64,000 bases of DNA from assembly GCF_023055435.1 (NCBI RefSeq), contig NW_025963913.1, forward strand, positions 5,642,001-5,706,000, in the 5' to 3' direction. Source of the DNA: Haliotis rufescens (lineage: Eukaryota). The notes under the pieces were generated by a model. That model was not told the origin of the DNA and ran no database searches. It was given only the letters and a program-made list of their open reading frames with translations. The position numbers and the translations under genes were made by a program. Shown here piece by piece: positions 1 through 64,000 of the stretch (its first letter is position 1; the number at the start of each line of letters is the position of its first letter).

Positions 1-694
1 TAGCAGTACAAGAACTGGGTTACGGGTTGTGTTCTAGGATCGTGTATAATGTGTAGGTATTTCAGTAACGTATGGCCACGCATATTTGTATGCTGAAAGC
101 TACCGAAAAATATGGATCAACAGTCAAAGAAATACAACAAGTTACTGGAGAGATTATGGAACTATTTATCAGGTTTCGGAGCAACATTAACAATTCCCGA
201 TTCTGGCATATCGTAATTAGTTGCTTACACTTGAGCACGTCTCTCAAATGACATAGTATGTACTGTTTTCTGTAAAATTGTTTTACCTTCAATTTACTCA
301 TATCTGTTACTGAAGACTTACAATAGATTTTCGATATATCATGCCATATATATATATATATTTTTCTAATATATTCAAAGTTTGGATCGTTTGTATATCG
401 TTGTTACGTTGCTAGGGCCCTGTTGCCAATGACAACACAGTGATCGGCACGTAGGGACCGCAGGGGAATAGTGAAATGTATGTGTTATGATGGGTTTGTC
501 AATAAAAGCTTTTGTCCCCCACTGGGGAAGTGCCCGGTCTTGTGTCTATGTAGACGAACTATGTGTGTAATCATAACTATAGTACGTCGCCCCTATGGGG
601 AAAAGTCCTCCGACTTATAAGTGTTTCTTATGAAAAGACCTGGACAATATCTGGTGTTAATATGAACCCCAAATCACGTATTGGAGACCTATCT

Positions 695-1040
695 ATATGC
701 ACGTATTTATGTGTTAGCTGTCCGCATAGTAATGTGTTAACTGTACACGCATTTACGTGTTAACTGTGCACATATTTATGTGTTAACTGTGCACATATTT
801 ATGTGTTAACTGTGCACGTATGTATGTGTTAACTGTGCACATATTTATGTGTTAACTGTGCACGTATTTATGTGTTAACTGTGCACGTATTTATGTGTTA
901 ACTGTGCACGTATTTATGTGTTAACTGTACATGCATTTACGTGTTAACTGTGAACGTATGTATGTGTTAACTGTGCACATATTTATGTGTTAACTGTGCA
1001 CGTATTTATGTGTTAACTGTGCACATATTTATGTGTTTAC
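695..1040. repeat. 23-bp minisatellite (TGTTAACTGTGCACRTATTTATG), about 14 copies
   Basis: GTTAAC recurs at 736, 759, 782 and onward with 23-bp period. Confidence 0.93.
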
Positions 1041-2007
1041 ATACAATCTACGCATTTGCGATTTGCGAGAATAAAAACTGCTTTTGATATATAGAAGCAA
1101 TAGTAAAGCATTTTGAACCGAGAAGCCAGTGGAATACTTCATGCTGCTGAATTGTCTTCCTTCGTGTCTCCCTCTCTGGCCGATGTTGAACTGTTCGACC
1201 ATGATAAGCTTGACCCAAGGTAAATGGAGTTGTTGATTGTCAGATATCTTCACTTACTGGGTTGATCAACTTGGTAATAAGCAGGAATGAGCAAGAGAGT
1301 GTGTTCTCACACTCTTCAAATAATATTGCTAAAAATGGCTGCACACAGTGTACCATGTTGGGAATCGAACCTGTGTCTTCAGTTTGACGAGTGAATGCTC
1401 TGCTGCCACAAGGGTAAAAAGACAATTTACCATATCATGCAGCACAGCGTTCAGTTGTCCAAACTGCGTATTATGATTCCGAACTGTGCTTGTGATGCCC
1501 TCGGCTTTGCCGCCTGCGTTAAGACGGCATGTCGTGATAGACGTGAAATGTTCAAAACGGTGTAACCTCCCTCATGCACCCAACCACACACTCTAGCCCA
1601 TGCTGTTGGTAGTCCCCACTTAGGAAGGCAGTCATAGCGTACAAAAACGACATTTACACATAACTTGCAACACAAAAATGACACAGTTTATTAGTTCATC
1701 TTTAATCTGGCGTCAGAATTTCCTTAGGGTATTACGTTTAAATTTTGCTAGAACTACAAAACAGATCTTGGTAAGAAGGATGGACTGATTATTTTATTAT
1801 ATCCTTGCCGTTTTCTTGTCTTTTATGAACCATGCTTCTGCATTGTCCACGATGTCATTATGTTGTACTTCCCAAATCGAAAAAAAACCCTAGAATTCAT
1901 CCCATTATACTTAGGCGTAATACAAATTGTTGTCCACAACCACATCTATCTTATTTCGTGACGTTGATATCTAGAGCTCACACACAACCTATTTCCCTTG
2001 TTTGCAG

Positions 2008-2340
2008 GTGATGTTCGAGGATGTTATCGGGGAGCCCGAAGGAGCCCACAGTGCAGATTGTGTATGGCGTAACTCCTACAAATGCTTCACCTGTGGCAAG
2101 AGCTGCTGTTACACCTTCCTCACCTTCATCTGTGCTATTCCCTTGTCTCTCTGCTGGGGATGCGAGTTCGCCATGATGTCCTTCCAACACATCTGGCAGT
2201 TCACACCCTGCCTCAGGATGTGCAGCAGCTATCTTGGATGCTACCAGAAATTCTTCGGCTCCCTCATCAACTGTTGTTTGGCTCCCATCTGCGAAGCATG
2301 TGGCCTGTGCTTCAGTAAAATCGCCGTCGCCAACAAATAA
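2008..2340 (+). CDS. Caveolin-like gene unit 1 (subfamily A), terminal exon 2; exon 1 lies upstream of the window
   Basis: Acceptor tttcccttgtttgcAG at 2006-2007, then VMFEDVIGEPEGAHSADCVW...HIWQFTP...FSKIAVANK*. Matches the caveolin signature FEDVIAEP. Bases 1-50 resemble the unit-2 intron near 6093, so the window starts inside this gene's intron. AATAAA at 2663. Confidence 0.93.
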   Translation: MMFEDVIGEPEGAHSADCVWRNSYKCFTCGKSCCYTFLTFICAIPLSLCWGCEFAMMSFQHIWQFTPCLRMCSSYLGCYQKFFGSLINCCLAPICEACGLCFSKIAVANK

Positions 2341-4194
2341 CCCAAAATCTCATTAACAACGCTGCATCAAAATGCTCAGGTTCCTATTGGACGAGAATTG
2401 ATCGTGAGGATGGAAGGGACATCGACTCTTGACTCTGACTATTTCTTGAAGTTCTGTCTCGCCGGTTGAGAAAACTGTCTTAACCCCAGAAACTGTGATA
2501 TCTTTCCTTTACCCTTTGATATCCATTGTGTATATATATATATAACTGTTGTGTTCCATATACACGTGTATATGTACCTATCTTGTTTATTTCCTTTCTG
2601 TTGTTTGCTTTGACAATCAAATTTGAATCATATTGTACATAGATTATTGTCTGTACAATCCAAATAAATCTTTACTCACAAGTGTTATCTGGTAGATGGT
2701 GTTTTGGGGATAAACACGTAAACAGTAAAAGTAAATATTAAATAACAGAACATATATAGACAGCGCAAACATGTTTGCAGAAATATGCAAACAGATGGAT
2801 GTTTCCAAAGAAATAAAGACACTTCATAAAACTCAGTAATGGTCATGACAAGTCTCTCTTGACAGTGTTTCTTCGACAGGCAGATCCCCTCACAGGTAAC
2901 GCTGCGATCGGAAAACACGACAGAACGAACTCACCCCGACAGATACTTACAGTCGTTATTTTTCTATGAAATAAAAAAGTCCAGCATTTCACACGTTTTC
3001 AGTGCGAGTCAAACCTGAGTGATTAACGCACTCACTGAGGCACCACGTATTATCCTCGCGTATCCTATTTTCCAACAGTTAACACGATGTTGCTAATATG
3101 TTGATGCATGATTGAGTCAAAACTTAATTATTGTTTGTAGCGCTAGCTGATGTCTTTGGCAATATAATTCAGCTATATTCCTAAAGAAAAAAGATTCCAC
3201 AACAAAAGGGGTGAAGTTCAGCTGCACTCGAGTGCCGTCACCTGTTTCCGCACACCTGATTGGTTTGGTACTTCAGTCAGGTCTATAATGGTTCGGCAAG
3301 TCTAGATTGCCTCAGCTTTGAAATTAAGGATTGCTCTGGGTTCTGTTTGGATTTTAGTTATTTTATTTTGGAGATATATATTATTTAAATGAGAAATCTT
3401 TAGTTCTGGGTCTAAATGTCAGTCTGAGGGCTTTCATGAATGAACAGCCCATGTTTGTCGTACAGTTTTCAACATAATTCTTGCAGCATTAAAATTCAAA
3501 ATGTAACCAAAACCTATTTACAAAATCGGAATGTTGTGAATTTAGAGTGTTCACATTATTTGTCTCTGCCTCTTCATCATGACGCGGCAACCAAACTCTA
3601 AATGACTGCGGACTGTCCTGACGGGTGCTCAGTACTTTACATGAGCCAAATGTTGGCAGGCAGGAAGTGTGCACTGTCAGGTCGACAGCTGAGGACGTCA
3701 CACCACTCGTTATAACAAATCACTGCCCATATGCCTGTTTTATATGCATGTGCATATACACATGTCCTAGCCCCAGCTCCATGGTAATCAAGGATATAAT
3801 CATTTTTCAAAATTTCATCAGTAAGGAGTTTGTAACATATACGAATTTCCACTCGAAATCAAAGCCGTTTGGTTAAGAAGATTATGGAACGAGGACGATG
3901 GCATTGTAGATGTAGATACACTGGGGTCGGATCGCTGAGAGGAAGTGCCACCCAGACTGTGCTTCAAAATACAAGAGTATACTTTCCGTCCGTAAAACAT
4001 GTGAATGTTTTTTTCACCCGACCGCCAGCAACGTTCAAGTCATTTCACGACAGCCTGTAAATAATCCAAACCAGTGCTTGATATTACGAGCAACGTCCCA
4101 CGCAGTCGGGGTACGATGGCACACAATCAACCAGATAACCTAACCATACCACCCTAATCCATTTCAGTCGCCTTTGAAACAAATGTTACCCCCC

Positions 4195-4225
<31 letters not shown>

Positions 4226-5409
4226 ACACGCACACGCACACGTCCCAACGTCCCAGCTGATGTGCATATACGACAGTAAGTGAGAGAGTTAGTACCTTAG
4301 TAGTAGAGTTTCCTACCTTGCAACTTAGATGTCACGTCGCTTGAACCACGGAAGGATTATGTACATAGTGTACCTACTACTCCATGGGTAATCGTTACCA
4401 TGTTGTAGTGCTGCAAGAAATAGGTTTCCACATACATGCACCAGTCCAACCTCTTTAAAATGCAACAATTGTTCAGTGGTAGAAATCAACTCTGTAATGC
4501 AAAAGATAATTCAAGGTGTTTGATTAAATTTCAGATTGTGTACAACCTCTGTTTGTATTTCGCGGTCAGTGTACTACCACAGCTGTCCCGGAATCAAGAT
4601 GATGATAGTGATGATCATTACTTAACACACTGATATATTAAGATAGCATTTTGTATATGGTTTTAACCTAAACGTTAAGAAAGGAAGGAAACACTTTGAA
4701 GTGGTTTTCAGGGATCAATTCATATAATTACAACGCCAATTTGCCTTTTGGCCAAATGGAATCTGGCCTAAACCGAGATTAGTTTTCCTCTTCGTTGACG
4801 TTTTATATTTCAAGTTGTTTAGCTGGAAAAGTTTTGGCCCCGTCCCTCTTGAGTCGATGTATTTGGTCATACCAGTGACCAGGCCATATGCCCTAAGTAA
4901 AACATATACTGTTTTATAAACGATTGAACAATAAAAAAGTGTCGACATACGTTTCATACGTGCAAATTATATACAGCTAGAAATACTTCCAACGGGATCT
5001 GGATTGTTTCCACACGTTAAACTGAAGTACCTTAACACAGTCATCTCCGTGTTCTTGACCTGTACTGATGGGAGACCGTATTTGCATATCTGTCACTATC
5101 AAGGAACTGAAGGGTAACCATAGCACACTAACGTATGGGGGCAACCTGCCATATTGTTTAAACTTTTCATGTATGGACAGTCATCATGCATATATTGCAC
5201 AATGTCATTATGAATTTCACGAAACGCACTCACGTGTTCCGATGTGTATATTTACATAATCCTTGAATGATAATGCTTTCAACTTTAAGCTAAGTAAATT
5301 CAGATTGAACCGGTTAAGTGACTTTGTGTGGGATGTGCTCCATTTTCGAGTTATTCCTACACTCGGACACGTTGCTACTTGGCAATCGAGGAAAACATTT
5401 TTTGTTGGT

Positions 5410-5450
5410 GATATTTAAGAGCCAGTGTTGAGGTAAACAGCCTTAGTTTC
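5410..5450 (+). promoter_or_regulatory. Putative TATA box (TATTTAAG) and Inr-like TTAGTT of unit 2
   Basis: TATA-like at 5412, TTAGTT at 5443 (about 30 bp apart), about 80 nt before ATG 5523. Confidence 0.4.
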
Positions 5451-5522
5451 AGCTGGACAGACTCCCTTCAACACCTCGTGGCAAGGATTTATTTTACTTG
5501 TTAATCACCGATCTCAACCAAA

Positions 5523-8290
5523 ATGGCAGAACTTGACATGATGAACAGGGATCCCAACGACCTCAACGACCACTTGAAGGTACGTATCAAATAAAAACAA
5601 TGATTTGAAGACATGTATCAAAGTGCAAATAAAATTTGAAGGATATATAAAGTAACCGTATCAAGTTTATACGAAACGAATAAAGTGAAAGTATTGATAT
5701 GTTTAATCACTGTGTTAGTATGTTAATGTGTACTTTTGATCCAATTAATACTATTTTCTGCTCAAAGGTTTAAAATATGAGGTCATGTATAGGAAATATT
5801 TTTCTTACTTAAAGGTCTAAGATATATATGATATCCACCAAAGTCAGACGTTAATGCAATACTATGTCAAATCAATCTTCTTATCCGTCCACATTAATCC
5901 AAGAGATATGGACAATTAGATGCAACGAATGCCATAACTGAACTCATGGTTTAATGGTACTTTTTTTTATTTAATCTCGATCATAATTTCCCACAACTCC
6001 ACACGGCACTCTGACATTAATCACCAGCCAACCAAAGATTCTGAATACATACGCGCCCGGGCCTAGGCAATCAACGAAGTCTTTATTGAAATTAGCAGTA
6101 CAGGAACGTGGCAATAGGCTGTGTCCTGGAACCACGTATACTCAATGCAAGTATTGATACGAATATTAGAGTTGAAGAAATCCTGTACAGAAATAGAATT
6201 GGAATGAAATAGCTCCAATCGTCTAAGAGCACATAGTGATGAACATTTTTGACATTATTAATGAAAAGAATATGCGAACAAGATGAATACTGTCCTTATT
6301 CTGTAACCAGACATCCGCGGATTGGAGTGGTGTGCTAATTGAACATATTTCGGACAAACTTGGGCGCCGATGCCACATGATCTTGGGACTCGGCAAAGAG
6401 TTTTCACCCGAGAGTCGAACGCCCCAGGCTTATTAAGAACAGGGGTAGAATCTGAGGTCAAAGTGCACCAATACGATCAGTAACAGGGGAGGTTACTCAA
6501 TATACTGACTCTACAACACCCTCATGAGCCTAGTCCCCATTGAACAGTTAATTAGCGTTGATAATTGATAGCGATGGACTGGAAGACAGGATTTAAAACT
6601 TAATACATTTATATGCTCTCTGCTTTATAACATTAAGTCACCTGATGAAGGAGTAAGTATATACTCCGAAACGTTGTGTTTTCTCATAATGAAAAAGTTG
6701 GCATTGATCAATTCTTTTTTCTTTAGACTCCTTAATGCTTTTGGAAATATGTTGCCAGTCCCCCATAAGTGGGTGACCCTTCAGTGGTTGCCCCACGTAT
6801 ATAATGTTTGGCTATTTCGGTGAGGTATACTTATTATAAGATGAGAATTCCCAAATGAATTTTATTCGACATTCACCAGATATTATGTTTGTGAAAAGAG
6901 TTAATGTTTAACTTTCATGATTCTAACATATTGCAATAGGTTATTTAACACGTGGGTGAGTCCATCAGACACATTATGTGAGTCTTTATAAAGTCCTCAA
7001 TCTTTGCTTCATACCAAACAGTTTATGGCTGTTTTTCAATTGGTTGACTGATAAACAGTCAAACACTGTTGTACTGGGCCCTACATAATGCATCGCGTAA
7101 TCCGAGGTTCGACACAACCGAAAATGAGGAATAAATAAGGAATACGCAGGGACCAAGCTATAAGTTCGGTGTTTGACTGTTTGACTGTTGGTATGAGCAA
7201 ATAATTATAAGACTTTTATTTGCTGAAATACGTCCATTCTAGGGGAGCAACCATTGGATTTTCAAAGGTGGAGTGTGTGCTAAAACGTAACGAAGACCTG
7301 TTTTACTGAATTTCTTTTTTACATATACCTCGTATTGTCGGGAAAAAATAATGCTCCTTTTCTTTGCAGAGTTTATTAAAGTGTTCAAAGAATACAGTTC
7401 GTGATATTTCATTGCAAAAATATTTCTTCAGCACATTTTTATGTTGTAAAATATAATTGAGTTCCTAACACATTTAAAGAAAATGCCGCTCTCAAAATCC
7501 CGCCACCTCCACGCCGCAAATAAAATGCTTGCGCCCTAAGCGTTCGTTGCCACAACCAAATAAACAATATCTAATGTTCATCATAACATCAAATCACGTA
7601 TTTTGAGACATATCTATATACATTTAGATAGTATGTATTAAAAGTGACACGTAATCTGCACACTTCGATTTGCGACAATCAAACGTGTCCCCGAAAAAAA
7701 CCTTGTAAATATGTTTCGGTAGTCGGACGCGTTGTTTTTGTTCTGCAGACATCTAGAATTAACCGACTCCAGGGCCATTAAAGTAAAGTATATTGAACCA
7801 GGAAGGGAGTTGGAACAAGCAGGATGGACAGATCATCTAGGACGTTTTCATTCTTTTTGTTATTATTGTCATTTTATTCTCAACGATGGCGGTGTGTGTT
7901 GAAACCTGTAAATAAAACGAGTCACAAAATCCTAAATATTATTTCCCTTGTTTGCAGGTGATGTTCGAGGATGTTATCGGGGAGCCCGAAGGAGCCCACA
8001 GTGCAGATTGTGTATGGCGTAACTCCTACAAATGCTTCACCTGTGGCAAGAGCTGCTGTTACACCTTCCTCACCTTCATCTGTGCTATTCCCTTGTCTCT
8101 CTGCTGGGGATGCGAGTTCGCCTGTTTGTCCTTCCAACACATCTGGCAGTTCACACCCTGCCTCAGGATATGCAGTACCACGCTTGGATGCTACCAGAAA
8201 TTCTTCGGCTCCCTCATCAACTGTTGTTTGGCTCCCATCTGCGAAGCATGTGGCCTGTGCTTCAGTAAAATCGCCGTCGCCAACAAATAA
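5523..8290 (+). CDS. Caveolin-like gene unit 2 (subfamily A), 129 aa; exons 5523-5579 + 7958-8290
   Basis: Exon 1 MAELDMMNRDPNDLNDHLK then GTACGT donor; phase-0 intron; CAG acceptor; exon 2 VMFEDVIGEPEG...KIAVANK*. AATAAA at 8600. Confidence 0.95.
6637..6680 (+). ncRNA. Minimal type I hammerhead ribozyme motif (Penelope-like element pLTR relic)
   Basis: cac-CTGATGA-a-GGAGTA-agtata-TACTCC-GAAAC-GTT-gtg: core boxes, 6-bp stem II, palindromic AACGTT stem III, 3-bp stem I. Confidence 0.6.
6987..7219. mobile_element. Small inverted-repeat (MITE-like) element
   Basis: ataaagtc...ttgcttcataccaaacag mirrored by ctgttggtatgagcaa...gacttttat; inner aaacagtcaaacac / gtgtttgactgttt. Confidence 0.45.
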
Positions 8291-8989
8291 CCTTCCTCCT
8301 CATTAGCGATGTTGCATCAAAATGCTCAGGTTCCAATTGGACGAGAATTGATCGTGAGGATGGAAGGGACATCGACTCTATTTCTTGAAGTTCTGTCTCG
8401 CCGGCTGAGAAATCTGTCTTCCCCCCAGAAACTGTGATATCTTTCCTGTACCCTTTGATATCCATTGTGTATATATATATAACTGTTGTGTTCCATATAC
8501 ACGTGTATATGTACCTATCTTGTTTATTTCCTTTCTGTTGTTTGCTTTGACAATCAAATTTGAATCATATTGTACATAGATTATTGTCTGTACAATCCAA
8601 ATAAATCTTTACACACAATTGTTGTCAAACAAATTGTCGTTCACAAATAAATACTTATACATGGGTTTTGTCTAGTAGATCTACCAGATGATGTTTTAGG
8701 GATATAAACAGAAACAGGAAACTGTTGAACGAAGAAGCGCCCATGTTCTCATTACATCATGTACACGCCAAAGAAAGGGGGAAATTCGAAAATAACGTAT
8801 GATTACAGAAATACAATGAGGTATCGAGTGATTGTAATGGATGGATAAGGAAAAGGTAGGACTAGATGTAACATGACAATCATCAGAACATGTTGGCGGT
8901 GTATTTATTGCCAGGGTCAGACAACCAAGACAGACGGCAAAGGGTTGAATTAAATAACAATTGACGTTTGAGATAACTGGACCAATAAC

Positions 8990-9930
8990 AGGTCATGCCC
9001 TCACGATCGGTCAAACATTCGTTTAAACGGCATGGCATGGTCCGAATCACTCCTCCAATGGCAGTTTGAGGGAGTCTTGTCCACTCCTCTTGCAGTGCCT
9101 GTCACAGTTGGGCTCACGAAGCGGTGGCCTTTGACGTCGGCATACACGTCTCCAGATCATGTCCCAGACGTGCTCTGCGTAGAAGAGGCCAAGATTCATG
9201 GCTGGCCCTTGCAGTCTGGTGCACAGTGAACACGGACGTTGTCTTGAAAGACAAAAGGTGGACCGCAAACGGCACAACTATTGGCGCCAGTATGTTGACT
9301 AGGTAGCACTGTCCAGCGACCTTTCCATGGGCAAGATGCAGTGGTGTTCTGGAAGTCATAGTGATCCCGCCCCATATCATTACAGACCATTCCCCAAATC
9401 GGTTATGTTGCCTTACGTTGACGTTCGCATGACTGTCGTTAGGAACTCAAGAAGCCGGTGTGAATCTGGACTCATTTGAAAACCTTGCACGAGGCCATCA
9501 GCGGACCCTAAAGTTTCTACGCTCTAAACACAATTGGCATCTTTCTAGAATCTATCGATTTGTTAACGGCGGTACAACACGTGGTTGCCGAGTATGCTGA
9601 TGTACTGCATACAGACGATGTCTGGTCTGGTCAGTAGTTTGAACTCCGATGGCCTGGCGCAAGTGAACAGCGATTTGATAAGCTCTTTGGGCTGGATTTC
9701 GTGAAGCCTGATTTTAGATTAAGCGATCCTGCACCTTTGTTGTTGACCTACAGCGCCATGTGCGGGGCCTGTCATGAACATTTTGTGTGTGCAGAAACCT
9801 GTTCCAAAGTCTGCAAATCACAGACACATTGTACATACTGGCAACCTCTCGCTGACTTCTACCAGTTTGCAGCAAGCCAATAGCCCTTATGCTTTCATCA
9901 CTTTGACGAGGCATTCCCAATCTGATAACA
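8990..9930 (-). mobile_element. Degenerate Tc1/mariner transposase relic
   Basis: MPRQSDESIRAIGLLQTGRSQREVA (paired-like HTH), IWGGIT, FQDNVRVH, EHVWD; broken by frameshifts. Confidence 0.8.
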
Positions 9931-10171
9931 AATACTGCAGTAAAGCAGCTTACACGTGTGTTACTGTGGATAAAGAAAATCAGCAAATTGATGCCCTACA
10001 TTTCTCTGGAGAGTGTAATTACATAATAGTTGAAATGAAATAGAAATATTCACATTGGCACAGAAACGTAACAATTTAGCTGAGAGAAGACTATTCGGCC
10101 TTACGCTAGTCATCACTTGTAGACATAACGGTCAGTCGGTTCTACTCCATGCATGGGTGCAGGCCGCCTAC

Positions 10172-10955
10172 CAAAGCGGGGAGCTGTTGGTGGCCGCGAT
10201 AGAGAGCTCCGCAAATCGCGGTGAGGAACTATTGGTGGCCGCGATAGAGAGCTCCGCAAATCGCGGTGAGGAGCTGTTGGTGGCCGCGATAGAGACCTCC
10301 GCAAATCGCGGTGAGGAGCTGTTGGTGGCCGCGATAGAGAGCTCCACAAATCGCGGTGAGGAGCTGTTGGTGGCCGCGATAGAGACCTCCGCAAATCGCG
10401 GTGAGGAGCTGTTCGTGGCCGCGATAGAGAGCTCCGCAAATCGCGTTGAGGAGCTGTTCGTGGCCGCGATAGAGAGCTCCGCAAATCGCGGTGAGGAACT
10501 ATTGGTGGCCGCGATAGAGAGCTCCACAAATGGCGGTGAGGAACTGTTCGTGGCCGCGATAGAGAGCTCCGCAAATCGCGGTGAGGAACTATTGGTGGCC
10601 GCGATAGAGAGCTCCACAAATCGCGGTGAGGAACTATTGGTGGCCGCGATAGAGAGCTCCGCAAATGGCGGTGAGGAACTATTGGTGGCCGCGATAGAGA
10701 GCTCCACAAATGGCGGTGAGGAACTATTGGTGGCCGCGATAGAGAGCTCCGCAAATCGCGGTGAGGAACTATTGGTGGCCGCGATAGAGAGCTCCACAAA
10801 TGGCGGTGAGGAACTATTGGTGGCCGCGATAGAGAGCTCCGCAAATCGCGGTGAGGAACTATTGGTGGCCGCGACAGAGAGCTCCGCAAATGGCGGTGAG
10901 GAACTATTGGTGGCCGCGACAGAGAGCTCCACAAATCGCGGTGAGGAGCTGTTGC
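10172..10955. repeat. GC/CpG-rich 45-bp minisatellite, about 17 copies
   Basis: Unit GGTGAGGARCTRTTGGTGGCCGCGATAGAGAGCTCCRCAAATCGC; 15-aa periodic ORFs on both strands. Confidence 0.96.
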
Positions 10956-11384
10956 AACATCACGACTGGAAATGTCACCTTGACAATTGTTATGAACACG
11001 TGACCGATGTCTAACCTGTTTATATGTTCCTAAACAATGTCTGCCAAGTGTTATTCTTCATTTAGTTTTTTTTCTATTGATAACACACGCTGAGCGTTTA
11101 CGAACGGCTGATCAGATCTGATCAGCTCCTTGTAAGTGGCGTCTGTTTTCATTTCAATACGAATATTCCTATTCGTTGACCGTCGTACATTTTAAATAGT
11201 TCGATGTTCTTATGCATTAAATACCATTCAAGCATGTTAAAAATATATTCCTCTTCAGTTTGGTTGCATCAGATATTCTTTTGTGTCTCAGGTTAGGTTC
11301 GCCGTTTCTATTTCGTATGATACCCAGGGTTGAAGTGGCTAGGTCCCTGACGGGTGAGGGTTCGATCACTTAGTGTCAGAAGTG

Positions 11385-11790
11385 AATAAATGTGACAAAA
11401 CCCTTTCCATATTCGTAAGAAATCTCGATTGTCGAAAGTCGATTGTAGGATTCCGACTGCATCAAGAGCATGTGTTGATGAATCGCTATTAAACAGTGAT
11501 GATACCAGGTGTTTGCGAAAAGATGAGCGTATCCTGCCCCACCTACTCGTCAAAAACACATGCAAAGGCAAGTCAATCGTTCACCTGAAAAACAACAACA
11601 CGGGAACATGTGGTACAAGTCAAAGTAGGGAATTGCATCGAACGTCATTCTTGTCACTGATGCGTTAAATTTGAAAATGTCCTCAACATGTCTACCATAA
11701 AACTTTTTGAAAGTTTTACTGAGGCCTTTGATGGTGTAATCTTGATCAAACAACTTCTGAGCAGGATTGGCTTGATTTATGTATTAAACT
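11385..11790 (-). mobile_element. Retroelement relic, probably the C-terminal/3' part of a Penelope-like RT; related copies near 17275-17630(-), 20600-21060(+), 39770-40170
   Basis: LFDQDYTIKGLSKTFKKFYGRH peptide; shared nucleotide blocks (agtgatgataccaggt, gtcactgatgcgt) recur at these loci. Confidence 0.5.
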
Positions 11791-13861
11791 GTTTTTGCAA
11801 TGGTTGTCAAATACGTTGTCACGAGAAAATAAATTAACCACGTCACGCGATGAGATAAACAACCACCATTTAATATATTCTTTATATCTGTTCCCATATA
11901 AACTATTTCTTATATGAGAAACATTTTCCACCTTTCCTGCACCTATAAAGGGTGTACATGCCAAGTGTGAACCAGGCCATGCAAACATTTGCTTCTCTGT
12001 TAATTCACGTTTTATCAACCGCATATGTCCAGCAATGATTAGTTACCCTAATTATATAGAGACAATGTCACATGTTTTCACAGTCTCTCGTCCAGCTGAA
12101 TGAGAAAGTTGAATTGCACATTGTCCCGAAATGTACAAGCTTCAAGAATGAGAATAACCTTTATACAATTTAAGCAGTCTTAAATACATTCATAAATGTC
12201 CAATCTCATAATAGTATCCACATGTGAAAGCAGCTTATCATTTGCGTACCCCAGACAGTGTATTTTGAGTGAAATAAGATGTGCGATTCGTTTTCAAACT
12301 TATAATGGTTCTTTCATTTAAAATACGATTGCTGCGCTTATACAAAAAAGATGACACCGAGATGAAACACATTTGTCCATTCACAACACAGAACGCATTG
12401 CAGACCATTGTAAACTAAGACTATATGATTTAGTTGCGTTCTTTCCGAGAAAACGGGAACGTGCAACCAATTGACATATTGTTTACAGGTCGTGACCACA
12501 ACCTACTGCCTAGGAACGCGTTCAGAAGGTAGGTTTGGCAATGCCTACACATTGTACCGATTGTCAGTTTAAAAAAATCCTTAAATAGCTATCATAAAAT
12601 AGTTCATATTCAGTACCCCTTTAATGTGAAATTTGGACTAAATTAATACTGATTTCGTCTCTCTTGGATTTGGTGGTACGAGTAGGCTCACGCATTTCAC
12701 ACATTGCTTTTAAGTTAACCCTTAGTTTAGGACAAGGACTTCACCAATCACTTGCTATATGTTAAATATGAACAGGATCTCCCGGCACAGAGAGATTCAA
12801 GGGCGGGAATACGGTGAAATGCAATCTTTAAATACGCTGATGTAACTGAGCATTTGATGTCTAGAACTTGAGTATGTGATCGAGTATTCGGCATGGTAGA
12901 AACATCTGAATTGAGATCGGGTGATAACAGTTACTGTTTATTTTGAGGATTTGTGTCATCATGATATCAATCACTGGCTTGTCTGGTTCAGAGTCACATC
13001 TTGATATGTCAGTAATATTACTAAAACATTCACCCATTCACTCTATTTTTAAGATGATATTGAAAATTCTCAAAATGACTCGAACAAACAAGTTAATAGT
13101 CGCTAAATTTAAACTCCATGTTCTTCGGGGTAAAGAAGTCAAGATTCATACGCAGTTAATACTTTGGTTTAAATACGAAATTTCCTCATGTGCATATTCG
13201 CAGATTTACGAAAGTTACACAATAAAGCATTTGGTATAGGTTACCCCTGATTAAAACACTAATTATCGGTTAAACAGTGCCCATGTCACTTTGATGTCAC
13301 TCACTCACTGACAGGAACATAGTTTCGTTGTTATTTATATTAGATCTATCCTCAAACACTATATGCTAAGTAATTACTATTTAAATTACCCGTGTCACCA
13401 AATCATTTTCGATGTAATAACTAAAGGTCTGGAGAAGATAAAGCCTTCTTGTCCGAGGTTGATAGCGCTAAACGAACCAGAACAATACGTTTCCCTATTC
13501 ATCAGATCCGCACACATAGGCTTCAATAAAATAGCTATTTTGTGAAGTGACTGATTGGATGTATATACGAAGCTTCAGAAATATCTCTCGTCGTCTCTCC
13601 AGGTACAATCATAAAGATTTCAATTGTTGAAATGAACTGCAAGGAATACCCGACGATAACATCAGTGAGGCACGTGATTTCTTTTGACCAGTGGAGGCCA
13701 GACACAGACATTAATGCACCATGTTTCCCCGTAACCATGTAAACGCGTATATAATGATCCCCGTGACAGGCGTGGATACAATGTGCCTTTAACAGTCTTG
13801 GCGAGTAGCTGGTGTGGTTGTTCTACAGCATCGCACGTTAACAAAGTCACCTGATTTCGAA

Positions 13862-14970
13862 ATGGGTGAACAGTCAACCATCGATTTGGACAACCGAGAT
13901 CCCAACAACATCAACGACCATTTGAAGGTATATTATTTATGTATCCTTATGTTTACGTATCACTGCATGCTGCCTTTGGATATTGCCGAACTGATTGTTA
14001 GATCAATTAATTGGATACAGAAATCGGACAAGCTTTGTATAACATGTTGTCCTAATGCAAAGACTCGTTAACATTTCCTTGTGAGAAATGAATATGTGCA
14101 CATGACAATGTTTGAATTAGAACTGATAAATTAATTATTACGCAAATGAATGTACAAATGGTGTACACAAGCATCAGTAGACAATATGAAGTAGTTGTTT
14201 CTCTTTCGGGCGAAACATTGTCATGAAGTCTTTTTCATTACGAAAATAATATCATAACTATCCAAAAGAGAACTTCGATAATAACACAATGAAAATAAAC
14301 GCCCTGAAACCTCTATCTTCCTCATTTGTTGATGTGACCTCTTCTACTCCCTTCAAAACATTATGCCAAAACTATACGATTTTAGGCATCATTCAAAATA
14401 CAATACAATACAAATGGATATTTGGTAACACTATGGTACATTATTTATCTCGGGCTAACTAAATTTACCCACTCATGATAACGTAACGATATCGACAAAT
14501 TAACAAATATGTTCATCTGGACAATTATGATTTACTGAGAGTATTTCACAGTATCAAAGAGTGTAGTTCACAGATAATATGACGTTCACACATCAGACAA
14601 CCTAATGTGTCCAAGCTAATGTTTCCTACTTTACAACCCACAGGTCCAGTTTGAGGATGTCTTGGCGGAGCCCGAAGGTGCCCACAGCATTGACTGCTGC
14701 TGGAAGTTTACCAACACTTGCTTCAACTGCGCCTTCAAATGCTGCTACATGTTGATGACCCTGTGTGGACCTATCTACGGTCTCTGCTATGGTTGGCAGT
14801 ACGCGATGCTTGCTTGTTCGCACATTTGGCAGTACACACCACAGATCAGAGCTTGCGAAATCAACTGTGTCATGCTGAGGAAAATATACACCATCTGCCT
14901 CAGCTGCTGCCTGACGCCATTCTGCGAATCATGCGGTGGCTTCTTCAGCAGGATTCAAGTCAAACAGTAA
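13862..14970 (+). CDS. Caveolin-like gene unit 3 (subfamily B, most divergent B copy), 130 aa; exons 13862-13927 + 14644-14970
   Basis: Exon 1 MGEQSTIDLDNRDPNNINDHLK|GTATAT; acceptor acaacccacAG; exon 2 VQFEDVLAEPEGAHSIDCCW...FSRIQVKQ*. AATAAA at 15363. Confidence 0.95.
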
Positions 14971-15447
14971 CACAGAAACTATATTGAACTGTCATGCCAT
15001 TCTTACACAAAGTAAAGTATTATGTAAGTCTAATCCGGATGGTTTTAGCTCACCATGCAATAAGTATTCGGAGCACAGTCAACTATTGGCCCTGTTGGTG
15101 GATCAGGAAGGAATGCTAAACACTGATGTTTTCACATGAAGTCTTCAAGCCTTACAGTGATGTATTTCTTAGAAACGTGAACAACATTTATTCAACTGTC
15201 TAAACCATTATGAAAAAGTTATTCCCATACAAAGTCGCGTGTTTATACATATATTTCACTTGATGAAGAAACACTGAACAGAATTGCCATGTTCTGCATT
15301 TTCGTTTGTGTACCCTGGACATGTATTATAGTGTACATATTTGTATCCACATTTCGTGGATCAATAAACCGTCTTATAAAATACTTTGTTTGTTTTTACT
15401 AACTGATTTATTTAATGAAGATCTTTTACTTTGTTTGAAAGTAAAAC

Positions 15448-15665
15448 CTTTTGTTGTTTAACGCCGCACTCAGCAATATTACAACTATATGAGGGCGGTC
15501 TGTAAATAATCGAACCTGGACGAGACAATCCAGTGATCGACATCATGAGCATCAATCTACGCAATTGGGATATGATGACTAGCATCAACCAAGTCAGCGA
15601 GAGGCTGACCACCCGATCCCGTTCGTCGCTTCTTATGACAAGCATGGGTTACTTGAAGGCGACTT
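15448..15665 (-). mobile_element. SINE-like interspersed repeat (Nin/Deu-domain-like); partial copies near 48930-49040 and 12955-13020
   Basis: Reverse strand cccatgcttgtcataagaagcgac...ggatcgggtggtcag...aatattgctgagtgcggcgttaaacaacaa; tail shared with the other SINEs here. Family name is from memory. Confidence 0.55.
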
Positions 15666-15683
15666 CATTAATGAATATGACGC

Positions 15684-15824
15684 NNNNNNNNNNNNNNNNN
15701 NNNNNNNNNNNNNNNNNNNNNNNNNNNNNNNNNNNNNNNNNNNNNNNNNNNNNNNNNNNNNNNNNNNNNNNNNNNNNNNNNNNNNNNNNNNNNNNNNNNN
15801 NNNNNNNNNNNNNNNNNNNNNNNN
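15684..15824. other. Assembly gap (N run); others at 27154-27283, 41135-41341, 59108-59258
   Basis: Runs of N. Confidence 1.
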
Positions 15825-15984
15825 AAGTCGAGTATGCAGTATACATGTTAATTATTTTCAACAGTAAAGACAAGAAATACTAGTAGGTCAAGAATGACAA
15901 AAATTTGACTGAAGACAGTTTAATGGATTAAAAGGCAGATGACATAATTGTTTTTTCAAATGTTAAGGGCTTACACAGTTTCGG

Positions 15985-16805
15985 GTCAATACCCAAAACG
16001 TCAGTCAATGCCTGGTGTGACCACCATTAGCATTGATCACTGCCACACATCTCCTGTACACTGAGTGGATCAGACGATTTGTGAAGGCCCTAGGGATCCT
16101 CCTGCACACATCCAGAGCAGTTGTAGGGACTGGGCGCACATTGTGCAGACGCCTTTGAACCTCATCCCACAAGTGTTCGAAGGGGTTCAGATCAGGGCTG
16201 AGGGATGGCCACGGATGTTGTGTTGTTGCAGAAAGGCCATGGTAGCTCTGGCAACATGGGGAAGAGCGTTGTCCTGCTGGAAAATGAGTTGTTGATGTTG
16301 TGCAAAAAATGGAACAACGTGGGGTCTGATCACTTGGTCGATATACCGCTGAGCAGTGACGCAGTGTCCCCGACCTTGACCAACATTCAGAAAGCACATG
16401 GGTCCAAGTCTCGCATTAAGTCAAATCATGACGCTAGGTCCACCCCATGGATCCCTTTCCACAACGTTTCTGTCAGCGAAACGATCACCTCGACGCCGCC
16501 AAATTCTGACTCTTCCGTCTGCATGGGAGACACAAAAGCGACTTTCATCAGAGATGATGACACGCCTCCACTCACGATGACACCAATTGTGATGACCCTG
16601 TGCCCACTGAAGTCGTGCTTGTCGATCCCGTAGTTGGAGAACAGGACGACGTGCTGGTCGGCGACATCTGAGGTTGTTGGAGACGTCGGATCACAGTGTC
16701 CCGGCTAATGTGTCGATTATGTGTTCCTATGGTCTGTCGAGCACTTTCACTTGCAGTTAGGAACGGATTTCGCTGGTGTTGATGGGTAAGCTGCCGATCT
16801 GAACC
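15985..16805 (-). mobile_element. Tc1-like transposase relic
   Basis: FQQDNALPH, WPSLSPDLNPFEHLWDE, NGGHTRH; frameshifted. Confidence 0.88.
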
Positions 16806-17751
16806 CGCGGCCAGTGGTTTCTTACATGGCTAAAGATTTATTTTCAATGCAAGTGGGTATCCAGTCTTCATTATCTGCCAAAACAGATTAATTTGGGGTG
16901 AAGGTCAAAATAGCTGTGCAAGTTTTATGAATGGACCCCTGATAGAAGGAATGTAACTATAGACTGGTGTTACTCGCTTAATGTTTATGAACAACAAGTG
17001 CAATGCAGATGTTGAATGAGGAAGAATGCGGACATGTTAAAACCCCCCAACAAGACTAACCTTATCATATTCAGAACTCAATAAGTCTAAATGAAATTGA
17101 ACTCAATATATTTGGAGAATTGTATCAGAAAACCTTAAGCAATTTGTCCTTAACCTCGGGGACGTAAGGTTAGCCGAGTGGATAAAGTGTTCGTTCGTCA
17201 GGCCGATATGTGAAGCTTATTATTGATATCCGGCGCCATTCTTGGAATATTAATAGAAGTGGCGTAAATAAAAGCCACAAAACCCTTTAAATATTCGTAA
17301 GAAATCTCTGCTGAAGGCAGACTCTATTGTACGATTCCGACTTTATCACGAGCATGTGTTTATGAATCACTGTGAAATAGTGATGATACAGGTGTTCTTG
17401 AAAAGGCGAGCTTATTCCTGCACACGTCACAAACACACGAAACTTTAAGTCAATTGTTCACATGGAAAAACATGGGGAAAAAAGGGAGTTACGTCGGACA
17501 TCATTTTTGTCACTGATGCGTCATGTTTGGAAATGTCCACTACATGTCAACCATGCAAGTTTTTGAAAGCTTAACTGAGGCCTTGAATGCTGTAACCTTG
17601 ATCAAACAACTTTTGAACAAGAGTGGTATTCTCACTCACTAACTTAACCTCGCCGAAAGAAGAAACCAGCATTACCAGGACTTTTCTTCACGTATCATGA
17701 CCCGCATTAAAACCCACAGCAGTTTGTGTTGTTCTTAGGCTAAAGTACTAA

Positions 17752-19127
17752 GGTAATGCTAAACAAAAAAGGTAGGGGTATGTTGTTTTGAGGTGAAGCT
17801 ACAGGGGAAAACACCAATATCTGGCAAGGGAAGTAAGTGATTTATGTGGCTTGAACATTTCCGAAGAAATGAAGCTCCCACTAACAACACTGTGGCACTC
17901 ATACGTGACCTCGGACAGCATGTACAAAGGGGTGGTATGCCAGATTAACCATTGTCGCTCAGACTCGGTTGCGAGCAGATGAATATTTTCTTGGAACCAG
18001 TCTTTCAAATACACTTTTTAAACATATTTTATCATTAAGGAAGCAAGAGCATTGATCATGCGACGTTTGCAACGTACTGAACGTTCACGTATCATAAACA
18101 TTTTGCAGGTGGACACATCAGTATATTGTTACCCAAACACTGCATGTTTCTCTATCTGTCATCAGCAGATTTTGAGCCTGATACTAACAAACATATAACG
18201 TCGATGATCGAGGACGGCAACAACGCCAATCCAGGACAGATAAGATTAGTCAGAACGTTGACATAAAGAAATCGGCTGCAAACTGCCACTTAAATAAGGG
18301 ACGGTTGCAACATGCCCGGACGGTGCGACATCGTCTGCACAGATGGTATTTGCGTGCACGACGTCTACGTGTCATCCTACAACTAACTGCACCTCATTTG
18401 AATCAGAAGCGCCAGTGGTGTCAGTAACGTCAGCACTGGGACAATCGCCGTTAGGACGTAATGTCATGATTCCTGACGACTCGAGGAGCACTCTCGACTT
18501 TCATGGCCGAAGGAATCGAGTTTGGAGACATCTTAATGAGCGTTTTATGGACGTAAACGTCGTACAGCATGATCGTTCCGGTGGTGGGTTCATAATAGTA
18601 TGGGTTGGTATCACAATGCCTGGCCTAACTGCGCTCCATAGTGTCCATGACAGAGTAACAGGTCAATACTATCGGAACAACATCATTGCCCCACTCGTGG
18701 TGCCATTTGCACAATGTGTTGGGTAACATTTCACCTATCAAGATGATAATGCACGTGCTCATCGTGCAAGGATTGTGACCTTATACATCCAACAGCAAAA
18801 GAGCCATGTAATACCGTGGCCACCACTCTCAATGAACTCGCTGTTGCTCTCACTGATGACTGGAACAACATGAGCCACGCTTACCAGAAGCATGTCTCAA
18901 AAAATTCTTGCATGTCAGGCAAGAGGTGGCTTTACACGATCTTAGTGACGTCGGCTGCAAAATGAAAAATTTGGACCTCTGACCTCTTTAGAGACCTAGA
19001 GCACCATCTCAACACACCCACCTGTTCCCAAACAGATATGATAATATCATTTCCATTTGCCAATACCATATAGATTAGAAGATACGTCTTGATTATTCCC
19101 ACTATCCCCTACTTTTTATGCATAGTA
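17752..19127 (+). mobile_element. Degenerate Tc1-like element with TIR remnants
   Basis: GGGFIIVWVGIT, QDDNARAH. Left end atgctaaacaaaaaaggtaggggta mirrors right end tatcccctactttttatgcatagta. Confidence 0.8.
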
Positions 19128-19820
19128 TATATAAAAATAAACCCGAATTGTGTCCTTGTCTTTCTACAAGTAAAATGGTAGGGCGTAGATAACCCGGTTA
19201 AACCAAAATGCTGAGTACACTGTAACTACAAGTTCAGTGAAAAAAAGTTCTTTTTAAAAAAAATCTATTTCCCGGGTTACATGACCACCGCAAAACCGAG
19301 TAACATATGCCTTGCTTTACTTAAATGTTCACGGTGGAGAGAAATTAGTGGGCAGAGACTATTATAAGATGCAGCACCCCCCCCACCCCCCCCCCCCCCC
19401 ACCCCCCCACCCCACCCCACCCCCACCCCCGACTATGTACTACAGTCCTTTGGCCTCATCAGTACCTAGAATAAAGATTGTTTAAATGATTAATATATAG
19501 TTATGCTATTATTTCATTATTTGCACGATCTTTTTTATACATTCAACTCAGCAAATCACCCCAGCAACCACCTCAAACACCTCTGTTTAGCACTGGTCCT
19601 TAGTGTTAAATTATATCTGGATAGACCAGGTCAGACGAGCACAATAGGATCTGTAAGGTGTATTCAAATAGGGTTTTCAATATAATAGCTATCCACGAGG
19701 AAAGTGAATAGCCTGGTGAATGAGAGAACGAAACCACCGACTTGTACAAACCATAGATACTTCAATAACCGAAACAAACTAGGATCACTATGATACTATG
19801 ATATTTATTTATTGGTACAC

Positions 19821-19842
19821 CACATGACTACTTTGGACCAAT
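19821..19842 (+). promoter_or_regulatory. E-box/M-box (CACRTG)-N11-CCAAT module; also at 13671, 23829, 30003, 34337, 37083, 46249, 50308, 56790
   Basis: Same spacing in 9 units, about 120-225 bp upstream of each ATG, despite diverged flanks. Confidence 0.72.
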
Positions 19843-20009
19843 GAATGACCATATCTGATTCTGAAGTTAGAGTAACGAATGACCCTGTTTCTACGCAAAC
19901 ATGTACAAGATTGAAGTCCTGACAAGCGTATCTACACTTTGAGCGTTGATAAGCAGCAGAACCGTTTCCTCCAAGTTAACGCCCGAAAACAAAGTCCTCC
20001 AATTCCAAG

Positions 20010-21799
20010 ATGCCTAAACAAGCTGCTGTTGAATCATCCATCGATTTGGAAAACCGAGATCCCAACAACATCAACGACCACTTGAAGGTAAAAACATCGA
20101 AGTTCATAAAATGCGACTTTAACTGATTGATTTGAAATCCTATATTCTGTAGCACGTTGATGTCGTTATGCCTGGGATCGGTGATAGAAGACAAAATGAT
20201 TTTTTTATTAGCAGATAAATATTAACACCAATGAAAATGTTTTAATGATACAAATGAAATAATACTTTGGCAAGAGTAGGCGTTGTCTTTAGCATTGCTC
20301 TGATGGCGATGAATTAAATAAGTTGATAAAGCATTTGTCAAACTCGCCGGGTTCAATTCCCACATAGGTACAATTATGCTAGCTTAATTTAATTTCGCTA
20401 ACTGCAGCGTAAAACAATTTAATTGTCATTGTATGGCTTTCAAGTGACAGTTAAATCCTACCCTTCCATAATGTGTCTCCATAGATTTGGTAATAACGAA
20501 TGTGTCTTTTGTAATAATTGAGGATGCATTTTGGCATTGTCTTAAAACCAAATCCTTTAAATAACATAATGTCTATTCATAATTCACATAAGACACATTT
20601 TTGTTACAGTCAAGCTTTTTAATCAAGGTTTCAGATGAATGTCAATAATGACACGTTTCTTGTCTACATGATGCGTGATGATATCCCGTACTTTGACTTT
20701 AACGATGAGTTTTAACTTCTCTTTACTCACTGGCACTGACTTTAATGGATCATTTACTGTGGTCATGCTTGACATGGTTGACAGCGTGGCGTCGAACTCC
20801 TAAGACGTGGATCATTGCGCATGATGATGATGATGATGATGATGATGATGGCTGGGTTGTCTGGTCCACCCTCAATTGTTTGCAGTATTGCAGTATTGCT
20901 GGGTGCGGCCTTTGGCATCTAATTAACATTTTCTTCTGAAAATGCGTTTGAGTGGCGGGGACTACCGGTAGAGAAGGACATGCTTACCCTTTTCGCGAAC
21001 ACCTGGTGTCATCACTGATTTTCAGCAGTGATCCATTCAAATAATTGTCATCATTATTTTGTGTTTTACACCTCATGGAGATTGCTTATTCTCTGGCGTT
21101 AACGTTTTGAATTTATTATGACACGTCTACAGCTTATCAATTACTATTTAAAAAATGTTCAACTCACGTAAATACAAATAATATATAAAAACACACCAAG
21201 GGTATGATATATTTCAATGTGCGCCTGTCAAATAAAATACAATGATTGGGATAGATGGTCGATGATTATGAAAGTATACACAATGTAAAGAAGCATGAGT
21301 GCGGTACATACATCACATTCATACATGATTTCTCTGACTGAAATACATAACATAATGTAATATGCATATTTTCAATATTTGGATCATAAGTGTAGTTTCC
21401 AGATAATGTGCAGTTCACACATCAGATAACCTAACGTGTCCAAGCTAATATTTCCTACTTTACAACCCACAGGTCCAGTTTGAGGATGTTTTGGCGGAGC
21501 CCGAAGGTGCCCACAGCATTGATTGCTGCTGGAAGTTTACCAACACTTGCTTCAACTGCGCCTTCAAATGCTGCTACATGTTGATGACCCTTTGTGGACC
21601 TCTCTACGGCCTCTACTACGGTTGGAGTTACGCTATGCTTGCCTGTGCTCACATTTGGCAGTACACACCACAGATCAAAGCTTGCGAGATCAACTGCGTC
21701 ATGATGAGGAAAGTGTACACCATCTGCCTCAACTGCTGCCTGACGCCATGCTGCGAGTCCTGTGGTGCTGTCTTCAGCAGGATTCAAGTCAAACAATAA
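20010..21799 (+). CDS. Caveolin-like gene unit 4 (B), 134 aa; exons 20010-20087 + 21473-21799
   Basis: Exon 1 MPKQAAVESSIDLENRDPNNINDHLK|GTAAAA; CAG acceptor; intact exon 2 with signature motif. AATAAA at 22323. Confidence 0.94.
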
Positions 21800-22724
21800 C
21801 ACAGACTCAATCGGGAACTATCCTAGCGTTCTTGCACTGAGTAAAACACAGTATACGATTGGCCTGGATGTCTCTTGGACACACTGGCTTCAATGGGAAT
21901 ATGTTATGCTAAAACCAATAACTTGTTCTGCCATCGAGAACAACCTTCATCTGCTGCAGTGACATTTCTGGATGTGAAACTTGAAACCCATCTGTTCTGT
22001 TTTCTAAACAATTCCTGTGTATATTAAGGATCTTGTGTAATATTCAACCTGTCTTGTCACTTCAGTTTGTACAAGAAACTTGACTTAAGGGTCTGGGAGC
22101 ACAAAGTATGCAATTAATAGTACTTTCGCTTATAAAAAAAAACATTATGTAAAGCGTCATGTTTATACAGGACCTTTTTTGTATATATTGCCTTTCGATG
22201 TTAAAATGGACAAGTTTTGTGTTTTTTATATTTTTACAAAAAGAGCTTGATCCAAGCATGATGTATACAGTATTACAACAACGAATAATATTGTACATAC
22301 TTCTACTAGCATTTCTGCGACCAATAAATTTTCTTTTGTTATAAATTCTTTGTTTATTGTGACTTTTGATTCATTTAATGAAGGTATATTATTTATGTAT
22401 GGGCACATGTATTCGTGTTCAGTCTGCTTTTAGCAGATTTCATTGATATCTTGGTGTGTGATATTAAAATGCGGTGGAATTCCCAAAAGAAATCTACGTG
22501 AACGGACGTGGTTTTGAGGGGAATCGGTATGCCCTGAGGACGTAACTATGGTGATTGAGTGAGTGAGTTTAGTTTGAACAATATTCCAGTTATAACACAT
22601 CGTGTCAGCTAAATGTTTAAGGAAACTCCGAAGTGATGCAAGCCTCAGACGTTCGACACGATGAGCACGGGTATGGTTCTCACAAATCTAACAACACAAT
22701 CGGGACGACATTTGGCAGATTCTT

Positions 22725-23480
22725 CCTCAGTTAACATACTGGCCTTACATGTGGTATTATTTGATATGTCACTTCTGCCAAGTTCTTTGATCAAACTATT
22801 AATGTAGTGAGGCTAACATATAATGGTTTTGTTATTTGAGGTCTTGTCAGGGGGAACAACTACCAACCTTCCTTGTAGGGAAGCCAGACTTTGGATGACA
22901 ACTGCCTGGTTCAGAATGGGTTGATTCCAATTCTGATTCCTCTTTTTCACTTTGTTACCCTAACAATGACGACATCACGCACTGACTTATCCCACTCTGA
23001 AAGACATTCAACAGGTTCCTCTTCTCTTTTGGCACATTTATTGGCAAATGCTTCGACAGCATCCATAATTATTTTAAAGTTGTGATCTCAATTGGAAGGA
23101 GGCACCTCACGATATTTTGGTACATATTTGAATAGCTGACGAAAGTTGCTATTCTCAACAATAGAGAAGCCACCTGTGATTATATGACCTACAGGTTCGA
23201 AGCAGTATGCCGAGTCTTGGCAGCCACAAATAGTCGAATCTACATGTACATAGTGAACTGCCAAAACCCCGTTCTGCAACACATTCCTATAATTGAACAA
23301 CATGGATGAAATGGTGTTCCTATAGGTAAATGAAATTGTTAGTGGTTCCTGAAATTTGAAATATTGTGGCACATTTTGAGAAACTGATGTTTGTCTTAGA
23401 ATGATGCTTAAATTTAAGGCATCAATCCCTTTGCATGCAAATCTCAAATTAAAGAACATGCCTGATTAAGCGGAGTCTGC
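22725..23480 (-). mobile_element. Retroelement ORF relic (Penelope-like RT N-terminal region)
   Basis: GHIITG...PKYRE and VVVPPDKTSNN-like peptides, with stops. Confidence 0.5.
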
Positions 23481-24004
23481 CAAATGGAAGGAAAAGAATA
23501 TTTGATTAAAAGTGAATTGTTGAAATGGGGAGAACTCGCTAAGAAATATGTAACATTGATTTACGTGAGCTCTACGTACAGCTCAGATAAACACCATCTG
23601 ACGAATGGAGTTGAACCCTCATACGGATAGGCATAAAAGGATATATCAGATTTATTCAAAGGCCCACACTAGGGTTTTCAATAAGATAGTAATTCCGTGT
23701 GGAAAGTGAATGACTATTTACGAGGCAACGCAGTAACCACCGTCATCAACAAAGGGACAAGCACTAAGATTTCAATGCCCGAAAATAAGGGCGACTTCTA
23801 GGGACATGTCGTGTTGAAAGCCGTAAGCCACATGACTACTTTGGACCAATGAAATAAGTGCCAATGTATGATGCTGTAACTATGTAAACATATACATAAG
23901 GAGTCATAATAAGTTTGAGACACTTTGTCTTGAAGTGCGTGAGAGGGTAGCAGGAATCGTTTGCTCCAAAGTATTGCCCCTCAGCAAAGTAATCTTGTTT
24001 CAAA

Positions 24005-25327
24005 ATGGCAGAACAATCGACTATAGATTTGGAGAACCGAGATCCTAACAACATCAACGACCATTTGAAGGTAAATGAATCTATGCTCATATTTATACAT
24101 ATCATCATTTGAATATTAACCTGTAAATTAAAAAGGAATTAATTGATATTAAATATACCGACAAAATAATAAGGGAGCTATAGTTGAGTTAAACATGTAC
24201 AATAATTGTCTGATCACAATGAAATTTCACATCATGCATGCACGTTCACACAGAAGTCAAAGTGTGCGCGCCTGTAGGGAAACAATGTGTGAATCCCATT
24301 TCTTGGGATACTGCTGAAATATTTCTAAACTCACTCACTCACTTTCTCTCGGATATAGCCTTTGTTGTGGTGTTATGATCACAACCGATGTTGAAAAAGC
24401 ATACTATGTTTAAGAAATAAACGACTTGTGGTCGTTGTTTATCGTACAATAAAACACTCCCGAGTGGTTTATTCTCCATGCAGTGTTTTATTGTACGATA
24501 TTCAACGACTACGAGCGTTTATTTCGTATATGAGATATCCACATTATGTACAGCCTCTTTAAGGATAATGTTAAATTGTACAAGCTTTAAAAACATTTAC
24601 CCGACTCCCTCAATAAAATCTAATACTGGCAATGTCGGACAAGTCAATGTTATTTACAGGTGGGTATTTCCCGCATATTCCCACTATCTTCACGTCGATT
24701 ACCCGTGCCTTTTTTCCCAATTCCGATTGTCATATCTCCTCCGCCTTCGAATATCCAGCAATGACGCCATGATAGAAAAAAGTTGTGAAATAAACCATGC
24801 TTTGTTCTTCATTGTTCTTTGCGATGTATCGCGTAGCTATCTTTTATAATGTAATACGACACTTATAACACGACAGAATGTGTTTCCTTTGACTCAAATA
24901 TACTGTAAAACATAATATTGCAAATTTCTAGATGATGTGAATTCACATATCAGATAATCTAATGCGTTCCCGCTAACGTTTCCTATTTTACAACCCACAG
25001 GTCCAGTTTGAGGATGTTTTGGCGGAGCCCGAAGGTGCCCACAGCATTGACTGCTGCTGGAAGTGTACCAACACATGCTTCAACTGCGCCTTCAAATGCT
25101 GCTACATGTTGATGACCCTTTGTGGACCTCTCTACGGTCTCTACTACGGTTGGAGTTACGCCATGCTTGCCTGTGCTCACGTGTGGCAGTACACACCACA
25201 GATCAGAGCTTGTGAGATCAACTGCATCATGCTGAGGAAAATATACACCATCTGCCTCAACTGCTGCCTGACGCCATGCTGCGAGTCTTGTGGTGCCTTC
25301 TTCAGCAAGATTCAAGTCAAACAATAA
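24005..25327 (+). CDS. Caveolin-like gene unit 5 (B), 130 aa; exons 24005-24070 + 25001-25327
   Basis: Exon 1 MAEQSTIDLENRDPNNINDHLK|GTAAAT; CAG acceptor; intact exon 2. AATAAA at 25835. Confidence 0.95.
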
Positions 25328-28156
25328 CACAGACACAATCTTGAAGTATCCTGGCGTTCTTGTACTGAGTAAAACACGGTATAAGATTGATCTGGATGGA
25401 CCTGTCTCTTGGACACACTGGCTTCAATGGGAATATGTTATACTAAAACCAATAACATGTTCTGCCATCGAGAACAACCTTCATCTGCTGCAGTGACATT
25501 TCTGGATGTGAAACTTGAAACATGCCTGTTCCGTTTTCTGAACAATTCCTGTCTATATTAAGGATCTTGTGTCTTGTATCTTCAGTTGTGTACAAGAAAC
25601 TTGACTTAACGTAATCTATGTTCTAGGAGCACAAAGTATGCAAATAAATGTACTTTCTCTTATTAAAGAAGATTATGTAAAGTGCTATATCTATAAAGGA
25701 ACCTTTCTGTATATTTCGCCTTTCGAGATACAAAGAAAGACAAAAGTGTTCTGTTTTTTTATGATTTAACTACTACATCAAGGAGAACAACATCGAATAA
25801 TATTGTACATATTTCTACTGGCATTACTGCGGCCAATAAATCTTCTTTTGTTTTACAATTCTTTGTTTATTTTGATTCAGTTAATGAAGGCATTTTCTTG
25901 ATGTATTAAGTAATTAATGACTTCTTAATAAGCATAACACTTCCTACGTTTTTGTAGAACTTAATTTCCCGGATGCAACACTAAATTCGTTTCATGGAAA
26001 ACGTAAAGGGGAACGAAAATTATGATTCGTGGTCAAGCTGTTTTTAGAAGAATTTCTTGGTGTGTGATATTAAAATGGGGAGGAATTCCCAAGGAGATAC
26101 ATGTAGAAATCTACGTGGTTCTGAGCGGACCCTTGTATGCCCAGAGAACGTAACTTATGTGAGTGAGTTGAGTTTAACGCCGCTTTGAACAGTTATCCAG
26201 TGAGTGAGTAACTGCGTGATACATCACGACGTGTCAGCTTAATGTGGGCGGAAAGCCTGAAGTGATACAGGTGTCAGTCGTTTACCAATTTGATAAAAAA
26301 AACCAACGAGCACGTGTAAAGTGCTGACAAACCAAGAAAAATAATCGACTCTCACAACACGCAGTTATAATACAACCCAAATATGGACTAAGAATACATT
26401 TATTAAATAAATTATACACTTTACAAACTTCACACATACACTCTGTCACTCTAACAAACACTTAAGGTTACTCAACCACACTAACAAGTACACTCATATT
26501 ATACTAACACTCCATCTCCTAAATCCCTTCATCAATACATCATTGAATCACCATCAGAACATGAATACAGCACAACATCAATACATTAATGCATCAATAC
26601 TTCACTACATCGACCCATGCATGTCAACAATCAATTATCTCACATTACACATTATTATGTACATAATATGCACAAAGTCATGTTCCTCACGCCTCCTGCC
26701 ACATCATCCTGTACACTGTACACCGTCTATGAGCCTAACACAGGTCTTACCCAGTCAAGATTAGCATTCTCATATACTTGGCCTCGTGTCGTCGAGGAGG
26801 CAAGGACATAAAATGAATGTCCCTGCCTCCTCATGTGCCCCTCTGTGTTCCCTGACACTGTACAACAAACGTATACACGTCAGTTTATAAACTAGTAACC
26901 ATTCACCTAACATTCAGTATTATATACTCAAAATGGTACACCCATAGTTATTCAGAATACCTCAGAATAACGACACACGGTTATTCAACATACATGAAGC
27001 ATGTGCAAGATCAGACTTCCGTCCGTATCCCCCCCTCAAATATATATATGATTAAAAGGATTGAGCGGCAATGCATACATATATAACTTTGGAGGGGGGA
27101 TACTGGGAGAGGTCTTTCCGTTCCTAGTTTACTATTCTATTACCACACACACANNNNNNNNNNNNNNNNNNNNNNNNNNNNNNNNNNNNNNNNNNNNNNN
27201 NNNNNNNNNNNNNNNNNNNNNNNNNNNNNNNNNNNNNNNNNNNNNNNNNNNNNNNNNNNNNNNNNNNNNNNNNNNNNNNNNNNCCACAAGATTGGAGATA
27301 CACCTAAACCAAAACCGTCCAACCATGATCGGAATTTGTATGGACTGAACTGAATTCAATCACACAGCTCATACAACAATAGATGTTTTCACTCCTGACC
27401 CAAGCAATCTTACATAACATCTTTGAAGCTCACAGCTTACATACAGTCAAACCAACTTGAGACAACTATATACAATGTGATCTTGACAAACACCGATTTG
27501 TGCTATTCAGAATTCGAAACGCTAAATCCCAGCCCTGTAATTATAAATACGAAGAGCAAAGTTTTTTTGCCTTATCTCGTATCTACAGCACAGGCCCAGA
27601 TTTCAAAGCATAAATTCTGTTATGAACTGATATTTAGGGTAAACAACCTAGATGAATTATGAATAACAATAATATGAAAATTGGATGTAGAATTATTACT
27701 GTCATTGGCAACATGTTTCATATAAGCCAGGGTAACCATATTGTTTAGACACTAGTCGATTTGAGAGAGAACCCATACGCAAGATTTTTCAAATTCTAGC
27801 GCCAGTGAAAATAATGTCTTGTGATGTGAAGTCAAATCAGATGAGCCCCCCAAGAACACTTTTCAAAGTTAGTGGGGGGCAAGGATTACCTCGAGATGTT
27901 ATGCGCAACAATTTCTGAGAAGAGTTATGTACAGGATCATTGGTTCGAATTCTGAGGTCGTCCTGATTATGATCCTCAGTTTGCCATAACTATACCGTTC
28001 AAAGCAGCGTTAACCTCAACTCAATCTCCATAGCAACTGCTTTTATGCTGCTTTGAACAGTAATTCAGTTACAGCAACACGTGTGAGCGTGATAAAAGCA
28101 GAACGAGCCTCTTGAGTATTTGTGATAAAACATCCTGGTTTATGCTAAAAACTAAG

Positions 28157-28192
28157 TGTGAGTGAGTGAGTGAGTGAGTGAGTGAGTGAGTG
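28157..28192. repeat. (GAGT)n microsatellite
   Basis: Directly visible. Confidence 0.9.
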
Positions 28193-28244
28193 AGGCGATC
28201 AGATCTGAAGGGTTCTAATAATTTGAGCGATGAGATGGTGGGCA

Positions 28245-29489
28245 TTTGGTCTTTAAAGAGGTCGCGGGTCATATTCAATATTTTCATTTGGCAGCCAACA
28301 TCACTAATATCAGTAATAACACTTCTGTTGGTCAGACATGAACAGATTCGTAGAGGCATGCTTCTGATGAGTCAATCATTGTCAGCTTGACTCAGATGTT
28401 CCAGTCATAAGTGAGAGCAACAGTAGTGGGTGGATGTTTACGTTGACCTACACGTCTGCCTATGGTGTTCATCGTCCCAGTGGAGTTCAGTGGGGAAAAG
28501 GTCAGGACTAAGTGCTGGCCGTGGCATGACATGGATGTTTTGCAGTTGGAGGAAGTTGGTCACAATCCTGGCACGATTGAGCGCAGTTAGGCCATTAGGT
28601 CATTATGATACTTCCCCATACCATTATGGACCCATCTCTAAAACGATCATGCTGTACGACATTAACGTCCATACAACTCTCATTAGGAGGTCTCCAAACC
28701 CGATTCCTACAGCCATGGAGGTCGAGATTGAACCTCCATTTGTGAGAAAACCTGACATTATCCCATTGTTGACGTTCCCTACACCACTGTCGCCTCTGAT
28801 TCAAATGAATTGCAGTAAGTTGTGGGATGACACGTAGACGTCGTGCACGCAAATGCCATCTGTGCAGACGATTTCGCACCGTCTGGGCATGTACTCTTAC
28901 CCCAGTTGCCTGTTGCAACCGGTCCCTTATCTGAGTGGCAGTTTGCAACCGATTTCTTAGTGACAACGTTCAGACTAATCTGTCCTGGGCCGGAGTTGTT
29001 GTCCTTGGGCGTCCAGAGTGGCGTCTATCATCGACGTTATGTGTTTGTTGGTATCGGACCCACAATCTGCTGATGACAGATTGAAAAACAGTCAACGTTT
29101 GGGTAACAATAATCTGGCATGTGCCCACCTCAACATGCCTGTGGCACGTAAACGTTTAGCACGTACAAGCGTCGCATGATCAATGTTGTTGCTTCCTTAA
29201 TGATTAAATATGTTCAATAAAGTGTCTTTGAGCGTTTGATTGAAGAAAACAATATGCACCTGCTCACAACCGAATCTGAGTGACAATGATATATCTAGCA
29301 TACCACCCCTTGCACGTGCTGCCCCAGGACACGTGCTTCATGACTGTCACAATGTTGTGTTTGGTAACTTGATTTTTTTCGGAAATAGTCCCTCCACATA
29401 AATCACTTACTTTCACTGCTAGACATTAGTGTGTTTTTCCTCTTGTTTCACCTCAATACAAAATATCCCCTACTTTTAAGCATAGCATA
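28245..29489 (-). mobile_element. Tc1-like relic, same family as 17752-19127 in opposite orientation; terminal piece also at about 36578-36725
   Basis: TVRNRLH...RNRVWR...GSIMVWG peptide; 29100-29489 is the reverse complement of about 17760-18150. Confidence 0.85.
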
Positions 29490-30165
29490 TGTCAAATTCG
29501 TAGTGAAACTTTTGCGTACAAACCTCTTTTGACACTTTCTTGTGAAAATAGAAACTGATCAGAAATAAAACTACGTTTGAAGCATGTTGGAGATGTGATG
29601 ATGCCGACAGTTATTGAAACTTATTTGTTTATGCATATTTACTTTTTCTCATATATCCAATTTTCATTTTCAATAAATATAAGAAAATCAATTAGTTTTG
29701 ACGTTCGATTGTTATGAAAGAGGGAGACTCACAGAGCAATATGTAACATTGATTTATTTTAACACATAAGCACAATCTGACCGATACAGTTGAAACCCCA
29801 TTCGGGCAGGAACAATATGATCTGTCAGATTTATTCAAAGGCCTATACCAGGGTGTTCAATAAAATAGCAATTCCGCGTGGAGGGTGAATGACTCAATTT
29901 ACGAGGCAACGCAGTAACCACCGTAATTAATAAAACGCTGAGATTTCAATGCCCGAAAATGAAGGTGACTTCCAGGGACATGTCGTGTTGAAAGCCGTAA
30001 GCCACATGACTACTTTGGACCAATGAACTCAGTGCCAATGTATGACTCTGTAACTATGTAAACATATACATAAGGAGTCATAATAAGTTTGAGACAATTT
30101 GTCTTGAAGTGCGTGAGAGGGAAGCAGGAACCGTTCGCCCCTTAACAAAATTACCTTGTTTTACA

Positions 30166-31889
30166 ATGGCAGAACAATCTACTATCGATTTGGAGAACCG
30201 AGATCCTAACAACATCAACGATCATTTGAAGGTAAATGAATCTAAGCACATATTCATGCCCACATTATGTGAATATATACCTGTAAATTAAAAGCAGGTA
30301 ATTGTATATCAATATACCGACAAAAAAATAAGGGAGATATAGTTGAGCTAAATATTTACAATAACTGTTTTATCACAATGAAATTTTACATCATGCATGA
30401 ACGTTCACACAGAAGTCAAAGTGTGTCCGCCTTCAGGGTTACTCACAATCACTAAAGATTTCCGTCCAATAACAGGAAGGCTAATTTCAACATCTACCGT
30501 AAAAAACCGGCTCTATGCAGCCCGCCTCAAAATAAGACGTCCTGTGAAGGGTGTGACCCTAACAGCTAACCATGGGCGGCAAGGATTTGGATGGACTAGG
30601 CAACAGGGGTTTGGTGTCACACCATGCAGAAAACGTTGTTGGCGACGTAGCCGCGAGCGGTATTGGCAGGACAACAATTCTTGACGATGATCGGTATGGG
30701 AGCGGGGTTGTGTCATGGTTAGGGGTTTACTTAACATGACAGGCGAACTACTTTTTTGTGTGAATGGACAATTGACTGGCCATCGATATGTTGATGTTCC
30801 ATTCTTCCATTCGCTAGAGTTATCGGCAGAAATTTGTAACTGCAAAATAACAATGCCTGACCACATCGTGCCTAGGTCGTCACCGATTATCACAGACGAG
30901 AAGGCATACGGACATTGTTCTGGTCCGCTAAGCCCCCTGACATGTCCCCAAATGAGCATCCGGGGATGTTCTCGGGCGGGGCGTGTACGCCAGAGACCCA
31001 GCACCCGCCAACGTGGCACGGATTGGGGTAGCTCTTAATGTAGAATGACGGGCAATACCAAGTGCAATCATACGCATGTTGATCAACACTACGCCATCAA
31101 GGTCCATATTGATCTTCAAGTTCAAAATGAGGTTTAGGACATTCAGTTCTTAGACCTTCACTGTCATTCCATCATTTCACTTAGTTTTTGTCGGTAGTAT
31201 ACTTTGATATCTTCATGCCTGGTATGGGGGCATTTCCTTGTGAGAAGCTCATGAACACATGAACACATGCAAACACGACAATGGTTGAATCATTCATGTA
31301 AGCATGTGTCCTATCATTGTTTGAGATGTGTACGCCAGATTGAAAATTACGTACTTCGCTTGAAAAGATAGGTAATTCTATTTTTTCCACCCAGTGTGTT
31401 TCGAGTGATTTGTAATATGACACTTATAATAGGAAAGAATTCAATTCCTTTGACTTAAATATACTGTATGATATGATCATGCATTTTTTTCAGATGATGT
31501 GAATTCACATATCAGATAACCTAATGCGTTCTAACTGACGTTTCATGTTTTACAACCCACAGGTCCAGTTTGAGGATGTTTTGGCGGAGCCCGAAGGTGC
31601 CCACAGCATTGATTGCTGCTGGAAGTTTACCAACACATGCTTCAACTGCGCCTTCAAATGCTGCTACATGTTGATGACCCTTTGTGGACCTCTCTACGGC
31701 CTCTACTACGGTTGGAGTTACGCCATGCTTGCCTGTGCTCACGTGTGGCAGTACACACCACAGATCAAAGCTTGCGAGATCAACTGCGTCATGATGAGGA
31801 AAATATACACCATCTGCCTCAACTGCTGCCTGACGCCATGCTGCGAGTCCTGCGGAGCCGTCTTCAGCAGAATTCAAGTCAAACAATAA
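30166..31889 (+). CDS. Caveolin-like gene unit 6 (B), 130 aa; exons 30166-30231 + 31563-31889
   Basis: Exon 1 MAEQSTIDLENRDPNNINDHLK|GTAAAT; CAG acceptor; intact exon 2. AATAAA at 32515. Confidence 0.95.
30430..31190 (+). mobile_element. Tc1-like relic in the unit-6 intron; same family at 34960-35790 (unit-7 intron) and 54860-55330
   Basis: TVKNRLYAARLK, CWRRSRER; sibling copy has GRGRPKKTTP and WPAKSPDLSPKEH...GHTRY. Confidence 0.8.
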
Positions 31890-34042
31890 CTCAATATGGA
31901 AGTATCCTGGCGTTCTTGTACTGAGTAAAACACAGTATACGATTGGCCTGGATGTCTCTTGGACACACTGGCTTCAATGGGAATATGTTATACTAAAACC
32001 AATAACTTGTTCTGCCATCGAGAACAACCTTCATCTGCTGCAGTGACATTTGTGGAAGTGAAACTTGAAACATACCTCTTCCGTTTTTTAACAATTCCTG
32101 TGTATATTAAGGATACTGTGTAGCATTTCACGGGGCTTATATGTTCAGCTGTATTCAAGAAACTTGACTTAACGTAATCTTTGTTCTAGGAAACATGCCT
32201 GTTCCGTTTTCTGAACAATTCCTGTGTATTTTAAGGATCTTGTGTAATATTTAACCTGTTTGGTATCTTCAGTTGTGTACAAGAAATTTGACTTAGAGTA
32301 ATCTATATTCTAGGAGCACAAAGTATGCATATAAAAGTACTTTCTCTTATTAAAATAAATATGTAAAGTGTTATGTTTATACAAGAACCTTGCTGTATAT
32401 TTCGCCTTTCGAGGTACAAAGAAGGTCAAAAGTGTGTGTTATTAACAAAAATATTCATCAAGTGGTACAACATCGAATAATATTGTACATATTTCTTCTG
32501 GTATTTCTGCGACAAATAAATCTTCTTTTGTCATACAATTCTTTGTTTAGTTTGACTTTTAATTCATTTGATAAAGGCATCTTTTTATTGTATGGGCACA
32601 CGTACAAGTAAACATGTGTCGCACAAACAATCTTATGATAAACAATTATGTTGATAATAATTAGTATTTAATGACTTCATTGATAAGCATAACACTTTCT
32701 GCGTTTGTGTAGAACTTAATTTCCCGGATGCAACACTAAATTCGTTTCATGGAAAACGTGAAGGGGAACGAAAATTATAATTCGTGGTCAAGCTGTTTTA
32801 GAAGAATTTCTTGGTGTGTGATATTAAAATGGGGAGGAATTCTCAAGGAGATGCATGTCTACGTGGTTCTAGGCGGACCCTCGTTTGCCCAGAGAACGTA
32901 ACTTACATGAGTGAGTTGAGTTTAACGCCGCTTTGAACCATACTCCAGTTCCATCACGGCGTGTCAGCTAAGGTGAGAGGAAATCCGGAAGTGATGCAGG
33001 TCACAGACGTTGACGACATTGATTAAACCCACGAGCATGGATATTGTTCTGAGAAACATAAACATAAACAGGGTGAACAGGGATTCAAACCGACGATCAT
33101 AGGTTTCTGTTCTGGCCAAGGGACGCGACTCTGCACAGCGAATGTCCAGAGCCTTGTACAATTGGATAAGCTGAGGATAAATATAGTTACAACATTAATG
33201 AAAATAGAAGCAATCAATCCTAATGGAGCCTTTTTTCTGGTCACATAGGGGTGTGTGAGGCACAGTGGTCTGAGACGTCGACATCTGCTGTGTCAATTGT
33301 GGGTTCAAATAACAGACCTAATTCGATCCGTGGAATAATAACACTAGCCCCATGAGCGTGAGTGTCGCCAATTAAAGTAAAAAGAGTCAAGTAGCAAGCT
33401 TGATATTTCTGCAATGCAATTATTCAAAGAGGCGTAAAACGCAAACCATTCACCAACCCACTCACTCACTCACAAGCATATGTACTTGTTAAATCCTAAC
33501 GCTTTTAAAATCGAATGAAACCTTTGTATGTAAACTTTACTTCAGAAAATAATAAATAAAAAAAGCAACATTTCTTTTGAAGTAAGTTGATTAAAAACCT
33601 GGACCCACTGGTGATGTGGTGATGCTGAAGACTGTTGTTTTCGATAACAATTTATACTTTATTTATTTATGAACGTTTTTCTCAAATATCAAATTTCATT
33701 TTCAATCTGTATAAGAAAATCATTTATTTTTTAAAGTTTGATTGTTAAGAAATGGGTAGAACTCACGAAAGGATATGTAACCTTGATTAACTTGAGCTCG
33801 AACGTACGGCTCACTTAAACACAATTTAACGGAAGAATTTGAAACCTTTTTCGAAAGGCATAATAGAATCAGTCAGATTTATTCAAAGGCCCATTCTTAG
33901 GTCTTCAATAAAAAAGCAATTCCGTTCGGAAGGTGAATGACTAAAAGTATTTAGGAGGCAACGCAGTAACCACCGTCATCAACAAAGGGACTAATACTGA
34001 GATTTCAATGCCCGAAAATAAGAGTGACTTCTTGGGACATGT

Positions 34043-34316
34043 GGGGGCACTGGTGGCCCAGTCGTCTGTGCGATTCGCTGTGCAGAGTTGCGTCCCTTGG
34101 GCACGACAGAAACCTATGATTGTGGGTTCGAATCCCAGTTCACCTCGATTATGTTTCTAGGTTTGTCAGGACCATACCCGTGCTCATGGGTTTCACCGAA
34201 GTGGTAAACTTCTGAGATCTGCATCACTTCGGGCTTTCCTCCCACATTAAGCTGACACGCCGCGATATAACTGTAATACTGTTAAAAGCGGCGTTAAACC
34301 CAATTCACTCACACAC
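34043..34316 (+). mobile_element. tRNA-derived SINE inserted in the unit-7 promoter; minus-strand copies near 32908-33165, 38190-38375, 44068-44290, 45860-46070, 26156-26330, 22560-22720
   Basis: A-box TGGCCCAGTCG, B-box GGTTCGAATCC, tail aaaagcggcgttaaac...cactcac. Absent at the homologous site of units 5 and 6. Confidence 0.78.
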
Positions 34317-34456
34317 TCTTGTTTATAGCAGTAAACCACATGACTACTTTGGACCAATGAACTCAGTGTTATTTTGTGATCCTGTTACTTTGTAAACATA
34401 TACATAAGCAGGTCGTAATAAGTTTGAGACACTTTGTCTTGAAGGTAAATCTCAAA

Positions 34457-36474
34457 ATGGCAGAACAACCTATTATCGATTTGTTGAACCGAGATCCTGA
34501 CAACATCAACGACCATGTGAAGGTAAATGAATATATGCTCATATTTACAATAGAATAAAGATAACCTGTAAATTAACAACGCAATTAATTGATTATAAAT
34601 AAACCAACAAATGTTAAGGGAACTAATGTTTTGAATGTAGCTATCGTTGGGGTGGACATGTAAAATACCATGGCGTTGCATCTGAACGCCTCTCTAATCA
34701 CAATGAGATTTCACATCATGTATGCACGTTCATGCAGAAGCCAAAGTGTATACGCCAACAGACGAGATTAGGGGCAGTGGGGTAGCCTAGTGGTTAAAGC
34801 GTTCCCTCGTCACACCAAAGGCCTGGGTTCGATTCTCCACATGGGTACAATGTGTGAAGCCCATTTCCGGTGTCCTCCGCCGTGTAATTGCTGGAATATT
34901 GCTAAAAGCGGCGAAAAACCATACTCAATCACAGCATGCAATCACTAATGCAATGAGCTGAGCACATGCTTAAAAATACCTCCGAGACAGTATCTCAATG
35001 AACAGACAAAATGGAGGTGGGACATGTATCGTCAAACGGTTGAGGCTGCAATTAGACCTGGGCGTGGCAGGCCTAAAAAAACGACACCTAAACAATGTCG
35101 TCTCATTACATTAATTGCCCCACGCAATAGATTGAAATCTTGGCGTTCTGTGAAAGGTGTGACACTAAACAGCTTGGGCTGGGCTAGGCAACACCAGAGA
35201 CCAGCTGTGCGCCAATGGCGTTACACAATGTACAGAGTTCAATCAAGGTTTTGCCCTCGATTCACAGATGGCAGAAGACATTGTTGGCGACGTAGCGGCG
35301 AACGTTATACCAGGGCAAAAAATCTTGAAAGCGGTAGTTTCTTGGTGTGTGGTGGTATCACACATGACAATCTTGTTTTTCTGAATGGACAGTTGACTAA
35401 CCAGAAATAAGGTGACACAAGTTTCGTTCGCTAGAGTTATCGGCCGAAATTTGTAACTGCAAATGACAATGTCTGACCACATCGTGGCCAGGTCGTCAAC
35501 GATTATCACAGACGTGGAGCCATTCGGACTTTGGACTGGCCCGCTAAGTCGCCTGACTTATCCCCAAAAGAGCATCTGAGGGGTATTTCTATGCGGAGTG
35601 TGTTCACTAGAAGACCCAGCACACGCCAACGTGGCACAGATTGGGGTAGCTCTTCAATGGCGGGCAATACCAATACTATCAACACTATACCAACAAGGTG
35701 TCGTGCATGTATCTCCCAACATGCTGGACACACCAGATATTGATCTTCAAGCTCGAAATTAGGTTTAGAGACATCTTCACTGTCATTTCATCAGTTCCCT
35801 AAAGTTTTGCCGGCAGTATTCTTTAATATCTTCATACCTGGTATAGGAACATTTTCTTGTGAGAAGCTCATGAACACATGAACACATACACACACGACAA
35901 TGGTTGAATCATACATGTAAATATGATATTGCATCCCATCATTGTTCGAGATGTGTGTACGCCAGGATGGAAAAGTATATGCTTCGTTTGAAAAGATAGG
36001 TAATTCTATTTTTTCCATCCAGTGTGTTTCGAATGATTTGTACGAAAACATTAAGAAATAATCCTAAACGATAGAGTTTTTCGTATTTTTAGGGGCGGTG
36101 GTGGTTAAAGCGTTCGCTGGTCACGCCAAAGACTCACTTACTTAATTTGGGACATGGCCTTTGTTGTGGTGTAATCATGACAACCAATATTGATTAAAAG
36201 CACACCATATTATATAAAACGACAACTATAATACGACACAATTCGTTTCCTTTGACTAAAATATACTGCATAAAATAGTTATGAACATATTAGATAACTT
36301 GTGCGCTCTAACTAACTTTTCCTCCTTTAAAACCCTCAGCGCCTGTTTGAGGATGACTTTGAGGAGCCCGAAGGTGTCCACAGCATTGGCAAGTCCAAGT
36401 CAAACAACAACGCAATCTCGAACAAGCCTGGCATTCCAAATGGTGAAACATCAGTGCAAAATGGGTCTCGGTGA
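34457..36474 (+). pseudogene. Caveolin-like unit 7: probable pseudogene with internally deleted exon 2 (exon 1 34457-34522; exon-2 remnant from 36340)
   Basis: Exon 1 MAEQPIIDLLNRDPDNINDHVK|GTAAAT is intact. After aaccctcAG the remnant reads RLFEDDFEEPEGVHSIG, then jumps to the gene's 3' end (caagtcaaacaa). About 255 nt covering the scaffolding, membrane and spoke regions are missing and the frame is shifted. Confidence 0.85.
34770..34932 (+). mobile_element. Short tRNA-derived SINE; second copy 39465-39630, degenerate copies near 17157-17275 and 36090-36140
   Basis: GGGTAGCCTAGTGGTTAAAGCG...GGGTTCGATTC head plus body ggtacaatgtgtgaa.cccattt and tail aatattgctaaa.gcggcg.aaaacc. Confidence 0.82.
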
Positions 36475-37259
36475 CTCTAGCACACATTGTCTTTAATGGG
36501 AATATGTCAAGTCAAATAAAAGCACAGTAATCTTGGTTGGTCGGTTGGTTTGCTGTTCAACGCCACGTCCGAGGCGTCATGACTGTCACAATGTTTTGTT
36601 TGGTATCTTGTTTTAAAAAAGAAGAAGTTCTTTCCACATAAATTACTTACTTTCATTGCTAGACATTAATGTGTTTTCCTGTAGTTTCACCTCAATACAA
36701 AACATCCCCAACTTCATTGCACAGAATATATCAAATTCGTAGTGAAACCTTTGGAGATAAACCTCTTTTAACACTTTCTTCTCAATTAGTTTTAATGTTC
36801 GATTGTTATGAAAAGAGAAATCACTAAGCAATATGTAACATTGATTTACTTGAACACATAAGCACAGTTTGACGGATTCAGGTGACACCCCAAATGTATA
36901 GGCACAATAGGATCTGTCAGATTTATTCAAAGGCCTATACCAGGGTGTTCAATAAAATAGCAATTCCGCGTGGAGAGTGACTCTATTTACGAGGCAACGC
37001 AGTAACCACCGTCATCAATAAAGAAACAAACGCTGAGATTTCAATACCCGAAAATAAGGGAGACTTCTCTGTAGCAGTCAACCACATGACTACTTTGGAC
37101 CAATCAACTCAGTGCCAGTGTATGATCCTGTAACTATGTGAACATATACATAAGGAGGTCGAAGTGAGTTTGAGACACTTTGCCTTGAAGTGCGCTAGAG
37201 AGTAGCAGGAACCGTTTGCTCCAAAGTATCGCCCTTCAGGAAAGTCATCTTGTTTCACA

Positions 37260-38871
37260 ATGGCAGAACAATCTACTATCGATTTGGAGAACCGAGATCC
37301 TAACAACATCAACGACCATTTGAAGGTAACTGAATCTATGCTTATGTGTATGCACCACATTATGTGAAAATTTATCTGTTAATTTAAAATTAATTGAATA
37401 TTAATACTTTAATATCTTTATACCTCATATATTTCATTTCATATCATTTCTCGTGAACATATGCAAACACGACAATGGTGTTTCATACATGTAAAAATGT
37501 ACCCTATCATTGTTTGAGATGTATGTTCCCCAAATTACATACATCGTTAGAAAAGATACGGAATTTATGGAAGCGTATTATTGCCACAGTCTAACACTAA
37601 CATCTACGTACATAATACTTTCATCTACGTATCGATGTTACTTACCTTTACGTAGATGGTACTATAATCTACGAAGATGGTGTTTTCGGAGACGATTCGT
37701 TTGACTTTCTACCTTTCTAAACATTGCATAAAGTAAATCTTTCAATGTGTTGAAGTTACTTGAGAATGACACACACTCTCTTACAGCCGTAATAAAGAGA
37801 GGAGAGCACGAAATGTTGTCCAAACTACAAGCAAAGAACAATAGGTTATTATTCAAAATTTTAGCGAGGTAATATATCAACCATAACATGGTTAAAGACG
37901 AAGAAATCTCTACTCGAATATGATTTCTCCATAACGGAAATTGGGTTTAGAGGTTAAACTTGAATATGAAGGAGTCATAATCACTCAAACAATGAAAACT
38001 TATAACCTATATCAAACCAATACTCATCATCATCCCATGAAACAATGAAACACTTTTATTTTAGTGTTTGATTGACATTTTGAATGATCTCATGCTCCCT
38101 AACATTTAATTTAATTAACAGTAACTAAGAAAACACCTTTATTTGAAATATTAATGTTTGTTTAAACTAGTATCCAGCTGGGGTCGCAACTAAGTGATGC
38201 AGGTCTCAGGCGTTTGCCAACTTTGTGAAATCCACGAGCACGGGTATGGTGCTGAAGAACCTAAAAAACTTAATAGGAGCTAACCGGGATTCGAACTCAC
38301 GATCATAGGTTTCTGACGTGCCCAAGGCATGCAACTCTACACTGAAATTTGCGGAGCCTTAAACGACTGGAAAAAGCTGATGACAAGTACCAATGTACTA
38401 ACAGTTTAGTTCAATAAAATAAGAAGCAATCTATCCATCTGTATCACTAAATACTCCTTTGACTAAAATATACCGTACAGTACAATTCAGATATCACATT
38501 ACCTAATGCGTTCTAACTGACGATTCCTATTTTACAACCCACAGGTCCAGTTTGAGGATGTTTTGGCTGAGCCCGAAGGTGCACACAGCATTGACTGTTG
38601 CTGGAAGTTTACCAACACATGCTTCAACTGCGCCTTCAAATGCTGCTACATGTTGATGACCCTTTGTGGGCCTCTCTACGGCCTCTACTACGGTTGGAGT
38701 TACGCCATGCTTGCCTGTGCTCACGTGTGGCAGTACACACCACAGATCAGAGCTTGCGAAATTAATTGCATCATGTTCAGGAAAATATACACCATCTGCC
38801 TCAACTGCTGCCTGACGCCATGCTGCGAGTCTTGTGGTGCCGTCTTCAGCAGGATACAAGTCAAACAATAA
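37260..38871 (+). CDS. Caveolin-like gene unit 8 (B), 130 aa; exons 37260-37325 + 38545-38871
   Basis: Exon 1 MAEQSTIDLENRDPNNINDHLK|GTAACT; CAG acceptor; intact exon 2. AATAAA at 39269. Confidence 0.95.
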
Positions 38872-40670
38872 CACAGACACAATATGGAAGTATCCTGGCG
38901 TTCTTACACAAAGTTAAACATCAAAGAAAGACTGATCTGGATGATTCAAACACACATTGCCTTTAATGGGAACATGTTAAACTGTCTATTCTGGAAACGT
39001 TACGTGAAGAAACACTATGTGCGCACATATTTCGCCACAAAAACGTACGCGTGTTCCGGGAGGAGAGACCCCCATTAAACTGTCTAACCCCCTCTCTTCG
39101 GGTTATCTTCTTTTTAACTTTCGTCTCGGATATTCAGCGCCTTATGTTTATATTTCGCCTGTGGAAGAAACAAGGGACATATCCTCGTGGTCTGGTTTCT
39201 TTGTTTGATAAAGAAGAACTTGATCCCAGTATTATATTGTATATATGCATGTTCGCATTGCTGTGATAAATAAACCATCTTTTATACGGTATGTTATCTG
39301 TTTCTTAGACCTTTTGTTTGTCCCATTCAACAAGGACAAAATATAGTTTATTGTAGTGAATGTGATGAGTGATGTATGATGACACAATCGTCATGGCCAT
39401 CATTTTCAGTACGCTGCTTACACTCACTCCAATAAGAGGCACAATGCAGGTATTTCATAACATGAGGGGCGATCGGGTAGCCTAGTGGTTAAAGCGTTCG
39501 CTCGTCACGCCGAAGTCCCGGGTTCGATTCCCGACAAGGGTACAATGTGTGAACCCATTTCTGGTGTCCCCCGCCGTGAAATTGATGTAATATTGCTAAA
39601 GGCGGCGTAAAACCGCACTCGCGCACTCACTTCATAACATGATTTGAATGGACGACGACACATCACAACAAACAGCTTTGACACATTTTTGTCAGAAAAA
39701 CGAACAACCGTGGCGCTGTATCTAAAAGCTATACAAACCATTTCCCAAATTATTAGAAATCTCTGCCAAAAGTTCATTGTACGCTTCCGACTATGGCGTA
39801 GGAATATGTTTATGAATCACTATCAAATAGTGATGATACCAGGTAGCACCCGTCAGAAACACTAGCAATAACAAGTCAGTTGACCACCTGAAAATCACGG
39901 GAACATATATATGGTATAAGTCAAAATAAGGATTTTTTGACTTGGGTGAAATGTCCTCCACATGTCCACAAAGTTGGACAAGAGACGTATGAAAGAGCTT
40001 ACTCGGTTGGGAAAAGTTTTGAAAAGTTGTCGGGCAAGATAAACTCACCTTTTCATGAACACCTGGTATAATCCCTGTTTGATAGTGAGTTATATACACA
40101 TGCTCATGATATAGTCGGAATCGTACAATCGTCTCTGCTTTCAGGTGTTTGTCACTTTTACTGTACAGAAATATTTTAAAGGATATAAAAAAACGACATG
40201 GTAAAAGAATATCCAAAAATAATAATATTGATAAAGTAATAAATTTATTCTTATCATATACCGATCCCGTTCGCTAAATATGAATTTGAAGTTTGTGCTA
40301 ATACTGTGATATATCTATAGGTTGCTGCACGAGGATGGTGTCTAAACGCAAAAAGGATGTTAAATATCCATTTCAATATGATCAGACATCAAGGTCCAAG
40401 TGCTGGTATCTGTCCATATAATAGATAAAATTAGTTGGCTCTATAAATGAACACTGTGAGCCCCATCTTACACTCCATCCTCCACACCAACCCATCCACC
40501 CCACTGCATGATGCACGCATTTGTTCTTCGAGCCGATGTGTTGACCGTGTCATGATATTACATGTCCACAAATTAAAGACGGCTTAATGAAACAACTTAC
40601 AACTTTTCCCCAAATAAAGCCATGATCAAGAAAAGAGTATTGTTATCCTATTTTTCATTTGTCTCAAAAG

Positions 40671-40846
40671 AGTGAACTACGTTAATAACGAACACGCTTA
40701 TAACGAACTGAGGGATATAACGAACTTATTTTTAGTCCCGATCATTTGTTGTATATATGCTGTATGTATGCATATAACGAACTACGGTTATTCCGAACTA
40801 AAATTAGTGGTCCCCATCGAGTTCGTTATAACCGTAGTCTACTGTA
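40671..40846. mobile_element. MITE (Tc1/pogo-type termini)
   Basis: agtgaactacgttaataacgaac versus gttcgttataaccgtagtctactgta; internal repeated ataacgaac. Confidence 0.6.
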
Positions 40847-41416
40847 CTTTAACTCGCTCTCAGGTATGTTGAAGCGTACAATACAAGACTTTCCACTCGC
40901 AGTTATTTCATCTCACAAACCTTTCCAGATTTTTAGTATTGAACAAAGCAATAACAGATCAAGTATTAGTCTCGATTTTAGAAAATATATTATGGTCATT
41001 GCAACAAAGGTTCAACCATATCTATGAAATGACTGGAATACTGCAAAAACCCGAGGACAACCAAACTTGTAGTCACTGTATTTGTTCCTTTTGTCTGTGA
41101 CAAAAGACCACATTCGTCAGTTTTGGGAATGATANNNNNNNNNNNNNNNNNNNNNNNNNNNNNNNNNNNNNNNNNNNNNNNNNNNNNNNNNNNNNNNNNN
41201 NNNNNNNNNNNNNNNNNNNNNNNNNNNNNNNNNNNNNNNNNNNNNNNNNNNNNNNNNNNNNNNNNNNNNNNNNNNNNNNNNNNNNNNNNNNNNNNNNNNN
41301 NNNNNNNNNNNNNNNNNNNNNNNNNNNNNNNNNNNNNNNNNTTTTCTACATACACACCAAGGAGGTATGGACGTATTATACATTATATATACAATGATAT
41401 CCATATATTATTTATA

Positions 41417-42920
41417 TACTGATCCGCAAAAGAAACATCACCATGGATACATATATGAGAAACCTTATTTGTCCAAATACTGTAAACATACTTTGAGACA
41501 TATTAAAAAGATTAAACTTGGCAAAACTGATCATCAAAGTTGAAATTAAAGTGTCAAATGTTCTTAAAGTGAAACACAACACTAGTCTCTGAGAAAATGG
41601 CATCACAAGTCAGTATCTCATGTGTCCGCCATGTGCATTGATGACTGACGTGTAACATCGATACATGGAATGGATGAGGCGGTTGAAGAAGGCCATAGGC
41701 ACCTGAGCCAACACTCTGAAGAACGCCTGACGCAGTTCAGCTGCAGTTGTCGGCCTTGGTCGGACGTCATTCAGCCGTCTTTGAATCTCGTCCCACAGGT
41801 GTTCTATGGGATTTAAATCGGGACTGAGGGCAGGCCACTGCATGGTTCTGATGCCATTCTGCTGGAGGAAGCCTCTTGTTGCTCTCGCAGTGTGGACACG
41901 GGCGTTATCATGAGAAAACTCGTGATTGCGATGACGTGCCAAATGAGGTATGACGTGTGGTCTCAAGACTTGATCAATGTACCGAGCTGCTGTGACACCA
42001 TTGCCTCTCCCTGGACCGATGTTCTGGAAGACCACAGAGCCGACCCTTTGTGCAAGACCAATTCCACCCCACTAGTCTCTCTCAACAACACAAGCATCCG
42101 AATAACGTTCCCCACAGCGTCGCCAGACCCTCTCTCTCTCTGCCATCTGCTGTTGAGATACAGTACCGGCTCTCGTCTGAGAAGAGGACTCTTCTCCACT
42201 GCTGGTGGCGCCAATGCTGGTGCTGTGTTGTCCACTGAAGACGGTCCCGTCGATGACGTGGTGTCAGAATGGGTCCTCGGTGTGGCCTGTGACAGTCGAG
42301 GTGTCAATCGTCGACGCACGGTGTCCGCACTAATGAGCCGCTGGTGTGTCCCCATGGTCTGTCGAGAAGTTTCCGCAGCAGTAACAAAGCGATCTTGAAG
42401 ATGCAGTCGCACAATCTGACGATCCTGACTTCGGGTGGTGACCCTTGGTCTTCCACTACGTGGTCGGTCATCTGTAGGTTTGGTGGTCTGGCACCGTTTC
42501 TGGAGCATGTATATGGTCCTTACGTGGACTTGAAATGCATTGGCTACTTGCCGGGCGGTTTGTCCAGCTTGCAATCGTCCAAGGGCTTGGTGTTGCTGAT
42601 TTCTTGCCAATTTTGGCATGTGGTAGCAATTCAATAACGAATGAATGTTATCCGATCTGGGTGGATTTTTATAGGACAAAAAATGGGGGAACGCATGTGC
42701 ATTTCAACTCACGTGCATCGGTTACCATGGCCGTTGCCGTGATGCGTTTGGGCGATCGGTTTTATTGTCATCTGCTTTGTTTTGTTTTTATAAAATTTCA
42801 TTTTTCCGGACAAGGTAATGTTAAATTTTGAGAAACTTTGACAAAAAATACCCAGATATTTAAATGACAACATTTTATGCAATGTTACTTAGGGTGACGT
42901 TTTTTTTTTGCTGTTCAGTA
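41417..42920 (-). mobile_element. Near full-length Tc1 element (DD34E transposase, frameshifted) with TIRs and TA flanks
   Basis: TIRs tactgatccgcaaaagaaacatcacc / ggtgacgtttttttttttgctgttcagta. N-terminal MPKLAR...GRLQAG...RSGRPRVTT; D(NARVH)-34 aa-E in [15 protein letters not shown]. Confidence 0.92.
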
Positions 42921-43319
42921 TATATACGTGTGTGTAATTGTTTAAATGTACAAGCAAAGCCGGTTTTCATGGGTAATATTGGAAAGAACTGTAGGTTTTT
43001 GTAGTTGTACCCTGAAATAAACGAAGTCTGACTGAACTGAGAACACAACATAACCAGTGAACGGCTCTGTATACGAAGCTAAGAATTACTTTCGGTTTCA
43101 CTATAGATCGTATTCAATTCAATTCCAATGGCTGGAAAAAAGTTTGCCTAAACACGTGTGGTATTCAGGTATGACAGTGTTTGACCCTGTAGTTAGGTAG
43201 GTAGTATATGGTGTTTATCGCAGCACAGGTTGTCACACTTGGGTTTAGTGACGGTACCGTTTGGCCCGTAGCAGCAACCGCAGGAATTACTGTCTGTTAA
43301 GAAAGGCTACTATTACAAA

Positions 43320-44823
43320 ATGGCAGGAATTGATTTGGAAAACCGAGATCCAAACAACATCAACGACCATTTGAAGGTAACAATATTTATACTAATCCAT
43401 GATATTTGCGTATTCAATCCAGGTTTCTCTTATTCGAATCTCTTTCATCAAAAGAAAGTACAAGAGTTTATGAAAATTTGTCGCAAGCTTTTGCTGATCG
43501 TACATCTCCTTAGAATACTGTTTTAAGAAAGTTCATTTGTCACATTAAATTTACTCTGAATTATTTTTTTAATTAGGCCTTTTCTTTAAAAGCCAAGCAC
43601 AGCCAATCTGAGCATACATTTACACTAGGGGCCGGCAAGTTGATATTGGGAAGCTGGAATTCCTTTTTTTTTAAAACAAACCTTATATATTATATACATT
43701 TATATTATATTTTTCCTCAGTTTCATTAAAGAGCGTTAACTGAACTTATTCAGTGTTTAATACTATCAGTATTGAGCTTTAGGGGAGAAAAGGTAAAAAT
43801 TGTTGTACTTCAACTTTCAGAGGCAAGCAATGAAAAAAACAAAAATTTCAGTCGTCAATATGTCAATTTCATTTACGACTGCTGTGTACATAATCTGCTT
43901 GCGAGAAAATTTAAACGTTGAAGGAACAATGTTGGAGTCCGGGTGTTATTCGGGGGTAAGGGTGGTGGGTTGTGTGTGTGTGTGAATCATTCACTTGTCA
44001 TGTCAAGGAACATGGTTGCTCTCCGATATGGGTGTCACTCACTCACTCACTCACAGAGAGAAAGCGGGTGAGTTTGGTTTAACGCCGCTTTGAGGAGTAC
44101 TCCAGTTACATCCCTGCGTTTCATGATGCAGGTTCAGACGTTTACCACGTTAGTACGGGCATGGTGCTTACAAACCTAATAACATAATCGGGGCAAACCG
44201 GGATTCGAACTCATAATCACAGATTTGTGGGACCCAACTCTGTGCAGCAAACTGCATCGCATTAGACGACTGGATCCTCCGTGGCCCCCGATATTACTAT
44301 GAAGCGGATGTACATAGCAATAATATTTGTTACGATAAATGGTGTCGAATCATTGCTTAAACCTATATAATTTATCAATAAGAAACTAAAAACGTTTCCT
44401 TTGACTAAAATAAACTGTAAAATATAATTTACAAATGTAAAAAGTTCACATAACCTAATGCGTTCTAACTGACGTTTCCTATTTTACAACCCACAGGTCC
44501 AGTTTGAGGATGTTTTGGCTGAGCCCGAAGGTGCACACAGCATTGACTGCTGCTGGAAGTTTACCAACACTTGCTTCAACTGCGCCTTCAAATGCTGCTA
44601 CATGTTGATGACCCTGTGTGGACCTCTCTACGGTCTCTACTACGGTTGGAGTTACGCCATGCTTGCCTGTGCTCACATTTGGCAGTACACACCACAGATC
44701 AAAGCTTGCGAAATCAACTGCACCATGATGAGGAAAGTGTACACCATCTGCCTCAACTGCTGCCTGACGCCTTTCTGCGAGTCCTGCGGTGCCTTCTTCA
44801 GCAGGATACAAGTCAAGCAATAA
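43320..44823 (+). CDS. Caveolin-like gene unit 9 (B), 127 aa; exons 43320-43376 + 44497-44823
   Basis: Exon 1 MAGIDLENRDPNNINDHLK|GTAACA; CAG acceptor; intact exon 2. AATAAA at 45168. Confidence 0.95.
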
Positions 44824-46427
44824 CTCTCAGATAATCCCATGGCGCTCTTCAACAATGCAAAGCATCTCACACACATTTCAAATATCGTGCATTGTCATGT
44901 TCTGATATGGAGCACAACCTTCATGTGTGGCTGTAAATTAGGAACTGAAACTCGAAGAACATCCGTTTAGTTGTCTAACTACAAAGTATTTCGGTATTTG
45001 TTTCGGCTTGGAGATTAAGGACCCTGAGTTTATATTTCTCCTGTTGAAGAAAGAAAGGACAAATTTTTAGTGCCTAAATGTTTCCATTTGTGCCATGATC
45101 AGGATCAAAACAATCAGTGCACAATATAATATTGTACATATCTATGTTCTCAGTTGTTTCTGTAATCAATAAACCGTTTTTATTAACTTAATGCAATTCC
45201 TTGTTTGTCGTGGATTTCTGCTTTATTTGTGGGGATGCTCAAATTGACTTTTACTTGAAAGTTGCAACATCGATCACTGTTACATGCTACTGAGACAGCT
45301 CTTTCTTTTTTCGAAAACCTAGTCTGAGTTTGTCTCTCACTTGCAAACTTGCTCGGCATTTTGGCCTCTCCAAAACAACTTGCCTGATTTTGAACTGAAT
45401 TTTGTGTTTACATTTGTTCTGACTTTAAGTAAGGTTCATGGCATCATTAGCTCAGTTTTCAGTGTTTTCATCCGGCTATTACCTGACTGCAATCTGGCTG
45501 CTATCAGGCTCTTACGTCCTTTTTATCTGGGCGATATCCATCTGCAATGGGGCTGCTAGCCAGCTGCTAGCAAGCTGCCATCGAGATGGTGTGTGTAATG
45601 TCCGGCACTCAACAAACTATGTGCAGAATACAGAGGGAACACCCATTACCTACTTTATGTCTAAAGAAACAATTTGTGGATGCAACCCGATATTTGGCAC
45701 TCCAGACTATAACACTTTATTCGTAGTTTGTTAACATGACCCATTTCTACTGGACACAGATGACACATAATTTGCCAAAGTTGTAAAGAGTTCACATAAT
45801 GTATTCCGTCAATGCAGTTGTGGTTGAGCGGCAGGTGTAAGCCTGAAATGTTATGACTTTGTGGGTGAGCTCCACTTTAAACAATAGTTCACTCACATCA
45901 TGGCGTGTCAGGGAATAGTGGGGCTAAACCCAAGTGATGCTGGTCGGTTAGCACTTTTGTGAAACCCACTAGCATGCGCATACTAGGGTTCGAACCCACG
46001 ACCATATTTTTCTGGTAGCCTAAGAGATGTAACTGCACAGCGAATTATGGCGCCTTAGACGACTGGGCAACACATGCTTCCTGAAAAGATATTAAAAAGT
46101 TGAAAACACAATGGCTCACGCAAGAGTGATCAGCAGTTGAATGCGCGGAATAAATGTCTTTATGCACAGGTTAAGAATAGCCCCGTCTTTGTTATATCTA
46201 CAGTCATAAAGGATTTACCTTTGGAGACAATTGATGTTTTTTTGTCACCACGTGACTAATCTTGGCCAATAGAAAACATGACTGACACTCGCTGATATAA
46301 TGACAGTGTCTGGTGATGTTGTTAAGTAAACGAACCTGTCGTTATGTACACATATACAAAATGTACGTTTTAACACACCTATGACACTTTACTTTTGTGA
46401 CTGTGCCGGTTGTATCCTGTTGAAAAA

Positions 46428-48015
46428 ATGGCCGAACTTGATTTGGAAAACCGAGATCCTAACAACATCAACGACCATCTGAAGGTAATCTTGTTATAAG
46501 CATAAGTAAGTTTAAGTGAAAAATGCTTTCTTGAATATTTTTGAAGAATAGAAGAGAATATAGTAAAAGAAAACAGAATCCGCACTAAACTCGCTGCAGT
46601 TAACAGAGACTGAACAGTGGAACTGCGTCTGTCACATTCATTGCTTAATTGTTAATTAGGTCCTTTCTTTCAAAAGCAGGTACATTATAGAATAACTGAC
46701 AATTTTAAATTCGACATATCTTGTATGAAATATATTTAACGCTTCTCTTTCCCATTGTTTTTTGGGGGTACGCAAACCCCATTCTTTGCTAAGATTGCTT
46801 GTATAAATACTGGATTAGAAATAGAACTCCAGTATCGTGATGGTCGTTGAACATTTTCAGTGTCAAGGCGGGTGGTAGGGAAAGGAAAGGACATGCTCCC
46901 CCGTTTGTTAAACACCTCGCATAATCATTGCATTATTCAATGATTTGAAAGTGTAGGTGTCTGTGAATGTGTAGCTGCAATCATTGTTTAAGGTGTTTCT
47001 TGTCATGTGACAGAGATACTGGTAGGAATATGTCTGAGGCTCGGATGTTTTAACATAGACTTGTCAGCAAAAGATCGGGTTGAAGTGGCCTCCGTGCGTG
47101 GGTAGGCGTTGATATCCGATAAGTGGCGATAAGTTCAAATGTTTGCTCCTCACATCCCGTCTGTGGCTCTTTTAATTATAAATAATTTTGAAAAGGTGTC
47201 ACTATTGATCAGCTAGTGTATTCATACCAATAACGTGTAATAATTAAGTGTCTTCCATTATGCATCAGCGAATATAAGCTTGAATGATTCTTTACATAAA
47301 AATAATGTATTATAGATAAAATCATGTCATTTGCAATAATGGTTTTAACATTGTTTTTGTAAAACGTTGTCTACTTGATATCAATCGATTGAGGATGTTT
47401 TGGCTGAGGCTGAAGGTGGCGACTGGGTTCAAGTTGTCGCCCTCATTGTCCAATATGTGTCTCCTTCAATGACCAAACAGTTTGTAAATATGTCAGTATT
47501 GAATATCATCGAGTCTTCGTTACAAATAAGTGTGTTTCAAATATCTAAATGTGTTTTCACAGGACATGGGGAAATATAAATACTAATTTGTCTTCACATA
47601 CAATGAAAATAAGCAATAAACGGTGATATATTTTGCATGAATGTTGACAACTGTCGAAGTGTCAAATGTTTCAACTTAATATCATTAGGTCCAGTTTGAG
47701 GATGTCTTGGCTGAGCCCGAAGGTGCACACAGCATTGACTGCTGCTGGAAGTTTACCAACACTTGCTTCAACTGCTCCTTCAAATGCTGCTACATGTTGA
47801 TGACCCTGTGTGGACCTCTCTACGGCCTCTACTACGGCTGCAGTTACGCCATGCTTGCCTGTTCTCACATTTGGCAGTACACACCACAGATCAAAGCATG
47901 TGAGATCAACTGCATCATGATGCGGAAAATATACACCATCTGCCTCAACTGCTGCCTGACGCCATGCTGCGAGTCCTGCGGTGCCGTCTTCAGCAGGATA
48001 CAAGTCAAACAATAA
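46428..48015 (+). CDS. Caveolin-like gene unit 10 (B), 127 aa; exons 46428-46484 + 47689-48015
   Basis: Exon 1 MAELDLENRDPNNINDHLK|GTAATC; TAG acceptor (atcattAG); intact exon 2. AATAAA at 48452. Confidence 0.94.
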
Positions 48016-49189
48016 AAAAGACACAATCTGGAAGTATCCTGGTGTTCTTACACCAAGTAAAACCTCAGCGTAAGACTGATCTGGATGACTCAAGCACACA
48101 CTGACACAATCTTGACTGACACAATCTTGGCCTCCCAGGCGCGCTTGTACTATATAAAGCATTAACGTAAAAATGATATGGGGGAACCTAATACACATTT
48201 TACATGTCGTCTATACGCGAAATGTGTAAGATGCTGAAATGTTCTGGCGCCCATTTCAACCTACATATGTTACATAAAGTAGGAAGACAAATACATCCGC
48301 TCAGTTGTCCAACCAAAGAGGGGAAACTCTGTCATTATATTTCAACTGTTATAATGAAAAGACACCGCCGCGTCCTTATAATTACAAGAATTTGACGTAA
48401 ACAAAATGTGTGTTAAATTGAACAAATTCATATAACCACAATCCTCTGATCAATAAAACGCCCTTCATATGCTTGTTACATTTTTGTGTGTTATGGAATT
48501 ATGACTTTATTTGTGAGGAGACATGACAAAATATTTGGAAGTGACACCATGATACATAACAATTACACGTCACTGTCAAGTTACTATCTATTCACTTTAT
48601 CGAGAGCATATACTGGTGAAAAGCTTTATGTGATGTCTGTGTGAATCTGATACAAAATTGTTTAAACATGAGATACATGTTCATGTATGGACACAATCTG
48701 TTTACAGTGTGCCCTGCAAGACATACACCTTGTTTTTCACTGGGTACGCACACCGCATTATTTTTTCAGATTAACCACAATGCCGGGTGAACGATCGTAT
48801 TTGTATAACCTGAGAACAAAATTATTTTCGGATCATATTATTTTTTACGCTTTTCCCTTTTACTGCTATTAGGTTACTTTGACCCAAACATGTGTGACTG
48901 AACTGAAATGAACTGAACCTTTAACTGAACAGCGAGCCTGGCCACCTGGTGCCGTTAATCGCCTCTTACGACAAGCATAGTCACCTTTTAGGGCAGGCAT
49001 GGCTTGGTAAGACCGGATCTAACCCTGATCTTTATGGGTCACTTCATTACTACTTGCAGACAATTACATGACACAATACAATGTTCGTCGACGATAACAC
49101 ATAACACCAAACTGATTGCCCACGGAAAGACCATGTACAAAGAATGACATCTTCCACAGAGGTTCGTTACATGACTGTCATCACCCAGA

Positions 49190-49930
49190 TCTAGAGAAAC
49201 GTGTTCACCCCGGCAACATATATCTCCATTGACACCTCCACATGGAGAAGGTAAAATGATTTTAAAAAACCCAAACGGTTTACTGATCCCCATGCAGACT
49301 AGGTGAGGCCCCAGTGTCGGTACAATACATTCCATTGTGTGTACACCATCAACAGTGAAATGTCCTCTTCACAGATGAGTCCACTTATTGTATAGACTGC
49401 ACAAAAGACAAGGACTGTATGTAATCTAACTGGACCATTCCCATACATTATACTTCTGGAGGTGGCATGTTTATGGTGTTGGGTGACATTCAGGTTAGCA
49501 TTCGAAACCAGTCTTGTAATCAACAGACAGGTGCGATGACTGGTGTATGTTACCAGAAGGAGCTAAATACACATGCTACCTTCTCCTCTAGAAAAAAAGG
49601 TGGTCACAACACAAGGACCAAGGTTAATAACTAAATCAGTCTGTGATACCAACACTGGATTAGCGCATCCTGACACAGAAAAGAGGCACAACTTTGTAAA
49701 AAGAAGTGTGGCGCCTTAATTCCCTGGACCAAATGTGTCCCCACGTGTATTGGAGTCAAGCATTACGATTCCAAAACTCAGCAGGTCCATCCATGTTCTT
49801 CAGAATGTGGAGGGAAATGGTGGTGGTAGGTAATACACAACAGGCGAGCCCTTATCACATGAAATATACTGTTCGTATAACAGTTACGCTAGAGGATATT
49901 CATAGCCATCAAGTCTCTGAAATTGATCTT
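49190..49930 (+). mobile_element. Highly decayed Tc1-like relic
   Basis: tctggaggtggcatgtttatggtgttgggtgacatt resembles the GGGxxMVWGxI motif. Confidence 0.4.
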
Positions 49931-50531
49931 TCCATCAACTAATATTATGTATAAATATCTACACACTATGAGACTAAGGGTAACATATAAGGGAACAGCT
50001 ATTATTGGACTCCGGTGTATTTAGTTTTGCAGGCACCTAGCTGATACAAGGAGAATATCGGCAATGTCATAATGATAAACACTTCATATACGGGGGTAGA
50101 TCGACATGAACGCAAACTGAATGACTAAATTTTAAAGGTTATGCAACACAATGGCTCACACACGAGTCGTCAGAAAACATGCAGATCAATGAAAAGTGCG
50201 AGTACAAATGTAAAGGAGGCTCTGAATACCCACCTTCTTACTATAGGCACAATTGTAAGGATTCCAATGTCTGTAAAGGTGTGTAAAGACGAGACACTGC
50301 AAAGAACCACGTGACTAACTTGAACCAACAGAAGGCGGACGTCATTGAAAATATTCTGAAAGATTAATTACCAAGTATGGCCATGTACTTATGTAGACAA
50401 TCCCGTAGTTACGTAAACATATACACAAGTGTTGTAACACCCCTTGCACAACTGTATGGTTGGAACCGTACCAGGAAAGTAGTAGAATCCGTTACTGCAA
50501 TTCACTGTTTCAAAAAGCGTACTTTTGAAAA

Positions 50532-51809
50532 ATGGCCGAACTTGATCTGGAAAACCGAGATCCTAACAACATCAATGACCACTTAAAGGTAAGCTTATAT
50601 ATTTCCATACATTCATGCTAGTGTATTTAAATGAATCAGGGTTTCTCCGTCATCAATAGAGAAAGGAATATGAAGTCGATGGAAAACAAACCGTACATTT
50701 GACATTAATGGACTGATGTATGTCAAGGAATACTCTGCATCGGATCTTTATACCCCAAATATAATCTTCAATGAAAGAATCTGTTAAAGCATTTATTTCT
50801 ATCGAACAGATAGATGTGTGCCCGAGTGACTCTATTTGTATTGTGTAAGCGGTTTATGGAATAATGTTGTCATCTTTTCCCTTCCCAAAGTTATGATAAT
50901 ATTTACGGAGTAAGTTTAATCCATGTAATATGTGCTTGACGATGTCCTAAATTAGAAATGCATAAGCATCAATACTGGTCTCACTTGAATAATTGTGTGG
51001 GTTTTAATTACGTTTTCTGTTACTGGATTGGGCAAAACTTCTAGTGAATTCTTTTTCCACTCGCGACCAGTGGTATGCTACGAGGAAAGGGCATGTTCAG
51101 TCGTTTGTCAGTCACCTTGTGTGATCATGATCGTTATGGCTTAGTTGAAGGTTGTGTGACTTCCATTTTGTAGAATGGTGTCTCTTCGTGTGACAGTACT
51201 AGGGTAGGAATAAGCAGTTGATGATATAATTTACACCTAGGTGAATATCCTTTTCAGTGGGATTGGTAGCCCATGGGTTAAAGTGGTCGCTCGCCATGTT
51301 CAAAGTGTGTCTCTTTCAATTACAAAACATTTCGCAAACGTGCCATTATTGATGTTCAATAGGTTTTCGTTACAAATACGTGTGTTTCAAATATCTTAAT
51401 GCGTAAGTAATAAACGGTAATATATTTTGCAATAATGTTGACAACTGTTAAAGTGTCAAATGTTTCAACTTAATATCATTAGGTCCAGTTTGAGGATGTC
51501 TTGGCTGAGCCCGAAGGTGCACACAGCATTGACTGCTGCTGGAAGTTTACCAACACTTGCTTCAACTGCTCCTTCAAATGCTGCTACATGTTGATGACCC
51601 TGTGTGGACCTCTCTACGGTCTCTACTACGGTTGGAGTTACGCCATGCTTGCCTGTGATCACATTTGGCAGTACACACCACAGATCAAAGCCTGTGAGAT
51701 CAACTGCATCATGATGAGGAAAATATACACCATCTGCCTCAACTGCTGCCTGACGCCATTCTGCGAGTCTTGTGGTGCCTTCTTCAGTAGGATACAAGTC
51801 AAACAGTAA
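50532..51809 (+). CDS. Caveolin-like gene unit 11 (B), 127 aa; exons 50532-50588 + 51483-51809
   Basis: Exon 1 MAELDLENRDPNNINDHLK|GTAAGC; TAG acceptor; intact exon 2. AATAAA at 52219. Confidence 0.94.
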
Positions 51810-52484
51810 CACAGAGACAAGCTTGATCTCTCCGTATCTTCTTTTACAAAGTAAATCAATATTGTAGAGTACTCTTGATGAATCTGAAACTTTATTTCAA
51901 GGTCAACACATTGTCTTTTCTTGAGATGTATTGGATATAAAGTACCAAGTGCGAATATGTTTCATGTTAGGCACAGTGTTAAGTGAAATTTCCATTTGCA
52001 TCGCTCGAATTCCAATCGGCCAGTTATCTAAACATTTCTATGTTAGTATTTCTGTCGCATTTTCTGCATGGAGATTAAGGATCCTGTGTTTGTTTCGCCC
52101 ATCGAAGAAGGAAAGAACACACATAATGTGCTCTCATTTCTTCGTTTTTGTGCAGGAGTTTGATCTCAATATACTGTATGTACTAGGGGAAAACAGAATC
52201 ATCACTTTATTGTGCTACAATAAATTATCTATTACACACATCTTCGTTTGTTAAAATATGTTTCTTAACGTCTCCTACCCCAAAATATATACTTCCTAGA
52301 ATGTAGATATCGTTGAGGTGTACGTTTACAATACCGTGGTGTTGCATCTGAATGCAACATCTGTTCACGATGCAATTTCACATCATGCATGAATAGCACG
52401 TGATGGACCTATAGGTGAGGTGAAATGGGGTTTAATGACGCGCCCAAGATGATTTCACTTGTATAGCCAAATGCATGCACGAGT

Positions 52485-52577
52485 TTGTGTGTTAGTGTTA
52501 GTGTGTTAGTGTTAGTGTTAGTGTATGTGTTAGTGTGTGTGTTAGTGTGTTAGTGTTAGTGTGTTAGTGTGTTAGTG

Positions 52578-52660
<83 letters not shown>
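52485..52660. repeat. (TTAGTG)n grading into (GT)n microsatellite
   Basis: Directly visible. Confidence 0.92.
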
Positions 52661-52663
<3 letters not shown>

Positions 52664-52686
52664 AGTCCGGACTAATGCCGATTTAA

Positions 52687-54755
52687 AGGGGCACTGATCT
52701 AACGCAATTCCCCGGACTGGTTGTTGCCTTTGTTATTGTTTTTTTCCCCGTGAGTACCCGGATGATACGCAACGCAACTGAGCGTGACCAGAGACTGGGC
52801 TACCGTCTGCAAGGACAGCTAAATAAACTTGGAGGCTGGAGGCAATATTTGTTTTACGCATTTTTGCATAAACACTGATTGGTTAACTGTGATCTATAAA
52901 GATTTCGACAAAGGGCGCATGTTAATTAATTTCTTCAGCCTAAACAAACAGACAAAAAGAACAGCGGAGCTCATCGGATGTCGTCATTTGGAAATACCCA
53001 AGATGGTTATAGTTTAATACTAAAAAAAGTATCCATGCAGTGAAAGCATTTTCGTATTTCGGCTTGCGTCGATAATACGATTACTACTCCCTTGTTGTCA
53101 TCCACGTTTTCTCCTATAACCCTACACTTGTGTATTTGTCGTCATTCACTTGATGCTCAGTTAATGAATTTATTACAGGTACAATTAGTGGTAGCACCAC
53201 TTAGATTACCTGACAAAGGTTCCCATTTGGCATTTATTGTGTCTGGGGTAATTATTCAATCTATATCCAGGTTTGAAGTGAGGTGAAATGAGTGTTATGT
53301 AATATGCACGTGGCAGCCCAGCAAGAGATGAATGATCAGTTGATTTTGTTGTTGTTGTAAATCAACGGATCGTTCCTAGTCATCAAAGGATTAACAGAAA
53401 ATACGTTGATTGATTAATCACTGTTACCTAGCACAGTGGATATGTCAAGAGTGAGTGTTTACATGTCTAGGTTTACTAAAACAAAGGGAATACACTCATA
53501 CCATGGCGTGAAGTGCCGATGTAAAAACAACATACTTTGTTCAAAGGGTTAACTGATAATACGTTGATTGATTGATCATTGTTATCTATCACTCAATGGA
53601 TTTTTTAGGAACCGTGGACGTTATGAAAATAGTTGTCACGTGGGCTTTCTCAGCCGACCATTGAGACTTGGCACCTATGTAAAACACCTGAAACAATCCA
53701 AGTGATCAGTTGAGAAACGAACACGGGTTATAATATCCCGAAACGATATATATCTTTTAAAATATTTGATTGTTACTGAGACACGTGACATCGAATAAGT
53801 TTCTTTGTACAGCTGCAGACGAGTGGGATATTGTTCCTTTGTGTGGATATTCACGGATACATTCCTTGAACAAGGAAGCTGCCTAAAATTTATACACATA
53901 AATTTGGTAGGTTGTAATTATGATATTTGCATTTTGTTTTCCTTCATTTGAACCGATTCGTTCTTATTTCTCTACGTCTTGGTTGGGAAATTCTTCAATG
54001 CGCGATAGAGGTTGTTTTCACAGGTCTTTTCCTTTGTAAGCGTGTATATATTACCGTCAATTTGTAAAGTGTGATTCACTCAGGCAATTTATAAAATGTG
54101 TAAATATTTCAGTCATTTTGACTAAAAAATCTGTCCAGATTGATTAAGACGATCAAAAGGGCCTACAAACATCACAACAGATTACCATGTAGGATTAGAA
54201 GCCAAACAACATAGAAGTGTACTTTTCAACGTAACATTTTCAGTCTCTTGGTGATGACATTAAACATCAAAATGTTTGGAATTCGTTATCATAATAATAC
54301 AGATGGAAATGTTTTTCAGTCACTTTGTACAATAACTGAATATTTAGACGTTTAATAAATTTGTTACACATTTGACAGTAAAAAAATATAAACACTATAA
54401 AAAAAAGCAATACTCAGGTGAAATATTTACTTTGTGTTGCAAGTCAAAATAGTGTAAACGAAAATCGCGAAAATTACAAAGCAAGTGACTTATCAAAACT
54501 TCGTCACCATTACCGATGCTACCCACAAAGATACCTACATTTCCTTATTATCTCGAAAACTGTATTTCATTTTGTTGATCAATGTGACCGTACGCCCTTA
54601 TTACTACCCATAAAAGTGACTAATGCGTTTACGAATGGCGCAGCAGAGGTCGCGAACTAGTCTAGATTTCTGCTATACATCCGGGTACTCACTGGGAAAA
54701 AACAATAACAAAGGCAACAACCAGTCCCGGGGAATTGCGTTAGATCAGTGCCCCT
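52687..54755. mobile_element. Non-autonomous DNA transposon, about 78-bp TIRs, TTAA target duplication (Kolobok-like)
   Basis: TTAA|AGGGGCACTGATCTAACGCAATTCCCCGG...CCCGGATG versus CATCCGGG...CCGGGGAATTGCGTTAGATCAGTGCCCCT|TTAA. RR termini with TTAA fit Kolobok rather than piggyBac. Confidence 0.85.
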
Positions 54756-55429
54756 TTAATAGTTCTAGCCCACTGAGATAAAATACCACAATTTAACATG
54801 ATTACCCCACTCAAATACAGTACACTAACTCCGATCACATGACAGGCGTACTGATTCAATTATTGCGAATGGATATTTGACTGGTCAGCGATATGTTGAC
54901 GAAAGTTTGCGTCCTGTCGTTCTTCCCCTCGCTAGAATTATCGGCTGAAATTTTGAACTGTATGATGACTATACGTGACCACATCTTATCCAGATTGTCA
55001 CCGATTATCTCCGATGAGAAGGAATACGAACATTGGACTGGTCCGCTAACCCCTTGACATGTCCCCAATACAGCATCAGCAGGATGTTCTCGGACAGAGG
55101 ACGTACGCCAGAGACCCAGCACCCGCCAGTGTGGCCTGGCTAGGGTTGGTCTTCTTGCGGAATGGCGGGCAATACCAAAGGCAACCATATGCAAGTTGAC
55201 CAACAGTATGTCATCAAGGTTTTGTGCATATATCGCCCGACATGATTGACGCATCAAGATATTGATTTGCACGCCGAAGATTTAGATATTTATCGTCATT
55301 ACATCTTCACTATCATTTCATTAGTTCTCTTCTTTTATGTCGGTAGTGTTTTTATTGTTTTTTAGATGACTTGAACTGGTAGTTTCTACACTATTTCTAT
55401 TTCTTACAAGATATGCAAGATATGAGGTC

Positions 55430-56150
55430 ACGCACTCAAACACACACAAATCATACATAAGCACACAGGCACAAGCAAACACACACACACACACACACAC
55501 AGCGCACACGCACAAACACATACACCCACACCCCCGAACACAAACACACAAACATTCACAAACATACACACATAAACACGCAAACACACAGACAGACACA
55601 CACACGCACACATACATACACAGACACACACATACACACAGAGACACACACACAGAGACATACACAGACACACATACACATACCACAGGTACAATGGAAA
55701 ACGACATTTAGTGCAAGAGGAGTGAACTACATTAGATGTAATTTATTTATTTGAATAAATAAATGATGTATTTTTCATGTATCTTTAACCCATATTTTGT
55801 ACGAATATTGAATATAACTCAAATATTGAGTATATTTTTAACGATGTAGAATGAGGTTGGGGATTTTCTAAAAAGCGAATAGTACCTTCTGTTCTGAAAT
55901 AGAAATGTTGACTGGACTGAAACTATATGTATGTTTTGAAATGCTCACACACAGACACACAGACACACGCACGCACGGACGTACGCACACACACACACGC
56001 ACGCACACACACGACCATCATACACTCACACCACCAACACCACGCACACACATTCATACACACACCCACACTCACACCAAAACAAGAACAAGAACAAGAA
56101 CAAGAAAAACAACAAGAACAAGAACAACAACAACAACAACAACAGCAATA
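55430..56150. repeat. Two imperfect (CA)n tracts plus (CAAGAA)n/(CAA)n
   Basis: Directly visible at 55430-55690 and 55945-56150. Confidence 0.9.
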
Positions 56151-56970
56151 AAGCAAATGCAACACACATCCCCGAATATTAAATGAGCGGCCTTAGAACC
56201 CTAAACAGTCTTTTCAAGTCGCATAACTCTGAGGTCTTTGTGGTCTTATGTCTCTTAATAATGTTATAACTTGGGGTTTCTTTTCAAATCTAGTGACCCA
56301 AATTCAATGTCACAGTATTTTTAAAATTAGTTCTCAGCTTTTAAGCATGCCCAAATTACACAACAAATTCAAACACCTTGAACAGGTTGGTGAATGGCTC
56401 GACAGCAGCGAGTGCAAACTGTCACTTTGTTATCTTCAGACATTATTTGTCGAATATGTTACTGTATGAGTACGCTTGCAGCGTAACGTCCCATGCTTGT
56501 TTTAGCTAATGCTATACAGTTTTAGCTGAGCTGGGTGGTAGATAGGCCTGTGCCTTACAAAGTCTCACTGACAGAAATTGTAAGCACTATTCGGAAAAGC
56601 ACAAAAGAATCTATCAGATTTATTCAAAAGTCCATGCTGGGATCTTCAATGAAATAACAATTCCCATAGTAAAGTGAATGGTTATTAATAGTATCTACAA
56701 ACTGTGCTCCGTCGTCACTATGGGCACAGACATAAAGATTTCAATGCGTTCTGCTGTAGGGATCTCATGACGTTTTCACTGCAGTGAACCACGTGTCACC
56801 TTTAGACCAATGTCAGAGAGCCTTATTTACTGAATCTGAAGTTAGGGCAGTGTAAGGCCCTGTTACTATGTAAACATATACATAATGGACGTCATGACAG
56901 TTTTTGCGACACTCTGCTTCTAACAGCTTTGGCAAAAAGATCTGCTGCCCCAAAGCCTTCCGCAGTCAAA

Positions 56971-58639
56971 ATGGCTGAAATTGATTTGGAGAACCGTGAT
57001 CCTAACAATATCAACGACCATTTGAAGGTAAACTTTTGGGCATAAAGTTATAAAAGCGTGATTTAAAGTTTCCATTAGTTATTGGTTTTTATCCCCCGCC
57101 AAACAAAGTTGGCGGGGGATATAGAAACGGGCTCCGTCCGTCCGTCCGTCTCGTTTCGTTTCCGGAGCATAACTTAGAAACCGTTCAATATTTTTTCATC
57201 AAACTTTGCAGGTCTGTCAGGTACATATTGAACTGGTGCCTTTTGCTATTTAAATTTTTTTGAAATTTTTATTTTTTACGTTTCCATGGCAACAAGATGG
57301 ACTTTGGTTCTGTGAGGTAAAGGTTCGTTTCCGGAGCATTACTCATAAACCGTTCAATATTTTTTCATCAAACTTTGCGGGTTTGTCAGGTACATGCCGA
57401 ACTGGTGCCCTTTTGCTATTTAAATTTTTTTGAAATTTTTATTTTTTACGTTTCCATGTCAACAAGATGGACTTAGGTTCCAAACTCTTCTTTTATTTAC
57501 AATTTCCATGACAAATTCCACCTCGGTTAAAAAAGGTTAGGGTTTGTTTAGATTTATTTATGTCATAAATTCTGCAACAGGGGCGGGGGATATAGCCACG
57601 ATAGTGGCAAACTCTTGTTATTCTTGTGTTTATTTTTGTATTCTTGAGTATGTGGCATTTGATTGAAGTGCCTAAACAAACAGAGCGTGACCTGATCGAG
57701 CTGTGAGAAAATATTAAATGATGTTACTTTTTCAGAATGTTTCATTAATGTTCCCCTTCGGAAAATATACATCTTCATGGATTAACTACCTTTGTATATT
57801 AGGAAACGAATGAAAAGAGGGGGTTAGTAAGTGAGTTATAACAGTCTTATGGGGTAAGAGGTAAATGATGCAGAATTTGTACCCATGAGAACGGGTTTGG
57901 TACTGTCAAGCCACGATCATAGGATTCTTGCACATGGAAGGGAAACAACCAACTCAGCGAATGCCGCGCGACGCGCTATCCGTGCCCGATAAAGGAAAAA
58001 AGAACATAGATTTGTAAGATATTCAAATTAAAAGATTAAACACGTACTCACAGCTTTAGCCTCAGCATACTTTATCACGGACTTTGTTTTTGCACGTTAG
58101 GTTATCGTTTTTACAGACAAAACATGTTTAAGTACGTTTGTACCTGATTAGGGGATATTCAAATTTCTTGGTTACAATAAACGTGCCAATCATGTGCACT
58201 ATACCTTTTGAAATAGTGTCGATATTATATTGTCATTAATCTAGGCATGAGTGAAGTATGAGGTGTGAATCAAATGTGTCCTAACTAACGTTCTGCTATC
58301 GCAATCCAACAGGTCCAGTTTGAGGATGTCTTGGCTGAGCCCGAAGGTGCCCACAGCATTGACTGTTGCTGGAAGTTTACCAACACATGCTTCAACTGCG
58401 CCTTCAAATGCTGCTACATGTTGATGACCCTGTGTGGACCTCTCTACGGCCTCTACTACGGTTGGAGTTACGCCATGCTTGCCTGTGCTCACGTGTGGCA
58501 GTACACACCACAGATCAGAGCTTGTGAGATCAACTGCATCATGATGCGGAAAATATACACCATCTGCCTCAACTGCTGCCTGACGCCATGCTGCGAGTCC
58601 TGTGGCGCTATCTTTAGTAGGATACAAGTTAAGAAGTAA
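56971..58639 (+). CDS. Caveolin-like gene unit 12 (B), 127 aa; exons 56971-57027 + 58313-58639
   Basis: Exon 1 MAEIDLENRDPNNINDHLK|GTAAAC; CAG acceptor; exon 2 ends FSRIQVKK*. AATAAA at 59004. Confidence 0.95.
57086..57619 (+). mobile_element. Helentron-associated non-autonomous element (HINE / DINE-1 / pearl-like) in the unit-12 intron
   Basis: T-run; 5' atcccccgcc...ggcgggggat inverted repeat; (TCCG)n; two tandem core repeats of about 170 bp; 3' subTIR ggcgggggatata; GCCAC-gata-GTGGC hairpin; ends in TT. Confidence 0.8.
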
Positions 58640-59309
58640 TGCAAGAATGAGCGGGACGGTTCTGACAGAAATTGCGTTAGCTGGACTTCCCGACCCGAAC
58701 CTCACACGTTTTTGACATCAGCAGTTAACATCAGCACACCCATGGTGTCTTCCATGACGTAGTCCACAATGTGATTTATGTAGTTACTGGACGAGGCCTG
58801 GTCAGTTGTCTTATAGATTTTCTACTTGGGCTATATTCTTACTTTCGTCTTGGACACTAAGGACTGTTAAGGACTTTCGCATGTCGACGTTCACATGCTC
58901 CCTTTGTTCTTTGTGTACAAGGAACTTGATTTCGACATTATTCCGTTACTAGGGCAACGACATCGTGAACTGTACATATCTATATTCTTTGCACTTCTGT
59001 GATAATAAACTTGTCTGTTATATACCAATTTATTTGTTATAATTTGAAGGTGAGGTGAGGGAAATGGGGTTTAACGTCGCGTTCATGATTATTGCACTTA
59101 TATAGCGNNNNNNNNNNNNNNNNNNNNNNNNNNNNNNNNNNNNNNNNNNNNNNNNNNNNNNNNNNNNNNNNNNNNNNNNNNNNNNNNNNNNNNNNNNNNN
59201 NNNNNNNNNNNNNNNNNNNNNNNNNNNNNNNNNNNNNNNNNNNNNNNNNNNNNNNNNNTATAAGTCAGCACATGATCATCAGATAATCGTTTCAACGTGA
59301 GTGTAAGTT

Positions 59310-59690
59310 AAGTGAATATGTTAGAATTCGGAGCAACGCTTTTCTACAACTATAACGTCGCGTTGAAGACATATATAGCTTTAATAGCGAGGTGTATGCA
59401 CGTGCGTCTATGTCTGCTTGTACGAGTCCGGACTATTGTCGGTTTTTATAGTGCTAGCACACTGAAATACCATGCTGCAGTTTAACATGAATACCCTACT
59501 CATGAACAGTAAACCTACTCCTTGCCGACCAGTCCTTGCTTTAACCTCTTAATGTCGAGCGCCAGGCAGGGTAACAACAAGTACCATCTTTTTACGTCTT
59601 TTGGTTTGACGCGCCCGGGAATCGAACCCCGACCTTCCGCTCTCCGGGCAGACGCTCTAACACCAGGGAGTCGGTATCTCGCGCTTGGAA
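59310..59690 (-). mobile_element. tRNA-derived SINE (third family)
   Basis: Reverse strand gttagagcgtctgcccggagagcggaaggtcggGGTTCGATTCCcggg head followed by a non-tRNA body. Confidence 0.65.
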
Positions 59691-59804
59691 ATCATCATGA
59701 TGATGATGTTTGATACAGATCAATAACAGAAACAGTTGATACTTATAACAATAAAATTATGCAATATGAGGAAGGGTAGGTCATATCTGGGGTGAAAGTA
59801 TAAA

Positions 59805-60190
59805 GTAATAATAATAATAAGTGCATTTATAATGCGCCAGATTCCATTCACCAAGTGGATGCTCATAGCGCTACATTATTATTACCCCGGTCAATGGACC
59901 TGTGAGCACTCGATTTTCATTCTCAGCTCCCTGGGGAGTATACAACCGAAGCTGCCTGTGGGGCGCTAGAAGATTAACAGCCACATTACCCTCACATCCT
60001 ACCGGGTACCCACTCACTGCTGGGCACATTTCGAACAAAGTCACTTGCCTAAGGAGACTGCACATGTGGTACATGTGCTTCAGTGTGGGGCAGGACCGAA
60101 GTCCTAGAAAAACCCAGGAGTCAAGCTCAACGTGGTCACCCATCCAACTACTGTCCGAGACCGACGTTGCTTAACTTCACCTGATTAGTG
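59805..60190 (-). mobile_element. 5S rRNA-derived SINE (SINE3-type)
   Basis: Reverse strand GAAGTTAAGCAACGTCGGTCTCGGACAGTAGTTGGATGGGTGACC (5S internal control region), non-5S body, (ATT)n tail. Confidence 0.7.
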
Positions 60191-60649
60191 CTCTGTGCGC
60201 TGTGCACTGTGCACTTATTTAATCACACCAACAAGCAAACGAAACTATATGACCACATAAGATAAGAAAGGTTGTAAATGGGATCACAGGGGATGATCTT
60301 TGATGAGTGTTGGGGCATGGGTAGCCCTGTGAGGCAAGGCGCCGCAGATTGCCTTGTAAGTTGTTTCCCTTGTGCGTGTCAGAACCCTGGTTTTTTTTAC
60401 TCGAATCCAGATTCTCCCTGATTATAATTACAGATTTGTCAGCATTGTGTCTTTTGTTGTTGGTGCGTTCGAATTCCCGATAATGATCGTTGGCATCTCA
60501 GCACCATACCCATCTTCGTAGGCCTCTTTGGGCCGTTCTCTAACAATATGCTGGTACACCATACTATAATTACAAAACCAGTTCAAATATACATTTAACA
60601 CTCAATCACTCGCCCACCCAAATCTACCCAAGCACTCACTCACACACTC

Positions 60650-61358
60650 CGTATATGCCTCCAACGGATACCGTATTCATCCGTACATGCCCCCAACGGA
60701 TACCGTATTCATCTGTACACGCCCCCTTCGGATACCGTATTTATCCGTATATGCCCCAAACGGATACCGTATTCATCTGTACACGCCCCCTACGGATATC
60801 GTATTCATCCGTACACGCCCCCTACGGATACCGTATTCATCCGTACATGCCCCCTACGGATACCGTATTCATCCGTACATGCCCCCTACGGATACCGTAT
60901 TCATCCGTACATGCCCCCAACGGATATCGTATTCATCCGTACATGCCCTCAACGGATACCGTATTCATCCGTACATGCCCTCAACGGATATCGTATTTAT
61001 CCGTACACGCCCCCTACGGATACCGTATTCATCCGTACATGCCCCCTACGGATACCGTATTCATCCGTACATGCCCCCAACGGATACCGTATTCATCCGT
61101 ACATGCCCCCTACGGATACCGTATTCATCCGTACATGCCCCCTACGGATACCGTATTCATCCGTACATGCCCCCAACGGATACCGTATTCATCCGTACAC
61201 GCCCCCTGCGGATACCGCATTTATCTGTCCAGGACCCCAAGGGATACCGCATTTATCCGTACATGGCCCAAATGGATACCGCATTTATCCGTATATGACC
61301 CAAAGGGATATCGTATTTTTATCCGTATATGACCCCAAAGGATACCGTATTCATCCGT
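60650..61358. repeat. 32-bp minisatellite (CGGATACCGTATTCATCCGTACATGCCCCCWA), about 22 copies
   Basis: 32-bp period; 32-aa periodic ORFs in three frames. Confidence 0.96.
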
Positions 61359-61964
61359 TGGCTTTATCCTGCCGTGAAACCTACCCTTAATATAATATAT
61401 ACCAATATTTTAAACATCTGATAAAAAATTCGTAATACACAAATTATAGCAAGGAAGACATTCATTTAAAACAGCAGCATTTACAAGTGTCTTTCCAATA
61501 CCAAGAACATATTTTAAATTTCTTTTATGGAAATGTTCCAAAACATCCCATTTATGCTAACCCTATATCTCAGAGCAGTGTAATAGAATGGGTTCTATTT
61601 GGCAGAATTTCAGCAGAAAGACATTCGGCAAAAAATCGTGGTGCACGATATTTCAGTTTCTACCGCAACTCTCACATGGGAGGAAGTGCCTTTTCTGACT
61701 TGACATAAACAAGCCTTGACTTTGAGCATACAAGTCTATTTGTAGAAATAATACCCAAGAAACTGTAATTGGTTGAATTTTTTTTAAAACCTCAATTCCG
61801 TTTTCTTAATTATTACGGAAAGCCCGAAAATCCATTTTATCAAAATTAATTTTCATGCCCCACTTAGTTTGACCAGGTTAAACATGCATCAAAGTTAGTT
61901 ATCAAGAATGCATTGGACTCGATTCCAAAACGCACCTCTCTCCTAGTACAATAGGTAAATAAAT

Positions 61965-62530
61965 GCATCTGACTCATACCCTAGAATGTTACACGGTTGT
62001 TATTGCGCCGGGTGTATATAGAACATGTTTGACCCCGGGCCATATGTGTATGATTCGTGACTAGAATATGTCAGAATGTGTCTAACTCGTGAATCCATAA
62101 GGTGTCTGACTCGTTCTAGAAAAATGCTTGTCTTGTGTCTAACTCGTACCCAGAGTGTCTGGGTATATGTCTGTCTTGTATCCAGAATATGTCTGTTTTG
62201 TATAAAGAATGTGTCTGACACGAACCCAAAATATGTTTGTCTTGTATCAAGAATATATCTGTCTTTTATCCAGAATGTTTCAGAATTGTGTCTTACTCGT
62301 ACCCAGAAAGTGTCTGAATGTGTCTGATACGAATATGTCTGTCTTGTATCCATGATGTGTCTGACACGAACCCAGAATATGTCTGTATTGTATCCATGAT
62401 GTGCCTGACTCGTATCCGGGATGCTTCTGACTTGTCTGACTCGTATCCATAGTATGTCTGACGTGTACCCAGAATGTGCCTGAATGTAACTGACCCGTAA
62501 CCAGAATATGTCTGTCTTGTATCTCGAGCT
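61965..62530. repeat. Degenerate tandem repeat (gtctgactcgtacccagaat-like)
   Basis: Recurring tgtctga / ctcgta / ccagaat motifs. Confidence 0.75.
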
Positions 62531-63164
62531 TCACGACACTAGTTTCAAATGGCGACTTCCATTCCAGATACACTTTGAAATATGTGTTGACAAAATGCCG
62601 ATTCAAAATTTGAAAACTGAACAAAAGAAAAGTCAGTAATGTCTAATGGATGGGTGGGATTGTATGGCAGTATGCTGTGGAAGGTATCTTGTATTTCAAA
62701 TGTTTGTCCCATTGAAACGAAAGATAAACAACGTCTAGCAATTGGAATCGGTCGTACAGTCCGTAACTGTCGTTCTGAATGCCAGATGCTGACCTAATTA
62801 GAATACACAGTCGGACTTTTACTTCGATTACCGCTCTGATTTGTGGGATAAAAGACCGTTCTGACAGGACCTGTTATGGAAAGTCCTCAGATCTCTGTGT
62901 AGCGGTAGCGAGCACTATGACCTAAGTTTAATAAGATTGATTAATGATTTACTCATATACTCCATAATACACATCAACAACCATGCTGCATTGTAGCCGT
63001 ATCTTTTGCAGTCTGTGCTGCAAAAGTGGTACCCTTAAACAAAGTACAAACTTGACCCCCATTGGTGATTTCACGTGAGTCTTATATGTTATTGGAAAAT
63101 GTTGGTGGCCTGATATTCTACAAGCGGTGCGTCAAAACGCACCACATCATCCTACACCACAAGA

Positions 63165-63752
63165 TCTGACTTGGTTGTGGTTCAGGGAAATTTGACAGCA
63201 ATTCTTCAACCTCACATTCTTCCAATCATTGACTGCCAGAGGGAGCCGTTTCAACAGGACAACGCACCACCGCACACAGCTCGTGTCACGGTAGACTACC
63301 TCCATAATGCCATATCAACGTCTTGCCCTGGCCGTCCAGATTTCCAGATCTCAACCCAATCGAACACCTCTGGGATGAACTCGATCGACGTGTACGTCAA
63401 GGTTTGAACTTGCCGCAGACACTCCCACAATTGTCAACGCGTTACAAGCAGAATGGCGCGGAATTTCGCAGGACAGAATTCGTACACTTATCCAGTTAGT
63501 TCCGAGGAGATGCAGATCCGTGATTGCTGCCCGGGGCGGTCACACGAGATACTCAGCTCAGCGCCACCTTGAGGCCTTATGAGACATGACAATGAACAGT
63601 TTACAATGCCTTCGTACAACGACAACATGTGACTATCGATCTCCAACATTTCATATTTGTATCTATGATATTAAAATAAAATAGATCGACTTTATTAGGT
63701 ACAATAAATTTACTAAAAATCTACCTCTGCGTTTCTTGTTTCGAAGCGTGTA
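63165..63752 (+). mobile_element. 3' half of a Tc1-like element
   Basis: [27 protein letters not shown], followed by a TIR-like end ...ttcgaagcgtgta. Confidence 0.85.
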
Positions 63753-64000
63753 CATCAATGATGAGATCCATTCTTCTACAAGCGCACTTCAAACTTAATT
63801 CTTAAAAACACTACAATACAAACAAATACAGGTTTCACTCTGTGGTGTAATTCCCGTGCTTATTAATATACAAATAGTTGATTTATCATAATATATCAAC
63901 AGACGAAAGTGTCATATGTATTCAACATTCCTGTGCCATGTCCACAAACAGCAAAGAATTCACTATGCATAGCAGCTCTCGAATTATTCAACGTGTCTAC

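What the first reader, a model, noticed from the sequence alone, without database searches (positions are those of the whole stretch)
2008..58639. A 12-unit tandem array of compact caveolin genes, each intact copy encoding a different protein
Seen: 12 co-oriented two-exon units in about 57 kb, in two subfamilies, with no other host gene between them; the array probably continues upstream. Known: vertebrates have three caveolins; human CAV1 assembles as an 11-protomer disc; cavins are vertebrate-specific; the K|xxFEDV phase-0 intron matches CAV1/CAV3. Inference: a lineage-specific amplified caveolin system. Near-identical protomers sharing the pin (NRDP), signature and C-terminal beta strand could co-assemble into combinatorial hetero-oligomeric discs for a cavin-independent role, for example in stress, immunity or secretory epithelia. 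I cannot verify whether this cluster is already described.
Basis: partly seen in the sequence, partly recalled or inferred. Interest (0 to 1): 0.85.

Follow-up and report, generated by a model that had tools for sequence, protein, structure and literature searches.

The report
Abalone tandem caveolin gene array
This stretch of the red abalone genome holds a real row of small caveolin (membrane-scaffold) genes: 11 intact and one broken here, 22 in all, at least two of them shown to be spliced; the genes are already in public annotation, so it is a solid but fairly ordinary gene-family expansion.

Summary
The window carries 12 co-oriented two-exon caveolin units: 11 intact and one pseudogene (U7). 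They fall into subfamily A (U1-2) and subfamily B (U3-12). All introns are GT-AG, phase 0, at K|V(Q/M)FEDV. All four N gaps lie between genes.

The array barely continues upstream: only exon 1 of U1 lies there. It runs about 96 kb downstream, giving 22 exon-2 units plus the pseudogene over about 155 kb, in five subfamilies. One cysteine-poorer caveolin sits on another contig.

The genome is Haliotis rufescens. Twelve of my 21 models equal RefSeq 'caveolin-1/3-like' proteins, so the genes are already annotated, but I found no paper describing the cluster.

The copies are old: B exon-2 dS is 0.12-0.55 and flanks are mostly unalignable. They are under purifying selection (dN/dS about 0.13). H. 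cracherodii proteins each match one particular copy. RNA-like contigs carry the exact predicted splice joints of U9 and U10.

Subfamily B is a Haliotis-only clade on a long stem. Patella, Dreissena, Ruditapes and Aplysia also have multi-copy caveolins.

Mixed discs and an immune or stress role remain untested. The scan's first readers also noted the downstream part of the array.

The parts
2008..2340 (+). U1 exon 2 (subfamily A). Exon 1 lies outside the window at -679..-623.
   Evidence: Pfam PF01146 E 4e-35. AG acceptor. Exon 1 found upstream. Model equals RefSeq XP_046358104.1 = P0086.
5523..8290 (+). U2 (subfamily A): exon 1 5523-5579, intron 2378 nt, exon 2 7958-8290; 129 aa.
   Evidence: Equals P0084 / XP_046358284.2.
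13862..14970 (+). U3 (subfamily B): exon 1 13862-13927, exon 2 14644-14970; 130 aa.
   Evidence: Equals P0009, a sequence also carried by H. cracherodii.
20010..21799 (+). U4 (B): exon 1 20010-20087, exon 2 21473-21799; 134 aa, with a longer N-terminus (MPKQAAVESS..).
   Evidence: Equals P0010, also carried by H. cracherodii.
24005..25327 (+). U5 (B): exon 1 24005-24070, exon 2 25001-25327; 130 aa.
30166..31889 (+). U6 (B): exon 1 30166-30231, exon 2 31563-31889; 130 aa.
   Evidence: Exon 2 is 97% identical to H. cracherodii P0001.
34457..36412 (+). U7 pseudogene: exon 1 34457-34522 is intact. Of exon 2 only the first ~50 nt and last ~15 nt remain (about 36340-36412).
   Evidence: tblastn remnant 36331-36387. 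blastn blocks and alignment against U8 show a ~260-nt internal deletion.
37260..38871 (+). U8 (B): exon 1 37260-37325, exon 2 38545-38871; 130 aa.
   Evidence: Equals P0017 / XP_046358102.1. AF2 model and Foldseek hit to 7SC0.
43248..45148 (+). U9 (B) transcript as seen in RNA-like contigs: exon 1 CDS 43320-43376, intron 43377-44496, exon 2 CDS 44497-44823, 3'UTR to at least 45148.
   Evidence: Spliced joint 43374/44495 (cut +2), GT..AG, in runs X2 and X3 and not in DNA run X15; contig pieces in table 8. Equals P0019.
46416..48478 (+). U10 (B) transcript: exon 1 CDS 46428-46484, intron 46485-47688, exon 2 CDS 47689-48015, 3'UTR to at least 48478.
   Evidence: Spliced joint 46482/47687 (cut +2), GT..AG, in X1 and X3 and absent from X15.
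50532..51809 (+). U11 (B): exon 1 50532-50588, exon 2 51483-51809; 127 aa.
   Evidence: Equals P0014. By my reading, a loose end in X2 at 46424 translates to the peptide upstream of U11's exon 1.
56971..58639 (+). U12 (B): exon 1 56971-57027, exon 2 58313-58639; 127 aa.
41610..42679 (-). Decayed Tc1/mariner-type transposase in the U8-U9 spacer, next to the gap at 41135-41341. Not part of the caveolin system.
   Evidence: Pfam DDE_3 E 5e-13 and HTH domains.

Best explanation
The window holds the first 12 units of a genuine caveolin gene cluster in red abalone (Haliotis rufescens). The cluster has 22 exon-2 units plus one pseudogene over about 155 kb. It was most likely built by repeated tandem duplication (unequal crossing-over), starting from an older molluscan set of caveolin types (A, E, C, D). 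Subfamily B arose within abalones on a long stem branch and then multiplied to 12 intact copies plus the pseudogene. Each unit is its own transcription unit. A tiny exon 1 encodes a 4-13-residue N-terminus and the pin motif. It is joined at a phase-0 intron to one exon that encodes the signature motif, scaffolding region, membrane-embedded helices and C-terminal tail. The products are minimal (124-134 aa), cysteine-rich Type II caveolins. By homology with human CAV1 they should form spiral disc-shaped oligomers embedded in the cytoplasmic membrane leaflet, acting without cavins. The copies have been kept for a long time by purifying selection on the protein, while promoters, introns and 3'UTRs diverged. 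I therefore think they are retained mainly for dosage and for divided-up expression (regulatory subfunctionalisation). Mixing of co-expressed, near-identical protomers in one disc would be a likely by-product rather than a designed code. Shown: gene structure, copy number in this assembly, selection regime, splicing of U9 and U10, presence in other abalones. Inferred: duplication mechanism, disc assembly, membrane role, S-acylation of the many cysteines, reason for retention.
For: Family: Pfam PF01146 E 1e-22 to 1e-36; phmmer to human CAV1 7SC0 at 4e-24 over residues 47-172; the only Foldseek PDB hit is 7sc0_A (prob 1.0, E 1.5e-4). Structure: canonical GT-AG, phase-0 introns in all modelled units, and 12 of 21 models are identical to RefSeq proteins. 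Extent: 23 PF01146 exon-2 matches in the 1.33-Gb genome, 22 of them within window coordinates 2002-154511. Age and selection: B exon-2 dS 0.12-0.55, mean dN/dS 0.13. Exon 2 is 88-97% identical in nucleotides, while upstream, intron and 3'UTR sequences are mostly at background level. Other species: H. cracherodii proteins each sit closest to one particular copy at 0-5 differences, with two sequences identical in both species. H. asinina and H. discus B-type proteins interleave with the red abalone copies inside a 100/100 Haliotis-only clade. Expression: exon-only coverage and exact GT..AG joints for U9 and U10 in RNA-like runs X1-X3, absent from DNA run X15. Loose ends, by my reading, match the U11 5'UTR and an MAEQSTI-type copy (U5/U6/U8). 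Independent DNA: X15 contigs (about 1.6% divergent, organism E) run through the U9-U10 spacer at depth 39-48. No cavin (PF15237) match in the genome.
Against: Continuity across the four N gaps is untested, so the exact copy number rests on this one assembly. Runs X1-X3 are only guessed to be RNA, and contigs cannot rank expression. Only two copies have a proven splice joint. Tissue and cell type are unknown, so neither co-expression in one cell nor divided expression is shown. No oligomer was modelled: the complex job gave no verdict, and the monomer model is only moderate (pLDDT 72, pTM 0.33, C-terminal strand not formed). Dosage versus subfunctionalisation cannot be told apart from sequence alone. 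About half of the informative site pairs in B exon 2 are incompatible. Some gene conversion may therefore blur ages, although the PHI test was not significant.
Confidence: 0.85

Rival explanations
1. Combinatorial hetero-oligomer system. The near-identical B paralogues, and perhaps A, are co-expressed and deliberately mixed in discs, so that paralogue composition tunes disc properties for a special role such as stress, immunity or secretion.
For: Of 108 exon-2 positions in the B copies, 86 are invariant and the changes at the other 22 are mostly conservative. The pin, signature and C-terminal motifs are shared. By my reading of splice joints and loose ends, contigs of three paralogue types (U9, U11, MAEQSTI-type) occur in the single run X2. 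From general knowledge, vertebrate CAV1 and CAV2 hetero-oligomerise.
Against: No test supports it: the B+A complex prediction scored 0.00, which counts as no verdict. Differences between copies are few and conservative and lie under purifying selection (dN/dS 0.13), which gives little material for a functional code. Same-cell co-expression is unknown. Nothing ties the cluster to stress or immunity.
Confidence: 0.2
2. Pure dosage amplification. The copies are functionally redundant and are kept only because a tissue, such as the large foot muscle, needs very large amounts of caveolin.
For: The proteins are 88-98% identical with conservative changes. Contigs of several copies occur in the same RNA-like run.
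Against: Dosage arrays are usually young or homogenised. Here dS reaches 0.55, flanks are unalignable, and H. cracherodii proteins each match one particular copy. Promoter regions differ between most copies.
Confidence: 0.3
3. Assembly artefact. Allelic haplotigs or mis-scaffolded repeats inflate one or a few genes into an apparent array.
For: Four N gaps lie within the array. Short-read contigs of X15 break inside exon 2.
Against: Even the closest B pairs differ at dS 0.12 and by about 8-10% in the few alignable flanks, against about 1.6% for an independent DNA sample. Every copy encodes a different protein. Distinct partner sequences exist in the separately assembled H. cracherodii, H. rubra and H. 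asinina. X15 contigs cross the U9-U10 spacer at single-copy-like depth, while the exon-2 bins sum to about 6-10 times that. The tool warns this is not a copy number.
Confidence: 0.03
4. One large gene with many alternative exons. A shared promoter and cluster-wide splicing would pick one exon 2, as in protocadherin or Dscam-type loci.
For: At the far end of the cluster, RefSeq 'isoform X2' joins exon 1 of U22 to the exon 2 of U23, which has no exon 1 of its own.
Against: Each window unit has its own ATG exon 1. RNA-like contigs start just upstream of each exon 1 (43248, 46416) and splice only to that unit's own exon 2. No U9-exon 1 to U10-exon 2 joint was seen.
Confidence: 0.03

Closest known systems
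Human caveolin-1 / caveolin-3 (Type II caveolins; CAV1 8S complex, PDB 7SC0)
   Same: The same Pfam family. Pin motif NRDP, signature FEDV.AEP, helical scaffolding, intramembrane and spoke regions, and a C-terminal hydrophobic-alternating tail all align to CAV1 residues 47-172. The intron sits at the position aligned to CAV1 K65|I66, which by my recollection of the human gene structure is the exon 2/3 boundary.
   Different: There is no long N-terminal region: only 4-13 residues precede the pin motif. The proteins have 13-17 cysteines against 3 in CAV1, and the B type has none exactly at the three aligned CAV1 cysteine positions (my mapping). No cavins were found in the genome. There are 22 clustered genes against 3 dispersed or paired ones.
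Vertebrate CAV1-CAV2 linked gene pair
   Same: Neighbouring caveolin paralogues. From general knowledge their products hetero-oligomerise, which makes them the natural precedent for mixed assemblies.
   Different: That is two strongly diverged genes. Here a dozen near-identical copies sit alongside four older types.
Multi-copy caveolin sets of other molluscs (Patella caerulea, Patella vulgata, Lottia, Dreissena polymorpha, Ruditapes, Aplysia)
   Same: Small (125-134 aa), cysteine-rich caveolins. Several distinct proteins per species, partly on one contig with near-consecutive locus tags or accessions. Eight caveolins are counted in Aplysia (PMC9334734). Abalone types A, C, D and E group with these.
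   Different: Subfamily B has no member outside Haliotis among the hits (52% or less to any other genus). It sits on a 0.6 substitutions-per-site stem. I know of no published description of any of these clusters.
Ciona Cav-a and other invertebrate caveolins (Apis, C. elegans)
   Same: These caveolins work without cavins. Ciona Cav-a bends membranes and protects muscle and notochord (PMC7383883), which is the best functional model for what abalone caveolins may do.
   Different: Ciona has three caveolin genes and C. elegans, from general knowledge, two. None is reported as a large tandem array. No functional data exist for the abalone genes.

Membership tests
Caveolin (Pfam PF01146) | Match to the family profile above the curated cut-off | tested here: met
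   78-124 bits against a cut-off of 25 for the five exon 2s scanned. There are 23 matches over the cut-off in the genome.
Caveolin (Pfam PF01146) | Signature motif FEDVIAEP | tested here: met
   FEDVLAEP (B) and FEDVIGEP (A) at the start of exon 2. They align to CAV1 F68-P75.
Type II caveolins (Han et al. 2025, PMC12330381) | Pin motif N-terminal to the signature motif; the paper reports it only in Type II caveolins | tested here: met
   IDLxNRDPNN aligns to CAV1 I49-H58. The paper's statement on the pin motif was read.
Type II caveolins | Helical spiral protomer resembling CAV1 in 7SC0 | tested here: met
   The AF2 model of U8 has one long helical region, residues 38-124, at pLDDT 72. Foldseek's sole PDB hit is 7sc0_A at prob 1.0, but TM is only 0.39.
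Type II caveolins | C-terminal beta-strand that builds the central barrel | tested here: inconclusive
   The tails RIQVKQ and KIAVANK align to CAV1 V170-I172. The monomer model shows no strand at 125-130, and no oligomer was modelled.
Type II caveolins | Assembly into a disc-shaped oligomer (11-mer in human CAV1) | not testable with these tools
The two-chain job gave no verdict.
Caveola-forming caveolins (CAV1/CAV3-like function) | Ability to generate caveolae or membrane curvature, with or without cavins | not testable with these tools
   This needs expression assays. No cavin PF15237 match was found in the genome, and that search rang nowhere, so absence is not proven.
Tandemly arrayed gene family | Adjacent paralogues in the same orientation with no unrelated gene between | tested here: met
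   12 units on the + strand with spacers of 1.6-5.6 kb. The spacers hold only transposon debris, repeats and ORFs without a Pfam match. Outside the window a LicD-like ORF and three inverted units interrupt the array.
Functional (non-pseudogene) paralogues | Intact ORF, purifying selection, transcription | tested here: met
   11 of the 12 window units are intact. Mean dN/dS is 0.13. Spliced contigs were found for U9 and U10. Transcription of the other copies was not examined directly.

The most novel reading that the evidence does not exclude
Abalones, and perhaps molluscs in general, may run the largest caveolin repertoire known in any animal. On this reading, the abalone-specific B subfamily provides a set of minimal, cysteine-rich (possibly multiply S-acylated), cavin-independent caveolins. 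Paralogue-specific promoters would set the composition of mixed discs, giving a natural system in which disc composition is genetically tunable.
Probability: 0.2. Interest if true: 0.6.

Novelty: new member of a known kind. Interest (0 to 1): 0.4.

Why it matters
Caveolins are studied almost entirely in vertebrates, which have three genes and need cavins. An animal that keeps 22 clustered genes for stripped-down caveolins, with no detectable cavin, offers natural sequence variants of the disc-forming core. It also raises the question of what caveolin discs do on their own. The unique 3'UTRs make each copy separately measurable. The value is as a resource and a comparative-genomics point. The genes are already in RefSeq, similar multi-copy sets exist in other molluscs, and no unusual mechanism has been shown.

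Tried and rejected
- **Complex prediction.** U8 (B, P0017) with U1 (A, P0086) scored 0.00 in both runs. The tool's verdict is 'no answer', so it counts neither for nor against binding.
- **Cysteines on one helical face.** This would fit membrane-facing S-acylation. Only one segment of the B type was weakly non-random (p 0.03); the A and D types were not. Not supported.
- **Recombination or gene conversion among B exon 2s.** The PHI-type permutation test gave p 0.30, although 49% of informative site pairs are incompatible. Inconclusive.
- **The look-up of encoding contigs.** I wanted it to compare the orthologous loci of H. asinina and H. cracherodii.
- **Literature.** I searched for caveolin with abalone, Haliotis, tandem duplication, mollusc, expanded gene families and disk abalone. 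No paper describes this cluster. The only relevant mention is '8 caveolins' in Aplysia.
- **Other genes in the window.** The largest non-caveolin ORFs gave Pfam hits only to transposase domains.
- **Exon 1 of two other units.** Exon 1 of the singleton caveolin on contig C68 was not found within 9.7 kb upstream by motif. No exon 1 was found between U22 and U23.
- **Rejected readings.** Retrocopies are excluded because the introns are kept. Haplotig artefact and a single alternatively spliced mega-gene are treated under the rivals.
- **Handling of spliced models.** Joined exon models were built only inside scripts, for translation, identity, dN/dS and trees. Searches used single exons by reference, or database proteins that proved identical to the models.


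Full report
**1. What is in the window**

The window is 64 kb at 40% G+C, with four N runs. A tblastn search with two exon-2 translations finds 11 full-length copies and one 19-residue remnant, all on the + strand. The five copies scanned match Pfam Caveolin PF01146 at 78-124 bits, against a cut-off of 25.

Upstream of each exon 2 lies a small ATG exon encoding M..(I/L)D(L/M)xNRDPNN(I/L)NDHLK. It ends at AAG|GT. Each exon 2 begins after an AG acceptor with V(Q/M)FEDV. All junctions are GT-AG and phase 0. Introns within the window are 716-2378 nt, and the proteins are 127-134 aa.

Unit 1 has only its exon 2 in the window. Its exon 1 lies 623-679 nt before the window start. Unit 7 keeps exon 1 but has lost about 260 nt from the middle of exon 2, so it is a pseudogene. 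The window therefore holds 12 units, 11 of them intact, in two subfamilies: A (U1-2) and B (U3-12). Every intact copy encodes a different protein.

**2. The gaps**

The gaps at 15684-15824, 27154-27283, 41135-41341 and 59108-59258 all lie in spacers between a stop codon and the next start codon. No exon, intron or reading frame crosses a gap.

Gapped spacers (4.4-5.8 kb) are no longer than the longest ungapped ones (1.6-5.6 kb). I could not test physical continuity across the gaps. 

**3. Source and full extent**

The window is contig C135:5642001-5706000 of a 1.33-Gb genome. The contig length of 13,835,785 equals that recorded for Haliotis rufescens RefSeq proteins. Twelve of my 21 spliced models are identical to red abalone 'caveolin-1-like' or 'caveolin-3-like' RefSeq proteins: U1, U2, U3, U4, U8, U9, U11, U14 and U18-21.

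A six-frame PF01146 scan of the whole genome gives 23 exon-2 matches. Twenty-two lie within window coordinates 2002-154511, and one lies on contig C68. The 20 kb upstream of the window holds no further exon 2.

Downstream the array continues as follows:

- U13-14: subfamily B.
- U15-17: subfamily C, on the minus strand.
- U18-21: subfamily D.
- U22 and U23: subfamily E.

U23 has no exon 1 of its own. RefSeq 'isoform X2' (P0041) equals exon 1 of U22 joined to exon 2 of U23, which would make it an alternative terminal exon.

A LicD-family ORF sits between U14 and U15. The C68 singleton is a cysteine-poorer caveolin.

**4. Not an artefact, not dead copies**

Among the 11 modelled B copies, exon-2 dS is 0.12-0.55 and dN/dS averages 0.13. 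Exon 2 is 88-97% identical in nucleotides. Upstream regions, introns and 3'UTRs are mostly at background similarity. The exceptions are a few blocks: upstream of U5, U6 and U8 at about 90%, and the 3'UTRs of U4, U5 and U6 at 88-92%. Even these blocks are far more diverged than the ~1.6% separating the assembly from an independent DNA sample.

H. cracherodii proteins each have one nearest red abalone copy at 0-5 differences. Two sequences are identical in both species.

Laying contigs of four public runs on 43200-49199 gave the following:

- Three runs (X1-X3) cover only exons, UTRs and repeats.
- They carry joints at exactly the predicted introns of U9 (43377-44496) and U10 (46485-47688), both GT..AG.
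- These joints are absent from DNA run X15.
- By my reading, loose ends in X2 match the 5'UTR of U11 and an MAEQSTI-type exon 1 (U5, U6 or U8).
- X15 contigs cross the U9-U10 spacer at depth 39-48. The exon-2 bins sum to 276-410, which is what shared paralogue words would give. The tool warns this is not a copy number.

X1-X3 are only guessed to be RNA by the tool. Their exon-only pattern and spliced joints are what make me read them as RNA.

**5. History**

I built a maximum-likelihood tree (LG+G4) of 45 caveolins:

- The B copies form a 100/100 clade on a 0.6 substitutions-per-site stem. This clade holds only Haliotis sequences, and H. asinina and H. discus proteins interleave with the red abalone copies.
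- Type A groups with Gigantopelta, a nemertean and a bryozoan.
- C and D group with Patella, Lottia and bivalves.
- E branches between these groups.

In searches, B is at most 52% identical to any protein outside Haliotis. A reaches 75% to Gigantopelta and 65% to a nemertean.

The cluster is therefore an old molluscan caveolin locus to which abalones added a derived, amplified subfamily. That expansion predates the split of the abalone species sampled.

U1 and U2 differ by two short amino-acid patches plus one exon-1 residue (dS 0.027, dN/dS about 1.2, on very few changes). The U2-type patch is shared with H. cracherodii, so this pair also predates that split.

**6. What the proteins look like**

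P0001, the H. cracherodii near-twin of U6, aligns to human CAV1 in 7SC0 over CAV1 residues 47-172 (E 4e-24). The alignment covers the pin motif, signature motif, scaffolding, intramembrane and spoke regions, and the start of the C-terminal strand.

An AF2 model of U8, built with a 65-sequence alignment, has pLDDT 72 and one long helical region at 38-124. Its only Foldseek hit in the PDB is 7sc0_A.

The proteins start only 4-13 residues before the pin motif, so they lack the long N-terminal region of CAV1. They carry 13-17 cysteines. Other mollusc caveolins carry 14-15, so cysteine richness is a molluscan trait and not special to this array.

The 22 variable exon-2 positions among the B copies mostly toggle between similar residues.

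No cavin (PF15237) match was found in the genome, but that search rang nowhere, so absence is not proven. This agrees with the published absence of cavins in invertebrates (PMC7383883).

**7. How it most likely works**

Shown: independent two-exon genes, at least two of them spliced as predicted, long kept under purifying selection.

Inferred from homology: the products form CAV1-like discs in the cytoplasmic leaflet and shape or organise membranes without cavins, as Ciona Cav-a does (PMC7383883).

Inferred from the pattern of conserved proteins with diverged regulatory DNA: the copies are retained for dosage and divided expression. Co-expressed copies probably mix in discs simply because their interfaces are nearly the same. 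A purposeful combinatorial code, or an immune or stress role, has no support here.

**8. Comparison and novelty**

All sequence-level features that define caveolins, and Type II caveolins in particular, are met. Oligomer formation and membrane activity could not be tested.

The genes are already predicted in RefSeq for H. rufescens, H. cracherodii, H. rubra and H. asinina. Multi-copy sets occur in Patella caerulea (at least eight locus tags between SNE40_015775 and 015849), Dreissena, Ruditapes and Gigantopelta. Eight caveolins are counted in Aplysia (PMC9334734). The 2025 survey of caveolin evolution mentions only 'multiple paralogs' in Parahoxozoa (PMC12330381).

I found no paper describing this cluster. 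I therefore class it as a new member of a known kind: a well-supported tandem gene-family expansion of moderate interest.

**9. Limits**

- The complex prediction gave no verdict.
- Joined exon models were used only inside scripts. Searches were done exon by exon by reference, or with database proteins identical to the models.
- The human CAV1 exon boundary (K65|I66) is from my own knowledge of the gene structure and was not checked here.

Noticed in passing
window coordinates 150763-154514 (beyond the window; loci L034/L035): U23 is a complete caveolin exon 2 lying 1.4 kb after U22, with no exon 1 of its own. RefSeq 'caveolin-1-like isoform X2' (P0041) equals exon 1 of U22 plus exon 2 of U23. 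That would give two mutually exclusive terminal exons, each encoding a whole caveolin core.
   Followed up: partly
L037:3387-4559 (window coordinates 83387-84559): A 390-aa ORF between U14 and U15 matches Pfam LicD (E 1.7e-9), but only over the first 27 profile positions. It is a non-caveolin gene inside the extended array.
   Followed up: partly
G000:C68:17975740-17976069 (L009:1507-1839): The only caveolin outside the cluster. It has about 6 cysteines in exon 2 and is more vertebrate-like in composition. Its exon 1 was not found within 9.7 kb upstream.
   Followed up: partly
window 44000-44399, 46000-46199, 48800-48999: Short stretches with very high summed contig depth in both the DNA and the RNA-like runs (up to about 5e5). 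They appear to be very high-copy dispersed repeats, one inside the U9 intron and two in spacers.
   Followed up: no
window 10180-10954, 60648-61358, 698-1037: Minisatellites with periods of 45, 32 and 23 nt (17, 22 and 15 copies). They create long spurious ORFs in several frames.
   Followed up: no
window 16005-16397(-), 28595-28966(-), 41610-42679(-): Decayed Tc1/mariner-type transposase fragments (DDE_3, HTH_Tnp_Tc3_2). Those at 16005 and 41610 lie just after assembly gaps.
   Followed up: partly
Pfam gave no match at E 0.01.
   Followed up: partly
P0002 (H. discus discus 'caveolin-1', ANK58183.1): This published B-type sequence has the EGAHSID segment displaced to a later position compared with all genomic copies. 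It looks like a rearranged or chimeric clone.
   Followed up: no

Follow-up and report, generated by a model that had tools for sequence, protein, structure and literature searches.

Patchwork exon 2 sequences in a tandem caveolin cluster of Haliotis rufescens, most likely the result of occasional gene conversion

This analysis concerned the second exon of a repeated gene in a 64,000-nucleotide stretch of Haliotis rufescens DNA (the window), which lies within a tandem caveolin cluster and holds nine genes of one subfamily, B. Ectopic exchange of exon 2 sequence, most likely by gene conversion, is well supported, by an excess of conflicting sites and low four-fold divergence among B genes with unalignable flanks, and by identical tracts of 90-92 bases in other neighbouring pairs. 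The most probable history is that of an old cluster in which exon 2 has become a patchwork through occasional conversion of short tracts under purifying selection. This is a known process in a new instance.

All nine B genes of the window lie on the + strand, and their exon 2 coding parts, each of 327 bases, are open and have AG acceptors. They are unit 3 (13862..14970; exon 1 13862-13927, exon 2 14644-14970), unit 4 (20010..21799; 20010-20087, 21473-21799; I61/K69/V81), unit 5 (24005..25327; 24005-24070, 25001-25327; V61/R69), unit 6 (30166..31889; 30166-30231, 31563-31889; the sole V61/K69 copy), unit 8 (37260..38871; 37260-37325, 38545-38871), unit 9 (43320..44823; 43320-43376, 44497-44823), unit 10 (46428..48015; 46428-46484, 47689-48015), unit 11 (50532..51809; 50532-50588, 51483-51809), and unit 12 (56971..58639; 56971-57027, 58313-58639). 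Unit 7, on the same strand (34457..36411), is a pseudogene, with exon 1 at 34457-34522 and a 49-base exon 2 remnant (36340-36388) that is fused to the last ~23 bases of the exon after an internal deletion of ~255 bases. The initial annotation counted nine B copies, which is correct for the window, while the whole subfamily has 11 intact copies, two of them (units 13 and 14) past the window end. The nine window copies differ pairwise by 10-37 bases and the 11 copies by 10-39, and within ~155 kb there are also one broken B copy and 11 other caveolin exon 2 copies. Two of the latter, of subfamily A, lie on the + strand of the window: exon 2 of A1 (2008..2340), whose exon 1 is just before the window, and A2 (5523..8290; exon 1 5523-5579, exon 2 7958-8290).

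The caveolin domain (Pfam PF01146) was found in all three exons scanned, with 93.5-118.6 bits against a cut-off of 25, and all 11 B copies carry FEDVLAEP (FEDILAEP in one copy) in a region alignable to residues 68-75 of human caveolin-1. Since the alignment to human caveolin-1 (PDB 7SC0) covers residues 47-172 without large gaps (E 2.4e-23), the proteins seem to have the pin, hook, scaffolding, and spoke regions; the shuffled residues fall mostly in the spoke region (human 108-169). Assembly into an amphipathic disc of ~11 protomers would be expected of a member of this family. Compared with caveolins as represented by PF01146, 7SC0, and PMC12330381, the abalone copies are short (127-134 aa), cysteine-rich, and number ~22 in tandem. 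A search with subfamily B recovered no relative outside Haliotis above 54%, and limpets and clams possess their own lineage-specific caveolin sets. No paper on such caveolin arrays was found in a literature search that covered work outside subscription journals.

All of the variable motifs listed in the initial annotation were recovered in the nine exon 2 copies, and across the B copies the same ~20 residues turn up again and again in varying combinations, the commonest changes being conservative (I/V, R/K, L/M/F). Its central example, the pairings I/R, I/K, V/R, and V/K in units 3, 4, 5, and 6, was confirmed when the sequence was re-checked, with the correction that the two codons involved, 61 and 69, are eight apart with seven between, rather than seven apart. 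Codon 61 is ATT in units 3, 4, 9, 10, and 11 and GTG in units 5, 6, 8, and 12. The four combinations are real, but taken by themselves they are a weak argument against recurrent mutation, because R/K (AGA/AAA) is a one-base change and this site need only have mutated twice; V/K is carried by unit 6 alone and, inside the window, I/R by unit 3 alone. The I/V difference also varies at the same site inside limpet and clam arrays, which marks the site as tolerant.

Over the exon as a whole, the mosaic does exceed chance. The proportion of conflicting pairs among 33 informative sites was 0.519, against 0.29-0.31 in three clonal nulls that fit imperfectly (82-84 variable sites predicted, or 120 under an I+R3 model, against 69 observed) and that model neither multi-base mutation nor site-specific amino-acid preferences; none of 900 simulations reached the observed value. 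Without CpG-context sites the proportion was 0.499 and on transversion sites 0.549 (each reached in 6 of 900), and CpG hypermutation was rejected as a sufficient cause because the excess persists without CpG sites. Three exon segments have no split in common, against a clonal mean of 8.2 (0 of 60 simulations as low), AU tests rejected five of six cross-segment trees, and among multi-base codon differences there are three pairs in which each of the four combinations occurs, a count reached in 0 of 600 simulations. The PHI test, which had been proposed as a check, gave a divided answer: with one site per codon it was significant for the 11 copies at w 25 (p 0.004) and w 50 (p 0.015), not significant at w 100 (p 0.19), and borderline for the nine window copies (p 0.06-0.21), these values being preferred to those from all sites of the nine copies (p 0.03-0.15), which are inflated by two-base codon changes. 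The recombination signal is diffuse and does not reflect one event; none of 990 triplets passed Bonferroni correction in a 3Seq-like scan (best 0.64), and a Mantel test of incompatibility against distance showed no clear rise (p 0.15).

A history without exchange, in which recently duplicated copies under purifying selection acquired the pattern by recurrent mutation of tolerant sites along a star-like tree, is largely refuted and must be considered very improbable. It would accommodate the short internal branches (26% of tree length), the conflict of ~30% of site pairs that arises even in the absence of recombination, and the single transition of R/K, but not a level of conflict that no clonal simulation matched and that stays in excess without CpG sites. 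Moreover, unalignable flanks and unit-specific residues found also in H. asinina indicate old units, yet divergence at four-fold sites is only about a third of saturation. In the proposed comparison of silent and flank divergence, the 36 pairs whose flanks do not align have a four-fold divergence of 0.216, against 0.52-0.76 between subfamilies. Codon bias was rejected as the cause of the low dS, since saturation is expected at 0.68. GC3 ranges from 0.63 to 0.70 in B and from 0.56 to 0.68 in the remaining genes of the cluster, with 0.50 in the single copy on another contig, and GC-biased conversion was dropped because four-fold GC shows no excess (0.53-0.63 vs 0.61).

Individual tracts could be recognised. 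Units 5 and 12 are identical from 25143 to 25227 (partner 58455-58539, + strand) over 23 consecutive polymorphic sites (global permutation p 0.0024, nine copies), and units 12 and 10 from 58525 to 58600 (partner 47901-47976, + strand; global p 0.055), the latter tract including CGG at codon 79, which is found only in these two units. TTC at codon 78 is common to units 8, 13, and 14. In the neighbouring pairs E1/E2 and C1/C2, whose exons are 16% divergent, stretches of 90 and 92 bases are identical. The flanks do not follow one pattern. Against a baseline of 46 +/- 5% for unrelated 85-mers, the last 78 intron bases of unit 10 (47609..47686, + strand) match unit 11 at 91% identity but unit 8 at 49%, while the first 85 bases of its 3'UTR (48016..48100, + strand) match unit 8 at 86% but unit 11 at 61%, which bears out what had been claimed for this unit. 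Unit 9 is nearest unit 11 in the upstream region and nearest units 5, 6, and 8 at the intron end; unit 3 has an intron end 90% like that of unit 4 and a mid-exon like units 13 and 14.

Such switches of flank affinity in units 10, 9, and 3, as well as the birth and death represented by unit 7, would be expected if unequal crossing-over were the main agent, with misaligned exons recombining reciprocally to give chimeric genes with mixed 5' and 3' flanks and gain or loss of copies. As the principal explanation this is unlikely, because the identical tracts of 5/12, E1/E2, and C1/C2 lie inside exons, with divergent sequence to either side of them. Counterparts of at least five B units can be recognised in H. 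cracherodii, among the 15 of 34 cluster proteins covered, which suggests a stable layout, and the A pair has stayed at two copies in four Haliotis species yet shows species-specific residues common to both. Gene conversion remains the preferred reading, and some unequal crossing-over probably had a part in the chimeric flanks.

The restriction of V/K to unit 6 raises the question of whether the mosaics are artefacts of the consensus, made by mis-mapped reads or by collapsed haplotypes. The GTG-bearing contig listed for runs X2 and X9 continues through the R/K site with one difference, which fits such an error; that of runs X1 and X8, the first of which may be the source sample, breaks off immediately ahead of the R/K site, as it should where either letter can come next. 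Records of H. cracherodii contain I/R, I/K, and V/R, the copies are 10-39 bases apart, and their unique flanks are covered by four runs with 0-6 differences per long piece, so that consensus error can be given almost no weight. The contigs of these runs do not separate alleles from paralogs, which limits them as a guide to haplotype polymorphism within the species. An ATT read at codon 61 of unit 6 was traced to unit 9, whose sequence in that region differs from unit 6 at these two bases only. One X2 contig of 112 bases has a combination absent from all 11 copies and may be an assembly-graph chimera.

The initial annotation also proposed that conversion was generating combinatorial variants. 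This is true as a description, but as a function it is unsupported: dN/dS lies between 0.05 and 0.29 in all 36 pairs (about 0.14; whole-exon values, showing no excess of replacement changes), the exon 2 proteins of units 3 and 4 are the same in H. cracherodii (P0009 and P0010, records that each carry the names of H. rufescens and H. cracherodii), and exchange mainly homogenises. Diversifying conversion, in which new combinations of residues are advantageous and selected for, as in MHC and resistance-gene clusters, for example by varying mixed caveolin discs, is accordingly quite unlikely. The reuse of the same residues in many combinations and the novel X2 contig speak for it, as does the comparison of putative orthologs in H. 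cracherodii, where 14 of 17 residue differences are states of another H. rufescens paralog; these orthologs were assigned from protein data by exon 1 and private residues rather than synteny, only 3.5% of all single-base missense changes would give states already in another paralog, and the tolerant I/V site inflates the count. Against it stand, besides the low dN/dS and the unchanged units 3 and 4, the conservative nature of the commonest changes and the sole pseudogene among 12 B units, which lacks the variable part of exon 2 and cannot donate it.

Under the favoured model of occasional conversion, purifying selection, of which the low dN/dS is a sign, would keep exon 2 sufficiently alike for ectopic pairing, while introns and UTRs, which no longer align, would have drifted out of exchange. 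Conversion tracts of tens to ~100 bases, overlapping and from many donors, would then reshuffle a small pool of tolerated variants, the combinations being a by-product of incomplete homogenisation. The 14 of 17 ortholog differences that are states of another paralog also speak for this model, as does the A pair, where the two copies of a species agree at one residue that differs between H. rufescens and H. cracherodii.

A few residues appear to escape this homogenisation, and selection likely rejects their conversion, holding such islands apart across species. All six fixed differences between units 3, 13, and 14 and the other eight copies lie within 27 bases, at codons 44-52 (14773..14799 in unit 3, + strand; 4 codons within a span of 8, p 0.001), with I44/C48/Q52 in the former and L/Y/S in the latter, and these residues recur in H. 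cracherodii and H. asinina proteins. The spacing of I44/C48/Q52 and L44/Y48/S52 (i, i+4, i+8) would place them on one face of a predicted helix. The private I100 and K108 of unit 12 are likewise found in H. cracherodii and H. asinina proteins. In the A pair, exon 2 is identical apart from 10 bases in 6 codons, two of them persistent three-base codon differences, while the A2 intron aligns with that of A1 only in short patches. The residues C56/L57/T75 against M/M/Y distinguish the A paralogs, C/L/T being common to H. rufescens and H. cracherodii; three of five differences are kept in H. cracherodii, and at one residue S stands in the two H. rufescens copies and A in the two of H. cracherodii.

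Similar behaviour is known from other tandem paralogs. In PMC3924837, interlocus conversion is described as holding the divergence of old duplicates low, with fragment exchange, species-specific changes shared by paralogs, and patchwork trees. The low divergence and the patchwork trees recur in the abalone cluster, where species-specific changes common to paralogs are seen at one residue of the A pair and are suggested by the protein data for subfamily B. The abalone exchange is largely confined to the 327-base exon, with introns unaligned, whereas the opsin example given there is the reverse, with introns homogenised. The islands at B codons 44-52 and A codons 56-57 and 75 are comparable to the peak of human red/green opsin exon 5 in the model of Teshima and Innan (as given in PMC3924837), in which clustered residue differences persist across species within homogenised sequence; for the caveolins, it is the pattern that suggests selection. 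The MHC, self-incompatibility, R-gene, and immunoglobulin clusters covered there resemble the B set in having many paralogs and new haplotypes from a common variant pool, but the abalone genes have no replacement excess, pseudogene donor pool, or known recognition surface, and change slowly between species. Protocadherin clusters (PMC1852091) and Drosophila cuticular protein arrays (PMC2793513), which belong to different families, are reported to be homogenised by gene conversion.

The mosaic itself is unsurprising, since the likely process is a textbook one, and the islands that stay different are of more interest. One speculative and rather unlikely possibility is that abalone discs are built of mixed caveolin subunits, that conversion keeps the 11 B paralogs compatible in assembly while separately regulated copies give tissue-specific mixes, and that selection keeps two disc-surface types, so that the array would be a combinatorial code for membrane-disc properties, independently repeated in limpets and bivalves. 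Vertebrates have few caveolins (three), compared with ~22 in one abalone cluster, and limpets and clams have sets of their own. Unless conversion is taken into account, trees of the abalone caveolin genes, dates of their duplications, and the mapping of reads to them will mislead, and the conversion-resistant residues provide a short list of positions for testing what separates caveolin subtypes.

Exon 2 of the subfamily-B caveolin genes (units 3-12 of the window, with units 13 and 14 past its end) is a genuine mosaic, very probably explained by ectopic exchange of some kind, and gene conversion is the most likely form of that exchange. The two-exon genes form a head-to-tail array on the plus strand; Pfam Caveolin matched exon 2 with 93-119 bits (cut-off 25), a full-length member aligned to residues 47-172 of human caveolin-1 (7SC0), and several window proteins matched public Haliotis rufescens records named caveolin-1-like or caveolin-3-like. 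A search of the species' own genome gave 23 matches, 22 of them on the window's contig, and a single divergent caveolin, 34% identical to unit 5, lies outside the cluster on a different contig (L017, 5746-6069). The cluster neighbourhood comprises two subfamily-A genes, 11 intact subfamily-B genes and nine further exon-2 copies, labelled here C1-3, D1-4 and E1-2. Nine of the intact B genes are inside the window, while exon 2 of units 13 and 14 starts at the equivalent of window positions 65981 and 70576. Unit 7 is a B pseudogene with about 255 bases gone from within exon 2; in what is left of that exon (36340-36411), the part following the deletion resembles the AAG (K103) of unit 5, unlike the AGG of most copies. 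Minisatellites occur at 698-1037 (period 23 bases, 15 copies), 10180-10954 (45 bases, 17 copies) and 60648-61358 (32 bases, 22 copies), and two stretches of about 1.2 kb in opposite orientation, about 76% identical and located between units (17768-19011 and 28231-29477), are probably copies of a mobile element.

The nine exon-2 copies, variable motifs, ATT/GTG codon and four combinations of I/V and R/K (codons 61 and 69) described in the initial annotation were all present as claimed. Its use of the two-base I/V change to argue against recurrent mutation leaves a gap, because the four combinations require a double change at one site only, R/K being a single A/G change. Better examples were found among the 11 copies, where setting codon 52 (CAG/AGT) or 61 (ATT/GTG) against codon 78 (CTG, TTC, ATG) yields all four combinations for three pairs of states, with at least two bases of difference at each of the two sites; three such pairs were reached in 0 of 600 simulations, under models without multi-base mutation. 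Homoplasy from recurrent mutation is nevertheless to be expected, given the mean dS of 0.24 among the nine window copies and a star-like exon-2 tree, and clonal simulations left roughly 30% of site pairs in conflict. In the real exons, sampled at one site per codon (33 sites), the fraction was 0.519, above all 900 simulations under clonal nulls (GTR+G, a codon model, and GTR+I+R3), with the caveat that these give too many variable sites, I+R3 being the worst (120 vs 69 observed). Without CpG-context sites the value was 0.499, and on transversion sites 0.549, each reached in 6 of 900 simulations.

Trees of three exon segments had no split in common, against a clonal mean of 8.2 (0 of 60 simulations as low), and AU tests rejected cross-segment trees in five of six cases, the segment borders having been picked after seeing the data. 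The PHI test on 11 copies was significant with windows of 25 (p 0.004) and 50 (p 0.015) but not of 100 (p 0.19), and on the nine window copies only it gave p 0.06-0.21. Units 5 and 12 share an identical tract at exon positions 143-227 (global p 0.0024); a tract shared by units 8 and 12 has p 0.024, and two further tracts have 0.055; among 990 tests in a triplet scan, no triplet was significant after correction. The pattern is one of many short overlapping exchanges rather than a single breakpoint.

As had been claimed, the two flanks of unit 10 disagree with each other. Its intron end matches unit 11 at 91% and unit 8 at 49%, whereas at the start of the UTR the match is 86% with unit 8 and 61% with unit 11 (background 46%). 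Flanks barely align (mean z below 4) in 36 of 55 B pairs, yet four-fold divergence in these exons is 0.216, against a saturation level of 0.68 predicted from codon usage; the five pairs whose flanks align well give 0.123, and comparisons between subfamilies 0.52-0.76. The sharpest cases are units 11/13 (0.13) and 13/14 (0.10). The B units are old, since H. asinina proteins also carry the private I100 and K108 of unit 12 as well as the I44/C48/Q52 block. The 49-base remnant of unit 7 has 7-15 mismatches to intact copies, compared with 2.9 among the intact copies, which fits escape from exchange but also loss of selection.

The cross-species view of subfamily B covered 15 of 34 cluster members, of which eight with an H. 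cracherodii record and three from H. asinina were compared. H. cracherodii has exon-2 proteins identical to those of units 3 and 4. Across the six remaining putative orthologs there are 17 residue differences, 14 of which are states of another paralog here, a count subject to the uncertain orthology of units 5, 6 and 8 and inflated by tolerant sites, since limpet and clam arrays also vary between I and V at the I/V position. Unit 12 has F22/I81 in place of the C22/V81 of both H. cracherodii and H. asinina, and I81 falls inside a tract identical to unit 10, which suggests a transfer from unit 10 to unit 12 in the H. rufescens lineage. Near-identical caveolins also occur as separate sets in other mollusc lineages, namely limpets (Patella, Lottia) and bivalves (Dreissena, Ruditapes, Mercenaria), in the clusters of P0004 and P0007; those of Patella caerulea have neighbouring locus tags. 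One B-type record from H. discus discus (P0002), with a seven-residue segment after the signature motif displaced about 50 residues onward, is probably in error.

The exchange process is clearer in the neighbouring subfamilies than in B. Exon 2 of E1/E2 (L009 and L010) and of C1/C2 (L004) differs at 16% of bases, yet in the 3' half each pair matches without a single difference, over 90 and 92 bases respectively (permutation p 0.0002). Within these tracts, chosen post hoc, synonymous differences number 2/49 for the E pair and 0/42 for the C pair, against 17/32 and 16/39 outside. A peptide search between E1 and E2 found no exon 1, and E2 may therefore use that of E1 or have none. D1-D4 (L005-L008) are set apart by 1-4 amino-acid changes plus a few synonymous ones, and most of their intron pairs are unalignable. 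A1 and A2 (exon 2 at 2008-2340 and 7958-8290) differ at 10 bases in six codons; over 110 codons this gives five amino-acid differences and one synonymous difference, the synonymous count over 101 codons being likewise one, and their introns align in short patches only. At one site both H. rufescens copies have S and both H. cracherodii copies have A, while the paralog-specific C56, L57 and T75, three of the five differences, are common to the A2 genes of both species. This is the mark expected of conversion after speciation, although the S/A residue alone is not proof, because in H. rubra one copy has S and the other A.

Misassembly was considered as a source of the combinations. I/R, I/K and V/R occur in H. 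cracherodii records. For V/K, the GTG contig of sequencing runs X1 and X8 stops exactly ahead of the R/K site, the behaviour to be expected where either letter can come next, whereas in X2 and X9 it continues through the site with one difference. A 112-base X2 contig (31713-31824) reads like unit 6 except at codon 61, where it has ATT, and none of the 11 copies carries this combination; it may be an allele or a graph chimera, and is a hint of polymorphism only, because contig building can merge paralogs.

The proposal that conversion generates combinatorial variants was borne out as regards mosaic and exchange, but a diversifying function was unsupported: for every one of the 36 pairs among the nine window copies dN/dS is 0.05-0.29, and two genes are unchanged between species. 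The review PMC3924837 (section 3.2) describes diversifying conversion that draws on pseudogene templates in MHC, self-incompatibility, R and immunoglobulin genes; the features given there are absent from the caveolin array, which has no pseudogene donor pool. Six fixed differences separate units 3/13/14 from the eight remaining copies, every one of them within codons 44-52 (p 0.001), while elsewhere the two groups have ten polymorphisms in common; unit 3 is about 50 kb from units 13/14 and its intron sequence is unit-4-like. Codons 44-52 in B, and codons 56 and 75 in the A pair, where all three bases differ beside near-identical sequence, match the peak of divergence that the same review reads as selection acting against conversion, A1/A2 being the cleaner case; the alternative is an ancestral block that was never converted. 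Codons 44, 48 and 52 align with human caveolin-1 residues 110, 114 and 118, where the spoke region defined in PMC12330381 begins; that paper also reports 11-protomer discs and a single predicted hybrid complex, making mixed discs plausible in abalone.

Taken as a whole, an old tandem cluster with exon 2 patchworked by short-tract conversion, and the protein held by purifying selection, is a likely reading. The process is a known one, and this is a new case of it in a little-studied caveolin expansion, in which the residues that have not been homogenised, codons 44-52 in B and 56/75 in the A pair, stand out more than the mosaic itself.
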